Positions 1 to 64,000 of a stretch of DNA of 64,000 nucleotides are shown in pieces. Location of the stretch: positions 992,001 through 1,056,000 of the forward strand of contig CBDCRW010000004.1 in assembly GCA_965221125.1 (NCBI GenBank), written 5' to 3'. Each line of letters starts with the position of its first letter. Position 1 is the first letter of the stretch. This DNA is from Alphaproteobacteria bacterium (GTDB taxonomy: Bacteria; Pseudomonadota; Alphaproteobacteria; UBA828). The notes under the pieces are model-generated. The model did no database searches and was not told the DNA's origin. It worked only from the letters and a program-made list of their open reading frames with translations. Both the position numbers and the translations under genes were made by a program.

Positions 1-1200
1 CTTGATGACGTGGGTGCGGTCCGCCCGCCTGGTCAGCGCCTCCAGCGGATCGGCAGCGTCGATGATCGCCAGGTCGGCAACGCAGCCGGGCTCCGCGCCG
101 TAGTCGTCGAGCCCCATGGTGCGGGCGGCGGCGCCGGTCTGCATGTCGAATACCGTCTCGATCTCGTGCGGGTGGCTCATGTGCGCGGCGTGGCTCGCGA
201 GGAACATCACCTCCAGCGGATCGACGCGTCCGAAGGGGTAGAAGGTATCGCGGATACAGTCCTGCCCGCAGGAGACGTTGACCCCGGCCTCCAGCAGCTC
301 CTTCACGCGTGTGATGCCACGCCGCTTGGGCTGGGCGTCGCCCCGCCCCTGCAGCATGAGGTTGGTCGCGGGGTTCACGATCATGTGGATGTCGGCCTCA
401 CGCACGAGACCGATCACGCGGTTGGCGTAATCCTCCTCGTAGCCTGCGAGCGCGCAGGTGTGGCCGGCGGTGACGCGCCCTCGCCAGCCGTTCTCCATGG
501 TCTGCTCGGCAAGCACTTCAAGCGTCTTCGCGTCGGGATCGTCGGTCTCGTCCACGTGCATGTCGATGTCGGCGTCGTGGTGCTTCGCGATCTCGAAAGC
601 CAAAGCGATGTGCCGGGCGCTGTCGGCAGGCGAATCCTCGTTGAAGGGCATGCCGCCCACCAGATCGGCGCCCGCCTCCATCGCCTTCCACATCAGGTCG
701 TCGGTGCCCTTGTCCTTGAAGATGCCTTCCTGCGGGAAGGCCACGATCTGCACGTCGGCGATGTCGCGGGTGCACTCGCGCGCTTCGACCACGCCCTCCA
801 ACGGACGCAAACCGCCGATGCTGTCCACATCGACATGGCTGCGAAAGCGCGTGACCCCGCAGGCGACCGCCGTGCGGATGGTGCGCACCGCGCGCGCCGT
901 GATTTCCTCCACCGTGTAGGCGCGCTTCCGGGCCCAGATGATCTCGATGGCCTCGTCGAGGGTGCCGGAGCGGTTGGGCCTGACATCGTCGTTGATCTGC
1001 GCCTTGTCGAGGTGGATGTGCGGCTCCAGGAAACCCGCCACGCAGAGGCGGCCGCCGGCATCGATGGTGCGCTCGGCCGCGGCCGCCCCGCCGGAGGGTG
1101 CGGGCACGAAGCGGCCGCCCTTGACGAAGAGGTCGCGCGGCGCGTCCTCCCGCCAGAGATGGGCGTTCGTGATCGCGAGGTCGACCCGGTCTTCCGTCAT
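1..1200 (-). CDS. Amidohydrolase family protein, cytosine deaminase-like (3' end runs off the window)
   Basis: Not in the ORF track because it has no stop in the window. Translated by hand from ATG at 1200: MTEDRVDLAITNAHL...GFLEPHIHLDKA (HxH), RSHVDVD, QIVAFPQEG, DMHVDETDD, AGHTCAL, GQDCIRDTFYPFG, all CodA-type motifs. Confidence 0.88.
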   Translation of the reverse strand, partial: MTEDRVDLAITNAHLWREDAPRDLFVKGGRFVPAPSGGAAAAERTIDAGGRLCVAGFLEPHIHLDKAQINDDVRPNRSGTLDEAIEIIWARKRAYTVEEITARAVRTIRTAVACGVTRFRSHVDVDSIGGLRPLEGVVEARECTRDIADVQIVAFPQEGIFKDKGTDDLMWKAMEAGADLVGGMPFNEDSPADSARHIALAFEIAKHHDADIDMHVDETDDPDAKTLEVLAEQTMENGWRGRVTAGHTCALAGYEEDYANRVIGLVREADIHMIVNPATNLMLQGRGDAQPKRRGITRVKELLEAGVNVSCGQDCIRDTFYPFGRVDPLEVMFLASHAAHMSHPHEIETVFDMQTGAAARTMGLDDYGAEPGCVADLAIIDAADPLEALTRRADRTHVIK

Positions 1201-1522
1201 CCGTTCGCTCCTTCCTGAGCCCCCGGTGCCCGCAAGGCGCGCCAGCGTCCAGTCCCGGCCGAGCGCCGCCATGACGGCGAAGAATCCGGGCGACACGTGG
1301 AGGTCAGGCGCGCCGAATGAAACGGCCGGGTGACTGTGTTCAAGCAGACCTCTCCTCCAGGAGAAGCCACTATACCAATCCGGAACGGGCTTGTTTTGCC
1401 CTTCGAATACCAAGGCGCCTCGGATGTCGAAGCGCCCGATTGCCGGGCTATGTTCGTACCGCTACGGTCGCGCTGCACGGCACACCGCGCTCGGACCGAT
1501 CGCACCGGGAGACTCGACACCC

Positions 1523-2839
1523 ATGAGGGCATCGCGCCTGAACCAGGTTCTGCACTCGGTGGCGGATGCTGGCCGCGAGTTGCTGCGACGCGGCGCGCCT
1601 GCGGCAAGGCCGCACAGACAATCGCCGCACGCGCTCTGCGAGGCCCTGCTGTCGACGCGGGGCGAGGCGTCGGGCACGGCGCTCGCCCGTGACGTCGCCG
1701 ATGCCTATCGCGCGATGAACCATGCGGAGAAGCGTGCCTTCTTCTCGATGCTCGCCGCCGACTACGGACCGGATCCGACGGCGATCCACGCAGCCGGCGA
1801 TGCCTACAGGGCGGCTCCCGGCTTCGAGACGCTTATGGAGCTGAGTGCTGCGATCGAGCCGCCGCGCCAGAAGCTGTTCCGCCGCATCAACATGGCACCG
1901 GAAGGAACGGCGACTGTCGTGGCCATGCGCAAGGACCTTCTCGAGCTGCTGCCGGACGATCCGCCGCTCAGGGCGGTGGATGCCGATCTCGTGCACCTGC
2001 TCGCCTCATGGTTCAACCGGGGCTTCCTCCGTCTCAGGCAGATCGACTGGGAGAGCCCTGCCGCGCTGCTGCAGAAGATCATGGCCTACGAGAGCGTGCA
2101 CGCGATGGCGGGCTGGGACGAGCTCAGGCGCCGTCTTGCCGGCGACCGGAGATGCTTCGCCTTCTTCCACCCGGCGCTTGCAGACGAGCCGCTGATATTC
2201 GTGGAGGTGGCGCTGACGCGTGGAATGGCAAGCGCCGTGCAGCCATTGCTTGCCAACGGCGGCGATGTCCTCGACCCGCGGGAGGCGGATACGGCGGTCT
2301 TCTACGCGATCAACAACTGCCAGGCGGGGCTTGTGGGGATCTCGTTCGGGAACTTCCTCATCAAGCAGGTCGTGGTCGAGCTCGCCTACGAGCTGCCCAA
2401 CCTCAAGACCTTCGCCACTCTCTCGCCCATACCCGGATTCCGCGCATGGCTCGCGTCGCTCGACAAGAGCGCCAACACGGCGGTCTCGACGGACGAGACC
2501 GAGGCGATGGAGCGTCTCTCGACCCCGGGCTGGCACCGGGACGAGGAGGTCGCGGGGCGCATGCGGGAGCCGCTGACGCGCCTGTGCGCACGTTATCTCC
2601 TGGAGACCGGCCCCGGCGGCCGCTCCCTGGACCCTGTCGCCCGCTTCCACTTGCGCAACGGCGCACGTCTCGAACGGATCAACTGGCTCGGCGACGTATC
2701 CGCCAAGGGGCTGTCGGATTCTGCGAGCCTGCTGGTCAACTACCTGTACGACCCCAGGACGATCGAGCGCAATCACGAGGGCTACGTGAAGGAGGGCGGG
2801 ATCGCGGCGTCTCCCGAAATCAGGCGTCTGCTCAGATAG
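1523..2839 (+). CDS. Malonyl-CoA decarboxylase
   Basis: Motifs SWFNRGFL, YESVH, RRCFAFFHPAL, GISFGNFLIKQVV, TLSPIPGF, DPVARFHLRNGA. Start placed at ATG 1523; the ORF track extends to 1391. Confidence 0.93.
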   Translation: MRASRLNQVLHSVADAGRELLRRGAPAARPHRQSPHALCEALLSTRGEASGTALARDVADAYRAMNHAEKRAFFSMLAADYGPDPTAIHAAGDAYRAAPGFETLMELSAAIEPPRQKLFRRINMAPEGTATVVAMRKDLLELLPDDPPLRAVDADLVHLLASWFNRGFLRLRQIDWESPAALLQKIMAYESVHAMAGWDELRRRLAGDRRCFAFFHPALADEPLIFVEVALTRGMASAVQPLLANGGDVLDPREADTAVFYAINNCQAGLVGISFGNFLIKQVVVELAYELPNLKTFATLSPIPGFRAWLASLDKSANTAVSTDETEAMERLSTPGWHRDEEVAGRMREPLTRLCARYLLETGPGGRSLDPVARFHLRNGARLERINWLGDVSAKGLSDSASLLVNYLYDPRTIERNHEGYVKEGGIAASPEIRRLLR

Positions 2840-3029
2840 CCGTCGGCACGATTCTTGCAACCTCGCCGGCCACGGTCAGGAGTCCGACCGGTTGGCCTGT
2901 ACGCAGGTTGAGGCCGTGGGTCTGGAGATCTGTCGATGAATCGGGGTTGCGTCCTGCGCCTGAGCTTGCCGCAGGGTTGGCCTGCATAATCGTGATTTCC
3001 AGGTGCCGTGCACGTCGTCTCCGGCCCGT

Positions 3030-3317
3030 ATCGGACCGAACATGGATGCCGAAGTGCGGGTTATGAATCGCCGGTAATCTGCACGCCGAACGAACTGCTG
3101 GAGACCGACCAAGAAGACGCAGTCTGCTGATCCGGTCATCTCGGAGGTGAGGGTCATGCGCGACGCGCATGTGGCCGGCCTTGATTGCGACATCGCGGCG
3201 ATCTTCGGGGACATCCGGGCGATGCAGGAATATTCGGGACGAGAGTTCGTCCGCTATCCCTCTCGCCCGGTTGTCGCTACGGAGGTCGGGTTGGCGAGGC
3301 ATGTGCGAAATGACTGA
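3030..3317 (+). pseudogene. Remnant of a PIN-type toxin C-terminus and its small downstream partner
   Basis: Hand translation gives CRSAGYESPVICTPNELLE, then an overlapping ORF without a start codon (3111-3317: KKTQSADPVISEVRVMRDAH...AAIFGDIRAMQEYSGREFVRYPSRP). Family recognised from memory only. Confidence 0.45.
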
Positions 3318-3386
3318 TGCTGGAATTGGGCGCTCGTAACCTACAAACTGTTGAGAGTGTGCCTTGACTGCCAGCCCGGAGGCTCC

Positions 3387-4139
3387 ATGAGAAGGCTTGC
3401 CGCAGCGCTGACCCTGGTTCTGTTGCTTTCTGCGTCCGCGTTCGGTGATGACACGGCACGGGAGAGGCTCCGCATCGGCGTCGATCCCGCCTACCCGCCG
3501 TTCAGCGACATCGACGATGCGAACCGGCTCATCGGCTTCGATATCGACATCGCGCTTGCGCTCTGCGCGCACATGGAAGCCGAGTGCACGTTCGTCCACC
3601 AGGAATGGGAGGGGTTGATCCCGGAACTGCTGGCCGGCTCGTTCGACGCCATCGTCTCCAGCATGTCGATCACCGAGAAGCGCCGGGGCTTGGTGGCGTT
3701 TACCGAACGCTATTACAGCAGCGGCGTTCGCTTCGTGGTCCGGAAAGGCTCGGACTTCGATCCCGAAGACCCGGCAGGCAGGACCGTCGGCGCGATGCGC
3801 GCGACGATCGCCTCGGACTGGCTCGAAGACAACCGCTCGAGGTTTGCCGACATAAGACTGTACGCCGACCAGGAGGCACTCGATCGGGCGCTGATCGAAG
3901 GCCACGTTGACGCGGTGTTCGGAGACGCGCTCGGCTTCTGGAAGTGGCTCAACAGCCCCGAGGGCGCGGACTTCGCCTATGCGGGCGGTGCCTACCGCCT
4001 TGATGAAGGCATCGGGATTGCCGTGCGCAAGGAGGACGAGACGCTGCGGCAGGGTCTGAACCGGGCAATCCGGGCTATCCTTGCCGACGGAACCTACAAG
4101 AAGATCAACGCAAGGTATTTTCCGTTCTACATCTACTGA
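3387..4139 (+). CDS. Polar amino-acid ABC transporter substrate-binding protein (SBP family 3)
   Basis: Signal peptide; PAYPPF, GFDIDIA, SSMSITEKR, GIGIAVRK, DGTYKKI motifs. No permease or ATPase gene adjacent. Confidence 0.9.
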   Translation: MRRLAAALTLVLLLSASAFGDDTARERLRIGVDPAYPPFSDIDDANRLIGFDIDIALALCAHMEAECTFVHQEWEGLIPELLAGSFDAIVSSMSITEKRRGLVAFTERYYSSGVRFVVRKGSDFDPEDPAGRTVGAMRATIASDWLEDNRSRFADIRLYADQEALDRALIEGHVDAVFGDALGFWKWLNSPEGADFAYAGGAYRLDEGIGIAVRKEDETLRQGLNRAIRAILADGTYKKINARYFPFYIY

Positions 4140-4638
4140 GTGCTGCTCAAGGCAACCATGATTGCTCCGCGAGAGCGTCCTGAGCGGATTTCGGCGCCTC
4201 GGTCGCAGCAAGGGCATCATGGCGGCAGTGAAAATCCGCCGGCCGTCTTGGATCCGCGACGGAGCCGAAGCCGATCAAGCTCACCGGCGCGTTCGGTGAA
4301 CTCGGCAAAGCGTTGCAGGCCCGTTCCGAGTAGCGGTCGCGACAAGGAGCGGAGGTTCCGGCGAGGTTCGCGCTATTCCGGCTCACGGTATTGGAGGGAT
4401 TGTGGGGCCCTCGGGCGCAACCGCGAGGAATCGCGCCCGATGTAATGGAGGTGAATGGCGGCCAGACTCCCGCAGCAGCGACGGATACCCGGCTGCGCGA
4501 CCGCTACGAAGGGGACACGCTCGGCATCGTCGATTGCGGCGTTCAGCCGCGGGTCGACGCCGCGGCGAACCCCGGACGAAGCCAGCGAACGTGAGACGCT
4601 GTCCGGCGAGATGTAAGGGATGCGCCCACCTGGCGCGC

Positions 4639-7068
4639 TTACCGTGGGCGCAGGGTCAAGATGCCGAGGGCACCGTCCTCCAACCGGGCACGATCGGTGA
4701 GCATGGGCAAGTAGCGACCGTCGCGCCAGGGCTCGGCGAAGTCTTCGTAATGCGAGGACAGCGGGTTGCCCGACTGGCCCGTGCTGACGATGAACACCGA
4801 GCGCTCGAGGTCTCCAAGGTCGTACACCGCGCGGTAGCCGGCGCCGTGGTTCTGAGCGAAAGGCGCCTCCGGATCGCTCACGTCGAAGCCACCGGCCTTC
4901 ACCGTGTCCTTCTCTCCGCCGCTCGGCAGCTTCACCTCGAACCATGACCCGATGGCGGGAACCTCGCCGAGTATGCGGTGCTTCATGTGCACCGCGTGGG
5001 CCTCGCCCCAGCGCCACGCGCTCATGTCCCGGCCATGGTCCGCGGAAAGGAACGCCAGTGCCCCGTCAAGAGCTCCTGAGACGGCCTCCGCACAGCCCTC
5101 CCGTTCTTCGGTCGTCACCACGTCGCACCAAGCCTTGCGCAGGGTGAGCGCGCGGTGGATCGTCTCGGGCCGGATCTTCCAGTAGTCCTCGAACGCCTCG
5201 CCGAGCTCGTCGGCGAAGAGAACGCGCATCAGCGCGCGCAGCCATGCCATGTAGATCAATGGCTCGGGACGGTCGCGCGACATGACGCGATCCCACCCCT
5301 CCAGCATGGCGACGGCGAGGCGTGAGTGATCGCTCGACGGCTCGACCAGAGGAAGCAGGACCGGCAGCAGCCTCGCCGCCGAAAGCGAGTAGATGTCCTG
5401 CTGGATCGCGGCGAAGCTCGCCACGTCGTGCGAAGCCCGCGCGTCGAGCAATGCCTCGATCCGCTGCGCGCGGTACGGTGGAGCCCATACATCGGTCAGG
5501 TAATGCGGATAGTCGAGGGGAACGATCCGGTTGTTGGCGCTCACGACCCTGCCCGACTGCGGGTTGTAGGCGCGGGGGAGGTCCTCAAAGGGGACCCAGC
5601 CAACCCAGTCGTGTGCGCCGGTCCAGCCCGGCGCCGGCATGTGTCCCTGGCCGGAGGCCCGGATCGGCACACGTCCCGGTGCGATATAGCCGATATTGCC
5701 GTCCCGATCCGCGAACACGATGGTCTGCTGCGGAACAGTCACGTCCCGCAGAGCCTCGACGAAGCCGTCCCAATCCTCTGCGGCAGGCGCACGCACCAGC
5801 GCCTCGGCCGTACGGTCGTTCTCGGCCAGCGCCGTCCAGGCGAAGGCCAGCACATGTCCTTCCTCCAGAAACTGCGCGCTCTCCTCAACCACGTCGGAGA
5901 TCACCGGTCCGTGGCGCGTCTCGCGAACGACAAGCTCGACCGTGTCTTCGCCGCTGACGGCGATGCTCTCGGTGCGAACCTCGAAGGGCAAGCTCCCCTC
6001 AGGCGCGAGGTAACGGCTGCGATCGCCGGGGTCGAGCCGCTCTATGAAGAGATCCTGCACATCGGAGCCAGTGTTGGTGAAGCCCCAGGCGAAGTGCCGG
6101 TTGTGACCGAGCAGCGGGAATGGGAGGCCGGGAAGAGTGGCGCCGACGATCTCGAACTCGGGCGTCGAGACATGAGCCAGGTACCACACACCCGGTATCT
6201 CCAGACGCAGGTGCGGGTCGTTCGCCAGCAGCGGCTTGCCCGAGGCCGTGCGTTCGCCGGCGACGGCCCAGCTGTTGGAGCCGAAACCGGAGACCCGCGC
6301 GCCCGGTGTCGAAGCGATAAGCGCGCCGTAGTCGATATCGGCAGACACGGCGGCGCCGGGCATGGTGTACGGGCCCGGCGCAGGGTCGTCCGGGTGCTGG
6401 GCCCAGAGATCCTGCATCTGACCCGCGTCGAGCGTGCCGGCCAGTCTTGCACGCAGCAGCTCGTCCCGGAAATTGTCGCCGAGGTCCCAGGCCATGATCT
6501 TGAGCCAGACCAGACTGTCGGCCGGGCGCCAGAGCGCGGGCTCATGGCCGAGCAGCTGAAACTCAAGCGGCAGCAGCCCCGAACGTGTCTCCAGCCACGC
6601 GTTCACACCGGCGGCATACGCCTCGTAGATTGCCTGCACCTCCGGCGAGAGCGCCTCGAAGTTGCGCTCGGCCACCCGGTAGAGGCCCAGCGTGCGCAGG
6701 AACCTGTCGGTCTCCAGGCCCGGCTCGCCCACTACCTCGGCAAGCCGTGCAGAGCCGATCCTGCGCTGCATCTCAAGCTGCCAGAGCCGGTCCTGCGCGT
6801 GAACGTAGCCCATGGCAAAGGCGCCATCTCTCGGCGAGCGCGCGTAAATGTGTGGGATCGCATTCGCATCGCGCACGATCTCCACCGGGGCATCGAGGCC
6901 CGCAACGGTCTCGCTTCCGTCGTAGGACGGAAGGGAAAGCCACGAGCACGAACCGACGGCGAGCAGCACGGAAAGAAGCGCGAACGGCACGAGACCGCTG
7001 CCGATCGGCAAACCGCCTGGAAGCCGTGAACGCCAAACATCACCGGCATTGCGAGTCTCGCCGCTCAT
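4639..7068 (-). CDS. Penicillin acylase family (Ntn-hydrolase) protein
   Basis: GYVHAQDRLWQ, catalytic G/SNSWAV, LLANDPHL, GQSGNPLSSHYED. Start uncertain (ATG 7068 chosen). Confidence 0.92.
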   Translation of the reverse strand: MSGETRNAGDVWRSRLPGGLPIGSGLVPFALLSVLLAVGSCSWLSLPSYDGSETVAGLDAPVEIVRDANAIPHIYARSPRDGAFAMGYVHAQDRLWQLEMQRRIGSARLAEVVGEPGLETDRFLRTLGLYRVAERNFEALSPEVQAIYEAYAAGVNAWLETRSGLLPLEFQLLGHEPALWRPADSLVWLKIMAWDLGDNFRDELLRARLAGTLDAGQMQDLWAQHPDDPAPGPYTMPGAAVSADIDYGALIASTPGARVSGFGSNSWAVAGERTASGKPLLANDPHLRLEIPGVWYLAHVSTPEFEIVGATLPGLPFPLLGHNRHFAWGFTNTGSDVQDLFIERLDPGDRSRYLAPEGSLPFEVRTESIAVSGEDTVELVVRETRHGPVISDVVEESAQFLEEGHVLAFAWTALAENDRTAEALVRAPAAEDWDGFVEALRDVTVPQQTIVFADRDGNIGYIAPGRVPIRASGQGHMPAPGWTGAHDWVGWVPFEDLPRAYNPQSGRVVSANNRIVPLDYPHYLTDVWAPPYRAQRIEALLDARASHDVASFAAIQQDIYSLSAARLLPVLLPLVEPSSDHSRLAVAMLEGWDRVMSRDRPEPLIYMAWLRALMRVLFADELGEAFEDYWKIRPETIHRALTLRKAWCDVVTTEEREGCAEAVSGALDGALAFLSADHGRDMSAWRWGEAHAVHMKHRILGEVPAIGSWFEVKLPSGGEKDTVKAGGFDVSDPEAPFAQNHGAGYRAVYDLGDLERSVFIVSTGQSGNPLSSHYEDFAEPWRDGRYLPMLTDRARLEDGALGILTLRPR

Positions 7069-7155
7069 GATCGCCCCCTTGTAGCCTTCCCTTCTCAGAC
7101 AAGCGCCGCCTCGATCGAGGCGGCGCTCTCCGTCAATCGACAACAGACGCTAACA

Positions 7156-7362
7156 TTACTCTGCAGCGCACGGATTGCAGGGGTTGCAGGCGTCCCCGTC
7201 GTCATCGGCCGCACACGGGTTGCAGGGATTGCGCGGGTTGCAAGCCTCGTGCGAGGCCGCGACGACAAGCGGCGCGTCCGCAGCGGACACGGCCGAAGGC
7301 GCGAGCGCGGCACCGGCCGCCATGGTCACGACTGTCGTGGCAACGACGGTTTCCTTGAGCAC
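7156..7362 (-). CDS. Small exported Cys-rich protein with repeated NPC motifs (68 aa)
   Basis: GGAGGAG RBS precedes GTG at 7362. Hydrophobic leader, then ACNPRNPCNPCAADDDGDACNPCNPCAAE-stop. Confidence 0.7.
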   Translation of the reverse strand: MLKETVVATTVVTMAAGAALAPSAVSAADAPLVVAASHEACNPRNPCNPCAADDDGDACNPCNPCAAE

Positions 7363-7636
7363 TGCGTGCTCTCCTCCCCGCAGGTTCCCGTTGAGGCAGA
7401 GTCTTCCACAGCCGCTGCGGGCGCCGGACCGCGTGAAGCCCAAGCCATTTTCCAGGTAGGGTCGTGGTTGCAGGGCAGACGAGCGCTCCTGTGGCGATGT
7501 GCATCGTCGAATCTGCGGCCCGAGTTTCTCGAAGGCTTGCAGCGGCGCGAGCAGCCCGAACCGGCAAGGCCTTCGCCGACTGCGCTCGGCGCCCCGCCCG
7601 CCGAGCGAACGGCAGCGCAAGCCACTCTGGCGGCGG

Positions 7637-8680
<1,044 letters not shown>

Positions 8681-9100
8681 CTACGCCTCCCGAACGGCGA
8701 CGCGTCGCAGAAGCCGCGTCCGACGCCCACAGGCTCGAAGCTCCTGAGACCGTATCCGGGCTCCTAGACCGATTCGCAGCATGCTGGCAAGCAGTAGGGC
8801 TCATCTGCTCATCTCGGTCGGGCGGGTCACACGAGGATGCGCATCAAGATGGCGTCTCGATACTGGCTCTGCTGCAGGGCCTCCGCAAAGGAGACAGGTG
8901 ACGCTGCCCGTGTCGATTTACACCTTGGACAACGATCGCGGACGCCCAGATTCTCTCCCGCAGCCACCTGCGAACCGGGAGAGGAGGAATGTTCTTGCTT
9001 ATGGAGACGGTAACCGGCATGGAGGTGGAATCCGGTATCGACTGACGCTTGCGCTATGCCAGCGAGCGAGCACCGGTCCATATCCATTAGGAGGATGTTG

Positions 9101-9553
9101 ATGATTTCGATGAAGATCAACGGGGTCAGCCGCCAGTTCCACGGCGATCCCGACATGCCGCTTCTCTGGTATGTCCGGGACGAGCTCGGGCTGACAGGGA
9201 CGAAGTTCGGCTGCGGCGCAGCGCTCTGCGGCGCGTGTACGATTCACCTGGACGGCGAGGCCGTCCGCTCCTGCGTCACCCCGGTCTCGGAGGCCAACGG
9301 CAAGGACGTGACCACCATCGAGGGTCTCGACGCCGACGGCAACCACCCGGTGCAGCGTGCGTGGCGCGCGCACAACGTACCGCAATGCGGCTACTGCCAG
9401 TCCGGCCAGATCATGTCGGCGGCGGCGCTGCTCAACGAGAACCCCGACCCCAGCGATGAAGAGATCGTTGACGGCATGTCCGGCAACATCTGTCGCTGCG
9501 GCACCTACCAGCGGATCTTCTCTGCGGTCCGCACAGCGGCGCAGGAGGTCTGA
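9101..9553 (+). CDS. [2Fe-2S] small subunit of an IorA-type molybdoenzyme
   Basis: [32 protein letters not shown]. Confidence 0.93.
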
Positions 9554-9555
9554 TC

Positions 9556-11850
<2,295 letters not shown>

Positions 11851-11863
11851 CGCCTCGGACGAC

Positions 11864-11898
11864 GGGACGGCGAGGGATCCGAGATCCCCCGCCGTCCC
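11864..11898 (+). terminator. GC-rich stem-loop after the molybdoenzyme operon
   Basis: gggacggcgagggatc-cga-gatcccccgccgtccc, 15 of 16 positions paired; no U-tract. Confidence 0.5.
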
Positions 11899-12129
11899 CG
11901 AGCCCGTTCACTCAAGCAGGCAGCGGCGTCCGCTGCCTCACTCGGCGCCGGTGGCTAGGCGATCAGATCCTGGTGGTCTTTCTCCCGCCTGCGCGACCCT
12001 GAACCTTGCCGGCGAACAAGCGACAGGCGATGCTTGCGCCGGTGCAGGCGGCCGTAGCGAGTACCGTCGAGACTGGTCTATTCCGCGCCAAGCCGTAGGC
12101 GCCGCCCACTTGCCGATGAGGTCGGGAGC

Positions 12130-12657
12130 ATGCAGCTCACGCGATACAGCGACTATGCGGTGCGGGTACTCATGTACCTGGCTCTCAACGGCCGCCGCCG
12201 CTGCACGACCCGGGAGATCGCCGACGCCTATGGCGTCTCTGAGAGCCACCTCACGAAGGTGATCCATCACCTGGGCGAAAGCGGCTTCATTACCACGATC
12301 AGAGGCGAGGGCGGCGGCCTGGAGATGGCTAGACCGGCAAGCAGGATCAACCTCGGCGACGTTTATCGCGAGTTCGAGCCCAACTTCGAGCTGGCGGAGT
12401 GCTTCGCGGGCAAAGAGAAGTGCGCCTGTCCGATCGCAGGATTCTGCGAGCTAACCCATGCGTTGGAATTGGCCCTGCAGGCGTTCCTCGACGTTCTGGA
12501 CCGGTACACGCTGGAGGACCTCCTGAAATCGGCGCCCGCACTGAAGGGAATATTGATCGACAATGATGAGGACGGGCCCCGGCGCGTCAGCGCTCGAGGA
12601 ACGCCAGCGCGTCGGCCCGTGTCGGGTGGATCTCCACGACCTTGTCGAATCCGCTGA
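12130..12657 (+). CDS. Rrf2 family transcriptional regulator (NsrR-like)
   Basis: MQLTRYSDYAVRVLMYLA, RGEGGGL, three Cys (ECF...CPIAGFCEL). The C-terminal tail overlaps a pseudogene. Confidence 0.88.
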   Translation: MQLTRYSDYAVRVLMYLALNGRRRCTTREIADAYGVSESHLTKVIHHLGESGFITTIRGEGGGLEMARPASRINLGDVYREFEPNFELAECFAGKEKCACPIAGFCELTHALELALQAFLDVLDRYTLEDLLKSAPALKGILIDNDEDGPRRVSARGTPARRPVSGGSPRPCRIR

Positions 12658-12790
12658 TCTCGAAGACTTGCCGGACGGCGTTCGACGGCGCGCATGGCGA
12701 GAACGCAGCATCCTGCCGGAGGGCGAGTCTTTCCCGATCCGCGCCAGGTGATTCTTGAGGTGCGCCAGACCGACGCACGGATGAAGGCGC
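12587..12790 (-). pseudogene. STAS (anti-sigma-factor antagonist) fragment
   Basis: C-terminus AVRQVFEISGFDKVVEIHPTRADALAF is typical of STAS domains; the upstream part is not coherent in frame. Confidence 0.6.
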
Positions 12791-13000
12791 CCAGGAAACG
12801 CCTTGCCGGCGAGCGGGTTCGCACAGACCCGGACCGCTGCAGAAACCCCGATCCGCCTCAAGTGCCTCGACCGTCGCATTGGCCGCCGCGATACTCCCCG
12901 GGCGCGCGCTGACAGGCGATACTGGGTGCAATCCGCGAGCGAACGCCGCCTGGCCACCTTGTGGTCAAGCTGTTGAGCAATCATCTTTGGCGCGCGCTCC

Positions 13001-13220
13001 GGGAGGAATGGATGAAGCACGCCTTGAACTGGTGCCCGTGGGTGCGGTCGTTGACCTATTCGCCCGACGCCGTGCCCCACTCCCCGGTCCCCACCATCGC
13101 GGCTCAGCTCACCACCGTGACAAGATCGCGATGGCCCCTGGCCTTCGTCCCGAGAACGCGAAAGCCGTTCTTGGAGGCGTGGTGGGTGACGCGCTCCGCC
13201 AGGCCAGCCAGGGCCTCCCG
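13001..13220 (-). pseudogene. RecD2-like helicase N-terminal remnant
   Basis: Hand translation REALAGLAERVTHHASKNGFRVLGTKARGHRDLVTVVS*AAMVGTGEWGTASGE*VNDRTHGHQFKA, with in-frame stops at 13104-13106 and 13056-13058. Confidence 0.75.
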
Positions 13221-13344
13221 CTCCTCGAACGGCCGCTGCCGGCCGGCGGTCAAGCCGCGCCGGGCGCGGATTGCGCCGCCCGCTCCCGGTTGCGCGAGGC
13301 GGGCATGCGCGTGTCGTGCGCTGCCGCTCCGGCGTCCCTGCGGT

Positions 13345-14031
13345 TCAGCACGACGCCAAGGTCACCATGACCTCGTTCCTGCGGAGCATCGGGATCGTCC
13401 AGGGCGGGTTGTAGCCCGCCATACGCCAGTCCCCCGCGTGCTCCAGATCGCGCGCTTCGATCCAGCGTTCAAGCCGCTGCCGCTCCGCCTCGCCCGCCTC
13501 GTTGTCCAGCATGCCGCTGAAGCGGATGCTCGCAACACAGCGCGCGCCTAAGTCCCTGACCGCAACGCCGCCGTCCTCCGGCACCGGCGCCGTCGCGGCC
13601 GTGTACCCGTCCGGCAGGACGAAGCCGATCCGCCAGCCGCCGATGTCGGGGCCGGCCAGCGCCTCCGGACTCTCCCCGTCATCGGCGCCGAGGTCCGGCT
13701 CCAGGACGGCCGCGCCGGCCTTCATCTCCGCCGGCGCGGTCAGCACCGGCGCGGTCATCGCGATATCTGAGCCGCCCGCATTGGCCCCCGTGATGTACTC
13801 GAACAGCCGCCGGAAGCCGGCGCCGACCGCCTCGTCGAACGAGCCCGCCGCAGCGGTCCACGCGATCGCATGGCCGTCGTATTCGCGGATCTCAATGTCG
13901 CCGTCGGCAAGCACGATACTGTATGCGGGTTCCTCGGCAGCCTTGCCACCAAACACGGAACAGGCGCTCAGGAAGAACGGCAGTGCAATGGCGACCAGTG
14001 CGCCTGTCAGCTTGGTTCGTATCGAAACCAC
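13345..14031 (-). CDS. SOUL heme-binding family lipoprotein
   Basis: GGAGG then GTG at 14031; lipobox FLSAC; EEPAY, EIREY, GFRRLFEYITGAN, IAMTAPV, YNPPWTIPMLRRNEV. Confidence 0.88.
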   Translation of the reverse strand: MVSIRTKLTGALVAIALPFFLSACSVFGGKAAEEPAYSIVLADGDIEIREYDGHAIAWTAAAGSFDEAVGAGFRRLFEYITGANAGGSDIAMTAPVLTAPAEMKAGAAVLEPDLGADDGESPEALAGPDIGGWRIGFVLPDGYTAATAPVPEDGGVAVRDLGARCVASIRFSGMLDNEAGEAERQRLERWIEARDLEHAGDWRMAGYNPPWTIPMLRRNEVMVTLASC

Positions 14032-14213
14032 CCTCCGCACCGCGCCACCCACGCCTCCGCCCGCGCCGCAGCGATGCGCCTCAGTATACGGCCCCTCCGC
14101 AGAGTCGTCCTGTCCGTGCGTCTTCGGCAACAGGCAGCCGCCGGGCCCCGGATTGCGAACTGCGGGTGCCCGACCGTCGCGGTCCGTCGTCCGCGTCTTC
14201 GACCGCCAGATGC

Positions 14214-14724
14214 TCATGGTTCGGGCCAGCCCCCAACCCGGTGCTTCGCCGCCCCGCCGAAGAATGCGAGGCACGCACGGGCCAGTGGTCTTTGCCGTCC
14301 CTTTGCCTTGAGCGCTGCATGGAAGCACCGGCCGGTCTCGACAAATCCGCCGGCCTGCATGACCAGTGTGCCGGCCTCCACGTGCCATCCGATCAGGTGA
14401 CGCCAGCCGAGCGCGATGCCGCGACCGGCGACGGCGGCTTCCAGCGCATGGGCGTGGCTCTCGACGATCTTGTACTGCGGTCCCGCAGTCGGGCGGCCCG
14501 AGACCTCGAACCAGCGGTCCCAGGATGCCCCGGCCGCGTTGGGGCCCGTGAGAGCCAGAAGGGTCAGGCCGCCCCATTCCGCCACCGGCCCGTTCAGGAC
14601 CTGCGCATGAACTGCGGCGTACGCCGGTGAGCAGAAGGCGGCCAGCGCCTCCCTTGCGATCGCCACGCGGTGTTTGGAGGGGGCAATCTCGCCGTCACAG
14701 GTCAGGATCACGTCGGCGCAGGGC
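14214..14724 (-). pseudogene. LysR-type regulator, C-terminal half (interrupted by transposon)
   Basis: ALEAAVAGRGIALGWRHL substrate-domain motif. Rejoins 19346-19790 in frame (SEP-C/G-ADVILTCDG) when the element and one 5-bp duplication are removed. Confidence 0.88.
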
Positions 14725-14870
14725 TGTTGTTTTCCGGTCTAGCCGGATAGAAGCACGGGTTTTTTTCTCACTTTGATTGGTTGGTGGATTTCCCGGGATG
14801 GTGGCCGAGTGCGGGAAGGACGCTGCCTGCGGCATTTTTTTGATCCTCAGCAGAATCCTCATTGCTGTTG

Positions 14871-15004
14871 AAGCTGTGGAGCGGTGGGCGCGAGATCGGC
14901 GAGTGTGGTCAGGCGGTGGGCAAGCGCCAGCTTGTCCACGGGCTGTCCACACGGTCCGCAGGACGCCGATCGGTCCGCAGGACGCGTCCACGGCTCCACA
15001 GCTT
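14871..15004. repeat. Long nested inverted repeat inside the transposon left end
   Basis: 14871-14892 pairs with 14983-15004 (20/22); inner gatcggcg/cgccgatc; innermost 23-bp arms (19/23) around a gcca loop. Confidence 0.8.
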
Positions 15005-15093
15005 GGCGGCGGCGGGGAGCGTCCGTAATCTTGGCCTCTCACTGAACGACAAAGAGAGGCCCGGGGGACGGAACTCCCGCCGGGCCAGGGCCG

Positions 15094-15729
15094 GTGCAGC
15101 TTCGCTACGAAACGGGGCTCACCAGCGAGGAATACGTTAAGACCGAGGCGTGGCGCGACGCAAGGCTTGAGCGCTGCCCGAATCACCCGCACGGCGGATG
15201 TTCTGTGGCAAGCCACGGCACCTACGAGCGGAAGACCCCGCCCGGCGCAAGGGTTCCTCGCTGGTATTGCCGTGAGAGCCATACGACCATCGGCCTGCTG
15301 GCCGACTGTCTGGCGGCGCGGCTGCCGGGCACGCTCGATGCGCTGGAAGCGGTTGTTGTCGTGGCGGAGGAGGCCGGCAGCCTGGAGGAGGCAGCGGACG
15401 AGGTGCGCTGCCCCGAGGACGAGGACGCCATCGAGCTTCCCGGCGCCGTGCGTTGGATCCGCCGCAGGCTGAAGCTTGTGCACGACGCGCTTGTGCGCGT
15501 CATCGGCCTGATCCCCGACCTGCTCGCGGGCTGCGCGCCCACCATGAGCGCGGTGCGCGAGCGTCTGAAGAGCGACAGCGCGTTGATGGAACTGCGCGGC
15601 CTGGTCGCCGGGCAGCTCCGGACGCTACCCGCGCCTCTGGGCTTCCAACCCCACGGCATCGACGTGGGGAATCGCAAACCGCAGTTCCAACAACGGGCGG
15701 GGCCGGACCCGCCGCCGGAGAGTTCGTAG
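15094..15729 (+). CDS. Transposon-associated hypothetical protein with N-terminal Cys/His cluster
   Basis: CPNHPHGGC...HGTYERK...RWYC; directly upstream of the transposase. Confidence 0.7.
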   Translation: MQLRYETGLTSEEYVKTEAWRDARLERCPNHPHGGCSVASHGTYERKTPPGARVPRWYCRESHTTIGLLADCLAARLPGTLDALEAVVVVAEEAGSLEEAADEVRCPEDEDAIELPGAVRWIRRRLKLVHDALVRVIGLIPDLLAGCAPTMSAVRERLKSDSALMELRGLVAGQLRTLPAPLGFQPHGIDVGNRKPQFQQRAGPDPPPESS

Positions 15730-15774
15730 CGTGACGATCCCGGGGCCAGGGAGTCCCTGAACGAGGATCGCACC

Positions 15775-17103
15775 ATGAACAGCTCAGACGACGACCTTCG
15801 CCAACAGATCGCGCTCTTCCGATACGACGTCATCGCCGATCTGGTGCATCTGCCCGTGGGTGCACCGGGTGCCGGCGCGATGATGCGCGCCAAAGCCGAG
15901 AAGACCTACACGATCCCCGGAACCACCAGGACCCGGGTCGCCGCCGAGACCATGCGGCGCTGGATCAAGGACTACCGCTACGGCGGCTTCGACGCGCTCT
16001 ACCCCAAGCCCCGCACCGACCGGGGGAAGCCCCGGCGGCTGCCGCCCGAGGTCGCCGAGCGCCTCATCGCGCTGAAGACCGAGAACGACGCATTGTCGGT
16101 TCGCGCCATCATCCAGAAGGTCAAGGAGGAGGGTATCGACCACCCGCTCGCCTCGTCCACCGTGCACCGCCTCTTCAGCCGCGAGGGCCTGTTCGACAAG
16201 AAGCCGCCCGACGGGGCGGATCGCCGCCGCTTCGCCTTCCGGCATGCCGGCGAGATGTGGATGAGCGACGTCATGCACGGACCCAAGGTCCGGCACGGCC
16301 GAACCCGGCGCAAGACCTACCTGATCGCCTTCATCGACGACGCCACCCGCGTCATCCCGTTCGCCGCCTTCGCCATGGCGGAGAACACTGCGGCGTTCCT
16401 GCCGGTGTTCAAGGACGCGCTGATCCGGCGCGGCCTCCCGGCCCGCTTGTACGTCGACAACGGAAGCGCCTACCGCTCCCGTCATCTCTCCCTGGTCTGC
16501 GCCAGGCTCGGCGTTGCGTTGATTCACGCAAGGGCGTTCCAGCCAGCGGGAAAGGGTAAGATCGAGCGCTTCTTCCGCACCCTCCGGGCCGGCTGGCTCC
16601 GCCACCTCGGCGATGACGTCGACAGCCTGGAGGCGCTCAACCGCAGCCTCTGGGCCTGGATCGAGGGGGAGTATCACAACAGCCCGCATCGTGGCCTCGA
16701 CGAGGGGCGCACCCCGCTTGAGCAGTGGGCGCTGGCCTCGGCCGGCGTGCGCTATCCCGACGCCACCATGGACCTCGACGATCTGTTCCTCTTCGAGGCC
16801 AGGCGCCGTGTCTACAAGGACCGCACCGTTAGTCTGAACGGCCGCGTCTACGAGGTCGACGCCCTCCTGGTGGGTCAGAACGTCATCCTGCGCTACGACC
16901 CGGCCGCGCCGCCCTCGCGCCCTCTCGACGTGGTCCATGACGGCAAGCCGGCCGGCAAGGCCAGCCCTCTCGACGCCTACGCCAATACCGCCGTCAGGCG
17001 CACCTACCCGGCCAGGGAGATCGAGGCCGAAGATCCGGCGCCCGAGCCTCCGCCCTCGCCGCTGGCCATGCGCAACCTCAAGGACAAGAAGGAGGACGAG
17101 TGA
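15775..17103 (+). CDS. DDE transposase/integrase with Mu-transposase-like C-terminal domain
   Basis: N-terminal HTH; WMSDVMHG, LYVDNGSAY, KGKIERFF catalytic triad; RRVYKDRTVSLNGRVYEV C-terminal domain. Confidence 0.93.
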   Translation: MNSSDDDLRQQIALFRYDVIADLVHLPVGAPGAGAMMRAKAEKTYTIPGTTRTRVAAETMRRWIKDYRYGGFDALYPKPRTDRGKPRRLPPEVAERLIALKTENDALSVRAIIQKVKEEGIDHPLASSTVHRLFSREGLFDKKPPDGADRRRFAFRHAGEMWMSDVMHGPKVRHGRTRRKTYLIAFIDDATRVIPFAAFAMAENTAAFLPVFKDALIRRGLPARLYVDNGSAYRSRHLSLVCARLGVALIHARAFQPAGKGKIERFFRTLRAGWLRHLGDDVDSLEALNRSLWAWIEGEYHNSPHRGLDEGRTPLEQWALASAGVRYPDATMDLDDLFLFEARRRVYKDRTVSLNGRVYEVDALLVGQNVILRYDPAAPPSRPLDVVHDGKPAGKASPLDAYANTAVRRTYPAREIEAEDPAPEPPPSPLAMRNLKDKKEDE

Positions 17104-17903
17104 TGTACCTGCGCCACTTCGCCTTCACCCGCCTGCCCTTCGAGACCCCGGCAGAGACCGACGAGCTGTTCGAGTCCAACGCGCGCCGCGAGGCCGAGGC
17201 CAGGCTCGGCCACCTCATCGACCTGCGCGGCATCGGCCTGCTCACCGGCGAGGTGGGCTCCGGCAAGACCACCGTGTGCCGGCATCTGACCGCGCAGCTT
17301 CATCCAGGCCTCTACCGGGTCCACTACGTCTCGCTGACCACGGGCAACGTGCTCGACATGTACAAGGCGATCGCGTGGGAGATCGGCCTGCCCATCGAGC
17401 GCTCCCGCGCCTCGGCCTATCAGGCCATCCGAAACGAGATCTCCCGCCTCGTCACCGAGGCCAAGCAGCTGCCGGTCCTCGTCATCGACGAGGCCCATCA
17501 TCTGCGCAACGACGTCCTTGAGGACCTGCGCCTGCTCACCAACTTCGCCATGGATGCAGAGCAGCGCCTGTGCCTCGTCCTCGTCGGTCTGACCGAGCTC
17601 AGGCGCCGCCTGGCCATGGCCATGCACGAATCCCTCAGCCAGCGCCTCGTCGTCCGCCACCACCTGAGCGGTCTCGACCGCGACGAGGTCGACGCTTACA
17701 TCAAGCACCGCCTCAGGCTCGCGGGATGCGAACTGCCGCTGTTCGAAGAGCCCGCCGTCGAGGCCCTGTTCCAGGGCGCGCGCGGCCTGCCGCGCCAGAT
17801 CAACCGCATCGCCCACTACGCGCTCTCCGCCGCCGCTCTCGACGAGGCGAGGACCGTCAGTGCCGACCACCTGCAGCACGCGCTCGAGGAACTGCGGCCA
17901 TGA
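17103..17903 (+). CDS. ExeA/TnsC-like AAA+ ATPase (transposition regulator)
   Basis: Walker A GEVGSGKT, Walker B LVIDEAH, GLPRQIN; TGATG overlap with the transposase stop. Confidence 0.9.
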   Translation: MYLRHFAFTRLPFETPAETDELFESNARREAEARLGHLIDLRGIGLLTGEVGSGKTTVCRHLTAQLHPGLYRVHYVSLTTGNVLDMYKAIAWEIGLPIERSRASAYQAIRNEISRLVTEAKQLPVLVIDEAHHLRNDVLEDLRLLTNFAMDAEQRLCLVLVGLTELRRRLAMAMHESLSQRLVVRHHLSGLDRDEVDAYIKHRLRLAGCELPLFEEPAVEALFQGARGLPRQINRIAHYALSAAALDEARTVSADHLQHALEELRP

Positions 17904-18940
17904 CCGGCTTCCCGACCCGCGCCCCGATCGAGCTGGAGGAGCGGCCGCGCGAGCAGCAATGGCTGGTGGACACGCTATGGGGCGAGCAGGCCGTCGGCAT
18001 CGTCGGCGGCGAGCCGAAGTGCGGCAAGTCCATCCTGGCGCTGGACCTCGCGGTCGCAGTCGCCGCCGGCGTCCCATGCCTGCGGCACTTCGCCCCGGCC
18101 CGGCCTGGCCCGGTCCTGCTGTTCGCCGCAGAAGACGCCGGCCACCTCGTGCGCAAGCGCCTGCAGGGGATCGCCCGCGCCGCAGGCGCCCGCTTCGAGA
18201 CCCTCGACATCGCCGTCATCGACGTGCCCACACTGCGCCTCGACCATCTCGACGACCGCCGCCGCCTGCAGCAGACCGTGGAGCGCATCGCACCGCGCCT
18301 CGTGGTCCTCGACCCCCTGGTCCGCCTGCACGGCGTGGACGAGAACACGGTTGCGGACGTCGCCCCGATCCTCGGCTTCCTGCGCGACCTGCAACGCCGC
18401 TTCGAGACCGCCGTCCTCCTCGTCCACCACGCCCGCAAGAGCGGGGCCACGAGGCCGGGGCAGGCCCTGCGGGGCAGCAGTGAGCTGCACGCCTGGGGGG
18501 ACTCGAACCTCTACCTGCGCCGCCGGGACCGGCAGACCCTCATGACCGTCGAGCATCGCGCCGCACGCGGTCTCGACGACATCGAGATCGAGCTCAAGGA
18601 AGACGGAGAGGAGCCCTCCTTCCGGCTGCGCCAGCCGCCCACGGCCGGCGGCGGGGCGCCTCAGCCCGAAACACCCGAATGCCGCGTTCTCAAGGCGCTC
18701 GCCGACGCCGGGGCGCCGCTCTCGCAACGCCAGATCCGGGAACGCGCCGCGACCCGGCACAAGACCGTCGGCGTAATCTTGCAAAAGCTCGTCCAGGAGG
18801 GTCGCGTCGCGCGCAACGCCGAGGGCGGCTACAGCGTCGTCGCAGGCGCAGCGGACAAGCGGGCGGCGGCCGCCGCCGCCAACGGCAGCAGTCGGCCGCA
18901 GGCCCCGCGGTTCCCGGAGCCCGGTTCCGCCAACGCCTAG
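17900..18940 (+). CDS. AAA_25 / RepA-like RecA-fold ATPase with C-terminal winged HTH
   Basis: GGEPKCGKS, LVVLDPL, VHHARK, LRGSS; C-terminal LSQRQIRERAATRHKTVGVILQKLVQEGRV; ATGA overlap with the upstream gene. Confidence 0.85.
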   Translation: MTGFPTRAPIELEERPREQQWLVDTLWGEQAVGIVGGEPKCGKSILALDLAVAVAAGVPCLRHFAPARPGPVLLFAAEDAGHLVRKRLQGIARAAGARFETLDIAVIDVPTLRLDHLDDRRRLQQTVERIAPRLVVLDPLVRLHGVDENTVADVAPILGFLRDLQRRFETAVLLVHHARKSGATRPGQALRGSSELHAWGDSNLYLRRRDRQTLMTVEHRAARGLDDIEIELKEDGEEPSFRLRQPPTAGGGAPQPETPECRVLKALADAGAPLSQRQIRERAATRHKTVGVILQKLVQEGRVARNAEGGYSVVAGAADKRAAAAAANGSSRPQAPRFPEPGSANA

Positions 18941-19345
18941 GGGTTCGAGCCGGAACCGCCGTCGGGAACCACCCTTCCCCAACGGTCCGGAAGGCGCTGC
19001 GCCTCCACCGGGATACTACGTCAGGTGAGCGGCCAGTCCGTGGCCGGAAGCTTGCTTCAGGCCATGGCAGCACTTCGTCGTGTGGACGGTGGCGAGTCAC
19101 CCGAAGGGCCGAAGCGAAGCGCAGGAGCGGCGCAGCCGCTTGACGCGCCGACGGCCGCGCGACACCTCGTCAGCTCTCCTCAAGCACCAGTCCAAACCTC
19201 AATCAGACAGCGACCCCGGACCGCCCGCAGAGACCATGAGCTCCTACGCTTCGATCCGGAAAAGACCGAGCAATCTGGGAAATCAGGGCAGCGATCACGT
19301 CAAATAATCTGGGAGATTCGGCGTCAAATAACGTGCGAAACAACA

Positions 19346-19790
19346 CGGGCTCGGACGGAAGGGAGGCCGGGGCCTCTGCGTGGGCGAGAATACGGACCCG
19401 GACCCGCTCCCCGAGCGCGGCCTTCAGTGCATCGTACCGCTGCATCACGAAGAGATGCGAAACCTCCTCCGGGCAGGCGATCGTCACCTCCGGCGGGCCG
19501 CTGCCCGAGAGAGCACCTACTTCCTCGGTCCCGTCGTGTAGGGCCGCGAGGCCGACAACGACGGCCGCGTGAAAGCGCCGCCCCGCCTCGGTCAGGGTCA
19601 CGCCCGTGCGGGAGCGCTCGAAAAGCCGCACCGAGAGGTCCGTTTCGAGCCTCGCGATGTATCGGCTCATCGCCGATTGCGAGGTCCCCAGCTCCAACCC
19701 TGCCTGCGAGAAGTTGCCGAGCCGCGCGGCGCTCTCGAACGCAAGCAGGATGCTGGTGGATGGAATGCGGTAACGCCCGCGATCCTTCAT
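19346..19790 (-). pseudogene. LysR-type regulator, N-terminal half (interrupted by transposon)
   Basis: LLAFESAARLGNFSQAGLELGTSQSAMSRYIARLE...LFER HTH; cut at the transposon right end. Confidence 0.9.
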
Positions 19791-19829
19791 GGATACTGCG
19801 TTAGGCGTGTCCTGGCCGGCGATCAAGAG

Positions 19830-20100
19830 CAATTCGGTGGTACCCTTGGCGCAGACAAGTTGATGCACTCCCTCGACAAGGCGCTGGCCCATGCCAGCAG
19901 CGGAGGCTCGGCTGTCGTTCGTGGGCACGTGAGCCCTCGGGAGGCCCGCAAGCGGGCGAAACTCACGCCGGCGCAGATGGAACCGCCGATGGACATGAAC
20001 CCGGACCGCTGCTGGAAGCGGGTGCAAGGAATGTGGTGGGTCAGTGACCCGGCGGCGATACTGCTGCGGGCGATCCCGATGGAGGCGGAATTTGGCGAGC
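19830..20100 (+). pseudogene. Degenerate XRE/HigA-like HTH protein
   Basis: ARKRAKLTPAQMEPPMDM...KRVQG...VSDPAAILLRAI resembles a decayed antitoxin-type HTH; no clear start. Confidence 0.35.
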
Positions 20101-20131
20101 CTTACCGTCTCCGTGAGCGGTGGTTTGGCCG

Positions 20132-20407
20132 ATGAGATCCCTTCCTGTCGCTGTCCGGCCTTACCGGCGTACCCCGGAGTTCACAGAGGAGACGGTGCCG
20201 TCGGCCCTCACGAGATCGCATCGCACGAGAGCAGGAACCTGGGGCCGGATCGTGGTTCTCGAGGGAAGGCTTCTCTATCGTATCCTCCAGCCGTCGGCGG
20301 AGGCGCTGATCCTGGACACCGACCATCCCGGCATCGTCGAGCCGGAGGTCGAGCACGAGGTCGAGCCGATCGGGAAGGTGCGGTTCTACGTCGAGTTCTA
20401 CCGCTGA
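20132..20407 (+). CDS. DUF1971 (YeaR / TehB N-terminal-like cupin) protein
   Basis: PYRRTPEFTEETVP, HRTRAGTWGRIVVLEG, HEVEP...FYVEFY. Confidence 0.85.
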   Translation: MRSLPVAVRPYRRTPEFTEETVPSALTRSHRTRAGTWGRIVVLEGRLLYRILQPSAEALILDTDHPGIVEPEVEHEVEPIGKVRFYVEFYR

Positions 20408-20447
20408 CCGGCGCGGCGAGGGAGGCGTTGAACGTCATGACAAACGA

Positions 20448-22940
20448 ATGGGAGATCCTACGATGCGAATAGTCCTCGCAGTGCTCGCCGTGGCCGCCGT
20501 GCTCGCGGCGGGTGAGGTTCGTGCCGGCGCGCTGGCACCCACCCCGCAGATCATCGCCGAGTACGACCGCAGCTTCATTGAGCGCTCAGGCGCCCAGACG
20601 TTCGGCGAGATGCTCGACACGGGCATCATCCGCTACTTCTTCACCGGAGGGCGCGACCTGCTCATCATGGTGAACGGGCGGCCCTATGCAACGACCGCGC
20701 ACAATCTGGACACCCTCCCGCTTTCGGCGGTCGAGCGCATCGAGGTGCTGAGAGCCGAGAGCCTGGGGACGATCGGCGGCCACGCCGCGGTACGTGGCGC
20801 ATTCAACCTTGTGCTGAGGAAGGATCTGGACGGCTTCGACGTGCGCACCGTCGCCCGGATGCCGAGCCGCGACGGCGGCGACGCGCGCCAGGGCAGCGTC
20901 GTATGGGGCGGCGAAATCGGCACCGACGGGCACATGACCATCGGCGTTGACGTTCTCGACCGCGAGGAGATCGCCGGCAGTACCCGCGAGCACAGCAGTT
21001 CGGAGTGGACGGAGGGCGGGACCTTCGCCGAGGCGAGGAACGTGAGCGTTGGCGGCAACACCGTCTACATCTTCGACACGAGCGCGGAAGAGCTGAGAGC
21101 CGTGGCGCTCGGCGCGTGCGACCCGACGCACGGCTACACCGGCCCGCTCAGCGACCCGCCGGGGATCGATTCGGGCGACAAGGGCTGCGGGTTTCGCTAT
21201 GGCGACTTCTGGTGGGACACCGAGCGCTACGACCAGAGGAACGCAATCCTGAACCTCGACCACCCGCTTGGAGCGAGCGCTGAGCTCCACGTCGACGCCA
21301 ACGCCACGCTCGGACGCTCGGCGTTCCGCTACGCACCGTCGATCGACATCTTCGCCGTCACCCCGGGCGTCACGCTGCTTGACGCAATCAATGAGGCGGC
21401 GCGCAGCGCTGATCCTGAGTTCGAGGCGACGACAGAGGACGTGTTTTCGGTCGGGCACCGCTTCATCGGACACGGCAACCGGGACTGGAGGACGAGCGCC
21501 GAAGAGTACGACGTCTCGGCGAGCGTCGAAGGCCGGCTCGCCGACGGCCTGGGCTACGACGCGGAGGTCAGCGCCTGGAAGCTCGACGGCTCGGTAGAGG
21601 GCGATACTTTCGTGGATGCCGAGATCATCAGCGAGGAGATCGAAGCGGAAAGGTACGACCTGACCGATCCACTGTCGACGGACCCAGAGCACCTTCGAGC
21701 CATCGAGAGGAGCAGCCTGCGCCAGGAGAACGACTTCGGCGGACGGTATCTGGGTGCTCGTTTCGCGCTTGAAGGCGCAGGTCCGGAAATCGGGGGGCGA
21801 AGCTCGGCATGGACCGCGGGTGCCGAGCTCGCCGAAGTGGAGGCTCACAGCCTTCTCGCCTTCCGGTCGAGCGACGGGCGCATCCGCGACGTCAACGCGG
21901 TGCTTGGATCAGGAGGCACGAGCTATGCGGGCAAGCGCGAAACGGCAGGGGTTTTCGCCGAGGCGTCGATGCCATTCGCCGAGACGGTGGAGGTGAGAGC
22001 GGGCGCCCGGGCCGACGAATACGATGACGTCGGCGCGCTACGCGCATGGCGGCTCGGGGCCGAGTACCGCCCGAACGACATCGTGGCGCTGCGCGGGTCA
22101 TGGAGTGCAGGCGACGACGCACCGTCGATGCACCACCTGCACAGCACCGCGGCGCAGGACCACCCCTACGTGCGCTGCGTACCGCAAAGCGGCCCTGCGC
22201 CTCGCACCTGCGACGCCTCGAACTACCGGCAAGTGACGCGCGAGACCAGCGGCAATCCCGAGCTCGAGCCCTCGCGATCGCACCGTCGCTCGATCGGGGC
22301 GGAGGCTCGCAGGGGGCCGTTCTACCTCGTCGCCGACTGGTACTGGCTCACGACCTCCGATCTGCCGGGTCGGCGAGACGCAACCTGGGCGATGCTGAAC
22401 CACCCCGAGTGCCCACCGGGCGGCGGCAGTAGCTGCATCGAGCGCGCGGCCGGTGACATCACCATCCACGAGAGCTTCGCGAACATCCTGGAGACCGAAG
22501 TCTCGGGAGTGAACACCCGGTTCGGAGCCCGCGCGGAGACCGGCTGGGGCTTCGTCGCATTGCGCGGGTTTTGGCGCTACGTCACCAACAGCGAGGAGCG
22601 CATCGCAGGCGAGGAGCGGCCCAACCCGCTCCCGCGCAACGCCGTGCGCATCGTGACCTCGGCCGGGCGCGGCGACCTTACCGCCTTCTGGGCCGTCAAC
22701 TACCGCGACGAGATCGAGAACCGGCAGGGCGATGGACGGTTCAAGTCCTGGACCGGCCACGACCTGACGCTAGACTGGAGACAGCCGCTAGGGCTCAAGA
22801 GCACGCGGATATCCGCGGGCGTGTACAATGTCACCGACGCGAAGCTCTCCACGAACACCGCGAACCCCTCCGCGACCGACGGGCCCACCGCAGCTGGCTG
22901 GGGACGCACCTTCTTCCTCACTCTCAATATGCGGTTCTGA
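20448..22940 (+). CDS. TonB-dependent receptor
   Basis: Signal peptide, plug motif VNGR...NLDTLPLSAVERIEVLR, GNPELEP, GRTFFLTLNMRF with terminal Phe. Confidence 0.9.
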   Translation: MGDPTMRIVLAVLAVAAVLAAGEVRAGALAPTPQIIAEYDRSFIERSGAQTFGEMLDTGIIRYFFTGGRDLLIMVNGRPYATTAHNLDTLPLSAVERIEVLRAESLGTIGGHAAVRGAFNLVLRKDLDGFDVRTVARMPSRDGGDARQGSVVWGGEIGTDGHMTIGVDVLDREEIAGSTREHSSSEWTEGGTFAEARNVSVGGNTVYIFDTSAEELRAVALGACDPTHGYTGPLSDPPGIDSGDKGCGFRYGDFWWDTERYDQRNAILNLDHPLGASAELHVDANATLGRSAFRYAPSIDIFAVTPGVTLLDAINEAARSADPEFEATTEDVFSVGHRFIGHGNRDWRTSAEEYDVSASVEGRLADGLGYDAEVSAWKLDGSVEGDTFVDAEIISEEIEAERYDLTDPLSTDPEHLRAIERSSLRQENDFGGRYLGARFALEGAGPEIGGRSSAWTAGAELAEVEAHSLLAFRSSDGRIRDVNAVLGSGGTSYAGKRETAGVFAEASMPFAETVEVRAGARADEYDDVGALRAWRLGAEYRPNDIVALRGSWSAGDDAPSMHHLHSTAAQDHPYVRCVPQSGPAPRTCDASNYRQVTRETSGNPELEPSRSHRRSIGAEARRGPFYLVADWYWLTTSDLPGRRDATWAMLNHPECPPGGGSSCIERAAGDITIHESFANILETEVSGVNTRFGARAETGWGFVALRGFWRYVTNSEERIAGEERPNPLPRNAVRIVTSAGRGDLTAFWAVNYRDEIENRQGDGRFKSWTGHDLTLDWRQPLGLKSTRISAGVYNVTDAKLSTNTANPSATDGPTAAGWGRTFFLTLNMRF

Positions 22941-23372
22941 GGCGTTGACCGAAGGGGAGGTAGCCGTGCCGTTGAGGCCCCCCCAACAGATGAGTGAGTG
23001 TTTGCGAGTCGATTGTTGGCCCTGGTCGCTGTCCGAATCGTTCGGTCCCCTGGTTCGTTGACAGGCACACGGCGGCAGCGGCGTCCCCTCCTCGGGGACA
23101 CCCGCCCACCGCCCCGCTCAAGACAAGCTCTGACTATTCGAGGCGCATCGGCACGGGCACGAAATGTGAGATACGGAAAAACGGCGGGGAGCGAAGTCGC
23201 TGCCTGACGGTGCGCCCTCGCCGGAACGCTTAACCGCCGCCCCTTGTCACGGCCGAGCTCGCCCTCTCCACGACGCCAAGCAGGGTCTGGGGTGACGGTG
23301 GCGAGAAACTGCATTTGACGGGCGCTCTTCGTGCCGTATCGTGATCCGGCGTGGGCGAAGGAGCTATTGGCG

Positions 23373-23675
23373 ATGGCTACCTTGACGCGGGCGGATCTGG
23401 CGAAGGTTGTCAGCAAGGAGACGGGGTGGACGCAGCGCGACGGCAGGGCGTTCGTCGACGCGGCATTCGAAGAGATTATGGCGCGGCTTGAGGTCGGGGA
23501 GCCGGTAAAGCTCAGCGGCTTCGGCAGTTTCACTCTGCGTGACAAGACGGCGCGTCTCGGTCGCAACCCCCGTACGCTGGAGATGGCGCCGATAGCGCCG
23601 CGCCTCGCGGTGGTCTTTCGTGCTTCCCATGTTCTGAAGAGGCGGATCGACAACGGGATGTCGGTCTGCGAATAG
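23373..23675 (+). CDS. ihfA: Integration host factor alpha-like protein
   Basis: TLTRADLA, VKLSGFGSF, RLGRNPRT, VVFRASHVLK. Confidence 0.85.
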   Translation: MATLTRADLAKVVSKETGWTQRDGRAFVDAAFEEIMARLEVGEPVKLSGFGSFTLRDKTARLGRNPRTLEMAPIAPRLAVVFRASHVLKRRIDNGMSVCE

Positions 23676-23753
23676 GGCAGTTAGGAATTTGCAAGCGGTA
23701 CTGCTACAAGTGTGTGTGCTGCAGCTTCACTGGCTACGAGAAAGACTGCGATC

Positions 23754-24041
23754 ATGGACCAGGAAAAAACGACTTTGGTCGACCAAAGTACTCTCTCCAA
23801 GGGAGAGATTCGCAAGCTTAACGCGTTGCGCAAGTCCGTAGGCAATGAGATCGGCGACAAGGCATTCGCCGAATGGTTGACATCACATTCAGACAGGTCG
23901 AACGAGAGAGACCATAACGCCGACAAGATCATCGACATGCTGTGGCCTCTGGTTGAGGCAGGAGCAGTGAGGATTCCGCGCGGCGGCTACCTGCTCAGGC
24001 GCGGCCGCGGCAGGATAATCGTCGAGCCTCTGAAGGCATAG
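23754..24041 (+). CDS. Hypothetical protein (95 aa)
   Basis: Compact ORF with protein-like composition (GEIRKLNALRKSVG...GGYLLRRGRGRIIVE) directly after ihfA. Confidence 0.65.
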   Translation: MDQEKTTLVDQSTLSKGEIRKLNALRKSVGNEIGDKAFAEWLTSHSDRSNERDHNADKIIDMLWPLVEAGAVRIPRGGYLLRRGRGRIIVEPLKA

Positions 24042-24073
24042 CTCGTCTGGCCCCTGGCCTTAGAGCGCCGGCA

Positions 24074-24484
24074 TTGCTCTCCACTGACTACGGATGGAAC
24101 ATGAGCGAGCGGCGCTGGGGCGAGGCCCAAGCGGTGCATATGAAGCACCGCTTACTCGGCGAGGTTCCCGCCACTGGATCGTGGCTTGAGTTGAGGCTGC
24201 CAAGCGGTGGCGAGAGAGACACGGTGAAGGCCGGTGGCTTCGACATGAGCGATCCGGAGGCGCCCTTCACTCGGAACCACGGAGCCGGCTACCGCGCGGT
24301 ATACGACCTGGGAGATCCCGAGCGCTCGGTGTTCAGCGCCAGCACGGGCAAGTCGGGCAACCCGCTGTCCTCGCATTGCGAGGACTTCGCCGAGCCCTGG
24401 CGTGACGGTCGCTATCTGCCCATGCTCACCGATCATGCCCGCCTTGAGGATGCCATTGGCACTCTGAATCTTCGTCCCCGGTAA
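24074..24484 (+). pseudogene. Duplicated 3' fragment of the penicillin acylase gene
   Basis: Aligns residue for residue with the last ~135 aa of 4639-7068 (NHGAGYRAVYDLGD, EDFAEPWRDGRYLPMLTD); no catalytic region. Confidence 0.88.
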
Positions 24485-24630
24485 CGTCGCGGAGCAGGTG
24501 TGCGATGTGCGATGTGCCTCGCGCGGAGCAGCGGCCGCTGGTTCCGTCCGAGATTCGCCGCGGCGGCCACCCATATGTTCGACGATCCCTTCGAACCAGC
24601 ACGCGACGCAGGAGGAATGCGGTCAGCCTC

Positions 24631-25785
24631 CTACTCGTCGGGGACAGCCTCGCCGCGGAAGTCCATGTGCTCCAGCACCGCGTGACCCTTGGCAGTTACG
24701 CGCCGGCCCTCGTGATCGAGGTCGATCTCGAGCCCGGAGGCGAAGCGCGTGTACCACCAGTGGTAGTTCGCGTCGCTGTCGAAAATGAAGGACGAGATCG
24801 CCTTCTCGCCGGCAAAGCGCACTGATCCCTTGTCTTCGACGGTGAAAACGATGTCGCTTCCGATCGTCTTGCCGGTGTCGGGCTGCGCCGCCGTCGCCAG
24901 CTCCTGAAACCCGACCGCCGGGCCCAGCTCGGCGACCAGAACCCCCGTCTCGTCCGCCACGTAGACGTTCCGCAAGTCAACGCCGTTGTTGAGCCGCACC
25001 GACGCGGCGACGGCAGTGTAGCCGCCGGCCTCGCCCCGCGCCCAGTGCCAGTCCTTCACCAGCACCGACATCGGCACGTTGCCCCAGTTGTGGTCGTGAT
25101 AGCCCGCGCCCGCCACTTCGTGTGTCACCGAGTCGACCGTCACCGTGCCGCTCAGAGCGCCATTGGGGACCGCACACAACCAGCGGAAGTAGGGCCCATC
25201 GGGGTTGCTTCCGTCATCGGGTCCGGGGCTGTAGCTCGGCACCTTGCGGTCCAGTTGAAGGTGAAGGCCGTAGCCGCCGTTGGTCTTGGGGTCGATGAAG
25301 AGCTCGTAGCGGTTCAACCCGTCCAGCGAGCGGATGAAGTGCCGGCCGATCCCGACGTCGCAGATCGCGCGACTGTATCGCGTTTGCGAGGCCTCGAACC
25401 GAATCTTGCGGTCGAGGAGCACTTCGTCGTCCGTGGCGAAGTTGACAGTGATGTAGGGCTGGAGCACGCCATTCCCGTCGAGTTCCAGATGCCAGGAGGC
25501 GACGAAGGTCACGCCGTTCGAGAGATGTCCGTCCGCGTACCACCATTCGAACTGGCCAGGGGCGAACTTCTCCGGATCCAGCCTGAGCGCATCGGCCCAG
25601 GCTTGCGGATCGCCGGGCTCGCTGCCGTAAAAAGTGAAGCCCGGCGGCATATCCTGAGCGAGCCCGATGCTCGGCGGAAAGAGCATCGAACATGCGACCG
25701 CGGCGGTGAATCCACGTCTGGTCAAGGTAAAGGGCGCAGTAGATGGTGCCGAGACAGCGGTCTTCATTTCTTGTGCATTCCTCAT
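24631..25785 (-). CDS. Tat-exported AttH/CrtC-like beta-barrel protein
   Basis: LTRRGF twin-arginine leader; FEWWYADG, GYHDHNWG, WHWARG motifs of the CrtC / tocopherol-cyclase / lipocalin-like clan. Confidence 0.7.
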   Translation of the reverse strand: MRNAQEMKTAVSAPSTAPFTLTRRGFTAAVACSMLFPPSIGLAQDMPPGFTFYGSEPGDPQAWADALRLDPEKFAPGQFEWWYADGHLSNGVTFVASWHLELDGNGVLQPYITVNFATDDEVLLDRKIRFEASQTRYSRAICDVGIGRHFIRSLDGLNRYELFIDPKTNGGYGLHLQLDRKVPSYSPGPDDGSNPDGPYFRWLCAVPNGALSGTVTVDSVTHEVAGAGYHDHNWGNVPMSVLVKDWHWARGEAGGYTAVAASVRLNNGVDLRNVYVADETGVLVAELGPAVGFQELATAAQPDTGKTIGSDIVFTVEDKGSVRFAGEKAISSFIFDSDANYHWWYTRFASGLEIDLDHEGRRVTAKGHAVLEHMDFRGEAVPDE

Positions 25786-26197
25786 CGTCCAATTGCGAGT
25801 CAGGTCCCCACGTCAAGGACGGGACAGGGGCATGTGATGGGCTCGTATCAGCAAGTCAGAAGGCCAACAAGAGCAGTCTCCCGAAGCCTTGTGCGGGGCG
25901 GCCCCGTATCGTCGGGCGAATCCCGAATCCACGAACTCCTGCCCTGAAACTTCGACCCGGCGTCAAGCTGAAAACCAAGATGGTGCTCTCGCACCGGTCT
26001 TACCGAGTATCCGGTGCCGAGCGAGAAGCGGAACGCCGTCACCGAACCCACCGACGCAAACATGAAGAGCCGCTGCCGGCAGGGGCCGTTTCCCGTCGAG
26101 GCGCAAACCCCGTACGCTTGCGGTCCAACGGTTCCGTGTCGGCCCAGTGCTTCAACCCCTTGGGCACCCGCGGCACGACCGAATCCCCGAGTTTCGC

Positions 26198-27112
26198 TCA
26201 GGTAGAATCGGAGGCGGATGCGCCTCGTGGGAAACACTCGTCGACTTCGTCCTGCAGCCAGGCACGGAAGGCGGCAACCCCAGGTTGGCGGAGCCGAGAC
26301 CTGGGCACCCGCAGCCAGTACCCGCAGCCGTTCTGCATGCTCCCCGCAATCGGGCGCACCAGGCGACCGCTGGCCAGATCATCATGGGCGACGGCAGTGT
26401 TGGTGAGCAGCAGCCCCTTCCCGTTGCGTGCGGCCTCCAGGATGAGCGCCGTCGAGAGGTGCAGGCCCTGCATGTCGTCGAAGGCGCTGTTCAGCTTCAC
26501 CGCCGCTGCAAAGCTCTTCCAACCCGGCCAGTGCGCGGTTTCCGGGATGCCCTTGCGGTGCAGAAGCGTGACTTCGGCGAGACTGCAGCCCTGCGCGATG
26601 CGCTGGCCCAGCTCCGGACTGCACACCGGAAATATCTCCTCGTCCGTGAGCTTCTCGACGACGAAGCCCTCGGCGGGCGTGGGTCGACCGTAGTCGATGC
26701 TCAGGTCCGCCGAAGGCGGAGACACGTCGCCGCACGTCCACTTGTCCTCAATGGTCACTTCGGACTGAAGACCGAAACGGTCGATGCGAGGAATCAGCCA
26801 GGCCGACGCGAACATCGGCGGACAGAAGATACTCAGCCGGTCGCGTGGGCGCCTCTTGCCCAGGCCCTCGACAGTCTTGGCGATTTGGGAAAATGCGGCC
26901 TGCAGTTCTCGTTGAAGACGCTCACCGGCATCGGTCGGATGCACACCACGATGGTCCCGGGTTAGCAGGGCGGTATCCAGTTCGACCTCGAGGCTCTTGA
27001 TCTGGCGGCTGACGGCGCCGGGTGTGACGCGCAGCTCGCAGGCCGCCGCAGCTATGGAGCCCTTGCGAACCGCAGTCTCGAAGCTGCGTAACAAATTGAG
27101 CGACGTTCTCAT
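26198..27112 (-). CDS. LysR family regulator (GcvA-like)
   Basis: SLNLLRSFE...AACELRVTPGAVSRQIKSLE; PPMFASAWLIPR; DDLASGRLVRP. Confidence 0.93.
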   Translation of the reverse strand: MRTSLNLLRSFETAVRKGSIAAAACELRVTPGAVSRQIKSLEVELDTALLTRDHRGVHPTDAGERLQRELQAAFSQIAKTVEGLGKRRPRDRLSIFCPPMFASAWLIPRIDRFGLQSEVTIEDKWTCGDVSPPSADLSIDYGRPTPAEGFVVEKLTDEEIFPVCSPELGQRIAQGCSLAEVTLLHRKGIPETAHWPGWKSFAAAVKLNSAFDDMQGLHLSTALILEAARNGKGLLLTNTAVAHDDLASGRLVRPIAGSMQNGCGYWLRVPRSRLRQPGVAAFRAWLQDEVDECFPRGASASDST

Positions 27113-27389
27113 CACCGATCTCGCGAAGTGGCACTGGCATGGGCAGACTCCACCAAGGCTCACCACAGTTCAAGTGAGCAAACAGTGAACATGTCGGATG
27201 GCTGCGCTTGCCTATGGCGCATTCTTCGGCAGTTGCCGATCCCAACGATCACCGCAAGGGTGGAGCTCGGTCTACATGGTCGGCGGCACAGAGCGCGTCG
27301 AATGAAGTTTGGCCGGCACGCGACCACCCGGAGCGACACTCGAACCGAGGCCTGCGAGGTGCGGTGCCGGTGATCGCTGGCATATGGGA

Positions 27390-27464
27390 TTGAGTTTTTC
27401 TCAACGATGTTCGACATTTTCTCAATAATTGAGTATTTCTCAGGTGTTGTTGAGTTTAATTCGC
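27390..27464. promoter_or_regulatory. Array of four LysR-type boxes (TTGAG-N5-CTCAA)
   Basis: ttgagtttttctcaa 27390, tcgacattttctcaa 27411, ttgagtatttctcag 27429, ttgagtttaattcgc 27450; core fits T-N11-A; lies in the divergent lysR/tadG gap. Confidence 0.8.
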
Positions 27465-27592
27465 TTGCAACTTTGCCCCGCTCGTGTATTTGGTGAGCCC
27501 TGCACATAAATATCGGGGCACCTTACGACATGGTTGCGGGCTGCCTTCGCCGCGTCACGCGAACGAGCGCTGTCATCATCCAGCCGGCCGGC

Positions 27593-29224
27593 ATGCGCTT
27601 GCGAATCTCGAACTTCCTTCGCGATATCCGGGGCGGAGCCACGTCGTTCGCTGCGATCTTTATCGCCGTGATGACGGTTGGCGCAGCTGCACTTATCGTC
27701 GACCACAACTGGCTCGTCGATCAGCGCGACACGTTGAAGTACGCCTCGGACGCCGCGGCGATCGCGGCAACCATTGAGATGACGCGGCCGGGGGTCCAGA
27801 GCAAGAACGATATCGAGTTGAAAGCTCATCTCAGACAGGTCGCCGAGGGCCATGCGTTGCTTAACCTTTCGCACTTGTCCGGGGACCGGCTCAAGACGGC
27901 GAAGGACAGCTTGGACGTGAAGGTCGAGCCGTATCGCGACTCGAACACCGTGGACGTAACCGTCTCGGCGGATCTCGGCGGCACGCTCTTCTCGCGCCAC
28001 CTTCCGATCATGGGCAATAGCAAGGGGCCCGAGAAGGTCCGGGTGGACGCCAGGGTGGAGGGCACGAGCGATCCCGTCGAAGTGGTGCTCGCCATCGATA
28101 TCAGCAAGTCCATGCAGTGGACGTTGGACGCGAAGCGACCCAAAGCAGGCGAGAGCGCCAGTCGTATGGAAATCGTGAAGGGGGCGGCAAAGTCACTGGT
28201 GGATATCCTGGGCCCCAACGCTGAGAACCGGATAGCCGTGGGCCTGGTCCCCTGGCAGGCCCAAGTGCGTCTCGACAGCGCCACCCGGGTCAAGTGGTCG
28301 ACTGAGGGTTGGGCGGCGCGCCCGATTAGTCGCTACTACGGTGCAAAATATGGCTGCAAACCTCTGGGAACTTGTCGCGCGCAGAAGGAGACCCGGGTCC
28401 TGCCGCGCGCACCTCAAACAGAAGAGTGGAGTGGTTGCCTGGACGAGCACCGTGTCGACGGTGGACTCGCGAATCTGCCAGCCAAGACTGACTACAAGAC
28501 TGACCTTATAAGCCTCCCCGGAAAAAGTGCGTTTGCTCAGGGAATCTACGCTTCGCATTACGCCTACGGCATCGATTGCCCGCAGCGTCCCCTGCCGCAG
28601 GATTTCAACTGGCAATACTGTTATGGCACCAGCACGATAACTGGAGACGACGCCTGGAATATTATCCCAGTTGGTCCCCAGTATCTCTGTGAGAACGACC
28701 CTGGGTCCATTCTCCCGCTGACTACGGATGCATCGGGCCTCGTGTCCGCAATCGAAAACCTCAAGCCGGTCGGATCCGGCACCTACTCTGCGTTGGGCTT
28801 GCTGTGGGGGCAACGGCTTCTCACCCACAGCTGGAAAGACGTCTGGGGCGATAGCGTCCATCCTGTGGATCCGGAAGCGGAGGGGAGCACCGGCGCGCGC
28901 AAGGCGATCGTGCTTCTTACTGACGGCGAGGACTCCCAGTGTAGCCTACGTGATCCGACATGCGACAAGACTGACGTCGGCATCGCCCGAGAGGACGCGT
29001 GCGAGCATGTGAAGGCTGCCGGGATCGAAATCTTCGTCATCGCCGCAATGCAACCGGACAAGGTGTCTGAAACGCTGGGAAAGTCGTTGAGCGCTTGCTC
29101 GAGCCAGAAGCCCGACGACCCCAACAGCAAGTATGTGTTCCTTAACAACACGACCCCTGAAGACTTGGAAACAGCGTTCGCAGATATCGCGAACCAGCTC
29201 AAGGTATTCCGGCGCGTCTACTGA
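27593..29224 (+). CDS. TadG-like pilus-associated protein with vWA domain
   Basis: Pilin-like N-terminal helix (DIRGGATSFAAIF...DAAAIAA), MIDAS DISKS, KAIVLLTDGE, AFADIA; many Cys. Confidence 0.88.
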   Translation: MRLRISNFLRDIRGGATSFAAIFIAVMTVGAAALIVDHNWLVDQRDTLKYASDAAAIAATIEMTRPGVQSKNDIELKAHLRQVAEGHALLNLSHLSGDRLKTAKDSLDVKVEPYRDSNTVDVTVSADLGGTLFSRHLPIMGNSKGPEKVRVDARVEGTSDPVEVVLAIDISKSMQWTLDAKRPKAGESASRMEIVKGAAKSLVDILGPNAENRIAVGLVPWQAQVRLDSATRVKWSTEGWAARPISRYYGAKYGCKPLGTCRAQKETRVLPRAPQTEEWSGCLDEHRVDGGLANLPAKTDYKTDLISLPGKSAFAQGIYASHYAYGIDCPQRPLPQDFNWQYCYGTSTITGDDAWNIIPVGPQYLCENDPGSILPLTTDASGLVSAIENLKPVGSGTYSALGLLWGQRLLTHSWKDVWGDSVHPVDPEAEGSTGARKAIVLLTDGEDSQCSLRDPTCDKTDVGIAREDACEHVKAAGIEIFVIAAMQPDKVSETLGKSLSACSSQKPDDPNSKYVFLNNTTPEDLETAFADIANQLKVFRRVY

Positions 29225-29332
29225 ACTCCGGCCGGGTTGCGGCACCGACGGCCGCACCCACAATCGACGTATGCTACAAGTGCCGGTGCCGGTGCGATTT
29301 CCGGCAAGGAGACGGAAACGCCGGTGCCTCGA

Positions 29333-30538
29333 TCAGTCCGGAATCCGGCCCAGTTGCGAGAGATCCGGAGGCCGTTCGACCAGGTATTCGTAGACGGCCA
29401 TGCTGCAGGTCGCCCACCAGCCGCCCTCCGCACCCGTGGCGCGGCTTGCGGCCACCTCTACCCCACGGTTCAAACCCTCCTCTACGGTCTCCTTGATTGC
29501 AGCCATGTAGGAGGGCGCCAACGCGAGAGGGCCGGCCACCACCACCATCTCGGGCCTCACGAAGTTTCCGTACTGTACGACGAGGCGGCCGAGCTCGCGT
29601 CCGGCGCGGGTCATCTGCGCAGCGACCGGCGGGTCTCCCGCCCGGTCACGCTCGATGGTATCGCCGAGGGCGTCATTGAGTGCCGAGAGCGGCAATCGAG
29701 CCAGGCTGCCGCCTTGCAGACGGCGAAGGATGCCAAGGCCGCTGGCATGATCGTCCAGTGTCCCTTCGGTGCCGTCCTCTCCGATCACCGTCATCATGCC
29801 AATCCCGCCGGTAGGAAAGCCGCTGCTGTCGACCACGCGCCCGTCAATCAGCACCGCCGCACCGATTCCCGATCCGCACAGCAGCCCGAGCACATTGCGC
29901 CGCCCCCGTGCCACACCGAAAAGCATCTCCACCCGGGCGACGCTGTCCGTAAACATTCGCACCTGCATCGGCACATTGAGCAGATCGGCAAGCTGTGCCC
30001 GTATCGGCACGGGCCCCCATCCGAGATAGGGACAGTGCGTGATGCTTCCTCGCGCGGAATCCAGCACGGCCGTAACCATGAGGAGGCCGCCGAAAAGACG
30101 GCTGCGATCCTCAAGATGCACGCCGATCATGCGCCGGCTCTCCTGCGCAATCTTCCGGATGACCCTGTCTGGGTCCTCAATGGGCTCGATGGTGAACTCG
30201 GAGCCGGCGATGATGTTCCCCCCGATGTCCGACAGCGCCACGGTCTGGATCACTGGCGTGATGGCGATACCGAGCACCTGCCCGCCTTGCGGGTCGATCT
30301 TCAGGGGTTGGAAGCGCCGGCCTCTCGTCGATGGCCGCGCGCCAGGCGCTTCCATTTCCTCCTGCGCCAGACCGGAGTCGATCAGCGCACGGGCTGTGCG
30401 CGAAATCGTCGACGGGTCCATCTCAAGCCGGGACGCGATGCGCCTTCGTGTTACCGGTCCCGTCAGCAGGACTTCCCTGAGGGTCGCTCGCAAGGCCCCG
30501 CCGACCGTACCGCCGGGGTTCGGTTGTTCATCCGCCAT
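29333..30538 (-). CDS. ROK family transcriptional regulator
   Basis: N-terminal HTH (TRRRIASRLEMDPSTISR, STRGRR), GSGIGAAVLIDG, GGIGMM; metal-binding Cys motif absent. Confidence 0.88.
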   Translation of the reverse strand: MADEQPNPGGTVGGALRATLREVLLTGPVTRRRIASRLEMDPSTISRTARALIDSGLAQEEMEAPGARPSTRGRRFQPLKIDPQGGQVLGIAITPVIQTVALSDIGGNIIAGSEFTIEPIEDPDRVIRKIAQESRRMIGVHLEDRSRLFGGLLMVTAVLDSARGSITHCPYLGWGPVPIRAQLADLLNVPMQVRMFTDSVARVEMLFGVARGRRNVLGLLCGSGIGAAVLIDGRVVDSSGFPTGGIGMMTVIGEDGTEGTLDDHASGLGILRRLQGGSLARLPLSALNDALGDTIERDRAGDPPVAAQMTRAGRELGRLVVQYGNFVRPEMVVVAGPLALAPSYMAAIKETVEEGLNRGVEVAASRATGAEGGWWATCSMAVYEYLVERPPDLSQLGRIPD

Positions 30539-31484
30539 GTGAAAGGTTCCTACCGGCGCGGCCGCTTATCCGCGTGACTCTGCCCCCCCCCCCCCCCCGA
30601 GGGAAGCAGGCTGCGAACTCGCCCTTGATCCATTCGCGGAATGCCTGGACTTCGGGCCGATTGTGAGCGGCTCTGTCCATCAACAGACCGTAGCTTTCCT
30701 CGACCCTCATGCTCTCGGCAATCGGGCGCACGAGCCGGCCCGAGGCGAGGTCGTCAAGAGCCATCGCGTCGTTGGCGAGCATGACGCCCTTGCCTCTGCG
30801 TACGGCATCGAGCAGCAAGGCGGGGGTCAGACGAGGGCCGTCTCTCAACTCTGAGCTGTCCAGGCCCACGGCCTCGATGAACTCCGGCCAGCCGGGCCAT
30901 CCCCAAGAATTCCCGACGGTCTCATAGTGCAGAAGGGTAGCCCCGGCCAGACCGTCGCGTCCACAGATTCCGGGGCAGCAAACGGGAAACACCTTCTCGG
31001 CGGCACTTAGGCGCTCGGCGATCACGCTCGGACCCTCTTCCAGACGTCCCCACGAGATGACGAGGTCGATGCTCCTTGTCGTGCCCATCTTCTCGGCCGA
31101 ATCGATGAGAATGATCTCGGTGTCCGGTCTCTGCTCGCTGAACCTGTCGAGTCGCGGCAGCAGCCAGCAAGAAGCGAACATCGGTGGCACCATGGCGCGC
31201 AGCCTGGCACCGCGCGCCGGCCGCTTGAGGCGGTCGATGGCCTCGTCGATGCAGGAAAAGACATCCTCAAGCCCTTTTTCGAGCTCTCTGCCGTCCGCGG
31301 TGAGTCGCATGCAGCGTCCGTCCCGGACAAGGAGGGCCAGGCCGACGTTCTCCTCGAGGCTCTTGATCTGGCGGCTGACGGCGCCGGGCGTAACGCCGAG
31401 CTCGCGGGCTGCGGCGGTTACGGAGAGGGTTTGCGCGACGGCGTGGAAGGCTCTGAGGGCGTTGAGCGAGGTCGTCGTCGTCAT
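30528..31484 (-). CDS. LysR family regulator (GcvA-like), paralog of 26198-27112
   Basis: SLNALRAFHAVA...ARELGVTPGAVSRQIKSLE; PPMFASCWLLPR; DDLASGRLVRP. Confidence 0.93.
   Translation of the reverse strand: MTTTTSLNALRAFHAVAQTLSVTAAARELGVTPGAVSRQIKSLEENVGLALLVRDGRCMRLTADGRELEKGLEDVFSCIDEAIDRLKRPARGARLRAMVPPMFASCWLLPRLDRFSEQRPDTEIILIDSAEKMGTTRSIDLVISWGRLEEGPSVIAERLSAAEKVFPVCCPGICGRDGLAGATLLHYETVGNSWGWPGWPEFIEAVGLDSSELRDGPRLTPALLLDAVRRGKGVMLANDAMALDDLASGRLVRPIAESMRVEESYGLLMDRAAHNRPEVQAFREWIKGEFAACFPRGGGGGRVTRISGRAGRNLSHGG
30583..30598. repeat. C16 homopolymer in the LysR 3' end
   Basis: 16 consecutive C, encoding the RGGGGG tail. Confidence 0.9.
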
Positions 31485-31500
31485 GGTTGCCCGCCGATCG

Positions 31501-31617
31501 TTGAGTTTTTGTAAACATGTTCTTGAGAATTTCTCAACCTTTGAGCCCAGATCAATGCCATGTTGAGTTTTTCTCCAGTATTGACTTTATATCAATGCCT
31601 TATTGAGAATTATTCGT
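31501..31617. promoter_or_regulatory. Array of six LysR-type boxes with 40-bp period
   Basis: Boxes start at 31501, 31523, 31541, 31563, 31581, 31603 (spacing 22/18/22/18/22); ttgagaatttctcaa at 31523 is a perfect dyad. Confidence 0.85.
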
Positions 31618-31684
31618 TTGTGTTTCGCTGCGACTTGCGGCATTTGGGTTCACCACGCACCGCAAGCTGTAGCATGAGCACAGC

Positions 31685-32302
31685 ATGAACGCCAGTCCAG
31701 TCGACAGTCTCCGGGAGACCGGTGGGAACGCCAAGGTAAGGCGGACCGCAGCCGAGTCTGCCTGTTCACGGCTGCATTTTCATGCGCCTGCGGGTCTGCT
31801 GCGGAGCCTGCATTCCTTTCTTTGCGCGCGCGGCGGTGGCGGCGCCATCGAGTCGGCGATCGCGATTGCGGTGCTGGTCACGGTCTTCGCCGGCCTCATG
31901 GCGATCGCTCATGCCGCCTACGAGGACGACAGGATGGGCCGTGCGGCGCGTGCGGCCGCCCGCGCCGTAGCCCTTGTGACCGATACCACGGCGTCCCAGC
32001 CCACGCTGGACGCGGTCGCCTGCACGGCGATCAAGAACGAGCTCGCCCTCGTCGACGGCTTCGACTGCAAGACGTGGGACGTCACGGTGAAAGCCGGCCT
32101 GACGGCGTCTGCGCTCTCAACCGGCCTGACGGCGTCTGCGCTCTCAAGCGGCGCCAACACCGCGGGCAACAGCGGCGACATGATCCTGGTCACGATCGAC
32201 GGTTGGGAGCGGGCGCCCTGGGTGACGGAGGTGCGGAAGCTCGACGACCCGGAAGGCCGAGTCGCCACAGGCGTCGCCCGCCGCGAGCCGACGGACACGT
32301 GA
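31685..32302 (+). CDS. TadE-like pseudopilin
   Basis: RGGGGAIESAIAIAVLVTVFAGLM...AARAAARA; contains a 27-bp tandem duplication at 32094-32147. True start may be downstream. Confidence 0.8.
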   Translation: MNASPVDSLRETGGNAKVRRTAAESACSRLHFHAPAGLLRSLHSFLCARGGGGAIESAIAIAVLVTVFAGLMAIAHAAYEDDRMGRAARAAARAVALVTDTTASQPTLDAVACTAIKNELALVDGFDCKTWDVTVKAGLTASALSTGLTASALSSGANTAGNSGDMILVTIDGWERAPWVTEVRKLDDPEGRVATGVARREPTDT

Positions 32303-32463
32303 GCGCTGTCATGATCAACGCGCGCGCACTCTTCGGGTCCATGCCGGCATTCCTCGGCCGGGTGTCGCGCGCCCTGGTCCTCCCGGCCGAGTCGCGTGCG
32401 CGAGCCGGCGACGCGCGGCCAAGCGCTGCCCCGCCGGACTCGTTCCTGAGGCCGGCTCCTCTC

Positions 32464-32487
32464 GGGGGGGGGGGGGGGGGGGGGGGG
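32464..32487. repeat. G24 homopolymer upstream of / within the second pseudopilin leader
   Basis: 24 consecutive G immediately before GTG 32489. Confidence 0.9.
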
Positions 32488-32488
32488 A

Positions 32489-33163
32489 GTGAAATTCCTC
32501 CCTTCGGCGTTCGGGCGCAACCGGCACAGGGCATGGCGGCCACGGCCTGAGTCCCCTGCCACACTCATCGGGCGCCTAGTTCGCGAGCGGCGGGCGGCGG
32601 CATCGATCGAGCTTGCCTTGGGCGTAGTGGCGATCCTGACCGTCGCATGGGTCGCCTTCGATGTCTATTCGCTGACCCGGGCCCACGCGGCGGGCGAGCG
32701 CATCGCCGCCATCATGGCCAACTATGTCTCGCAGGAAGCGACGCCCGACGGCGGCGAGATCACGGCTCTCGGCAAGTTTCTGCGCGAGAGCGAACTCCGC
32801 GTTCCGTCGTCGCTAGTATACCTGATTTCCGCGGTACATCTTGAGGACGATTCTGCCGAGCAACTCTGGGCCCCCTCCTCCTACGAGATCCGCCTCGGCG
32901 ACGACGACGACGAAACGGCGTCTCTGGTTCAGACATGCAAGAGCCGGGGGAAGAGCGGCTGGCAGGCGCAGGCGCTCGGGGCCGATGCCACCCTCGCGCT
33001 CCAGCCCACCGATGTGGTGATCGTCGTCGAGATCTGCGCGAGCCTGAACCGCGAAGGCATGCTCAGCGAGTCGGTGGCCGGCAACCTTTACCGCGTCCAC
33101 GCCCTGCTTGCCCGCGGTACCGGGGGCAAGCCCGCAAGGCCGACCGAGCCTTCGACCAGCTAA
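32489..33163 (+). CDS. TadE/TadF-like pseudopilin
   Basis: RERRAAASIELALGVVAILTVAWVAFDVY N-terminal helix; DVVIVVEIC. Start ambiguous because of the poly-G tract. Confidence 0.8.
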   Translation: MKFLPSAFGRNRHRAWRPRPESPATLIGRLVRERRAAASIELALGVVAILTVAWVAFDVYSLTRAHAAGERIAAIMANYVSQEATPDGGEITALGKFLRESELRVPSSLVYLISAVHLEDDSAEQLWAPSSYEIRLGDDDDETASLVQTCKSRGKSGWQAQALGADATLALQPTDVVIVVEICASLNREGMLSESVAGNLYRVHALLARGTGGKPARPTEPSTS

Positions 33164-33506
33164 GAGGCTGCAGTGTCGGCCGATGATCGCACTCGATCGA
33201 TGGCTTCCCTCCACGCCCCGTCCGAGCCTGTGGATCAGCGGGCGGCGGTCCGGCCCGGCATGCGCGCAGTCATGAAGGAGGCTGCATGACCATGCGCGTG
33301 CGCTGCCGGGCCAATCACAGAACAGAAGCCGACATTTCGGAGGGGTCGCCGACGGGTGCGTCCGCAACCCCAAGGAATGGGAAGCGGGATGCGCACAACA
33401 AGACGCTCACCCGCTTCGCCACGCATCCGGAGGCAGTTGGGAGTACCTCCGGAGGTCTACACCGCGCCGGCGCGGCTCGCCGGTATCTTCATCAAAGGAG
33501 CACGAG

Positions 33507-33737
33507 ATGAAAGTGAAGAACTTCCTGCGGGCTGTTGCCCGCTTCGCACGGGCCAAGGAGGCCGTGTCGGCGCTCGAGTACGCCGTCGTTGTCAGCGTCG
33601 TCGTCGCCGGAGTCGGCGGGGCCGTGTGGGCGTTCGTGGGCGATACGCAAACCGCGATCGAATCAATCGGCACCGCAGTTGAGACGACGGCAAGTACGGC
33701 CCCGACGGGCACATTGACAGCGCCCACCTCACCCTAA
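33507..33737 (+). CDS. flp: Flp family type IVb pilin
   Basis: 76 aa; AAGGAG RBS; ARFARAKEA/VSALEYAVVVSVVVAGV Flp motif. Confidence 0.9.
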   Translation: MKVKNFLRAVARFARAKEAVSALEYAVVVSVVVAGVGGAVWAFVGDTQTAIESIGTAVETTASTAPTGTLTAPTSP

Positions 33738-33774
33738 TCCTCCACGCTTAACGCGGAACGGCACGGACAGGAGC

Positions 33775-33801
33775 CTGGGCGGCGATTGGACCGCCGCCCA
33801 G
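33775..33801 (+). terminator. Stem-loop after flp (terminator or mRNA stabiliser)
   Basis: Perfect 10-bp stem ctgggcggcg-N7-cgccgcccag; no U-tract. Confidence 0.55.
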
Positions 33802-34221
33802 ACCTTGCCGCTCGGCGATACCATCGGGATTCGAGGACAGGCATGAACTTCGGAAAGCACGCATCCCATCAGCGCGCGACTCTGCCTCCTTGGCGGAGCG
33901 GAGCGAACGCCGCGCCAACGCCGGAATTCGCCATCCCTACCTGTCTCAAATTGTTTGTCCAATTGTTTGTATCAAGGCCAAGCGCACGTCAGCACGCAGG
34001 AGATATGGAATGCGGACGCACATGACCGAATCGGGCCGGCGGGCCAAGGCCGGCGGAGTCGAAGCAACCGGCGCGCATGCCATGGACCTGCATCGCGCAG
34101 GTGACAAGTCTCGTTCGCATCGTTCGCCCAACCGAAGGCGCAGAGCATCCCGGACGTTCCGGGCGCCTGCCGCACAGACATCCGCACCCGGTCTGCCCGC
34201 CACGCGAAGGGAACTCTCGTC

Positions 34222-34689
34222 ATGAGCGAGTGGGGAATTCACGGAGCCAGAGCGGCGTTCCAAGGAATCGTGGAGGACCTGATGAGAACGTTGCTGGAGG
34301 AGCATCCCACGCTGCTCGGTGAGATGGACCTGTCGAACCTGATGGATGCCGGCTACTGCAAGGACGTCCTCGAGCTGAATATCGCGAACTTCGCGCTGAT
34401 TCGGCGCCGGGAGCAGGGCCACATGATCCAGGGCCACGCCCGGTATTGGAAGCACGTGTACGCCGGTGAGTTCTACGTGTGTTCGCAATGGTGGAAGGAC
34501 CATCACCGCTCCAATGCCGCCGCCCTGGCGAGGTTCGCGGCAAGCCTTGCCGGGATGCGGCCGCAGCATCCGGGCGCCCCTGACCTTCTGCGGCACATCG
34601 AGTCGCTTGAGCGCTATGCCGCCAGCGAAGACCCGTCCTTCCCGGATGGGCGCCAGGCGAACTCGCTGGGCCTGGCTCACAATGGCTGA
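34222..34689 (+). CDS. Hypothetical protein (155 aa)
   Basis: Protein-like composition with aromatic motif RYWKHVYAGEFYVCSQWW; co-oriented with the tad genes. Confidence 0.6.
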   Translation: MSEWGIHGARAAFQGIVEDLMRTLLEEHPTLLGEMDLSNLMDAGYCKDVLELNIANFALIRRREQGHMIQGHARYWKHVYAGEFYVCSQWWKDHHRSNAAALARFAASLAGMRPQHPGAPDLLRHIESLERYAASEDPSFPDGRQANSLGLAHNG

Positions 34690-34824
34690 AGCACTGAGGC
34701 GCGCACCTTCCGGTGCGGGCGTTCCTGCGCCAATGGCCGTTGGTCACGGAAGACGGCGCAACGAGGCTTGTGACCGGCTGGTCGCGCCGAACAGCTTCAG
34801 CCACCGCGGAAGAGCGCGGCCGGC

Positions 34825-37800
34825 ATGACCCTCGACTCCTCCAGCCCGGCCAACGCCGTGACTGCGGCGACGGGGTCGCAGCCCGACGGCGATCGCCCGC
34901 GTGAGGTGCTGCACGAGCGCCCCGACCTGGGTGCGCTTGAAGCGCTGCTCGCGGACCCTGTAGCCGTTTCGTCGGAGGAGACGGCGCTTGCGGGCTTCAT
35001 TTCCAAGCCCTTGGGACAAGACAAAGCAGGTGCCGGGACCATCGGTCCGTTCGGGTCGCGAACCGATGATTCACTTGTCGATGCGCTGCCCAAGTTGCCC
35101 ACCCACGCGCCGGACGCTCCGACGGGGAGCGAGCGCACAGTAGACGACGGTCTCGCAGCGCATCCCTCAGTTCCCGCTGAGTCGCCGATCGCTCCGATCG
35201 AACACGATATCCAGCATGCGGACACGTTAGTCCAAGACGGAACTGCGGCCGATGAGACCGGAGAGCACGGCTCGAGTCGCGCAGGCGCAAATGCTGGCGC
35301 AATGCCGGGCGCAACCAGGGACATCTCCGGACACGAGATAAGCGCCGAAGACCCAGGTGCCGGCAACACCGGAGCTGCAGACACGAGCACGTTTTCGGGA
35401 CCCGAAGCGGTTCAGACGGAAACGAACGCCGGCCCATCCGTGAACGAGCACAGTGATCAAAGTGGCGGGGCTATAGCCAACGGCCCGGATGGGACTGCTG
35501 CAAGCAAGGCCGCCAACGCCGCAGCTTCCCTGGACGATGCCCTCCTTCGTGAAATCGCCGAGGCACCTTCGGTCTCCTCCGATTCGGCAGCTTCGGACAA
35601 AGTGGATGCTGTCTTTCTCGCCCTGGATTCACCGGCCCAAGAGTCCGGTCCGGCGACCGGAACCGATACTCTGGACGGCTTCGATATCGAGTCGTTCTTT
35701 GACAGTGGGTCGCGAGGTCCGGAAGCCACCGAGGCCGCCGACGCGCTGGAAGCCGACAAACCGTCTGCTGCATCTTCCGCCGGTGCCGCAGCCGTCAGTG
35801 GGGGAACCGCCAGCGGCAGTGACGCGAGCGATGCGAACTTGCAGGATCCGCCCGAATCCGAAGTACCGACCGCCTCACATGCGCACGAGCGGCTGGAACC
35901 GGCCGGGGAAGCTGCGGACGACCGATCCGGTCGGGGTGTTGAGGCCGCCGTTAACACACTCGGCGGACTCCTGGACGGCACCCTCGTTCGAGACATTGCC
36001 GAGTCGCCCGCAATCTCATCCGATTCGGCATCGTCAGAGCAGGTTGGCACGGCCGATCTCGCAGTCGATTCCCAGGTTCACGATTCGGATTCTGTGACCG
36101 AGTCTGCTTCACTGCGCAATCAAGGCCTCGGACGCGACTTCGACCACGAGGCGCAAGATTCTGAATCCCCCGCGACCACCGACGCTGTCGTGGAGAATGC
36201 GGCGCGACGCGAAGTGTCCAGTCCTGACGCCGTACAGTCCGCCGACGGAGCAGATTCGGCCGTAGGCGGCGCCGGCGCGAAAGACCCGATGGACGTCGGG
36301 GGCGCGGAGCCGGAGCCGAGCGGTCCTCCGTCTGCCGGAAGCGGCGTGGGCCGCGACGAGTCGGTTCTCGGCCGGATCGCCGGCGAGGTGGCGGCCATCG
36401 GCGGCGAGCCGGCCGAACCCGACTCCCGGGACACCGGCGTCGAGATGTCTTGCGATGTGCCGGCAAAGCCTGCCCCAAGCGTGTCGGATCGGAACGACCC
36501 AGTGGCATCCGACGTTGAGTCCCTTGAGGACTCTGGCCGGATCGACCAGTCCGAGACGAAGAGCGCACGGGAGGAAGCCGCTTCAGTCGCGCACGAACGG
36601 CACAAAGAGCATACCGAATCGGCCACGGAAGCGACGACGCCTGCCCGGCCGGCCGTTCCGGGGGACGAGTCGCCCTTCGGCCCGGCGGATCCCGGTGAAC
36701 CGGCAACTGCCGTTGCGACCGAAGACATCATTGCGAAGGACGTCGACACTGAGAGCGATATTGCGCCCGTCATTCACCTTCCCGATCTGAGCGGCTTGCC
36801 TTCCTCTGGAACCTGCGCGGACCAAAAGGAGTCGCTGCTCCGGCAGATTGCCGACGTGGTGGCCGCCTCTGCCGGCGCGGCCGGCGATGCGCCTCCGCCG
36901 GGTCTGGCCGGACGCGGTATCGCGAGCGTTGATGAGCAGAATGATGGAGCCCAAACGGATGCTCCGCGTTCGGAGGATTCGGCTTCGATCACACTTCCCA
37001 GACCCGAGGGCTCCGAACGGCCTTTCGTGCCTATCGTGCCGGCAACCCCCGAGGGTCCCACCGATTCGTTGCGGGAGGCCGCTCCCGAGTCGACCGGCTC
37101 CGCACTTGAGTCTCCCTCCGAACAAGCGGCTCCGGATAAACCGAAGATTGCTGAAACGACCGATGACGCCGGTGACTTCGGCGCCGCACCGGCAGAATCC
37201 GAGTCCGAATCGTTCTTCGACCCCACGAACTCCAAAGAGGCGGTGGCTGCCACCGTCGCCCGGTACGCCGTCGCAACGGACGCGGAGATCGAGGACGACA
37301 CCTCCTCCGTCATTCACCTTCCCGACCTGAGCGGCCCGGCACCCTTCGAAGCTGGCGCAGGCCACGCCGAGTCGGTTGTGCCGCTGGCTGACGATGCCAT
37401 ACCCGATTCTTCCAGCGAGCCCGCCGCGCCGCCTGAAGCGGCTACGCCCCTGTCCGAGGATGCGCAGGCACGTGGTTCCGACGGCTGGCCAGATGCCGAC
37501 GACGGGCCCGCGGCAGACGACATGTCTCCCGGACACGGAGGTGTCGGTTCCCTTCCCGAATCGGATGAGAGCGCAGTGCCCGCCGACCCGGCAGAGTTTC
37601 AATTCGGTGACGACCGCCAGGATTCCGAGTCCGATAAAGAGGACCGTGGCGAGGCTTCCGCTGACGCGACCGGTATCGTGTTCGACGACACCCTTCTCGT
37701 AGACCTCGCTGCCGTAGCGCCCATCTCGTCCGATGAGGACATTGCACCGGAACGCTCGTCAGCGGCCGCCGGCGGGAGTGCCGAAGCCGACGCCCACTTG

Positions 37801-39078
37801 GTGTCCGCTCCGGAACCCGCCTTCGACGTCTCCCTTCCTCACACCGACACCGTTTCCCTTGAGGCATCTGGCGACGAACCGGACCCCGAATACGCGCACG
37901 ATGCCCTGGAGGCGGAGTCTCCCGGCCCTGCTGCTGCCCTGGCCTTCGCGACCGATGCGGACACGGAGTTGGCGCTGCGCGATGGTTTGATCGGCTTCGG
38001 ATCCGCCTCCGCCGGGACCGGGGAGCCGCAGGTGTGGCAGGGCGGTCTCAAGGCCGCGATCGCGGCCCTGGCCGAGGGCCGCACGGCTCCCTTGGTTATC
38101 GTGGATATCGATGGCGTTCCCTACCCCGCTGGCGCCATCCACGAGCTGGCGGCGGTGTGCGAGGTGGGCACCGTGGTGGTGGCGGTGGGCTCCGATGTCT
38201 CCGCGCGCCCGGGACGCGAACTGCTGTTGTCGGGGGTGAGCGACTACCTGGCCAAGCCACTGACGGCGGAAGCGGTGCGCGGGGTGGCGTCCCGCGCTCT
38301 CGCGGATGCGGCCGAAAGGCGCCCCGGCGGCCGCGTCGCATGCTTCGTCGGCTGCGGGGGAAGCGGAGCGACGACACTGGCGGCCGCGACGGCACTCCAT
38401 GCGGCGTCGCGCGGCTGCTACGTCTCGGTACTGGACCTGAGTCGGACGGTGGCGGCGGCGGCGCTGGCCTTGGGGGTAGAGCCCGTGGCGGGTCTGGATC
38501 AGCTCCTGGAGACGACAGACAAGGTCGAGGTGGAGCCCGAGTCGCTTGAGGGCGTGTGCGGGCGCCGATCGGACCGGATCGAGGTCTACGCCCATCGCTG
38601 GAGCCCGGAGCATCCGGCGGCGGCGACGGCAGCGGCGGTGGATCGCCTGCTGGCCGCGCTTAGACAGCGCTCGCAGTTGGTGTTGGTCGACGGTCTCGAT
38701 GAAGCAGAGATGCGCTTCCTTCCTTCCGTCGAGATCGACACGCGGGTGTTCGTCGCGGAGCCGACGGCGGGGAAGACGCCTCATCTGATCCGCATGATGG
38801 ACCTGCTGGACGGTGACCAGCCCACGGTGTTCGTGCAGAACTACACGCGCTCCTTCCGCCGCGACGCCGGCGCGCGCGCATTGCGGGAGGCGGGAACGGG
38901 GATCGAGCCAGACCTCGCGGTCCAGTTCGATCCGGCGATTCCCGAGACGGCCGACCGGGGCTGGCCCCAGGGAAGGCTGCCGCGCTCGTTGCGCAAGCCG
39001 GTGTCGGCGCTGACGGACCTTCTTCTGGACGAGTCGTCCGCTGCCGGCGCTGCGGCGGCCTTCGCAAGGGCAGCGTGA
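34825..39078 (+). CDS. CpaE/TadZ-like protein with ~1050-aa acidic low-complexity N-terminal extension
   Basis: C-terminal ~360 aa: receiver-like (LVIVDID, DYLAKP) plus deviant Walker A GCGGSGATTLA; stop overlaps cpaF. Confidence 0.82.
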   Translation: MTLDSSSPANAVTAATGSQPDGDRPREVLHERPDLGALEALLADPVAVSSEETALAGFISKPLGQDKAGAGTIGPFGSRTDDSLVDALPKLPTHAPDAPTGSERTVDDGLAAHPSVPAESPIAPIEHDIQHADTLVQDGTAADETGEHGSSRAGANAGAMPGATRDISGHEISAEDPGAGNTGAADTSTFSGPEAVQTETNAGPSVNEHSDQSGGAIANGPDGTAASKAANAAASLDDALLREIAEAPSVSSDSAASDKVDAVFLALDSPAQESGPATGTDTLDGFDIESFFDSGSRGPEATEAADALEADKPSAASSAGAAAVSGGTASGSDASDANLQDPPESEVPTASHAHERLEPAGEAADDRSGRGVEAAVNTLGGLLDGTLVRDIAESPAISSDSASSEQVGTADLAVDSQVHDSDSVTESASLRNQGLGRDFDHEAQDSESPATTDAVVENAARREVSSPDAVQSADGADSAVGGAGAKDPMDVGGAEPEPSGPPSAGSGVGRDESVLGRIAGEVAAIGGEPAEPDSRDTGVEMSCDVPAKPAPSVSDRNDPVASDVESLEDSGRIDQSETKSAREEAASVAHERHKEHTESATEATTPARPAVPGDESPFGPADPGEPATAVATEDIIAKDVDTESDIAPVIHLPDLSGLPSSGTCADQKESLLRQIADVVAASAGAAGDAPPPGLAGRGIASVDEQNDGAQTDAPRSEDSASITLPRPEGSERPFVPIVPATPEGPTDSLREAAPESTGSALESPSEQAAPDKPKIAETTDDAGDFGAAPAESESESFFDPTNSKEAVAATVARYAVATDAEIEDDTSSVIHLPDLSGPAPFEAGAGHAESVVPLADDAIPDSSSEPAAPPEAATPLSEDAQARGSDGWPDADDGPAADDMSPGHGGVGSLPESDESAVPADPAEFQFGDDRQDSESDKEDRGEASADATGIVFDDTLLVDLAAVAPISSDEDIAPERSSAAAGGSAEADAHLVSAPEPAFDVSLPHTDTVSLEASGDEPDPEYAHDALEAESPGPAAALAFATDADTELALRDGLIGFGSASAGTGEPQVWQGGLKAAIAALAEGRTAPLVIVDIDGVPYPAGAIHELAAVCEVGTVVVAVGSDVSARPGRELLLSGVSDYLAKPLTAEAVRGVASRALADAAERRPGGRVACFVGCGGSGATTLAAATALHAASRGCYVSVLDLSRTVAAAALALGVEPVAGLDQLLETTDKVEVEPESLEGVCGRRSDRIEVYAHRWSPEHPAAATAAAVDRLLAALRQRSQLVLVDGLDEAEMRFLPSVEIDTRVFVAEPTAGKTPHLIRMMDLLDGDQPTVFVQNYTRSFRRDAGARALREAGTGIEPDLAVQFDPAIPETADRGWPQGRLPRSLRKPVSALTDLLLDESSAAGAAAAFARAA

Positions 39079-40490
39079 GCATGGCCGCCCGCGCCTTCGG
39101 CCGCCGCCCGCGGTCTGCCGTCCCGGCGCCTGCACCCAAGGCTGCGCGCGCGGCGCCGACGCCTGCCCCGGCCGCTGCCGCCGAGCAGACAACCCCGCCG
39201 CGCCCGCGCGGCCGGAGTAGCGGCGGGATCTCCGATATTGTGACCCGGATCCATCCGACGATCGTCAAGTCGCTCGACATGACCAAGATCGCGGAGCTCG
39301 ACAACGAGCGTCTGGCCTCGCAGCTTCTGGCGTTCCTGGAGACGGGCGAGGCAGGACTGCCGGACTTGAGCCCGCTGGACCGCCAGCAGGTGGTCACCCA
39401 GCTGGTCCACGACATCAAGGGCCTGGGTCCGATCGAGCCGCTGCTGCTGGACCGCAGGATCTCGGACATCCTGATCAACGGCATGGACTCGGTCTACGTG
39501 GAGCGGAACGGCCGGCTGCAGCAGGTTGACGTGCGCTTCCGCGACGCCGAACACCTTCTCCACATCGCCCAGCGGATCGCGGGCTGGGTGGGGCGCCGGG
39601 TGGACGAGTCCAACCCGATGGTGGATGCGCGGCTTCCCGACGGCTCGCGGGTAAACATCATCATCCCGCCGCTTGCGATCGACGGGGCCACGGTCTCGAT
39701 CCGGCGCTTCACGCTGAAGGGGATCGGGCTCGAGGAGATGGCCGAGCGCCAGGTGATGTCGGAGGCGATGGCGGAGGCCTTCCGTATCTGCGTGAAGGCG
39801 CGTCTCAACGTCCTGATCAGCGGCGGCACGGGCTCGGGCAAGACCACGTTCATGAACGCGATGTCGCAGCATATCGACCACGGCGAACGGCTGGTGACCA
39901 TTGAGGACGCGGCAGAGCTGCAGCTGCAGCAGCCGCACGTGGTGCGGCTGGAGACCCGGACCATGAGCGCCGAGGGCACCGGCGAAGTGACCATGCGCGA
40001 CCTGCTTGTGAACACGCTGCGGATGCGTCCCGACCGCATCATCGTCGGCGAGGTCCGGGGCGGCGAGGCGACCGAGATGCTGCAGGCGATGAACACCGGC
40101 CATCCGGGGTCGATGTGCACGCTGCATGCGAACAGCCCTCGCGATGCACTGACGCGTCTTGAGAACATGCTGATGATGGCAGGCACGGAGATGCCGCTGC
40201 CTGCGATCCGGCGCCAGATCGCATCGAGCGTCGACATGATCGTGCAGCTTGCGCGGCTTCGCACGGGTCACCGCTGCGTGACCAGCCTGACCAACGTGGT
40301 GGGTCTCGAGAACGACATCGTGACCACGGAGGAGCTCTGGCGGCGGCGTCCGACGGTGGACACGCAGCACATCTTCGAGACCTCCGGCAGGCAGCCGTCG
40401 TGGATGGAGGCGGTGGACGCGGTGAGCATGCGCGAGCCTCTCATGGCGGCGCTCAAGGCGGACCCCCGGATCGGGGAGACGCAGACGTGA
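39075..40490 (+). CDS. cpaF: Tad pilus assembly ATPase CpaF/TadA
   Basis: [60 protein letters not shown]. Confidence 0.96.
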
Positions 40491-43417
40491 GGTGCTGCCG
40501 CACAGTCATTTTCATCGCGTTGCTGGGCGGCGTATCCGTAATAGCGGCCGTGCTCGTTATGAGCGTCGTCCTTCCGGCCGGGCGGAGCCAGGCGGCAGAA
40601 CCGGTGCTTCAGGCCGCGTCTGTGCAGGCCGTGCCTGTCCGGGCTGCGCCTGTCCGGGCTGCGCCTGTCCGGGCTGCGCCTGTCCGGGCTGCGCCTGTCC
40701 GGGCTGCGCCTGTCCGGGCTGCGCCTGTCCGGGCTGCGCCTGTCCGGGCTGCGCCTGTCCGGGCTGCGCCTGTCCGGGCTGCGCCTGTGCCGGTGGTCGA
40801 GGAAGGGACGAAACAGGTTCTGGTGCTTGCGGCCGCGCGGTCTCTGCCGGCGGGTACGGTGCTGGCGGGCGAGCATCTCACCGGGATCGGCATCGCGGCC
40901 GACCTGGTCGGGCACGGACACATCCGGGTGGACAACCTCGACGGGGACAAAGCGCCCTACGGCTACGCGGTGCGAGAAGCGATCGCTACGGGCGCGCCGT
41001 TGACGTGGCTCTCCCTGGTGGGGCCCCGGCGAGAGGGCTTTCTTGCGGCGGTACTGAAGCCCGGCATGCGGGCCGTCACCGTAACGCTCGGGCCTGCCAC
41101 GGTTGGTTCCGGGATTGTCGAGCCGAGCGATCGCGTGGACGTGATCCTGGCGTCGCATTCGCGCGATAGCGGTGAGGGGAGCGTGCTGGCGCGAAGGTTG
41201 CTGGAGGACGTGCGCGTCGTGGCCGTGGACCGGCGGATCGTCGTCGGCACGGCCGACGCGTCCGCACCCGGGGACAAGATCGAGCGCGGGGAGATCGTGA
41301 CCGCGACGCTGGAGGTCCTGCCCTCTCAGACAGGCCTTCTCGGCCTGGGCGAGCTCGAGGGCGAGCTCTCGCTTGTCGCACGCCCGCCGGCGGCCGGCGG
41401 CGAGCGCGTCCAGGCGCTCGATGCGATCAACGCGCAGCGCCCGCCGGTGCTGGCGGAGGAAGTCGTTAAACAGATGAGCCTGCAGCAGACCGTCCGGGTC
41501 ATGCGCGGCAGCGCGGTCGATCATGTCGTGTTTGGAAATGACCTGAAATCCGCCGCGCCGGCTGCCGGACCGCAGCATGCGCTTGTGGCCGAAGATCCCG
41601 GTTCCGGCGGTGTCCAGATGCGGCGGATGGCCGGCGGCACCACTCCTTCAGTCGAGGCCGACCCCGCAGTCGTCACGGAGGATTGGCCCGGACTTGCGGC
41701 GGCCGCGCTCACGGAAGCCGGACCGATCGAAAATGGGCTGGATGCAGGAGCGGAACTCGAGCACGTGCCCGAGCTCGAACCGGTTCTTCCCGTCCTCGAC
41801 GTTGCTACCGAGGCACGGTCCCCTCGCGGGGCCGTGCAGACGGGCGCGGCGGAGCGGGCGGCGACCGCGGAGCTCGCCCTCACCGCCCCCACGGAACACT
41901 TGCCGGACGAGAGCGGCCAGCCCGCCGCGTTGAGTGTCGGAGAGCTGCGCACACCATCGGCAGCGGAGGCCGATCCCGGGAGCGTGCTCGTGCAGAGCCT
42001 CGCCGGCGGCATCGCGCTCCCCGGCGCGGCGGCTGCGACGGAGGAGCCGCCGGAGCCGGAAGCCGCCGCGCTTGCGGAAGCGGCTGACTGGTCCTCCCTG
42101 TCGGAAAGCGCGCCAGATGAGCACGCGCCGCCTCTTGCGCTCGGTCTTGAGCGACCGAATTCAATTCCGGCGGCGGCTCCCGATGCCGCGGCAGGCAGCA
42201 TTCTGCTGCCGGCGCGCAGAGCGGTTCCGGCCGATGCGACCGACTCGGCAGCTGCTGCCGGGCTTGCGGCGGATTTGCTTGGGAAGCGCACCCCGGCGCA
42301 GCATGACCTGGCGGCGGAACCGAGGCGCGAGCCCTCGCGCACGGACCGGGTGGATCGGCCGGATCGCCAAGGCGTTGCGGCGGAGCGGAGAGACCTTGAT
42401 CCGACGGCAGCCGAGCAGGCGGCGGAAGCTGCCGTCTCGTCGCTGCCGTGGGCCATGCTGTCGGCGAACGGCGCCACGATCGCCGGCGGCGGTGCCTTGC
42501 TGCTCGGCTGGACGGGAGCCTTCCTGTGGCTGCGGCGGCAGAACAAGGCCCTGCGCAGTCGGCTGCAATCGGTGAGCGCGCCCCTCACCGGTCATGGCGC
42601 GGTGGAGCAGATAGCGCCGGAAGAGAGCATCTTCCGCCCGAGGCGCCCCGATTCCCGGTTGTCGTGGCTGTGGCGGCGGCTCGAGAGGCGCTATCCGCTG
42701 ATCGACGCGCCGCAGGTGTTTCCGCGCCTTCTGGGGGTCGGCGTGCTGGCAGCCGCCCTGGTCTGGGCGGGCATGTGGGTGATGGGAATGCCGGGCGCAG
42801 TGTCGCCTCTCGCTGCCGCCATCGGAGGCTTTGCCGGCGCCTGGTTTTTCCTGGGGCGGGTCCAGACGCGTAAGGAAACCCAGTTCGTCCAGCAGTTCCC
42901 GGAAGTCGTGGACCAGATCGTGCGGCTGTCGGGTGCCGGCCTGCCGCCGCTGGAGGCGCTGGGCAAGGTCGCCGAGGACGCGCAAGAACCGGTGAAGGGA
43001 GTTCTGGAAGAGGTCTCGGATGCGCTTCTGGCCGGTCTGGACGCCGACACCGCGCTGGGGATGGTTGCCGGCCGGGTGCGGCTGGCGGAGTTCACTCTGT
43101 TCGCCGCGGTGATCCGCCTGCAGCGCCGGGCGGGGGGCAGCATCTCCGGGGCGTTCTCGAACCTTTCGAACACGCTGCGCGCTCGGCGCGCGACGGCGCT
43201 GAAGGCGAAGGCGTCGACGGCGCAGACGCGGCTCACGCTGCTGGTGCTCATGCTGATGCCGCCTCTGGTGTTGGGCGCGCAGAGCATGACCTCACCTGGC
43301 TCGGTCGACCTGCTGTTCAACTCGGAAGATGGGCAGACTCTGCTGCAGCTTGGCGTGGGCCTGATCGTTGTCGGCCTGATCGTGGCGCGCCAGATCGCTG
43401 CCCGGGGCGCGAAGTAG
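40487..43417 (+). CDS. CpaB(RcpC)-linker-TadB fusion protein
   Basis: GTG overlaps the cpaF stop. N-part: SAF/RcpC motifs [37 protein letters not shown]-part: T2SSF motifs [27 protein letters not shown]. One open frame. Confidence 0.88.
40633..40788 (+). repeat. Perfect 15-bp tandem repeat x10 encoding (PVRAA)10
   Basis: gcctgtccgggctgc repeated 10 times without mismatch, plus 6 nt. Confidence 0.95.
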
Positions 43418-43434
43418 GCCGGGGAGGAGTTGAG

Positions 43435-44430
43435 ATGACGTCTTCGATGATTGTGCTGGCGGGCGTTGCGACCAGCGGGGTGGTGCTGATCCTGCTTGCT
43501 CCCCTCATCTTCGGGGAGACGCAGCGGGCGCGGCTTCTCGACCGGCGTCTCGCGATGGCGCGGCGGGAGGCGATGCGTGCGGTGCCGGGCTCTGGCGCCT
43601 CGGCGGTGGCTGCGGTGCAGCTTCGCTCCTTCGGACCGGCACTGCTCCAGGCGCTCTCGATGTTGGTTCCGGTGGGCGCACGGGAGCGTGAGAAGCTTAC
43701 GCGTACCTTGCGCCTTGCCGGGTTTGCGCGTCATGACGCGCTCTCGCTGTTCCTCTCGTGCAAGCTTGCCAGCAGCGTGCTCGGCGCCGGTCTCGCCGCC
43801 TTTGCCGCGCAGGCCATCGGTCCCGTGCTCGCGTTCCTTCCTCATGGCGCCCTTGTCGCGGTTGCGGGCGTGGCCGGGTTCGCAATCGGCGGCATCGTGC
43901 CCGAGTACGGAGTGCGCTCCCTGGTGAGCCGCCGGCAGCGCAGGATGAGCAGCGCGCTCCCCGATGCCCTCGACCTGATGACCATGTGCCTGGAGTCGGG
44001 TCTTACCTTCGAGCGGGCGCTCGCGACGGTGGCGGAAGAGCTGACCCCGATAGAGCCCGATCTGGCGGCCGAGTTCCGCGTCATCGAAGCGGAGCTGCGC
44101 GTCGGCGCCAATCGCCGCTCGGTGCTCCAGGCCTACCAGGAGCGCACCGACATCGAGGGTCTGAAGGATCTCGCGATGAGCCTGATCCAGGGCGACCGCT
44201 ACGGCACGCCGCTTACCCAGTCGATGAAGAACATCGCGGAGGGCGAGCGCGTGCAGCGTGCGGCCCGCATCTCGGCATGGGCGTCCAAGCTGCCGGTGTT
44301 GATGACGCTCCCCATGCTGCTGCTGGTGATGCCGGGGATCATGCTCCTGGTGGCGGGCCCCGGGGTGCTCTCGGCGATGAAGGCGCTCAGCGGACTGAGC
44401 TCTATTGGAGGCGGACCCAGTGTTGAATGA
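43435..44430 (+). CDS. tadC: Tad inner-membrane platform protein TadC
   Basis: LPDALDLMTMCLESGL, LIQGDRYGTPL, KLPVLMTLPM. Confidence 0.92.
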   Translation: MTSSMIVLAGVATSGVVLILLAPLIFGETQRARLLDRRLAMARREAMRAVPGSGASAVAAVQLRSFGPALLQALSMLVPVGAREREKLTRTLRLAGFARHDALSLFLSCKLASSVLGAGLAAFAAQAIGPVLAFLPHGALVAVAGVAGFAIGGIVPEYGVRSLVSRRQRRMSSALPDALDLMTMCLESGLTFERALATVAEELTPIEPDLAAEFRVIEAELRVGANRRSVLQAYQERTDIEGLKDLAMSLIQGDRYGTPLTQSMKNIAEGERVQRAARISAWASKLPVLMTLPMLLLVMPGIMLLVAGPGVLSAMKALSGLSSIGGGPSVE

Positions 44431-44431
44431 G

Positions 44432-45385
44432 ATGCGCATAGAGTCCCTTCTGTTCTTCGCGGCTACCGGGCTGGCTGCCTTGCTGCTCGCCGCCGGCGTG
44501 CATGCGGAGGAGCCGATCAAGCCGATTCCGGAGGCCGTGAACGTGAACCCGTTCAAGGTCGAGCTGGGCCGCTCGCTCTTCCACGACACTATCCTGTCCA
44601 AGGATGACACCATCGCGTGCGCGAGCTGCCACGAGCTCGCGAGCGGCGGCGACGACGGGCTCCGGGTCTCGATCGGGATCGAGGGCCGGGAGGGCCCGAT
44701 CAACTCGCCCACGGTGTTCAACTCAGCCTTCAACTTCAAGCAGTTCTGGGACGGGCGTGCCAGGGACCTCGAGGCCCAGATCGACGGGCCCATCCAGAAC
44801 CCTGTGGAGATGGGCAACCTCTGGCCCGACGTGGTCTCCAAGCTCTACCAGGACAGCGACTACCCGGCGCAGTTCAACGCGATCTACGCGGACGGCATCA
44901 ACCGCAAGAACGTCAAGAACGCGATCGCCGAGTACTTGAAGTCCCTGATCACGCCCAACAGCCGCTTCGACCAGTGGCTCAAGGGCAACGAGAGCGCGCT
45001 GACGGACTACGAGAAGCACGGCTACGCGCTCTTCAAGGACTACGGCTGCTCCTCGTGCCACCAGGGCGCGAACGTGGGCGGCAACATGTTCCAGGTCTTC
45101 GGCGTGCTGAACGACTACTTCAAGCGGAGGGGCGACATCACCGACGCGGACCTCGGCCGCTACAACGTCACCGGCAACGAAGAAGACCGCCACTCGTTCA
45201 AGGTGCCCAGCCTGCGGATGGCGGCCCACACGGCTCCTTATCTCCATGACGGCAGCGCGGAGACGCTGCGGGACGCGGTCGACGCGATGTTCGAGTTCCA
45301 GCTCGGACGCGAGGCGCCCGACGAAGACAAGGACGCCATCGTCGCTTTCATCAAGACCCTGGCGGGCGAATCGGAGGAGTTCTGA
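44432..45385 (+). CDS. Di-heme cytochrome c peroxidase / MauG family protein
   Basis: Signal peptide; CASCH and CSSCH; NSPTVFN, QFWDGRA, FKVPSLR, TAPYLHDG. Confidence 0.93.
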   Translation: MRIESLLFFAATGLAALLLAAGVHAEEPIKPIPEAVNVNPFKVELGRSLFHDTILSKDDTIACASCHELASGGDDGLRVSIGIEGREGPINSPTVFNSAFNFKQFWDGRARDLEAQIDGPIQNPVEMGNLWPDVVSKLYQDSDYPAQFNAIYADGINRKNVKNAIAEYLKSLITPNSRFDQWLKGNESALTDYEKHGYALFKDYGCSSCHQGANVGGNMFQVFGVLNDYFKRRGDITDADLGRYNVTGNEEDRHSFKVPSLRMAAHTAPYLHDGSAETLRDAVDAMFEFQLGREAPDEDKDAIVAFIKTLAGESEEF

Positions 45386-45387
45386 CC

Positions 45388-47142
45388 ATGAAACCTGGCG
45401 CGCTCATACTAGGCGCAGTCGTCTCCGTCATCCTGCTGGCGGTGGCGGGCGTCCTCTACATGATGGCCAACGACAGCGGCGAAGAGGACTACCGCAGCTC
45501 AATCGCGGCGGTACAGCAGATCCAGCGGCTATCGTCCGACTGGAGCATCGAGGTCAGCCGGGTCAGGTCCGACCCGCTTGCGGACTTCGACTCCCTTGCC
45601 GCCTTCATTCCGCGCATGGAGCGGCTCAAGGGAGAGTTGTCAGCGACCGCGAGCCGCATTCCCGATCTCCCGGATCGCCTCGCCAACGCCGTCAACGCCT
45701 ACATCAGCGCCGTCGACGCCAAGGAAGAGCGCGTCGAGCGCTTCAAGACGGGCTATGCGGTCGTGCGCAACTCCGAGAGATACCTCCCGCTCGCGGCATC
45801 CAACGTGGTGCGGCTAGCCGAGGAGGCCGGAGAGGGAGGGCTGGCACGGCGCGTCTCCGGCCTGGTTCAGGAGATGGATCTCTACCTGACCTCGCCGAAC
45901 GAGACGGCGCAGGAAAGACTGGTGGGCGAGATCGAGGAGCTTCGTGCCGAGAGCGTCACCTACCCGCCGGCCCTCTCCAACACGCTGAGCAACCTAATCT
46001 CCCATGCCGAGGTGCTTCTCGCGAAGCAGGCCCCCACGGAGGAGCTATTCGCGGAGGCGACCTCGAACAATATCTCCGGGATGACCGACGAGCTGGTCAA
46101 CAACCTGCAGTTCGAGCTCGGCAGGTCGCAGGCGCAGCTGGCCTTTTACGACCGGGGGATGCTGATCGTCATCGCGCTGCTGGCGCTGTTCTGGATCCTG
46201 CTTGCGCTGCACCAGAGGCGGCGGGGCGGAGCGGAGACCGCGCCGGTTGCGGAGGCACCTGCCTATGCCGCTGTTGCGCCGGGCGCCGCGCCTGTGCACG
46301 CCGCAGCGAACGGCTCCGCCGAGCCGGCCGCTCCGGCTCCGGCGGCGCACTCTGCACCCGCGCCGGCGCCCGTGCCCATGCCTGCAGAGCCCGACCTCGA
46401 AGAGGCAACGGTCAGGGGCTTCGTGGTCAAGTCGGCCGCCGGCACGCTTTCCGCGGCGGCGGACCAGATCACTGCCCGCATGGACTACCTGCGCCAGACC
46501 CGCCAGCACCTGCAGAACGCGCTGGACAATAGCGACACACTTGCCGACCTGCCCGACGGCATCGACCTCGACGAGGAGATGGCGGCCCTCGCCGACATCT
46601 CGACGAGTATCCGTCAGGAGGCCGCCGGCATCGCCGGTCTGGCGAAACGCCTCGAGACCGTGGCGGCGCTGCCCAACAGCGAGGTGCGGCGCAGCATGAC
46701 CGATGTCAACGCCTGTATCGAGGAGGCGATCGAGGCGTGCGGGCCGACGGCGGCGAAGGTGATCTCGAAGCGGCTGGGCGACGTTCCCGAGATCCTCGCG
46801 TCGCGGGCGGAGCTGCGCCTTCTGCTCAAGAAGATCGTCGAGAACTCGGTGCGCGCCGTGGACGGGCTCGACGGGCGCGAGGGTGTCGTCAGGATCGACA
46901 CGGCGCGCAAGGACGACGAGATCGTGATCACGGTAATCGACAACGGCAACGGGATCGCGGCCGAGAAGCGCATGAACATCTTCCGGCCGTTCTACACCTC
47001 GCATGAGGATGCCATGGGGATCGGCCTCTCGCTGGCCGGCCACCTGGCGAAGAAGTACGAGGGCGTGATCAAGATCAACTCGCTGCCGGGGCAGGGAACC
47101 GTGGCTCAGATCACGCTCCCGGCCGGCGTGCCGAGTCCGTGA
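45388..47142 (+). CDS. Membrane sensor with helical (DAHL-like) periplasmic domain and HATPase_c domain, H-box degenerate
   Basis: Two TM helices around a helical domain (VERFKTGYAVVRNSERYLP); N, G1, F and G2 boxes present (VENSVRA, DNGNG, FRPFYTS, MGIGLS); no His in the expected dimerisation helix. Confidence 0.78.
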   Translation: MKPGALILGAVVSVILLAVAGVLYMMANDSGEEDYRSSIAAVQQIQRLSSDWSIEVSRVRSDPLADFDSLAAFIPRMERLKGELSATASRIPDLPDRLANAVNAYISAVDAKEERVERFKTGYAVVRNSERYLPLAASNVVRLAEEAGEGGLARRVSGLVQEMDLYLTSPNETAQERLVGEIEELRAESVTYPPALSNTLSNLISHAEVLLAKQAPTEELFAEATSNNISGMTDELVNNLQFELGRSQAQLAFYDRGMLIVIALLALFWILLALHQRRRGGAETAPVAEAPAYAAVAPGAAPVHAAANGSAEPAAPAPAAHSAPAPAPVPMPAEPDLEEATVRGFVVKSAAGTLSAAADQITARMDYLRQTRQHLQNALDNSDTLADLPDGIDLDEEMAALADISTSIRQEAAGIAGLAKRLETVAALPNSEVRRSMTDVNACIEEAIEACGPTAAKVISKRLGDVPEILASRAELRLLLKKIVENSVRAVDGLDGREGVVRIDTARKDDEIVITVIDNGNGIAAEKRMNIFRPFYTSHEDAMGIGLSLAGHLAKKYEGVIKINSLPGQGTVAQITLPAGVPSP

Positions 47143-47233
47143 GACACGGGCCCCGGGAAATGCCAAGGACATCGATCCGCCGTTGCACCATGACCGGCGC
47201 CGCGGCACATCGGATCGAGAACGCGGGCGGAGC

Positions 47234-50200
47234 ATGAGAACGGAACGGAGCACGTTCGGTCGTTTGTCGGAGCGAAGCGGAGCCTCGACGGCACTGCGCG
47301 CGTTTTCAGGCGTGGTGACGCGGCGTGCGCGGTGCCTGTTTCCGCTCGTCGTCCTTGCAGCCATCGTGACCGCCGCCTGCGGCGGTGGTGAGCTTCGCAT
47401 CGCCAAGCCGGAGGGCGGTACAACACTCGAGTTCGATTTTCCGCCGGGGGAAGAGTGGACGCATCGATTGCCCACCATCTCCGGCGGGTTCCTTCCCTAT
47501 GAGACGAGCATCGAAGGCTGTCCTGACTGGGCGAGATTGCTCTTCCCCGACCAGAGATACCCTTCGCGACGCACTCTCGCGGGCATTGCCCCGGCCGAAG
47601 CAAGGGGCCAGCAATACCTGTGCACTTACCGCGTCACCGAGGCCGACCCCGGCTTCCGACCGCAGCGGAGCGTGACTTACGGCCTTCGTCTGGTTGTCGA
47701 GAGTGTTCCATCAGACCTGTCACTTCCGACGTATGTCGTGCCGGGGAATGTCCTGCGCCTCAGGGTAGGTAACCCCGTCAGCGAAACATTCAAAGAAGCA
47801 ACCGGGGGTGTGTGGCCTTACACCTATGAGCTTGAGTGCCCGGACCCTCCTCCTGGCACGTTACCTCCCACCAGCCCGCTTCCTCCCGGATTGGGGTTCG
47901 GCCAGGAGACCCGGGTTCTGTCCGGCACGCCGACGGCGGCCTATCAGGGTCCTAACTGCACCTACTCGGTGACGGACAGCGCGCAACCCCCCGCGACCGT
48001 CTCCAGGGCCGTCGAGGTCGAGGTCACGACCCCAAATCTTACTCTCGGCGATCCGGACGATATCAGCCTTTCCGTCGGCGAGTTGCACAATGACCCGCTT
48101 CCGGAGGCTACGGGTGGCGTCGAGCCCTACGCCTATTCATTAACCTGTGGCGGAGGGCAGTTGCCGTCGGGAATGGACTTCACGCCCGAGACCCGCAGGT
48201 TCGCCGGCACCCCGGACGGTCGCTTCCGCGATTCGTGCACCTACACGGTGACGGACAGCGCCGACGAATCGTTCTCGCGGGTCGTCCAGATCGAGGTAAC
48301 GGGTGATGGCCCCTCGCTTGAATTGGTGTCACCCATCAACCTTACCATCGGCGAGCGCAGCGACCGGTCCCTGCCTGCTGCCTCTGGTGGTGTTGCGCCC
48401 TACACATATTCGTTCACCTGCGCCGGGGGACAGCTGCCGTCGGGGATGAGTTTTGCGCCTTCGCCCCCCGTGTTCGCCGGCACCCCGGACGGTCGCTTCC
48501 GCGATTCGTGCACCTACACGGTGACGGACAGCGCCGACGAATCGTTCTCGAGGGTCGTCCAGGTGACTAGCGCGGCGGCATCGCCGCTGAGACTTTCCCT
48601 GCCCGTCGTACCAGGGAACGTCCTGCGCCTCAGGGTAGGCGAGCGCACCAGGATAACGTTGCAAGCAGCAACCGGGGGCGTGCAACCTTACACCTATGAA
48701 CTTCAGTGCCCCGACCCCGCTCCTGGCACGTTTCCCCCTCCCACCGTGCTCCCTCCCGGTTTGGGGTTCGGCCCGCAAACCCGGGTTCTGTCCGGCACAC
48801 CCGAGGTGGCCTATGGGGGCCCGGACTGCTCGTACCGAGTGACCGACAGCTCCAATCCTCCAGCAAGCGCCGCACGAAGCATTGCGCTCATCATTAGTCC
48901 CGAACGTGCAAAGTGGCGGTTCACCGAACGAAGCCTCGTACAGAGAGATCGAACCTTGGGCCGCAATAGTGATGCGGACCCGCAGGAGGTTCACGAACTG
49001 CCGGAAGCGACGGTCGAAGCAGGAACGCCGCCACAAGATACCGTCCCCATCTACCGGCTCCTGCGCGTCCACCCGCCGCTGCGGTTCGATCAGGACACCC
49101 GCCAGCTGGAGTACATGCATCCCGAGTCAGGCAATGATCCGGCGCACGGCGTCACCTCCACGTACCTTTATCAAGTCCTCTTCGGCAATACGGTCGACGA
49201 CACACTGTGTATCGATGTCAGCTTCCGCGACGAAGATGAGGATGATGAAGATGACCAGCTGATCGCGTCTGTCCGGATACGTGACGATGCGCACTGGGAT
49301 GGCGAGATGTGGAGGTGCCCGGCAGCACCCTTGCAGCCGTCGTCCGCTTCACTCCCGCCGGTCTCCAATCCCGTCCACACGGCGCTCGCGCCCGTGCATG
49401 CGCGCCGCGCCGTCGATGTCGCTCACACTGCCGTTCGAGACCAAGTTCGCAACTGGTCTTCCGGTGAGGCGCGCACGCTCACGGCCATTACCCCTGCGAT
49501 AGGCCTTGCGTCGCTGTCGGGCGAGAGCGGCGGCTTCGACTACAGCGGGACGAGCGAGGCTCTGAGCGCCGGAGCGGAGCTCGGAGCCGGCTCCTGGCAG
49601 GTGGGCGCGCTCGCTTCGTTTGTCCGAACCGGTCTTCACTACCGTGCCGAGGCGAGCCTAGCCCAACACGGCTACCTTACCGGCGAACACGACACGGAAT
49701 TCCTGTCCCTGCATCCGTTCGCCGCGTGGCACGCCTCGTCGGGCGGCCATGTCTGGGTATCTTTCGGTGCCGGGTTGGGCGAGCTGCGCCACCGTGACGA
49801 TCTCGGTTTCCCGTCCTGGTCGCGCTCCGACGTGCGCCTTCTCAGCTATGCTGCGGGCGCCTCCGTTCCGGTTGCCGACATGCTGACCGGAGAGCTTCAG
49901 GCCGAAGCGGGCATCGAGGCCTTCTCCCTGGAGATCGAGGGCGGCGGCAACATATCCTCGTCCCTGCCCACGATGCGCGGCCGCGACTATCGTGCCGGCT
50001 TGGCGTGGAGCGCGCCTCTCTCAGGCTCACCTTCGATATCCATGGCCTACAGGCACCTGACCGGTGATGGGGCCGATGGCGGGTCGCTGGAGGCAGAGGG
50101 CTCTTTCTCGGTTGCAGGAGTGTTCGATCCCCGCCTCACCCTGACGGGGAGTGTCGAGGCTTCGTTCGGTCTCGGCGAGAACGACCAGGACCTCTGGGGC

Positions 50201-50521
50201 CTCGGCGCCGGCCTTCGTTTCGCTCCTGACGGCCTCGGTCGAGGCTTCGGGCTGGGCGTTGAGACTCGTCTCCGGTCCTTAACCCACGAGCAATCTCCCA
50301 GCGTGAGCATTCACGGCGAGGCCGGCTACGGGTTGGGGGGGGGACCGTTCGGGACGATACGGCCGTACTTTGGCGTGGTTGGCGAATCGCGCCGCCAGTC
50401 TGTCCAGCCAACCCTGGGTGTCGCACTCCGAGAGACACCGGATTTGGTGGCGAAAGTCGAATTTCGCGAACGTCCGGCAATCGACCGTGCACTCATGTTC
50501 ACGCTTTGGCACCGACTGTGA
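47234..50521 (+). CDS. Autotransporter-like adhesin with five putative Ig (He_PIG-like) repeats
   Basis: Lipobox-like VTAAC; repeats ATGGVxPY...LPxG...GTP...CTYTVTDS; C-terminal ~370 aa of amphipathic beta-strands. Start uncertain. Confidence 0.78.
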   Translation: MRTERSTFGRLSERSGASTALRAFSGVVTRRARCLFPLVVLAAIVTAACGGGELRIAKPEGGTTLEFDFPPGEEWTHRLPTISGGFLPYETSIEGCPDWARLLFPDQRYPSRRTLAGIAPAEARGQQYLCTYRVTEADPGFRPQRSVTYGLRLVVESVPSDLSLPTYVVPGNVLRLRVGNPVSETFKEATGGVWPYTYELECPDPPPGTLPPTSPLPPGLGFGQETRVLSGTPTAAYQGPNCTYSVTDSAQPPATVSRAVEVEVTTPNLTLGDPDDISLSVGELHNDPLPEATGGVEPYAYSLTCGGGQLPSGMDFTPETRRFAGTPDGRFRDSCTYTVTDSADESFSRVVQIEVTGDGPSLELVSPINLTIGERSDRSLPAASGGVAPYTYSFTCAGGQLPSGMSFAPSPPVFAGTPDGRFRDSCTYTVTDSADESFSRVVQVTSAAASPLRLSLPVVPGNVLRLRVGERTRITLQAATGGVQPYTYELQCPDPAPGTFPPPTVLPPGLGFGPQTRVLSGTPEVAYGGPDCSYRVTDSSNPPASAARSIALIISPERAKWRFTERSLVQRDRTLGRNSDADPQEVHELPEATVEAGTPPQDTVPIYRLLRVHPPLRFDQDTRQLEYMHPESGNDPAHGVTSTYLYQVLFGNTVDDTLCIDVSFRDEDEDDEDDQLIASVRIRDDAHWDGEMWRCPAAPLQPSSASLPPVSNPVHTALAPVHARRAVDVAHTAVRDQVRNWSSGEARTLTAITPAIGLASLSGESGGFDYSGTSEALSAGAELGAGSWQVGALASFVRTGLHYRAEASLAQHGYLTGEHDTEFLSLHPFAAWHASSGGHVWVSFGAGLGELRHRDDLGFPSWSRSDVRLLSYAAGASVPVADMLTGELQAEAGIEAFSLEIEGGGNISSSLPTMRGRDYRAGLAWSAPLSGSPSISMAYRHLTGDGADGGSLEAEGSFSVAGVFDPRLTLTGSVEASFGLGENDQDLWGLGAGLRFAPDGLGRGFGLGVETRLRSLTHEQSPSVSIHGEAGYGLGGGPFGTIRPYFGVVGESRRQSVQPTLGVALRETPDLVAKVEFRERPAIDRALMFTLWHRL

Positions 50522-50645
50522 TGCCGGCACTCGTGCACCTGATCCAGCCTTGTGCCGGCGGACGGATCCGCCGGGCGATCGCCGCGTTCGGCGCGAAGCC
50601 TGCCGAATCCGGTTCGCAGTCGCATGGAAATAGTTGAGGAGACAC

Positions 50646-51119
50646 ATGGCCGACGTGGTCGTCCATATCGCAGAGGCTGCGGCGTGTGCTTTGTTCGCCG
50701 CGAGCGTCGCTACCGATGTGCGCCGCCGCGAGGTTCCGAACGCCGTTCCTCTTCTGCTGCTCGGCCTCTTTGCGGTCTACGCGGCAGCGGGCGCGGTGAG
50801 GCCTCTTGGGGACCTTTGGCAGCACATTGCGGTCGGCGCGATCATTCTCGCCGCCGGGTTCGGTCTCTTTCTGACGGGGCGCTTCGGAGCCGGAGATGCC
50901 AAGCTGTTCGCCGTGGCCGGTGTCTGGATCGGTCCTGCGCTCTCCCACCTGACCCTCTTCCTGTTCGGCATGGCGGCGTTCGCGCTGGCGCTCGTCGTGG
51001 CCGCCCTTCTGCCCTTCGAGAGGATGCGGCGCATGCGCAAGGAGCTGCCGTTCGCGGTCGCGATCGCCCCGCCGGCCGTGATCGTCCTGGCTCTGCGGGC
51101 GCTCTCGGACGGGATATGA
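50646..51119 (+). CDS. cpaA: Prepilin peptidase CpaA/TadV (A24 family)
   Basis: TDVRRREVPN, FGAGDAKL, LPFAVAI; hydrophobic. Confidence 0.93.
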   Translation: MADVVVHIAEAAACALFAASVATDVRRREVPNAVPLLLLGLFAVYAAAGAVRPLGDLWQHIAVGAIILAAGFGLFLTGRFGAGDAKLFAVAGVWIGPALSHLTLFLFGMAAFALALVVAALLPFERMRRMRKELPFAVAIAPPAVIVLALRALSDGI

Positions 51120-51137
51120 GCGCGAGGAATCGCTGAC

Positions 51138-52073
51138 ATGAGACGCTACCGCACCGTCATCATCATCGCGCTGATGGGCATTGTTCCCATGGTCGCGGCC
51201 GTGTTCGTGATGCGCTTCATCCTCCCTGCCGCCGAGCCGGTTCAGGCGCCGCCGCCCGTGCAGCAGGCAGCGGCGGCGCCCGCGCCGGTCGTCGAGGAGG
51301 AGCCGGACGAATTCATGGTGCTCGCGGCCGCGCGGGCGCTGCCGGTGGGCACCCTGCTGGACGAGCAGCATCTCACCGAGGTCGGCGTCGAGGAAGACAG
51401 CGTCAGGCGCTGGCATATCGGGACCGAGGACCTGGAGCCGGACGAGATGCCCTACGGCCACGTGGTGCGGCAGGCGATTTCAGCCGGCGCGCCGGTGACC
51501 CGGCAGTCCCTGGTGGGGCCCCGGCAGCGGGGCTTCCTGGCGGCGGTGCTGAAGCCCGGCATGCGGGCCATCACCGTCAGGCTCGGGGCCGGCACGCGCC
51601 ACTCGGGCCTGGTCGACCCGGGCGATCGCGTGGACGTGGTGCTGACGGCGCAGTCGCGCGATCGGGGCGAGCAGAACGTGCTTGCGCGCACGATCCTTGA
51701 GGACGTGCGCGTGGTTGCCGTGGACCGCCGCATCGGCAGTGCGGCGGGCGCTGCGGAAGGCGGCGGCGAGGTCGAACGCACGGAGATTGTGACCGCGACC
51801 CTTGAGGTTCTGCCCTCTCAGACGGGTCTGCTTGCGCTTGGAGAGCTGGAGGGGGAGCTCTCGCTTGCGGTGCGCCCGCTGGCGGCGGCCGGAGCACCGG
51901 CGGAGCCGGCGGACGTTGTGGACATGCGGAGCCTTCTGGCGCTGCCGGAGGAGAACCTGCAGCAGAAGACGGTGCGGGTCGTGCGGGGCAGTCAGGTCAC
52001 AGACGTGACTTTCGGCAACGCGCCCGGGCCTGCCCCCTTCAACGAGGCAGTGGCCGATGCAGGCCTCGAGTGA
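51138..52073 (+). CDS. cpaB: Flp pilus assembly protein CpaB/RcpC (free-standing copy)
   Basis: N-terminal TM helix; VLAAARALPVG, LKPGMRAITV, GDRVDVVL, TATLEV, GELSLAVR. Confidence 0.93.
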   Translation: MRRYRTVIIIALMGIVPMVAAVFVMRFILPAAEPVQAPPPVQQAAAAPAPVVEEEPDEFMVLAAARALPVGTLLDEQHLTEVGVEEDSVRRWHIGTEDLEPDEMPYGHVVRQAISAGAPVTRQSLVGPRQRGFLAAVLKPGMRAITVRLGAGTRHSGLVDPGDRVDVVLTAQSRDRGEQNVLARTILEDVRVVAVDRRIGSAAGAAEGGGEVERTEIVTATLEVLPSQTGLLALGELEGELSLAVRPLAAAGAPAEPADVVDMRSLLALPEENLQQKTVRVVRGSQVTDVTFGNAPGPAPFNEAVADAGLE

Positions 52074-52189
52074 ATGCATCCAACCCTTACCGCCGAGCCT
52101 CCGACAAGGGAACGACGGGATCGACAGCGTGGCCGAAGAGCGAGGGCTCATAGCCCGCGGCAACTAACCAATACCAGGGAGTAGCAACG

Positions 52190-53998
52190 TTGAATACCGA
52201 GAAGCTGTTCACCCGCGCCGTCACGGCGCTCCCTCAGGCGATCAGGAAGCGACTGGACAGCGGCGCGCCGCTCGACTGGACGATACTGGAGGACCCCAGG
52301 ACCGGAGCCAGGCTCGCCGAGGCGGGGCGCGTGCATGCGCGCCTGCCGGAGGCCGTCGAGGTCCTTGCGAACCGTCTGGTGAACGAGACCGGTATCGTGC
52401 CCGCCGACCTCGTCCGGGGCACGGAGCGGCAGACGGATGCCGCCGCCTGGATCCGGCAGGCCTCGATCGAGTCGGAGGGCGAGAGCTACTGTATCCGCAG
52501 TCGCCTCAGCGGCGAGGTCCATACTGGCGTCCGTCCGGAGGCCGTTGCCGGCTACGCGGTTCTGGCGCTGGAGCTTGCGGCGGCGGTGCACGAGGCGGTG
52601 GACCGCTGGATCGAGGCCGGCGAGCGGCACAGGACGGTGGACGGCGGGACGACGAGCCTTCTCGGGCTCTACGCCGTGCGCATGCTGGAACACCTGCGTC
52701 CCTCCTCCGGGAGCGGTCCCGATCGCCGGACGGCGGCAGAACTCGCTGCCGCACTCGACCGGACCTGGAACACTCAGGAACTCAAGACACGCGCCGCACT
52801 GTCCGCTATCCGTCTGCGCAACGTCCGGGGGGCGCATGCGCCGCGGCGGAGCTACTACGCACCGATGACGGGCTACCGCCTGCATTCGTTCGATCCGGGC
52901 GAGATCCGGTGGTTGTGGACTCTTGCCGAGCAGGCGATCGAGGCGGCCAGTATGGACGTCAAGAAGAAGCAAGAGGAGGAGCGACCCGCCGCGGCCCGCC
53001 CGCCTGCAGCGGCGCCTCCCCCGAAACTTCCCCCGACCGAAGCCTCGGATTCGAACGACATTTCCGCACTGGAGGCGCGCATCAGGGCGGCGAACGAAGA
53101 GACCGCCAGACTGCTTCAGCTCGGGTCGCCGGTCGAGGAGTTGGCTCCGGAGCGGGAGCTGAGCGGCCTCAGGGAAGCTGCGGAGAGGCTTCCGGACGCG
53201 GTGCGTCGGCGGATGCGCGAATCCAACGGTATCGGCTTCGCCCATGCGCTGTCGCGGCTGCGCAACACCGAGGATTCCGCTGCGGTCCGGGCGGAGCTGG
53301 GGTCCGCGTTGGCGAAACAGAGCGTTCCCCGCTGGCTGGAGGAGCTTGCCACAGCGCTGCTGGCCGACGCGGGCGCACAGAGCCGCGAGGGCACACGGAC
53401 GGGTGGCCTGCGGCTGCATGCGGAAGAGGAACCGGAGGCCGGGTATCGCGCGGTCGAGATCGAAGGCGGTGCAGCCGGGCGGATCACGGCCCTCGGGCTG
53501 ATCGAGCAGGTTCGCCTCGGCCTCTCCTTCGCCACGGACGCATGGCGGGGCCAGACCGCGATCCGCAGCGCGGGCAAGGAAGGCGGCTGGATCCTGGACA
53601 AGGGGGAGGCTGAAGGCAGCGCATTCTCTGAGAGCGAACGAGAGACCCTGGAGGCAGCACGGCAGATGGAGCAGGTGTTGGACCGCATTCAGCGCGGCCG
53701 CGGCACCGACGCGCCGACGGCGCTCGAGGAAGCGTCCATGACCGCGGGCACGTTCAGGGGGATCGGGGCTGCGACGCGCACGGCCGCAGGCTGGCCGGGA
53801 AGCGCCGAGGCTCCGGACCCCCGTGTCCCGGGCGACGTCGAGCGTATCGCGGCTGTCTCGGAGGCGTTGCACGAGCGGATCCGCTCGATCGCCAACAAAC
53901 ACATCGCGAGCTGGATCGCGGGCAACGGAGATTCCGGGGTCGGCAGGAACGGCCGCCCGGCCACGGGCCAGGACGACGGCCGCCGCACCACGGTGTGA
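52190..53998 (+). CDS. Hypothetical protein (602 aa) within the tad cluster
   Basis: Long co-oriented ORF with TTG start after AGGGAG; helical composition; no family recognised. Confidence 0.65.
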   Translation: MNTEKLFTRAVTALPQAIRKRLDSGAPLDWTILEDPRTGARLAEAGRVHARLPEAVEVLANRLVNETGIVPADLVRGTERQTDAAAWIRQASIESEGESYCIRSRLSGEVHTGVRPEAVAGYAVLALELAAAVHEAVDRWIEAGERHRTVDGGTTSLLGLYAVRMLEHLRPSSGSGPDRRTAAELAAALDRTWNTQELKTRAALSAIRLRNVRGAHAPRRSYYAPMTGYRLHSFDPGEIRWLWTLAEQAIEAASMDVKKKQEEERPAAARPPAAAPPPKLPPTEASDSNDISALEARIRAANEETARLLQLGSPVEELAPERELSGLREAAERLPDAVRRRMRESNGIGFAHALSRLRNTEDSAAVRAELGSALAKQSVPRWLEELATALLADAGAQSREGTRTGGLRLHAEEEPEAGYRAVEIEGGAAGRITALGLIEQVRLGLSFATDAWRGQTAIRSAGKEGGWILDKGEAEGSAFSESERETLEAARQMEQVLDRIQRGRGTDAPTALEEASMTAGTFRGIGAATRTAAGWPGSAEAPDPRVPGDVERIAAVSEALHERIRSIANKHIASWIAGNGDSGVGRNGRPATGQDDGRRTTV

Positions 53999-54041
53999 AG
54001 GGCGTGAGCGTCCCCGGCAGTGGGAAAGAGTGGAGGAGACC

Positions 54042-55127
54042 ATGACCAGGATTGCCACGGCCCTCGTGGCCGTCGCGGTATTGGCGGGAGTCCTGTTGTC
54101 TGCCGCCGCAGCGGTCGCCGACACCCTCGACCGCGCGCTCACGCTCGCCGCCGAGGGACGCTATCCGGAGGCACGGCGGGTTCTCGATCCCCTGCTGGAT
54201 AACGAGCCGGGCAACGCGCAGCTGCGGCTGCTGCACGGGGTCCTTCGAGTGCAGGAGGGACACAGGGGCGAAGCGATCGCCGTCTTCTCCGGACTCGCGC
54301 GGGAGTTCCCCGACATGTTCGAGGCGCACAACAATCTCGCGGTGCTCTACGTGGACGAAGGCCGGCTGGAAGAGGCGCGGGCGGTCCTGGCGGCAATTCT
54401 GGAACGGCGCCCGGAGGCCGTGGGCTACCGCAACCTGGGCGAAGTCTACGAGAAGCTTGCGAGGCGTGCCTATGCGCAGAGCCGTGCGCTCCGCGACGAC
54501 AGGTCCAGGGATGGAGATGACGACGGCGACTCCGGCACGGAGGTCCTGCAGGCGAGCGATGCGGCCGGTACCGTCTCCGAGCCTGCGACCGCGTTGGAGC
54601 CGGCATCCGGCAGCGAGCCGCCCGCGGTTCCCGAAAGGCCGGCGCCGGCCGAGGAGGCGATCGCGGCGGCCTGCCTGGCGACGGGGGAGTTCCTGGACAT
54701 GGGCACTGTCGAGGAAGCACGGCTGTGGCTGGCGGCGCTCGGCGCGGAAGCAACGCGTGTCTCGAGCGGCACTCGCGAGAGAGTCAAGGACTACCGTGTC
54801 TACCTGCCGCCCTTCGAGAGCCGCAAGGCTGCCGACGCGGCGCTCGGGGATCTGAGCGAGAAGGGCGTGAGCGACATTGCGGTGATTCCAAAGGGTGCCA
54901 GGAAGAACGCCGTCTCTCTGGGCATTTACGCCAAAGAGGCGAACGCGTCGCGGCGGGTGGCACGGTTGGAGGAGCTCGGCTACGCGCCCGTGGTGGAGCC
55001 CAATTCCATGGCGGTCGAAGAGCACGCCACGATCAAGGCGCGCCTTCCCGGCGGCTTCGAGGACCTGCGCGATGCCTGGGCGTCGAGTTTCCCTGACCAC
55101 GCTGTGCGGCAGGTGGAATGTGACTGA
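54042..55127 (+). CDS. Exported TPR + SPOR-like domain protein
   Basis: GGAGG RBS, signal peptide, TPR (EAHNNLAVLYVDEGRLEEARAVL), SPOR-like YRVYLPPFESRKAA...SLGIYAKEANASRR. Confidence 0.8.
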   Translation: MTRIATALVAVAVLAGVLLSAAAAVADTLDRALTLAAEGRYPEARRVLDPLLDNEPGNAQLRLLHGVLRVQEGHRGEAIAVFSGLAREFPDMFEAHNNLAVLYVDEGRLEEARAVLAAILERRPEAVGYRNLGEVYEKLARRAYAQSRALRDDRSRDGDDDGDSGTEVLQASDAAGTVSEPATALEPASGSEPPAVPERPAPAEEAIAAACLATGEFLDMGTVEEARLWLAALGAEATRVSSGTRERVKDYRVYLPPFESRKAADAALGDLSEKGVSDIAVIPKGARKNAVSLGIYAKEANASRRVARLEELGYAPVVEPNSMAVEEHATIKARLPGGFEDLRDAWASSFPDHAVRQVECD

Positions 55128-58100
55128 ACTCCCCGCCAGGAAATCGTCCCGGAGCCCGATCATGAATACGGCACACACCGACAGATATCCGGTCCCGGCC
55201 AAACCCGGGCAACCCCGAGCGCGCTTTTCGGTTTCGCCGTTCGAAGCCATCCGGCGCGCCGCGGCGATGGCTGCCGTTCTGTTCTCTCTTTCGGCCTGCT
55301 GGGGACTGTCCGGGGAGAGCCGCTCGCCAGGAGGCGAGCAGCTGCTGCAGAGCAACCTGTCGGTCGCATCCGCCGCGCTCGCGGCCGGCCAGCCGGCGGT
55401 TGCGCACAAGCTCTATCTGGCGCTCGCCGAGCGCTTCGACGACGCGCCCGAGCCGGTCCTCGGGCTTGGCTACATCGCCCTGCAGACGGAGAGGCCCGGC
55501 GAGGCCGGCGACCACTTCAGACGGGCCGCGAAGCTGTCGGACGATGCGCCCGGCTTGCGGGCGGAGGCGCTGCTCGGTGCCGCCCGCGCATCCCTGGCGC
55601 AGGGCGACAGCTCTGCCGCACGGCACCACCTGGCGGCAGCACGCGACCTTGCGGAGGATTCCTCGACGATCGCCTGGATCGAGAACGGCCTGGCCGTCGC
55701 TGCGGTCTTCGAGGAAGACTACCGGACCGCCGAGGCCCACTACGCAAGCGCTCTCCGCCAGCCGTCCGCCCATCCCCGCATAGCAGCCAACTTCATCCGC
55801 ATGCTCATCGCGTCCGGGCGCATCGACGTGGCGGAGCGCACGTACGGGGCCTACGCAACGTCCTATTGGGATGAAGGCGACCGGCATGCCTTGCAGAACC
55901 TGATCGGCGAGGCGAGGCGCCTGTCGCCGCCGCCCAACCGCTTCGATCCGCGCCTTCTGTTGCGGCTGACTGAGATGAAGGCGCTCCCTGACCCGGCGGA
56001 CGCCCCAGCGTACCCCGCAGACGGCGGCCTGCGCACCGGCCCGGAGGGACCCGTGCTGACGATCGGGGGCCGCTTGTTCCCGGCTACACCGGCGACGATG
56101 GCCGCGAGGCCCGCGGCGACACCGGCAGCACCCGTCCTGTCCGAACCGCCACTGGAAGAGACAGCAGATCCCGTCCCGACCTCCAAGCGAAGCGCGCCCG
56201 AATACCAGCCCTCTGTTGGGGAGCGCGGGTCGCCGCGGGCTGCAATCCCCGCCCTCGCGGCTGCACTTCCCCGCGAGGTCCCAGCGTCGTCAGTCACTCG
56301 ATCCGGCTCCTCTTCGTGGTCCGACGTACTCGTGCTGCGCATCGATCCTGAGGGCACATCACGCGAAGGAATATTGGAAGTCGATGCGCCGGTCGAAGGC
56401 CCACCTTCAGCGACATCTACCGATGAGCGGCCACCGGGCAATGCGGAGACCGATGCGGTGCCGGTGGAGGACGTACTTCCAATTGACGGCGCGCTCCGCA
56501 GCGGTTTGGTGCTGGTTGTGGCGTCCTCGCATGCTCAGGTCTCGCCCGGCTCCGCCGTGCCGGACTTCGACGCGGCCACGAGCACACCGGGGGCGCCCCC
56601 GCAGGTCCACGAACCCGGGGCGGTCCAGGCCGCCGGCATCCCTTCCGCAACCGCCGGGGTCGAGCAACAGGCGCACCGATTGGAGGCCGACCCGGTGCAG
56701 TCCGCTAACGCGCTTCTCTTGACCGTTTCCCCCCACGACGGTCCGCCACTGCGGGACAACGCGTCCCTGCGGGCCCCGTCTTCATCGGCCTCCCTCTCGC
56801 GCGAAGCCGGAGCGACCAGCGCAACACTCAAGAGTGAAGCACCCGAGGGTGCACCGCCCGAGGGCGCATCACACGTCGCGGCGGCACAGGCTTCGGGCCT
56901 GCAGTTGGCCACGATCGAAGGCGCGGGCGGAACGCACCGGTCCGAACCCGGCCCGACGCTGGTCGTAAACGTAGCGATCCTGAACGACTACTCGAACTAC
57001 GACCCGTTTTCCGCTGCACCTGCCGCCCATCGTCCCTTCCTGCTCGCCTCCGCCTCTTCGCCGTACATCGACCCGTTGTGGGAATCGGTGTGGATGCCGA
57101 AAGGGAGCGGAGCGGGCTTTCATACCTTTGCGGCGGTTGAATCGGAGAGCCACGACGACTGGCTTCCGCAGGTTGCCGAGACGGCACCGCCGGAGCCGGC
57201 TCGGAGCGACGAATGGACAGTTCTGCTGGGAACGGGCCACAGGCTCACTCTTGGCGTCGACGCTGCGGCGGTCGCGATTGCGTCTCCCGAGATTGCCGAC
57301 GTCCAGCTGCTTACGCCTCGGGTTCTGTTCGTCATGGGGCGGAACCTGGGCCGTACCACCGTCTCGGTACTCGGCGAGGACGGGTCCGTATTCGAGCGGG
57401 ACGTGTCGGTCGTTCTGGATATTGAGCCCCTGCGCGCGCTGTTGGCCGGAGAGCCCGGCCTGCAAGGGGTGCAGGTGGAAAGCCTCACCCGCGGCGTTGC
57501 CCTGGCCGGGGATGTCGACTCGCAAGAGGCGGCGGATCGGGCGCTCGGTCTCGCGACGGTATCGCTCCCCGAAGGCACTCTGGTCGAGAACAACCTCGAC
57601 GTCGGGTTGGATCTGGAGCCGTTGCGGGCCCTCCTCGCGGGCGAGCCCGGCTTCGCCGATGTTGCGGTCAAACGGGTCGGCCGGGGCGTGGCGCTCACCG
57701 GCGAGGTCGCCTCGGCAGAGTCCGCCGACCGGGCGCGTCGGCTGGCCTTGACCGCGGTTCCGGAAGGCCTCCCGGTGGAGAATAACCTTCGGGTGATTAT
57801 CGACATCGAGCCTCTTCGTACGGTTCTGGCCGCAAAGCCGGGGCTCGATCGAGTTCAGGTACAGCGTCTGGCCCGCGGTGTGGCACTTGCAGGCGAGGTG
57901 GACACACCGGAGGCTGCCGACCGCGCCCTTCGTCTGGCCGCAGCCTCTCTGCCGGAAGGCGTGCTGGTGGAGAATAATCTGAACCTGATCCTCGATCTCT
58001 TGCCGCTGAAGGCGCTCCTTGCTGCCGAGACCGGACTGGCCCACGTTCATGTGCGGCAGGTGGCTTGGGGTGTCGCTCTGGCCGGCGAAGTCGCTTCGGC

Positions 58101-61100
58101 GCGGTCCGCCGACTTGGCGCATCGGCTTGCGGTCGCCTCTCTCCCTGAGAGCGTGCCGGTGGAGAACAACCTGCGGGTGGTGGACCTTGAGCCGCTGCGC
58201 GCTGTTCTGGCCGGGGAGGCCGGCCTGCGAGGCGTGCGCGTGGAGAGCCTGACGCACGAGGTCGCACTTGTGGGCGAAGTCGCCTCGCCGGCTCTGGTGG
58301 ACCTGGCGGTCCGTCTCGCCGCCGACTTTCTACCGGAGAGCGTACCGGTGGAGAACAACCTGCGGGTAGTGGACCTTTCGCCGCTGCGCGTGCTTCTGGC
58401 GGGCGAGCCCGGACTTGGAGGCGTTGAGGTCCGCCGGCTCGGTCGGGGCGTGGCGCTCGCCGGTGAGGTTGCCTCGGCAGAAACATCCGAAAGGGCGCAC
58501 AGCCTCGCCTTGGTCACGCTTCCAGAAGACCTGCCGGTCGAGAACAACCTTCGAATCGTGTTCGACACCGGGCCCCTGCTCGAGATCCTGGCGGGCGAGC
58601 CCGGTCTCGAGCGGGTGCGGGTGCAGCGTCTCGCCCGGGGAGTCGCTCTGTCGGGCTACGTCGATTCGCCAGTTGCGGCTGAGCGCGCGCGCGGTCTGGC
58701 TTCCGCGTCTCTCCCGGAAGGCTTGGCGGTGCAAGACAATCTGACCGTAGGCCTGGGCCTTGAGCCGCTTCGTGAACTCCCGGCCGGCGAGCCCGGCCTG
58801 GACGATCTCGCGCCGCTGCGCGTCTTCATCACCGAGGAACCTGGCCTAGAGGGCGTCGTGGTGCGGCGCGTCGGCCGCGGCGTCGCGCTGACGGGCGAGG
58901 TGGCTTCGGTAGAGGATGCCGAAAGGGCACGGCGGCTGGTCGTGGCCGCTTTGCCGGAGACCGTTCCGGTGGAGAACAACCTGCGCGTGGTGCCGGACAT
59001 CGAGCCCCTGACCACCGTCTTCGCTTCGGAGCCCGGACTGGAAGGCGTGCAGGTGAAACGCCTCCCACGTGGCGTCGCCCTCGCGGGGCACGTCGACTCG
59101 CAGGAGGGGGCGGACCGGGCGCTCGGTCTCGCGACGGCGTCGCTCCCGGAGAACACGCTGATCGAGAACAACCTCGACATCGGGCTGGACCTGGGGCCGC
59201 TGCGGGCGCTGCTCGCGGGCGAGTCCGGCTTCGCCGATGTCGAAGTCCAGCGGGTCGGCAGGGGCATAGCGCTCACCGGCGAGGTCGCTTCGCCGGAGGT
59301 TGCCGATCGCGCACACCGGCTTGCCGCAGCCTCGCTACCGGAAACCGTTCCGGTAGAAAACAGCCTGCGTGTCGAGTTCGATATTGTGCCGCTGCGTGTG
59401 CTTCTGGCCGGAGAAGCCGGTCTGGAACGCGTGCAGGTGCAGCGGCTTGCCCGGGGCGTGGCCCTGTCAGGCTACGTCGAGTCGCCGGCCGCGGCGGAGC
59501 GCGCGCTCGGTCTGGCCTCCGCATCTCTTCCGGAAGGCTTGCTTGTCGAGGACAATCTGACCGCAGGCCTTGGTCTCGAGCCGCTTCGTGCACTCCTGGC
59601 CGGCGAGCCCGGTCTGGACGACCTCTCGCCGCTGCGCGCTTTCATAGCCGGCGAGCCCGGTCTCGAGGGCGTCGAGGTGCAGCGGGTCGGCCGGGGCGTG
59701 GCGCTCACCGGCGAGGTCGCTTCGGCAGAGGATGCCGAAAGGGCACGTCGCCTTGCCGTGGCGGCTCTCCCGGAGGGCGTTCCGGTGGAGAACAACCTGC
59801 GGGTGGTGTTCGACATCGTGCCTCTGCGTGTGCTTCTGGCCGGAGAAGCAGGCCTGGATCGCGTGCATGTCCAGCGGCTCGCCCGGGGGGTGGCCCTTGC
59901 GGGCTACGTCGGCTCACCTGCGGCGGAAGACCGCGCGCTTCGGCTTGCCGCCGCCTCCCTGCCGGAAGGCCTGCTGATCGAGAACAACCTGGACGTGGGG
60001 CTGGACCTCGATCCGCTGCGCGTACTGCTGATCGGCGAGCCCGGCCTCGATAGCGTCGCGGCACGGCGCGTGGGCCGGGGCGTGGCGCTCACCGGCGAGG
60101 TCGCTTCGGCGGACGCTGCCGATCGGGCACATCGGCTTGCAGTGGCCTCGCTCCCCGAGAACCTGCTGGTGGAGAACAACCTGCGCGTGCAGTTCGACAT
60201 CGAGCCCCTGCGCGCTGTCCTGGCGGCCGAGCCGGGCCTGGAAGGGATCCAGGTGCGGCAGCTCGCGCGAGGCGTGGCGCTCGCCGGCGAGGTCGCCTCG
60301 CCGGAGGCCGCAGATCGGGCCTCTCGGCTAGCCGCCGCCTCTCTGCCGGAAGGCCTGATCGTGGAGAACAACCTTGAGGTGGGTCTGGACCTGGAGCCTT
60401 TGCGCGCTCTCATGTCGGGCGAGAGCGGTCTCGAAGGCGTCGAGGTGAGGCGCATCGGCCGGGGCGTGGCGCTCACGGGCGAGGTCGCTTCGGCAGACGC
60501 TGCCGATCGGGCGCACCGTCTGGCAGTGGCCTCCCTTCCCGAGAGCCTCCTGGTGGAGAACAACCTGCGCGTGCAGTTCGACATCGAGCCGCTTCGCACT
60601 GTCCTCGCTGCGGAGCCCGGCCTGGAGCAAGTCCGCGTACAGCGGCTAGCGCGAGGCGTGGCGCTTGCCGGCGAGGTCGCCTCGCCGGAGGCCGCGGACC
60701 GGGCGCACCGTCTGGCCGTTGCCTCACTGCCGGGTGGCCTGCTGGTCGAGAACAATATGAGCGTGGTTCTGGACCTCGTGCCGCTCCAGGCGCTCATGGC
60801 CGGCGAGTCCGGCCTGAAGGGAGTCGAGGTGCAGCGGGTCGGCCAGGGCGTGGCGCTCACGGGCGAGGTCGCTTCGGCAGAGGCGTCCGACCGGGCGTAC
60901 CGTCTGATCGCAGCCTCTCTCCCCGACAGCCTGCCGGTGGAGAACAACCTTCGGGTGGTGTTCGACATCGGTCCGTTGCGCGCGGTTCTGGCCGGCGAGC
61001 CCGAACTGGACCGCATCCAGGTGCAGGAGCTGGGCAGAGGCGTCGTGCTGACCGGCGAGGTCGCTTCGGCGGAGGCGTCGGACCGGGCACACCGGATCGC

Positions 61101-63288
61101 CACGGCGTCGCTCCCGGAAGGCGTGCCGGTGGAGAACAGCCTGCGCGTGGTCCCGGACATCGAACACCTGCGCGCGGCCCTGGCCGGCGAACCCGGACTG
61201 GATCGCGTTCAGGTTCAGCGGCTCGCGCGCGGCGTGGCGCTTTCCGGCGACGTCGACTCGCATGCGGCGGAAGGCCGCGCACTCCGGCTGGCGGCAGCCT
61301 CACTTCCGGAAGGCGTGCCGGTGGAGAACAACCTGCACGTGGGACTGGACCTCGCGCCTCTGCGCTCGCTGGTGGCCGGCGAGCGCGGTCTGAAGGACGT
61401 TCGTGTGCAGCGGACAGGCCGCGGTGTTGCGCTCATCGGCGAGGTGGGTTCGGCCGAGGCGTCCGATCAGGCCTCCCGCCTCGCGGCCGCGCTTCTCCCG
61501 GAAGACATGCCTGTCGAGAACAACCTGCGCGTGGTGTGGGACGTGGAGCCGCTGCGCGCGCTTCTGGCCGGATCGCCCGATCTGGAACGCGTGCAGGTTC
61601 AGCGCCTTGCGCGTGGCGTCGTGCTCAGCGGGGATGTCGACTCGCATGCGACGGCCGACCTGGCGCTTCGCCTGGCTGCGGCATCCGTGCCGGAAGGCGT
61701 TCTGGTGGAGAACAACCTGAACGTGCGACTGGACCTGGCGCCACTGCGGGTGCTCATTGCAGGTGTACCGGACTTGCGCAACGTCCGGGTGAAACGGATC
61801 GGACGGGGCGTGGCGCTCTCGGGCGAGGTGGGCTCGGCGGAAGCGTCAGATAGGGCACTTCGGCTCGCCGTGGCCTCGCTGCCCGAGGGTATTGCGGTCG
61901 AGAACGGCCTGCGCATAGCGCCGGATGTCGAACCGCTGCGGGCGCTCCTGGCCGGGGAACCCGGTCTTGAGCGGGTGCACGTGCAGAAACTCGCGCGTGG
62001 CGTCGCGCTGGCCGGCGATGTCGCTTCGCCGAAAGCCGCAGACCGGGCGCTGCGTCTTGCCGCCGCTTCCCTGCCCGAAGGCATGCTGGTGGAAGACAAC
62101 CTGAACGTCGGGTTGAATCTTGCGCCTCTCGAAGCGCTCATGGTTGCGGAGGAGGGCTTCGAGAGCATCCGCCTCAACCGGATCGACCGAGGCGTGGCGC
62201 TGACCGGCGAGGTGGGGTCGCAGACGGAAGCGGAACGTGCTGCCCGTCTTGCGGCTGCCACGCTCCCTGAGGACGCTCTGGTCGAGAACAACCTGCGCGT
62301 GGTGCTGGATTCCGGACCTCTTCGTGCGGCCCTTGCGGGTGATCCGGAGTTCGACCGCGTCCACGTGCGCGATCTTGGGCATGGCGTATCGCTGAGCGGC
62401 GAGGTCAGCTCGGCTGCGGCCGCCGATCGGGCGCACCGACTTGCCGCCGTTTCGCTGCCTGCGGACACGCTGGTGGAGAACAACCTGCGCATCGCCGGGC
62501 CCCTGCAGGTGAACCTGGAGGTGCAGATCGCGGAGGTGCAGCGCTCCATCGCCGAGGAATTCGGGTTCAACTGGGAGCTCTTCGGACGTTCTGCCGAGGG
62601 GGATCTGGGAGGCAGCTTCCGGATCGGACGGCAGAACAGGACCGAGCAAGCCATGGTGGACGGATTGCCGTCGCCGTCCCTCATTCTATCGAGAACGTGG
62701 GAAGAGATCGGCATTACCGGCATGGTCGATGCACTTGCGAAAGCGGGCCTTGCTAACGTGCTGGCCCGGCCCAACGTCACCGCCAACTCGGGCGAGACCG
62801 CGTCCTTCTTCTCGGGTGGTGAGTTTCCGCTGCCGTCCGGCTTCAAGGACGGGGTGATCGTCTTCGAGTACAAGAAGTACGGTGTCGTTCTGGACTTCGT
62901 ACCGACGATCGTTGACGACGGCAGGGTCGAGCTTACGGTTCGTCCCGAGGTTTCCGAGCCCTCGCAGGATAACTCGGTGCAGGTTGCCGGCGGCGTCAAC
63001 GTCCCCGTGATCAACGTGCGCCGTGCCGAGACTACCGTCGAGATGGGCGACGGCGAGTCGATCGTGATCGCAGGGCTCTTCAGCAGCACCTCGAACGAAG
63101 TGCAGTCGGGGGTGCCGGTGCTCAAGGATCTGCCGCTGCTCGGTGCGATGTTCGGACACACCTCGACCCGGGCGGACGAGCTGGAGCTGATCGTCACCGT
63201 GACCGCCCGCCTGGTGCAGGCCGGGCCCGCGCCGGGCGACGCGATCACGGCCGGATCCGGACAAGCCAACAACAGTTACTACTACTGA
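55120..63288 (+). CDS. Giant CpaC/RcpA secretin: TadD-like TPR lipoprotein + linker + pilus N-domain + 26 BON-like repeats + secretin domain
   Basis: Lipobox LSAC (Cys at 55297); TPRs; N-domain AVAIASPEIADVQLL...GRTTV (~57211-57420); repeats 57421-62500; secretin QVNLEVQIAEV, SGETASFFSGGEFP, GVPVLKDLPLLGAMF. Start uncertain (GTG 55120, ATG 55162 or ATG 55267). Confidence 0.9.
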   Translation: MTELPARKSSRSPIMNTAHTDRYPVPAKPGQPRARFSVSPFEAIRRAAAMAAVLFSLSACWGLSGESRSPGGEQLLQSNLSVASAALAAGQPAVAHKLYLALAERFDDAPEPVLGLGYIALQTERPGEAGDHFRRAAKLSDDAPGLRAEALLGAARASLAQGDSSAARHHLAAARDLAEDSSTIAWIENGLAVAAVFEEDYRTAEAHYASALRQPSAHPRIAANFIRMLIASGRIDVAERTYGAYATSYWDEGDRHALQNLIGEARRLSPPPNRFDPRLLLRLTEMKALPDPADAPAYPADGGLRTGPEGPVLTIGGRLFPATPATMAARPAATPAAPVLSEPPLEETADPVPTSKRSAPEYQPSVGERGSPRAAIPALAAALPREVPASSVTRSGSSSWSDVLVLRIDPEGTSREGILEVDAPVEGPPSATSTDERPPGNAETDAVPVEDVLPIDGALRSGLVLVVASSHAQVSPGSAVPDFDAATSTPGAPPQVHEPGAVQAAGIPSATAGVEQQAHRLEADPVQSANALLLTVSPHDGPPLRDNASLRAPSSSASLSREAGATSATLKSEAPEGAPPEGASHVAAAQASGLQLATIEGAGGTHRSEPGPTLVVNVAILNDYSNYDPFSAAPAAHRPFLLASASSPYIDPLWESVWMPKGSGAGFHTFAAVESESHDDWLPQVAETAPPEPARSDEWTVLLGTGHRLTLGVDAAAVAIASPEIADVQLLTPRVLFVMGRNLGRTTVSVLGEDGSVFERDVSVVLDIEPLRALLAGEPGLQGVQVESLTRGVALAGDVDSQEAADRALGLATVSLPEGTLVENNLDVGLDLEPLRALLAGEPGFADVAVKRVGRGVALTGEVASAESADRARRLALTAVPEGLPVENNLRVIIDIEPLRTVLAAKPGLDRVQVQRLARGVALAGEVDTPEAADRALRLAAASLPEGVLVENNLNLILDLLPLKALLAAETGLAHVHVRQVAWGVALAGEVASARSADLAHRLAVASLPESVPVENNLRVVDLEPLRAVLAGEAGLRGVRVESLTHEVALVGEVASPALVDLAVRLAADFLPESVPVENNLRVVDLSPLRVLLAGEPGLGGVEVRRLGRGVALAGEVASAETSERAHSLALVTLPEDLPVENNLRIVFDTGPLLEILAGEPGLERVRVQRLARGVALSGYVDSPVAAERARGLASASLPEGLAVQDNLTVGLGLEPLRELPAGEPGLDDLAPLRVFITEEPGLEGVVVRRVGRGVALTGEVASVEDAERARRLVVAALPETVPVENNLRVVPDIEPLTTVFASEPGLEGVQVKRLPRGVALAGHVDSQEGADRALGLATASLPENTLIENNLDIGLDLGPLRALLAGESGFADVEVQRVGRGIALTGEVASPEVADRAHRLAAASLPETVPVENSLRVEFDIVPLRVLLAGEAGLERVQVQRLARGVALSGYVESPAAAERALGLASASLPEGLLVEDNLTAGLGLEPLRALLAGEPGLDDLSPLRAFIAGEPGLEGVEVQRVGRGVALTGEVASAEDAERARRLAVAALPEGVPVENNLRVVFDIVPLRVLLAGEAGLDRVHVQRLARGVALAGYVGSPAAEDRALRLAAASLPEGLLIENNLDVGLDLDPLRVLLIGEPGLDSVAARRVGRGVALTGEVASADAADRAHRLAVASLPENLLVENNLRVQFDIEPLRAVLAAEPGLEGIQVRQLARGVALAGEVASPEAADRASRLAAASLPEGLIVENNLEVGLDLEPLRALMSGESGLEGVEVRRIGRGVALTGEVASADAADRAHRLAVASLPESLLVENNLRVQFDIEPLRTVLAAEPGLEQVRVQRLARGVALAGEVASPEAADRAHRLAVASLPGGLLVENNMSVVLDLVPLQALMAGESGLKGVEVQRVGQGVALTGEVASAEASDRAYRLIAASLPDSLPVENNLRVVFDIGPLRAVLAGEPELDRIQVQELGRGVVLTGEVASAEASDRAHRIATASLPEGVPVENSLRVVPDIEHLRAALAGEPGLDRVQVQRLARGVALSGDVDSHAAEGRALRLAAASLPEGVPVENNLHVGLDLAPLRSLVAGERGLKDVRVQRTGRGVALIGEVGSAEASDQASRLAAALLPEDMPVENNLRVVWDVEPLRALLAGSPDLERVQVQRLARGVVLSGDVDSHATADLALRLAAASVPEGVLVENNLNVRLDLAPLRVLIAGVPDLRNVRVKRIGRGVALSGEVGSAEASDRALRLAVASLPEGIAVENGLRIAPDVEPLRALLAGEPGLERVHVQKLARGVALAGDVASPKAADRALRLAAASLPEGMLVEDNLNVGLNLAPLEALMVAEEGFESIRLNRIDRGVALTGEVGSQTEAERAARLAAATLPEDALVENNLRVVLDSGPLRAALAGDPEFDRVHVRDLGHGVSLSGEVSSAAAADRAHRLAAVSLPADTLVENNLRIAGPLQVNLEVQIAEVQRSIAEEFGFNWELFGRSAEGDLGGSFRIGRQNRTEQAMVDGLPSPSLILSRTWEEIGITGMVDALAKAGLANVLARPNVTANSGETASFFSGGEFPLPSGFKDGVIVFEYKKYGVVLDFVPTIVDDGRVELTVRPEVSEPSQDNSVQVAGGVNVPVINVRRAETTVEMGDGESIVIAGLFSSTSNEVQSGVPVLKDLPLLGAMFGHTSTRADELELIVTVTARLVQAGPAPGDAITAGSGQANNSYYY
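57421..62500 (+). repeat. 26 diverged ~192-bp (64-aa) tandem repeats
   Basis: Consensus EPLRALLAGEPGLxxVxVxRxxRGVALxGEVASxxAADRAxRLAxASLPExxxVENNLxVxxD, counted by hand. Confidence 0.93.
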
Positions 63289-63328
63289 GGACGGTGCCGC
63301 CGTGCAGTTTCTCCTCCTGGAGTACGCA

Positions 63329-63988
63329 ATGAGGAACACGCGCCCGATAGATGTCCCCGCTTCGCGGGAGAGAGATGCAGCCGCCCCCGCGGTGGCCTCG
63401 ACTCCTGCCGCAAACCATCCTGCCGGGACGCGTCTCCGCAATGCGGCCGTGCCAGATCCGAATGCCGGCTCAATTCCGGCGGGCTTCCTCTCCCTCCGCG
63501 GCGATATCCCGGATGGAGAGCGCCCGCCTGACCGACGCAACGCAGGAAACATTGTCGTGCCCGACCTCCCGACCCGCAGCCGTCCAGCCGCCATCACCGC
63601 CGCCCTGTGTGTCGTCGTCGTTCTCGGCGGCTGCCAGGAGCGGCTGGCGCAACGCGATACCTACTTCGCTCCCCTGCGCGGCTTGAGCGCCTCTCTGCAT
63701 GCGGAGACGGAGCACGTGCTGGATTATCATCAGGCCATGCAGGCCGCGCTGCATGGATGCAGCAAGAGCCAGCGCGCGACTGCAACACCGAGCGTCATGG
63801 GGCCGGCGAACGTGGTGCCGGAGGGAGCGTTGGATCCCGACGCGCAGGCGCGGCTCTGCGCATCCTCCGGGATCACGCATGCTACGCACGGGGCGCCGTT
63901 GAACGGCTACCGGCGTTGGGTGGGAGACCAGGTCCGCGAGTTGCCCGCGCCGTCCGAGACGGCCTCCTCGATCGGAGGCGGCTCTTGA
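63329..63988 (+). CDS. Putative lipoprotein in the CpaD position downstream of the secretin
   Basis: Lipobox VVVLGGC; C-terminal YRRWVGDQVRELP reminiscent of CpaD-related tails. Start uncertain. Confidence 0.55.
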   Translation: MRNTRPIDVPASRERDAAAPAVASTPAANHPAGTRLRNAAVPDPNAGSIPAGFLSLRGDIPDGERPPDRRNAGNIVVPDLPTRSRPAAITAALCVVVVLGGCQERLAQRDTYFAPLRGLSASLHAETEHVLDYHQAMQAALHGCSKSQRATATPSVMGPANVVPEGALDPDAQARLCASSGITHATHGAPLNGYRRWVGDQVRELPAPSETASSIGGGS

Positions 63989-64000
63989 GCGACCGAGGCC

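Follow-up and report, generated by a model that had tools for sequence, protein, structure and literature searches.

A Tad/Flp pilus locus with three oversized genes and a BON-array secretin in a lineage of sponge-associated Alphaproteobacteria

A bona fide pilus locus of the Tad/Flp kind (type IVc), limited to one lineage of uncultured sponge-associated alphaproteobacterium, encodes a giant secretin in which the single BON domain (of the ring-building type) that ordinary relatives carry between N-domain and pore has been amplified to 26 units. The locus was analysed in a window of 64,000 nt, the whole stretch of DNA examined (Alphaproteobacteria bacterium, GCA_965221125.1 CBDCRW010000004.1:992001-1056000; coordinates are positions in this window). 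Pfam, NCBIfam and PDB sequence searches located a full Tad/Flp gene set at 27530-63988, comprising a TadG-VWA protein, two TadE-like pseudopilins, a Flp-like pilin, CpaE, CpaF, TadB, TadC, an A24 peptidase, CpaB and an RcpA-type secretin; the domain profiles proposed as a check in the original prediction identified the ATPase, platform, CpaB, peptidase and secretin. Three genes are oversized, encoding the secretin (2708 aa), CpaE (1417 aa) and a CpaB-TadB fusion (976 aa), and coding in the frames given here was backed by codon-position GC across all three extensions. Both the enlargement of these structural genes and the inter-subunit fusion, with RcpC and T2SSF matches within one frame, thus stand as originally predicted. 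Our confidence that the locus is a real, conserved Tad variant is high; for that identity and the full mechanism described below taken as one statement, we put the chances at about even. No description of this architecture was found in the literature searched for it.

Gene content of the locus

The locus is split into two modules. Module A (the pilins, CpaE1, CpaF, CpaB-TadB, TadC, a MauG-like di-haem enzyme and a DAHL kinase) would provide the filament, motor and inner-membrane platform. Module B (CpaA, CpaB2, a 602-aa protein, a TPR-SPOR protein, the secretin and a lipoprotein, then CpaE2, an SNase-like protein, an OMP barrel and an amidase past the window) would provide the envelope-crossing part. 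CpaE and CpaB are each present in two copies. Beyond the window end the locus continues with the second CpaE, which is of normal size (384 aa; weak CbiA/MeaB matches), the SNase-like protein, an unknown 330-aa protein, the OMP beta-barrel and the AMIN-amidase. Every Tad part lies on the plus strand, as had been claimed; two regulators inside the span, ROK and LysR, are encoded on the opposite strand.

The TadG-like minor pilin with a C-terminal VWA domain (27530-29224, +, 564 aa) was assigned by Pfam, with a VWA_2 match (E 3.6e-6, 28 bits, cut-off 27) and a Tad PF13400 match at residues 35-80 that is below its cut-off (E 5.4e-4, 20.7 bits, cut-off 22.3). It was not recovered in the stretches fetched from relatives, which may end too early. 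The ROK-family regulator (29333-30538, -; ROK E 3.2e-19) is conserved upstream in the relative G005, and codon-position GC slightly favours the minus strand. The LysR-type regulator (30528-31484, -; HTH_1 E 8.7e-22, LysR_substrate E 3.5e-20), divergent from the pilin genes, is syntenic in G005 and G015 with codon-position GC that fits the frame. The TadE-like pseudopilin (31685-32302, +, 205 aa; TadE PF07811 E 7.3e-4, below cut-off) is syntenic in G005, G015 and G011. The following gene (32489-33163, +, 224 aa) had no family match in Pfam or NCBIfam, and we infer a second TadE/F-like pseudopilin from its TadE-type N-terminal hydrophobic segment and conserved synteny. A 76-aa Flp-like pilin (33507-33737, +) was called from its coding frame, sequence and synteny, with 65-66% identical copies in the same place in G015 and G020; it had no Flp family match in Pfam or NCBIfam, and its ...SALEYAVVV... 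is presumably the Flp motif. The frame at 34222-34689 (+) had been taken for cpaA and is no peptidase. It encodes a conserved soluble 155-aa protein (no family match in Pfam or NCBIfam, no TM segment), with syntenic copies of 79-85% identity in G005, G015 and G020. The actual prepilin peptidase CpaA/TadV is encoded at 50634-51119 (+, 161 aa; Peptidase_A24 E 1.8e-14, frame from codon-position GC).

The giant CpaE/TadZ (CpaE1; 34825-39078, +, 1417 aa) consists of an acidic low-complexity extension (residues 1-1040) and a receiver-like plus MinD/ParA-type part (~1041-1417), which matched solved CpaE receiver-like domains (4n0p E 6e-8, 4myr E 1.2e-6) and, weakly, ArsA/MinD. The extension, probably disordered, contains 208 D/E versus 52 K/R and repeated short motifs; these motifs are kept in relatives whose tails are 36-39% identical, and stop-free CpaE frames span 921-1682 aa in four relatives. 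The CpaF/TadA ATPase (39075-40490, +, 471 aa; T2SSE E 1.6e-66) is 84-94% identical in relatives. The CpaB-TadB fusion (40487-43417, +, 976 aa; RcpC E 1.4e-19, T2SSF E 5.3e-15; NCBIfam TIGR03177 CpaB E 4.7e-36, above its cut-off) is a single frame with coding-type GC throughout, laid out as TM anchor (7-25), (PVRAA)x11 repeat, CpaB domain, ~300-aa periplasmic linker and TadB. The predicted TM topology is compatible with a periplasmic linker, in which degenerate BON-like units were found (tblastn E down to 3.8e-13). The fusion occurs in 12 of 26 database matches and also in G015 and G020, and is absent in two of the five loci with motor genes (G005 and G011). The TadC platform protein (43435-44430, +, 331 aa; T2SSF E 4e-16) and the fusion account for the T2SSF matches in the genome, which number exactly two.

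Among the interleaved genes, the one predicted to encode a peroxidase (44405-45385, +, 326 aa) belongs to the di-haem CCP/MauG/MbnH family as a periplasmic enzyme (CCP_MauG E 5.5e-59); it is MauG/MbnH-like, its best scores being to MbnH-family (E 9.6e-51) and MauG (E 4e-42) models, both below cut-off. It lies between TadC and the kinase also in G005, G011, G015 and G020. The predicted sensor was confirmed as a membrane histidine kinase with a DAHL extracytoplasmic domain (45388-47142, +, 584 aa; DAHL E 2.1e-30, HATPase_c E 1.2e-18, two TM segments), syntenic in five relatives' loci. The supposed autotransporter (47183-50521, +, 1112 aa) matched no autotransporter family in Pfam or NCBIfam and no solved structure by sequence; it is an Ig-like (He_PIG) repeat lipoprotein (He_PIG E 6.2e-26, 4 stretches; lipobox-like ...TAAC) and a candidate surface protein, whose C-terminal third is beta-rich and whose C-terminus may be a diverged barrel. 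The gene is present in G005, G015 and G020, represented by its tail in G008, and absent in G011 and L012.

In module B, CpaA is followed by a free-standing CpaB/RcpC (CpaB2; 51138-52073, +, 311 aa; RcpC E 6.7e-26, SAF E 9.7e-5, TM 7-25) and a conserved helical 602-aa protein (52190-53998, +). The latter is always upstream of TPR-SPOR and secretin, is 63-98% identical and syntenic in seven relatives' loci including G019, and had no match in Pfam, NCBIfam or Atlas (AF2 pLDDT 46.9). The secreted TPR-SPOR protein (54042-55127, +, 361 aa from ATG; TPR_19 E 1.2e-14, SPOR E 2.7e-10, signal-like TM 7-25) is likewise syntenic in relatives. After the secretin, here and in all eight relatives' loci, is a small lipoprotein in the cpaD/rcpB position (63302-63988, +, 228-aa ORF, lipobox LGGC near residue 111), which had no family match in Pfam or NCBIfam, CpaD included.

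The giant secretin and its BON array

The giant Tad secretin (55162-63288, +, 2708 aa, C-terminal end ...NSYYY) has Pfam matches to BON (E 3.8e-110, 13 stretches), Secretin (E 1.9e-40), T2SS-T3SS_pil_N (E 7.3e-13) and TPR, and its best solved relative is RcpA (8odn, E 3.8e-37). These matches show it to be an RcpA-type pore. From the N-terminus it is arranged as lipobox LSAC (43-46), TPR (~50-340), an Ala/Ser/Pro-rich region (340-684), N-domain (684-750), BON units (749-2442) and secretin domain (~2443-2708). The longest ORF (2797 aa) overlaps the TPR-SPOR gene, and the start is likely the ATG at 55162. No other secretin was found in the genome (assembly 92% complete), so the Tad set has no other pore. 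The N-terminal lipoprotein TPR domain is conserved, lipobox included; PDB profile searches matched generic TPR and PilF (E 0.019), the family and structure searches gave weak PilW and PilF matches, and TadD was not matched.

The BON array (57406-62487, +) was delimited by TRF, with periods of 192 and 384 nt, and by unit alignment as 26 units of 63-64 aa. From the end of one unit to the end of the next, the distance is 63-64 aa for 23 of the 25 intervals; 16-aa partial duplications before units 8 and 12 make the other two 80 aa. Mean pairwise identity is 60%, higher at lag 2 (66%) than at lag 1 (57%); this is a two-unit super-repeat, and the amplification is shown to have proceeded in two-unit register. 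Since homologues outside the genus have one unit, G019 has three and others have 12-47, a pre-existing domain was amplified. Substitution rates (dN/dS 0.20-0.45 between units, 0.24 versus the L012 orthologue) indicate that the array is under purifying selection, and the paralogue dS of 0.46-1.07 that the duplications are old. An AF2 model of four units (pLDDT 89.6) gave an alpha-beta-beta-alpha-beta fold for each unit, with the last strand of each continuing into the next; a low pTM of 0.59 leaves the geometry between units uncertain. The array is considered real and functional because the coding frame is kept, dN/dS is low, the pLDDT is high and the spacing is regular. Fold matches to the model were YscD, CdsD, PrgH, OsmY, DolP and BonA.

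Relatives and known systems

Near-identical DNA is present in sponge-metagenome runs of two studies, in keeping with the host association suggested at the outset. The search for the same architecture and synteny, also proposed then, found gene order and oversizing in six of 20 other same-genus genomes, and close relatives carry oversized genes, not normal ones. BON units number from 3 to ~41 within the genus, 9-47 in metagenome proteins and 16-31 among proteins at least 88% identical over the C-terminal 459 aa. Collapsed repeats in assemblies of short reads may account for part of the 16-31 range. In full-length homologues the N-terminal part is constant in length, the first BON unit beginning at residue 646-853. 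Screening 400 sampled genomes from elsewhere in the class revealed no such array. The oversized-secretin architecture is shared only with close relatives and apparently undescribed. Because the TPR-secretin fusion exists elsewhere at ~700 aa, BON amplification is the lineage-specific step. These ordinary TPR-N-domain-secretin proteins of other bacteria (673-722 aa) share the N-terminal TPR of the window protein, at profile E values as low as 1e-74, and continue with pil_N and Secretin; five of ten sampled matches had this layout. They have no Pfam BON array at E <= 1e-4, whereas the window protein has ~1,700 aa of BON units in addition.

Compared with the Pseudomonas aeruginosa RcpA-TadD complex (PDB 8odn; PMC10499894) and RcpC ring (PMC12307814), the locus shares the secretin domain, the pil_N-type N-domain, the CpaB/RcpC partner and a TPR lipoprotein element. 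However, RcpA has a single N-domain and stops near residue 416 (PMC10499894) against 2708 aa here, the TPR lipoprotein is a separate TadD in P. aeruginosa and fused to the secretin N-terminus here, and in the window protein 26 BON units separate N-domain and pore. The module B order cpaA-cpaB-...-cpaC-lipoprotein-cpaE is that of the Caulobacter crescentus Cpa machine (bioRxiv 10.1101/2025.11.05.686773), as are a ParA/MinD-type CpaE with a receiver-like domain and the presence of CpaF, TadB and TadC. Unlike in C. crescentus, CpaE and CpaB are doubled, CpaE1 has its 1040-aa acidic tail, TadB forms a fusion with one of the CpaB copies, the post-secretin lipoprotein has no detectable CpaD family match, and the MauG-like enzyme, DAHL kinase, Ig-like lipoprotein, 602-aa protein and TPR-SPOR protein are interleaved.

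The type III secretion proteins YscD, CdsD and PrgH were best or near-best folds to the four-unit model (4alz E 1.8e-8; 4qq0, 4qo6, 7ah9). Their tandem alpha-beta-beta-alpha-beta domains form stacked periplasmic rings, and the matched chains, of ~190-220 residues, are taken here to hold three BON-like domains. Those domains sit in an inner-membrane protein whereas the 26 here are in the secretin, and TM-scores were low (0.23-0.28), so the domain arrangement differs. DolP, OsmY and BonA resemble the array in BON family (PF04972), two-domain periodicity and lipoprotein context, but are small stand-alone two-domain proteins outside any secretin. Giant GspD-type secretins from other metagenomes (3426-4348 aa; 9 of 51 matches, P0046-P0054, three of the nine named T2SS GspD by source) also reach several thousand residues, but with unrelated N-terminal parts (Secretin_N, other domains), 0 BON units and 27-32% pore-domain identity.

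Possible roles of the array

The original prediction read the enlargements as coordinated lengthening for a wide envelope. In that form the reading is not supported, as the lengthenings differ in kind: a folded periplasmic repeat array in the secretin, a cytoplasmic acidic tail in CpaE and a periplasmic linker in CpaB-TadB. The width of the envelope cannot account for the lengthening in the cytoplasm, and the wide spread of BON number among close relatives fits a fixed envelope ruler poorly. The variable copy number, together with a relative that has the secretin module but no motor, argues against any simple ruler of this kind.

We prefer, at a probability somewhat short of even, a BON array that forms a length-variable periplasmic stalk or tube below the pore. 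A ring-building role is suggested by the closest fold matches: next to OsmY and DolP these are YscD, CdsD and PrgH (E 1.8e-8 to 1e-3), with their tandem BON-like ring domains in the periplasm. The units would stack via short, fixed linkers in a 13-14-mer secretin, and the stacked units would make a long stalk or tube whose far end, the N-domain, would dock onto the CpaB ring; PMC12307814 describes binding of the RcpA N-domain to the RcpC dodecamer, and PMC10499894 an N3 domain before the pore in other RcpA homologues. Unequal recombination would change tube length two rings per step. The CpaB-TadB fusion would covalently join alignment ring to platform through its linker with degenerate BON-like units, and the CpaE1 tail, with two conserved short motifs, could be a cytoplasmic brush round the motor, recruiting or excluding partners. 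The N-terminal lipoprotein TPR of the secretin may act as a TadD/PilF pilotin in cis; in the RcpA-TadD complex the C-terminal residues of RcpA are bound in the TPR groove of TadD (PMC10499894). Several observations count against the tube. The number of units varies among the closely similar proteins described above while the N-terminal region is not longer with more units; high unit similarity and variable number are likewise features of flexible spacer arrays. If each ring adds ~3 nm, as estimated from other secretins, 26 units would extend far beyond the usual periplasm. The motor-free secretin genes of G019 and of a second locus in G005, and the lack of the fusion in G005 and G011, also speak against this mechanism. 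A bolder form, which we consider unlikely, is a modular length-tunable tube of up to 47 near-identical rings with which the Tad machine spans a greatly widened envelope or tops an outer-membrane protrusion, the BON-derived CpaB-TadB spacers lengthening the inner-membrane side to match. If this is true, sponge symbionts would be building a trans-envelope machine on a structural principle that is new, the tunable ring tube.

A possible, if doubtful, alternative is that the array is no conduit but a flexible, bead-like periplasmic tether or skirt that binds phospholipid or envelope components as DolP and OsmY do and stabilises the envelope around the pore, its number loosely constrained. The best structural matches include OsmY and DolP (8rjx E 3.4e-7, 6xmv E 4.6e-6), the dual-BON protein DolP is reported to bind phospholipid (PMC7806268), and the two-unit super-repeat is reminiscent of dual-BON proteins. 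The strongly variable number above an N-terminal region of constant length fits such a tether too, as do the conserved neighbours that bind or cut peptidoglycan (TPR-SPOR and AMIN-amidase). However, the strict unit length and very short linkers suggest a regular, fairly stiff array, and the BON domain occupies the exact position of the N3-type ring domain of other Tad secretins (PMC10499894).

Rather improbable, in our estimate, is an independent secretin module (602-aa protein, TPR-SPOR, BON secretin, lipoprotein and CpaE2) that makes a channel in the outer membrane or a structure of the envelope and is coupled to Tad pili in some cases only, with the oversizing serving that role. The relative G019, a one-contig, 99%-complete genome, has the module intact with a 955-aa secretin, and across its whole genome neither T2SSF nor RcpC was matched and no T2SSE match exceeded the cut-off; a second locus in G005 consists of secretin, lipoprotein and CpaE2 only. 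These two cases indicate that the module is not strictly tied to the pilus motor. G008 lacks T2SSF as well, though its locus begins at a contig end. On the other side, the module forms one same-strand block with the motor genes in the window genome, G005_C3, G011, G015 and G020, CpaA and CpaB2 belong to it in most loci, its secretin is the sole one available to the Tad set in the window genome, and G019, whose array is the shortest, may be a decaying remnant.

Mis-assembly had been named as what could overturn the finding. The secretin was tiled by independent contigs of two sponge-metagenome runs (pieces of 0.8-2.4 kb, few differences), with no supported repeat-skipping joint among them. None of the contigs listed bridges ~59.7-60.9 kb, where the BON units are most alike, and the unit count there comes from the window assembly alone. 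That the long genes are repeat mis-assembly or chance open frames is extremely improbable and already largely refuted: G+C of 62-71% yields many long spurious ORFs, that one interval is unbridged and the secretin is split over frames in two relatives (G005_C3, G011), but codon-position GC indicates coding throughout, each long frame begins and ends in Pfam domains, four other assemblies contain intact frames of 2344-3411 aa, arrays occur in 42 database proteins, dN/dS is well below 1 with paralogues as diverged as given above, and the independent runs agree.

Secretins and Tad machines are now being solved at high resolution, and to our knowledge every one described has a handful of periplasmic domains, sized for a normal periplasm. 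Twenty-six ring-type copies, and up to 47 in relatives, raise the questions of how far a trans-envelope conduit can stretch and what sets its length; as BON number differs among close relatives, they offer a natural length series for testing conduit length. The covalent CpaB-TadB link, the acidic CpaE tail with its conserved short motifs, and the MauG-like enzyme and sensor kinase within the operon are leads for general Tad biology. For the uncultured sponge-associated genus, a surface-attachment system that is a trait of the lineage bears on how the symbionts stay attached to their host or sense it.

Gene content and order of the locus

The G+C content of the window (62–71%) crowds raw ORF lists with shadow frames; the gene map was settled by codon-position GC and family searches. 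On the plus strand, the first gene encodes a TadG-like protein with a VWA domain (27530–29224), and it is followed on the minus strand by a ROK and a LysR regulator (together 29333–31484, family search). The plus strand then carries a TadE-like protein (31685–32302), a second TadE/F-like protein (32489–33163), a 76-aa Flp-like pilin (33507–33737), a conserved unknown protein of 155 aa (34222–34689), a 1417-aa CpaE (CpaE1, 34825–39078), CpaF (39075–40490), a 976-aa CpaB-TadB fusion (40487–43417) and TadC (43435–44430). After these come a di-haem enzyme of the CCP/MauG/MbnH family (44405–45385), a histidine kinase with a DAHL domain (45388–47142), a 1112-aa He_PIG Ig-like lipoprotein (47183–50521), the A24 prepilin peptidase CpaA (50634–51119), a free CpaB (CpaB2, 51138–52073), an unknown 602-aa protein (52190–53998), a secreted TPR-SPOR protein (54042–55127), a 2708-aa secretin (55162–63288) and a small lipoprotein (63302–63988). 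The upstream start of a 2797-aa secretin ORF was dropped, since it would place the first 89 codons within the better-supported frame of the TPR-SPOR gene. Downstream DNA of the same contig showed that the locus extends past the window end with, in order, a 384-aa CpaE of normal size (CpaE2, positions 2023–3177 of downstream stretch L026; ~34% identity with the C-terminal part of CpaE1), an SNase-like protein, a 330-aa unknown, an OMP beta-barrel and an AMIN-domain amidase.

Gene order in the loci of eight relatives was compared with tblastn, using 29 protein pieces as queries. The order LysR (minus strand), TadE, TadE-like, Flp, 155-aa protein, CpaE1, CpaF, TadB (with or without fused CpaB), TadC, di-haem enzyme, kinase, Ig-like protein, CpaA, CpaB2, 602-aa protein, TPR-SPOR, secretin, lipoprotein, CpaE2, SNase, 330-aa protein, OMP and amidase recurred in the same-genus genomes G015, G020, G005 (contig 3) and G011, and in the available parts of G008 and of the relative's locus L012; the Ig-like gene was missing from G011 and L012. 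In each of the relatives' loci CpaE2 followed the lipoprotein of the secretin, and two CpaE paralogues are thus assigned to each machine.

The di-haem MauG/MbnH-like enzyme and the DAHL kinase (44405–47142) were fixed between tadC and cpaA in relatives' loci, and no response regulator was found in the scanned parts of the locus. MauG-type enzymes modify proteins, and the pilin or another periplasmic protein could conceivably be a target here. RNA-library contigs from one sponge run lay on the di-haem gene, the kinase, cpaA, the end of the TPR-SPOR gene and two BON stretches (3–22 differences each), a weak hint of transcription, as DNA carry-over is possible. AF2 prediction for the 602-aa protein with seven homologues gave a pLDDT of 46.9, with no usable match in the ESM Atlas; no solved structure matched the last third of the Ig-like protein. 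About 10 kb upstream of the locus, at 15775–17903, is a Mu/Tn-type transposase (rve, Mu-transpos_C) together with a partner AAA_22 ATPase, and a 1149-aa NACHT-like NTPase with a TraI/RecD-type helicase (AAA_30) lies ~10 kb downstream (L026, 14240–19994, minus strand).

The giant secretin and its BON array

Pfam searches of the secretin (55162–63288) returned TPR, T2SS-T3SS_pil_N, BON (E = 3.8e-110) and Secretin (E = 1.9e-40) domains, and the best solved relative of the pore domain was P. aeruginosa RcpA (8odn, E = 3.8e-37). The protein consists of a conserved lipobox (LSAC, 43–46), a TPR region, an Ala/Ser/Pro-rich stretch, an N-domain (684–750), 26 BON units, the pore domain and a terminal NSYYY. 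Unit ends are spaced by 63–64 aa in 23 of 25 steps, the other two containing a 16-aa partial duplication before units 8 and 12. Mean identity among units is 60% (66% at lag 2 vs 57% at lag 1), and Tandem Repeats Finder gave periods of 192 and 384 nt. Four units were modelled with AF2 on an alignment of 45 four-unit windows from this secretin and related proteins (pLDDT 89.6, pTM 0.59); in the model each unit is alpha-beta-beta-alpha-beta, with the final strand continuing into the next unit. The nearest structures found with this model by Foldseek were the tandem BON-like periplasmic domains of the T3SS proteins YscD, CdsD and PrgH and the dual-BON proteins OsmY and DolP. Between units, dN/dS was 0.20–0.45 (0.24 against an 84%-identical orthologue; 1.2 for one near-identical pair with very few changes) and synonymous divergence was 0.46–1.07. 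These low ratios and high synonymous distances indicate that the array is old and under purifying selection. No second secretin was found in the genome (assembly 92% complete).

Mis-assembly is very unlikely to have produced the array: contig pieces of 0.8–2.4 kb from sponge-metagenome runs of two other studies matched the secretin with ~1–4% differences. Joints reported in these contigs had sides of only ~20 letters, and the exact unit number is beyond the reach of short-read contigs. The stretch at ~59.7–60.9 kb, where units 14–17 are most alike, was bridged by no contig piece listed, which in itself proves nothing, and the count there comes from this assembly alone. Relatives assembled independently also have the array in one intact frame, with 20, 27, 28 and 36 near-complete units. 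The giant gene is split into two reading frames in G005 (contig 3, L033) and at least three in G011 (contig 3, L039), possible causes being frameshifts, gene decay or sequencing errors within the repeats.

Among 40 related genomes and the window's own, surveyed in a first look stricter than usual, so that counts are a floor, multi-BON homologues were present in at least six of the 20 other same-genus genomes. Outside the genus, the survey gave matches to the pore and N-domain only (frames of 209–971 aa); homologues there had one weak unit, and within the genus the one in G019 had three. In an even sample of 401 genomes of the class, a four-unit profile matched two, namely the window's own and one weak single match. 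In a collection of 5.8 billion proteins, limited to 1489–4739 aa, 51 matched, 42 of which carry 9–47 units by unit HMM. The other nine (P0046–P0054; 3426–4348 aa, zero units) are unrelated GspD-type giants from other metagenomes, that is, giant secretins of a different kind; one carries the name of a Phycisphaerales MAG protein. Where identity across the C-terminal 459 aa was 88% or higher, proteins had 16–31 units; part of this spread may come from fragmented genes or collapsed repeats in short-read assemblies. The nearest named records were MAGs titled Alphaproteobacteria bacterium, Rhodospirillales bacterium and "Bryobacterales bacterium". In one database protein, P0035, BON units and Secretin are joined with SNase and He_PIG domains, which are separate neighbouring genes at the window locus; this may be another fusion, or a gene call that ran through several genes.

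Searching 1.84 billion representatives with a profile for the N-terminal TPR domain gave 400 matches. Ten were sampled: five were TPR, pil_N and Secretin proteins of 673–722 aa, three TPR-SPOR proteins and two TPR only. Judged from these domain combinations, the lipoprotein-TPR-secretin fusion is older than the lineage and the BON amplification is the new step. PMC10499894 describes binding of the RcpA C-terminus by the TPR groove of TadD. Against solved structures our TPR profile gave generic TPR matches only, and homology to TadD is not claimed.

PMC12307814 describes docking of the RcpA N-domain on an RcpC dodecamer anchored in the inner membrane (RcpA is the secretin, RcpC is CpaB), and PMC10499894 places an N3 domain ahead of the pore in other RcpA homologues. 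For array function we infer, as the simplest reading, which we hold tentatively at somewhat under even chances, that the domain at the N3 position has been multiplied; a long regular stalk or tube would then set the pore apart from the N-domain. A flexible tether or an envelope-binding array is possible though less likely. Against a strict ruler, the unit number is variable, the N-terminal length is constant and a straight stack of 26 rings would be implausibly long (an estimate from ring height).

Extended CpaE1 and the CpaB-TadB fusion

The original prediction rested partly on enlarged and fused genes, and called for a search for the same architecture in relatives. CpaE1 (34825–39078) was extended in all five loci having it, with stop-free frames of 921–1682 aa in four relatives. 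Fusion of CpaB to TadB held in three of five loci including the window; it is absent from G005 and G011.

Over its C-terminal 377 aa, CpaE1 matched CpaE receiver-like domains (4n0p, E = 6e-8), with weak matches to MinD/ArsA ATPases. Residues 1–1040 make up an acidic stretch (208 D/E, 52 K/R) that carries the motifs LLR[DE]IAExPxVSSD three times and VIHLPDLSG twice. Both are kept in the otherwise 36–39% identical tails of G005 and G020; only VIHLPDL was found in G015.

The fusion protein (40487–43417) comprises a CpaB membrane anchor (7–25), eleven PVRAA repeats, the CpaB domain, a linker of ~300 aa and TadB with its own N-terminal helix; the linker is predicted to be periplasmic and the T2SSF domain cytoplasmic. 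Just behind the anchor, the PVRAA repeats are encoded by a 15-nt tandem repeat (40612–40793; 10.7 copies, 99% matches) and could be a length-variable spacer. The linker showed weak but patterned likeness to BON units, with tblastn matches to relatives' arrays down to E = 3.8e-13 and HMM matches at 361–418 and 484–520; one BON unit was seen in the G020 fusion. RcpC and T2SSF were combined in 12 of 26 database matches, all relatives (49–100% identity). Chance read-through was rejected in view of coding-type GC, the single frame in G015 and G020 and these 12 fused proteins. The fused CpaB on G015 contig 95 (L027/L028) shares 96% identity with the free CpaB2 of the window but only 59% with the window's fused CpaB, a pattern that suggests gene conversion or independent re-fusion.

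The secretin module, habitat and novelty

The G019 genome, one contig and 99% complete, contains the 602-aa gene, TPR-SPOR, an intact 955-aa secretin with three BON units, the lipoprotein and CpaE2 (contig 1, ~2963500–2970600; L035/L036); across this whole genome, no T2SSF, no T2SSE above the cut-off and no RcpC were found. A second locus in G005 consists of secretin, lipoprotein and CpaE2 only, and G008, whose locus begins at a contig end, had no T2SSF. From these three cases we conclude that the secretin module is an evolutionary unit able to persist without the motor. A motor-independent role is possible but unlikely in our estimate.

Near-identical DNA was present in sponge-metagenome runs of two studies and in marine-metagenome runs. 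Kilobase pieces at ~96–99% identity to the window DNA in two sponge runs support a sponge-associated lineage. The proposal of a real Tad variant was borne out: in relatives the system is conserved and lineage-restricted. A literature search, with thin coverage of subscription journals, found no description of a multi-BON or giant Tad secretin; as far as that literature is searchable, the parts of the machine are known and the secretin architecture is new.

What the first reader, a model, noticed from the sequence alone, without database searches (positions are those of the whole stretch)
57421..62500. Secretin with 26 tandem BON-like domains
Seen: 26 repeats of ~64 aa between the pilus-formation N-domain and the secretin barrel, each with helix - beta-beta (GVALxGxV) - helix - VENNL. 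Established: CpaC/RcpA secretins normally have about one BON-like domain here, and secretins oligomerise into rings. Inference: stacked rings could form a very long periplasmic conduit or a multivalent peptidoglycan-binding scaffold, with repeat number setting its length. The repeats differ from each other in DNA, which argues against an assembly expansion.
Basis: partly seen in the sequence, partly recalled or inferred. Interest (0 to 1): 0.88.

Follow-up and report, generated by a model that had tools for sequence, protein, structure and literature searches.

The report
Giant Tad secretin with 26 BON domains
This is a real 2708-residue outer-membrane pore protein of an adhesive-pilus machine in which one small periplasmic domain has been multiplied 26 times, a lineage-specific oddity of sponge-associated bacteria whose purpose is still unknown.

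Summary
One gene (window 55162-63288, +) encodes a 2708-aa protein. In order it has a lipoprotein signal, a TPR domain like a PilF-type pilotin, a ~430-aa disordered linker, the Tad secretin N-domain (PF13629), 26 BON units (57406-62487) and a CpaC/RcpA-type secretin barrel.

The units share 57-83% DNA identity. They alternate between two subtypes (A/B), are predicted to fold as alpha-beta-beta-alpha-beta, and match DolP, OsmY, YscD and CdsD in structure.

The array is not an assembly artefact. All 26 units have collinear orthologues in an independent MAG, dN/dS is 0.18-0.25, and contigs from three studies tile the array.

It is the only secretin found in the genome and sits in a Tad pilus locus. 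About 40 database relatives carry 9-47 units. The nearest outgroups have the same fused architecture with one unit, and ordinary CpaC homologues have one or none.

The function of the array is inferred, not shown. My preferred reading is a rigid, linker-less periplasmic stalk, possibly a stack of rings, that lengthens the secretin's reach and changes length by gaining or losing A/B pairs. A multivalent envelope-binding scaffold remains a serious rival.

I class it as a new variant of a known kind. No paper describing it was found.

The parts
55162..63288 (+). Whole gene: 2708-aa lipoprotein secretin. ATG at 55162 is preceded by GGAG; the stop codon is included.
   Evidence: The open frame 54895-63288 has no stop. 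Codon-position GC looks coding from about 55195 onward but not in the first 100 codons. Start and RBS were read. The database copy P0015 and relatives were called with the same N-terminus.
55162..55299 (+). Signal peptide ending in lipobox L-S-A-C (Cys codon 55297-55299)
   Evidence: Sequence read. A lipobox is present in 9 of 12 loci examined (window, L002-L007, L010, L012).
55297..55920 (+). TPR domain of about 11 helices, similar in size and fold to the pilotin PilF
   Evidence: Pfam TPR_19 and TPR_16. AF2 model has pLDDT >85 for residues 11-200. By Foldseek, PilF 2fi7_A has E=1.1e-4 and TMt 0.71, among many generic TPR proteins. In the profile search PilF scores E=1.3e-4 and TadD (8odn_B) only 0.077.
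55927..57210 (+). Ala/Pro/Ser-rich linker of about 430 aa with no recognised domain
   Evidence: Composition A17 P13 S12 %. No Pfam hit. AF2 pLDDT <50 where the model enters the linker. Its length is 423-508 aa in 22 complete giant relatives and does not correlate with unit number (rho -0.24, p 0.28).
57211..57411 (+). Tad secretin N-domain (T2SS-T3SS_pil_N, PF13629)
   Evidence: Pfam E=7.3e-13, P0001 residues 773-839.
57406..62487 (+). 26 tandem BON units in the subtype order (AB)x9 then A-A-B-A-B-A-B-A
58744..58983 (+). Unit 8: 80 aa, with a 16-aa duplication of the first helix
   Evidence: Its counterpart in L004 is among the shorter HMM envelopes (61 aa).
59560..59799 (+). Unit 12: 80 aa, with the same kind of 16-aa duplication
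62488..63285 (+). Secretin barrel domain (Pfam core 62731-63216) with a conserved aromatic C-terminal tip (…YYY)
   Evidence: PF00263 E=1.9e-40. Best solved relative is RcpA 8odn_A, E=5.5e-37. C-termini of relatives end in YYY or FYY.
50634..51119 (+). Prepilin peptidase (Peptidase_A24)
   Evidence: Syntenic in L003, L007, L009 and L010.
51138..52073 (+). CpaB/RcpC alignment-complex protein
   Evidence: PF16976 E=6.7e-26. Synteny.
52190..53998 (+). Conserved 602-aa protein without a Pfam family
   Evidence: 44-98% identical copies at the same position in L003, L004 and L007.
53823..55127 (+). TPR + SPOR (peptidoglycan-binding) protein immediately upstream
   Evidence: Synteny.
63302..63988 (+). 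Small predicted lipoprotein (lipobox L-G-G-C) at the position CpaD occupies in Caulobacter. It has no Pfam match.
   Evidence: Conserved downstream of the secretin in L002-L004, L007, L010 and L011.
39075..40490 (+). CpaF/TadA-type ATPase of the same Tad system, about 15 kb upstream
   Evidence: PF00437 E=1.6e-66.
43435..44430 (+). TadC-like platform protein (T2SSF). A second T2SSF and a second RcpC-like domain lie in the open frame 40400-43417.

Best explanation
The gene encodes the outer-membrane secretin of a Tad (Flp-type) pilus machine. Three features are unusual. (1) It is a lipoprotein whose N-terminus carries a TPR domain like a PilF/TadD-type pilotin, so secretin and pilot appear to be fused. 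(2) A ~430-residue disordered linker follows. (3) The single BON/N3-position domain that ordinary CpaC secretins place between the N-domain and the barrel is present 26 times.

Shown: the domain order, the BON fold of the units, the A/B alternation, purifying selection on each unit, positional orthology with relatives, and the Tad context.

Inferred: each protomer is probably a stiff rod of 26 domains. This rests on the units abutting without linkers; in the model, the last strand of each unit runs across the unit boundary. The fold is also the one used as a ring-building module in secretion-system basal bodies. In the 12-14-mer secretin these rods would together form a long periplasmic stalk, most simply a stack of rings continuing the secretin vestibule. 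That stalk would hold the CpaB-docking N-domain far from the barrel. The long linker would let the lipid-anchored N-terminus stay at the membrane.

[quoted passage not shown] The eight barrel-proximal units are conserved in order in all three giant loci compared.
For: Architecture and BON assignment: Pfam BON E=3.8e-110, PF13629, PF00263 and TPR.

Fold: the AF2 model of units 13-16 has pLDDT 89.6. Each unit reads H-E-E-H-E, and the third strands (residues 59-66, 124-130, 187-194) cross the 64-residue unit boundaries. Foldseek top hits are YscD 4alz (E=1e-8), OsmY, CdsD, DolP and PrgH. By VIA-align, DolP gives Z 9.3 with rmsd 2.0 A over 65 residues, and CdsD, OsmY and YscD give Z 9.2-9.7. The domain just before the barrel of a solved Tad-like secretin (8jvb_A residues 96-156) gives Z 5.9 with rmsd 2.2 A over 55 residues.

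Published text (passages seen): CpaC has one classical N3 domain plus a VirB9-like N-domain. The same region is called BON. RcpC/CpaB forms the periplasmic conduit that docks on RcpA (abstract).

Context: this is the only secretin found in a 92%-complete genome. Prepilin peptidase, CpaB, a CpaE-like ATPase, CpaF and TadB/C lie nearby. The same operon order is seen in L003 and L004.

Reality and selection: 26 of 26 units have collinear reciprocal best hits in L004. Units 9-26 match L003 units 3-20, though 16 of those 18 are reciprocal best hits. dN/dS is 0.25, 0.18 and 0.19 against L004, L003 and L002. A/B order is conserved.

Variation: 9-47 units in relatives, and one unit in the nearest outgroups with the same TPR fusion.

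Linker: ~70-100 aa in one-unit relatives (coordinates; 95 aa in P0060) against 423-508 aa in giant forms.

A parallel: unrelated GspD-type secretins carry 27-38 Secretin_N stretches.
Against: No result here shows that the units oligomerise into rings or line a channel.

Unit number varies about five-fold (9-47) among relatives whose last unit plus barrel region is 57-99% identical to the window's. That is hard to reconcile with a structure that must exactly span a fixed periplasm.

At a recalled, uncomputed figure of roughly 2.5-3.5 nm per domain, 26 stacked domains would far exceed a usual Gram-negative periplasm. Nothing is known about the envelope of this organism.

Linker length does not scale with unit number within the giant family.

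The match to the N3-position domain of 8jvb is modest (Z 5.9), and many unrelated small alpha/beta domains score similarly.

The TPR domain is only generically TPR by sequence; TadD scores E=0.077.

No Flp pilin gene was found.
Confidence: 0.45

Rival explanations
1. The BON array does not form a conduit. It is a multivalent envelope-binding or buffering scaffold. About 13 x 26 BON domains would hang from the secretin and bind phospholipid, peptidoglycan or other envelope components. They would anchor or cushion the pilus port, or act as a local OsmY-like holdase layer.
For: The best single-domain structural matches are to free BON proteins: DolP (Z 9.3, rmsd 2.0 A) and OsmY (Z 9.5), followed by BonA. 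The DolP entry title itself names phospholipid binding. NCBIfam also reports OsmY-like and ArfA/OmpATb-like matches. The A/B pair as the repeating module recalls dual-BON proteins. A five-fold range of unit number is easier to tolerate for a valency device than for a fitted tube. Neighbouring genes encode peptidoglycan-binding modules: SPOR upstream and AMIN-amidase downstream.
Against: Units keep individual positional orthology and a strict A/B order across species. That suggests a defined architecture rather than interchangeable binding beads. There are no flexible linkers between units. The domain sits exactly where secretins place ring domains. No ligand-binding residue was tested.
Confidence: 0.27
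2. The expansion has little function. It is a runaway, tolerated repeat amplification in one lineage, and the machine works despite it.
For: Distribution is patchy: the gene was found in 6 of 20 other genomes of the genus. Unit numbers differ widely between relatives.
Against: dN/dS is 0.18-0.25 over the array. Each unit is closer to its orthologue (0.88-1.00 identity with L004) than to any paralogue in L004 (second-best 0.62-0.93). The frame stays open over 5 kb in dozens of independent contigs. This is the only secretin found in the genome.
Confidence: 0.1
3. The count of 26 is an assembly artefact (collapsed, expanded or chimeric repeats), or the frame holds two genes (a TPR lipoprotein and a secretin) rather than one.
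For: No single Logan contig spans the whole array. One low-depth contig in run X1 joins 57675 to 62461 (depth 3, only 21 bases on one side). High-GC genomes keep long frames open by chance.
Against: Units are only 57-83% identical in DNA. Contigs from three DNA runs of three studies cover all 30 bins with pieces up to 2.0-2.4 kb. An independently assembled MAG has all 26 units in the same order plus one extra pair. The contig is 1.12 Mb. The fused TPR-secretin frame is kept in one-unit relatives at 41-45% identity, and 22 giant proteins passed my completeness filters for the fused form (lipobox, TPR-end motif, aromatic C-terminus).
Confidence: 0.04

Closest known systems
RcpA / CpaC, the secretins of Tad (Flp) pili (solved: P. 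aeruginosa RcpA-TadD, 8odn; Acidithiobacillus caldus secretin, 8jvb)
   Same: The secretin barrel (RcpA E=5.5e-37), the PF13629 N-domain, and the Tad locus context with CpaB, CpaE-like, CpaF and TadB/C genes.
   Different: RcpA has no domain between N-domain and barrel, and other homologues and CpaC have one N3/BON (passages). Here there are 26. In those systems the pilotin TadD is a separate lipoprotein. Here a lipidated TPR domain is part of the same polypeptide.
Dual-BON periplasmic proteins OsmY and DolP, and BonA
   Same: The fold of each unit (VIA Z 9.3-9.5; DolP rmsd 2.0 A over 65 residues), and a two-domain (A/B) module.
   Different: Those are small soluble or lipid-anchored proteins with one to two BON domains and no pore. 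Here 13 A/B-like pairs are inserted into a secretin.
Tandem ring-building domains of T3SS basal-body proteins (YscD/CdsD/PrgH) and secretin N1-N3 domains
   Same: Head-to-tail alpha-beta-beta-alpha-beta domains in the periplasmic part of a ring-forming secretion machine. Periplasmic secretin domains 'often form stacked rings' (passage).
   Different: Known machines use about one to four such domains per chain (recalled, not computed here), against 26 here. Ring formation by these units is not shown.
Liposecretins such as HxcQ of P. aeruginosa
   Same: A secretin that is itself a lipoprotein and can reach the outer membrane without a separate pilotin (passage in PMC3542185). This protein has a lipobox.
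   Different: HxcQ is a T2SS secretin. No TPR domain or BON array in it is known to me (recalled). Self-piloting was not tested here.
Giant GspD-type secretins found here (P0045, 4348 aa; P0052, 3426 aa, labelled Phycisphaerales)
   Same: The same principle: a small periplasmic secretin domain multiplied tens of times upstream of the barrel (38 and 27 Secretin_N stretches).
   Different: A different repeated domain (PF03958, not BON), a different secretin subfamily (27-32% identity to the last unit plus barrel region) and a different phylum. This looks like convergence rather than kinship.

Membership tests
CpaC/RcpA-type Tad secretin | C-terminal Secretin domain (PF00263) most similar to Tad secretins | tested here: met
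   PF00263 E=1.9e-40, profile positions 1-168 of 169. The best solved relative is RcpA 8odn_A, E=5.5e-37.
CpaC/RcpA-type Tad secretin | N-terminal pilus-formation domain (PF13629, VirB9-like) | tested here: met
   E=7.3e-13, above the 23-bit cut-off.
CpaC/RcpA-type Tad secretin | Encoded in a Tad locus with CpaB/RcpC, prepilin peptidase, CpaE/TadZ, CpaF/TadA and TadB/C | tested here: met
   with synteny. The CpaE-like call is weak (ParA/MinD-type P-loop matches only). No Flp pilin was found.
CpaC/RcpA-type Tad secretin | Forms a 12-14-mer outer-membrane channel for the pilus | not testable with these tools
   Needs biochemistry or cryo-EM.
BON domain (PF04972) | Significant match to the family profile | tested here: met
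   360.7 bits against a 27-bit cut-off; 19 stretches pass on their own. In the six-frame genome search, 19 matches lie in this frame, 6 of them over the cut-off (one only with its neighbours).
BON domain (PF04972) | alpha-beta-beta-alpha-beta fold superposable on solved BON domains | tested here: met
   DSSP pattern. DolP 6xmv Z 9.3 with rmsd 2.0 A over 65 residues; OsmY Z 9.5; BonA Z 7.5. Foldseek E=5e-7 for OsmY.
BON domain (PF04972) | Phospholipid or envelope binding | not testable with these tools
Secretin N3 / ring-building motif | Lies directly N-terminal of the secretin barrel | tested here: met
   Unit 26 ends at P0001 residue 2531. The sequence that aligns with the start of the 8jvb secretin region begins about 5 residues later.
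Secretin N3 / ring-building motif | Structural equivalence to the N3-position domain of a solved Tad-like secretin | tested here: inconclusive
   8jvb_A residues 96-156 give Z 5.9 with rmsd 2.2 A over 55 residues. Many unrelated small domains score alike.
Secretin N3 / ring-building motif | Assembles into rings in the oligomer | not testable with these tools
   Needs a structure of the multimer.
TadD/PilF-type pilotin (for the N-terminal domain) | Lipoprotein signal with lipobox cysteine | tested here: met
   L-S-A-C at residues 43-46. Conserved in 9 of 12 loci.
TadD/PilF-type pilotin (for the N-terminal domain) | About five TPR repeats forming a grooved crescent of ~200-250 residues | tested here: met
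   11 helices within residues 11-208 at pLDDT >85. PilF 2fi7_A has TMt 0.71 over 221 columns. The groove itself was not inspected.
TadD/PilF-type pilotin (for the N-terminal domain) | Specific sequence kinship to TadD or PilF beyond generic TPR | tested here: inconclusive
   In the profile search PilF scores E=1.3e-4 and TadD (8odn_B) E=0.077. Generic and designed TPR proteins score as well or better.
TadD/PilF-type pilotin (for the N-terminal domain) | Binds the C-terminal tip of its secretin | not tested
   The conserved aromatic C-terminus is only suggestive.

The most novel reading that the evidence does not exclude
Secretins can lengthen their periplasmic channel almost without limit by serially duplicating a ring-building domain. 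In this reading, 26 (up to 42-47 in relatives) stacked 12-14-mer BON rings form a tube several times longer than a normal periplasm. That tube would serve a sponge symbiont with an unusually wide or multilayered envelope, and unit number would act as an evolvable ruler. The same solution would have arisen independently in giant GspD-type secretins (Phycisphaerales label) using Secretin_N domains. The fused lipidated TPR pilot and long linker would keep the N-terminus tethered at the outer membrane.
Probability: 0.22. Interest if true: 0.85.

Novelty: new variant of a known kind. Interest (0 to 1): 0.66.

Why it matters
Secretin periplasmic domains are thought to set how the outer-membrane pore couples to the inner-membrane machine. 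Studied systems use about one to four such domains (recalled).

A natural series with 1, 3, and 9 to more than 40 copies of the same domain, in otherwise syntenic Tad operons, is a ready-made experiment. It bears on what these domains do and on how far a trans-envelope machine can be stretched.

The series also exposes a fused pilotin-secretin design. It points to a possibly unusual cell envelope in an uncultured group of sponge-associated Alphaproteobacteria.

If the array is instead an envelope-binding scaffold, it would be the largest BON assembly I am aware of (recalled), and a handle on the still unclear function of BON domains.

Tried and rejected
Oligomer prediction. Four copies of one A/B pair (alignment A1, residues 1-128) were sent to complex prediction. 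The verdict was 'no answer' (score 0.00, controls not run). This is no evidence either way.

Assembly artefact. Rejected for the reasons given under rival explanations. The Logan contigs could not give an end-to-end count. No listed piece spans the array, and gaps between listed pieces prove nothing.

RNA evidence. The metatranscriptome run X15 has short contigs in 12 of 30 bins. DNA carry-over cannot be excluded, so I do not claim expression.

Linker as a ruler. I tested whether linker length scales with unit number. It does not (rho -0.24, p 0.28, 22 proteins). That count kept only proteins with a lipobox in the first 110 residues, a C-terminal aromatic pair and a recognisable TPR-end motif. 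This dropped 20 of the 42 BON-bearing proteins, including the complete 42-unit P0003.

TadD kinship of the TPR domain. Neither the single-sequence nor the profile search against solved structures gave significance for TadD. TadD was not among the listed Foldseek rows. I keep 'pilotin-like' as an inference.

Flp pilin. Not found with PF04964 in the genome (92% complete) or with a class-III signal motif scan of the window. Short pilins are easily missed.

Secretin chains in the fold searches. No secretin N-domain appears among the listed Foldseek rows. The only secretin match listed by VIA-align is the modest 8jvb match.

Unit counts in outgroups. The '0 units' class rests on an HMM built from this protein's own units, so it may miss divergent BON domains.

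Literature. No paper describing multi-BON or giant Tad secretins was found with the term sets. Supplementary figures of PMC10499894 (domain schemes of RcpA homologues) could bear on the usual N3 count, and I could not see them.

The per-domain size I quote is recalled.
Full report
WHAT IS THERE. The window holds one very long open frame, 54895-63288 on the + strand. Codon-position GC content looks coding from about 55195 onward but not in the first 100 codons. The likely start is the ATG at 55162, eight bases after a GGAG, which gives a protein of 2708 residues. The public protein collection holds this exact protein (P0015) and relatives called with the same N-terminus.

Pfam finds, in order, TPR repeats, the Tad secretin N-domain PF13629 (E=7.3e-13), BON PF04972 (E=3.8e-110, 19 stretches passing on their own) and Secretin PF00263 (E=1.9e-40). 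The N-terminus has a signal peptide ending in an L-S-A-C lipobox. Between the TPR domain and PF13629 lie about 430 residues rich in Ala, Pro and Ser with no recognised domain.

THE REPEATS. Anchoring on the VENNL-like motif gives 26 units that fill P0001 residues 838-2531, window 57406-62487. Twenty-two units are 64 aa, two are 63 aa, and two (units 8 and 12) are 80 aa because the first helix is partly duplicated. Over the last 58 codons of each unit, protein identity is 45-84% (mean 62%) and DNA identity is 57-83% (mean 67%).

Tandem Repeats Finder scores a 384-nt period higher than the 192-nt one. The reason is that units come in two subtypes that alternate. Scored against subtype HMMs, the order is (AB)x9 followed by A-A-B-A-B-A-B-A. 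The array has a net charge of -79 and uses Arg almost exclusively as its basic residue (150 R against 9 K).

FOLD. I modelled units 13-16 with AlphaFold2. The alignment held 27 in-phase four-unit stretches from this gene and from three giant relatives (A1). The model has mean pLDDT 89.6 and pTM 0.59. Each unit reads helix, strand, strand, helix, strand. The last strand of each unit (residues 59-66, 124-130, 187-194) runs across the 64-residue boundary, so no flexible linker separates the units.

Foldseek against the PDB ranks YscD (E=1e-8), OsmY, CdsD, DolP and PrgH first. An independent all-against-representatives alignment gives CdsD Z 9.7, OsmY 9.5, DolP 9.3 (rmsd 2.0 A over 65 residues), YscD 9.3 and BonA 7.5. 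It also gives a modest Z 5.9 (rmsd 2.2 A over 55 residues) for residues 96-156 of the solved Tad-like secretin 8jvb, the domain just before its barrel. The BON assignment is therefore confirmed. Equivalence to the secretin N3 position is supported by location and weakly by structure.

NOT AN ARTEFACT. The contig is 1.12 Mb in a 7-contig genome. In an independently assembled MAG (L004), all 26 units have collinear reciprocal best hits at 88-100% identity. The best paralogue in L004 reaches 62-93%. L004 simply has one extra pair after unit 1. In L003, units 9-26 match its units 3-20 in order, though 16 of those 18 are reciprocal best hits. In L002 the last eight units are orthologous.

dN/dS over orthologous units is 0.25, 0.18 and 0.19 against L004, L003 and L002. 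Logan contigs of three DNA runs from three studies, labelled sponge metagenome for two of them, cover all 30 bins of 56800-63400 with pieces up to 2.0-2.4 kb. None spans the whole array. One low-depth contig with only 21 bases on one side suggests a 4785-base skip, which I regard as a repeat artefact. A metatranscriptome run has short contigs in 12 of 30 bins, which is not proof of transcription.

CONTEXT. This is the only Secretin-domain match in the genome (92% complete). Upstream, in the same orientation, lie a prepilin peptidase, CpaB/RcpC, a conserved 602-aa protein without a family, and a TPR+SPOR protein. Downstream lie a small predicted lipoprotein at the CpaD position and a weak ParA/MinD-like CpaE candidate.

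About 15 kb upstream are a CpaF-type ATPase, two T2SSF platform proteins, a second RcpC-like domain and a TadE-like protein. The order peptidase, CpaB, 602-aa protein, TPR-SPOR, secretin, lipoprotein, CpaE-like is kept in L003 and, as far as the locus reaches, in L004. The same partners accompany the one-unit relatives. No Flp pilin was found.

RELATIVES AND THE USUAL COUNT. I ran a word-indexed search restricted to proteins of 1489-4739 aa, using the last four units plus the barrel as query. It returned 51 proteins. Forty-two of them, including the window's own, have the same architecture and carry 9-47 units by an HMM built from this protein's units. Complete proteins reach 42 units; the 47-unit protein lacks the barrel. 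The other nine have no BON units and are GspD-type secretins.

An exhaustive HMMER search of 1.84 billion cluster representatives with the last 1200 residues found 28,767 hits at E<=0.001. I scanned the 146 of the best 150 that were new. Of these, 91 have one unit, 48 none and 7 three or more (18, 10, 6, 6, 3, 3, 3), and at least five of those seven (18, 10, 6, 3, 3) look like fragments of giant forms.

Among species-representative genomes, three loci are giant (21, about 29 and 37 units). Seven of the eight closest others (55-63% identity, 619-873-aa frames) carry one unit and one carries none by my HMM. All five of these that I scanned with Pfam have TPR, N-domain and barrel, four also with a BON match. 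Their records are labelled as alphaproteobacterial MAGs.

In the GTDB family of the window (44 genomes including G000), 12 have a match at E<=1e-20. Within the genus, 6 of 20 other genomes do, with frames of 2876, 2828, 3411, 2218 and 2398 (two in one genome), 955 and 417 aa. Other genera have 348-546-aa frames at 37-43% identity.

So one BON is the norm. The TPR fusion is older and wider than the expansion. The expansion is confined to part of one genus, with an intermediate form of three units (P0055; the 955-aa frame in G026 is of similar length).

WHAT THE LITERATURE SAYS (passages seen unless noted).
- In P. aeruginosa RcpA, the N-domain joins the barrel by a 20-residue linker, and other homologues insert an N3 domain there.
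- Secretin periplasmic domains 'often form stacked rings'.
- TadD is a lipidated five-TPR pilotin with a PilF-like fold that binds the last five residues of RcpA in its groove (PMC10499894).
- Caulobacter CpaC is modelled in situ with one classical N3 domain and a VirB9-like N-domain. CpaD, encoded just downstream, wraps the barrel (bioRxiv 10.1101/2025.11.05.686773).
- The same CpaC region is called BON in PMC3459982.
- RcpC forms a dodecameric periplasmic conduit that binds RcpA (abstract of PMC12307814).
- HxcQ is a secretin that is itself a lipoprotein and needs no pilotin (PMC3542185).

THE N-TERMINAL DOMAIN. I aligned nine lipobox-to-+270 stretches (A2). The window's domain is 41-45% identical to the one-unit relatives. 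The AF2 model has eleven confident helices within residues 11-208 and then loses confidence as it enters the linker. PilF is the best bacterial match and covers nearly its whole length (TMt 0.71). Designed and eukaryotic TPR proteins score equally well. By profile, PilF scores E=1.3e-4 and TadD only 0.077. The family's C-terminus is a conserved aromatic tip. A pilot-secretin fusion is therefore plausible but not shown.

HOW IT PROBABLY WORKS. Shown: this is the Tad secretin of the organism, with an in-place multiplication of the N3-position BON domain. The multiplication is maintained by purifying selection unit by unit. It changes in length by whole A/B pairs in the distal part of the array, while the eight barrel-proximal units stay fixed in order.

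Inferred: because the units abut without linkers, each chain should be a stiff rod, and 12-14 such rods hang from one barrel. The simplest arrangement, by analogy with N1-N3 rings and T3SS ring-building domains, is a long stack of rings that extends the vestibule and carries the CpaB-docking N-domain at its far end. The roughly four-fold longer disordered linker in the giant family (423-508 aa against about 70-100 aa) fits this, because the lipid-anchored N-terminus must still reach its membrane.

Against this reading: unit number varies five-fold among close relatives. The linker does not scale with it. A straight stack would exceed a usual periplasm, by a per-domain size that is recalled rather than computed. 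I put this reading at about 0.45, a multivalent envelope-binding scaffold at about 0.27, a tolerated runaway expansion at about 0.10, and artefact or two genes at about 0.04.

A PARALLEL. The nine non-BON hits are 3426-4348-aa GspD-type secretins. The two I scanned have 38 and 27 Secretin_N stretches before the barrel, and one is labelled Phycisphaerales. Two unrelated secretin lineages have therefore multiplied a small periplasmic domain tens of times. This makes a length-related function more attractive, but it is only an analogy.

NOVELTY AND SCORE. The gene family exists in databases without names. I found no paper on multi-BON or giant Tad secretins with the term sets. It is a new variant of a known kind: a CpaC/RcpA-type secretin with an unprecedented domain multiplication and a fused pilotin-like lipoprotein domain. 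I score interest at 0.66. The architecture is real, striking and offers a natural dosage series for experiments, but its mechanism is still open.

Noticed in passing
P0045 and P0052 (proteins; not in the window): Giant GspD-type secretins of 4348 and 3426 aa with 38 and 27 Secretin_N (PF03958) stretches before the barrel. One is labelled Phycisphaerales. This is an apparently convergent case of multiplying a periplasmic domain in secretins.
   Followed up: partly
window 40400-43417 (+): A single 1005-codon open frame holds an extensin-like Pro-rich stretch, a second RcpC/CpaB-like domain (residues 213-328) and a T2SSF (TadB-like) domain (838-959). It is either several genes in one frame or an unusual fusion.
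   Followed up: no
window 34825-39078 (+): A 1417-aa ORF directly upstream of, and abutting, the CpaF-type ATPase has no Pfam match at E<=0.001.
   Followed up: no
window 47183-50521 (+): A 1112-aa protein with He_PIG Ig-like and SprB repeats lies just upstream of the prepilin peptidase. It is a possible surface adhesin associated with the pilus locus.
   Followed up: no
window 52190-53998 (+): A 602-aa protein without any Pfam family is conserved between CpaB and the TPR-SPOR gene in L003 and L004 (88-98% identity) and in L007 (44%). It looks like an uncharacterised component of this Tad subtype.
   Followed up: partly
G000:C5:37327-38414 (-): Four further BON matches above the Pfam cut-off lie in two open frames of 294 and 326 aa, two each. 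These are OsmY/DolP-like dual-BON proteins elsewhere in the genome.
   Followed up: no
G034 (C3:407153-408181 and C2:667928-669013), same genus: One genome of the genus carries two giant copies, with open frames of 2218 and 2398 aa. G025 carries a giant copy plus a 762-aa copy at 57% identity.
   Followed up: no
window 58744-58983 and 59560-59799: Units 8 and 12 each carry a 16-aa partial duplication of the first helix (GLxxEPLRxL…DDL + xPLRxF…). Their L004 counterparts are among the shorter HMM envelopes. The duplication marks an older four-unit duplication inside the array.
   Followed up: partly
window 57675 / 62461: One low-depth Logan contig of run X1 (depth 3, 21 bases on one side) joins unit 2 to unit 26, skipping 4785 bases. 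It is probably a repeat-induced chimera, but a rare short allele is not excluded.
   Followed up: no
L001 2678-3925, 4999-5781, 5825-7036 (window 64678 onward, outside the window): Downstream of the CpaE-like gene lie a staphylococcal-nuclease-domain protein, an OMP beta-barrel and an AMIN+Amidase_3 (AmiC-like) peptidoglycan amidase.
   Followed up: no
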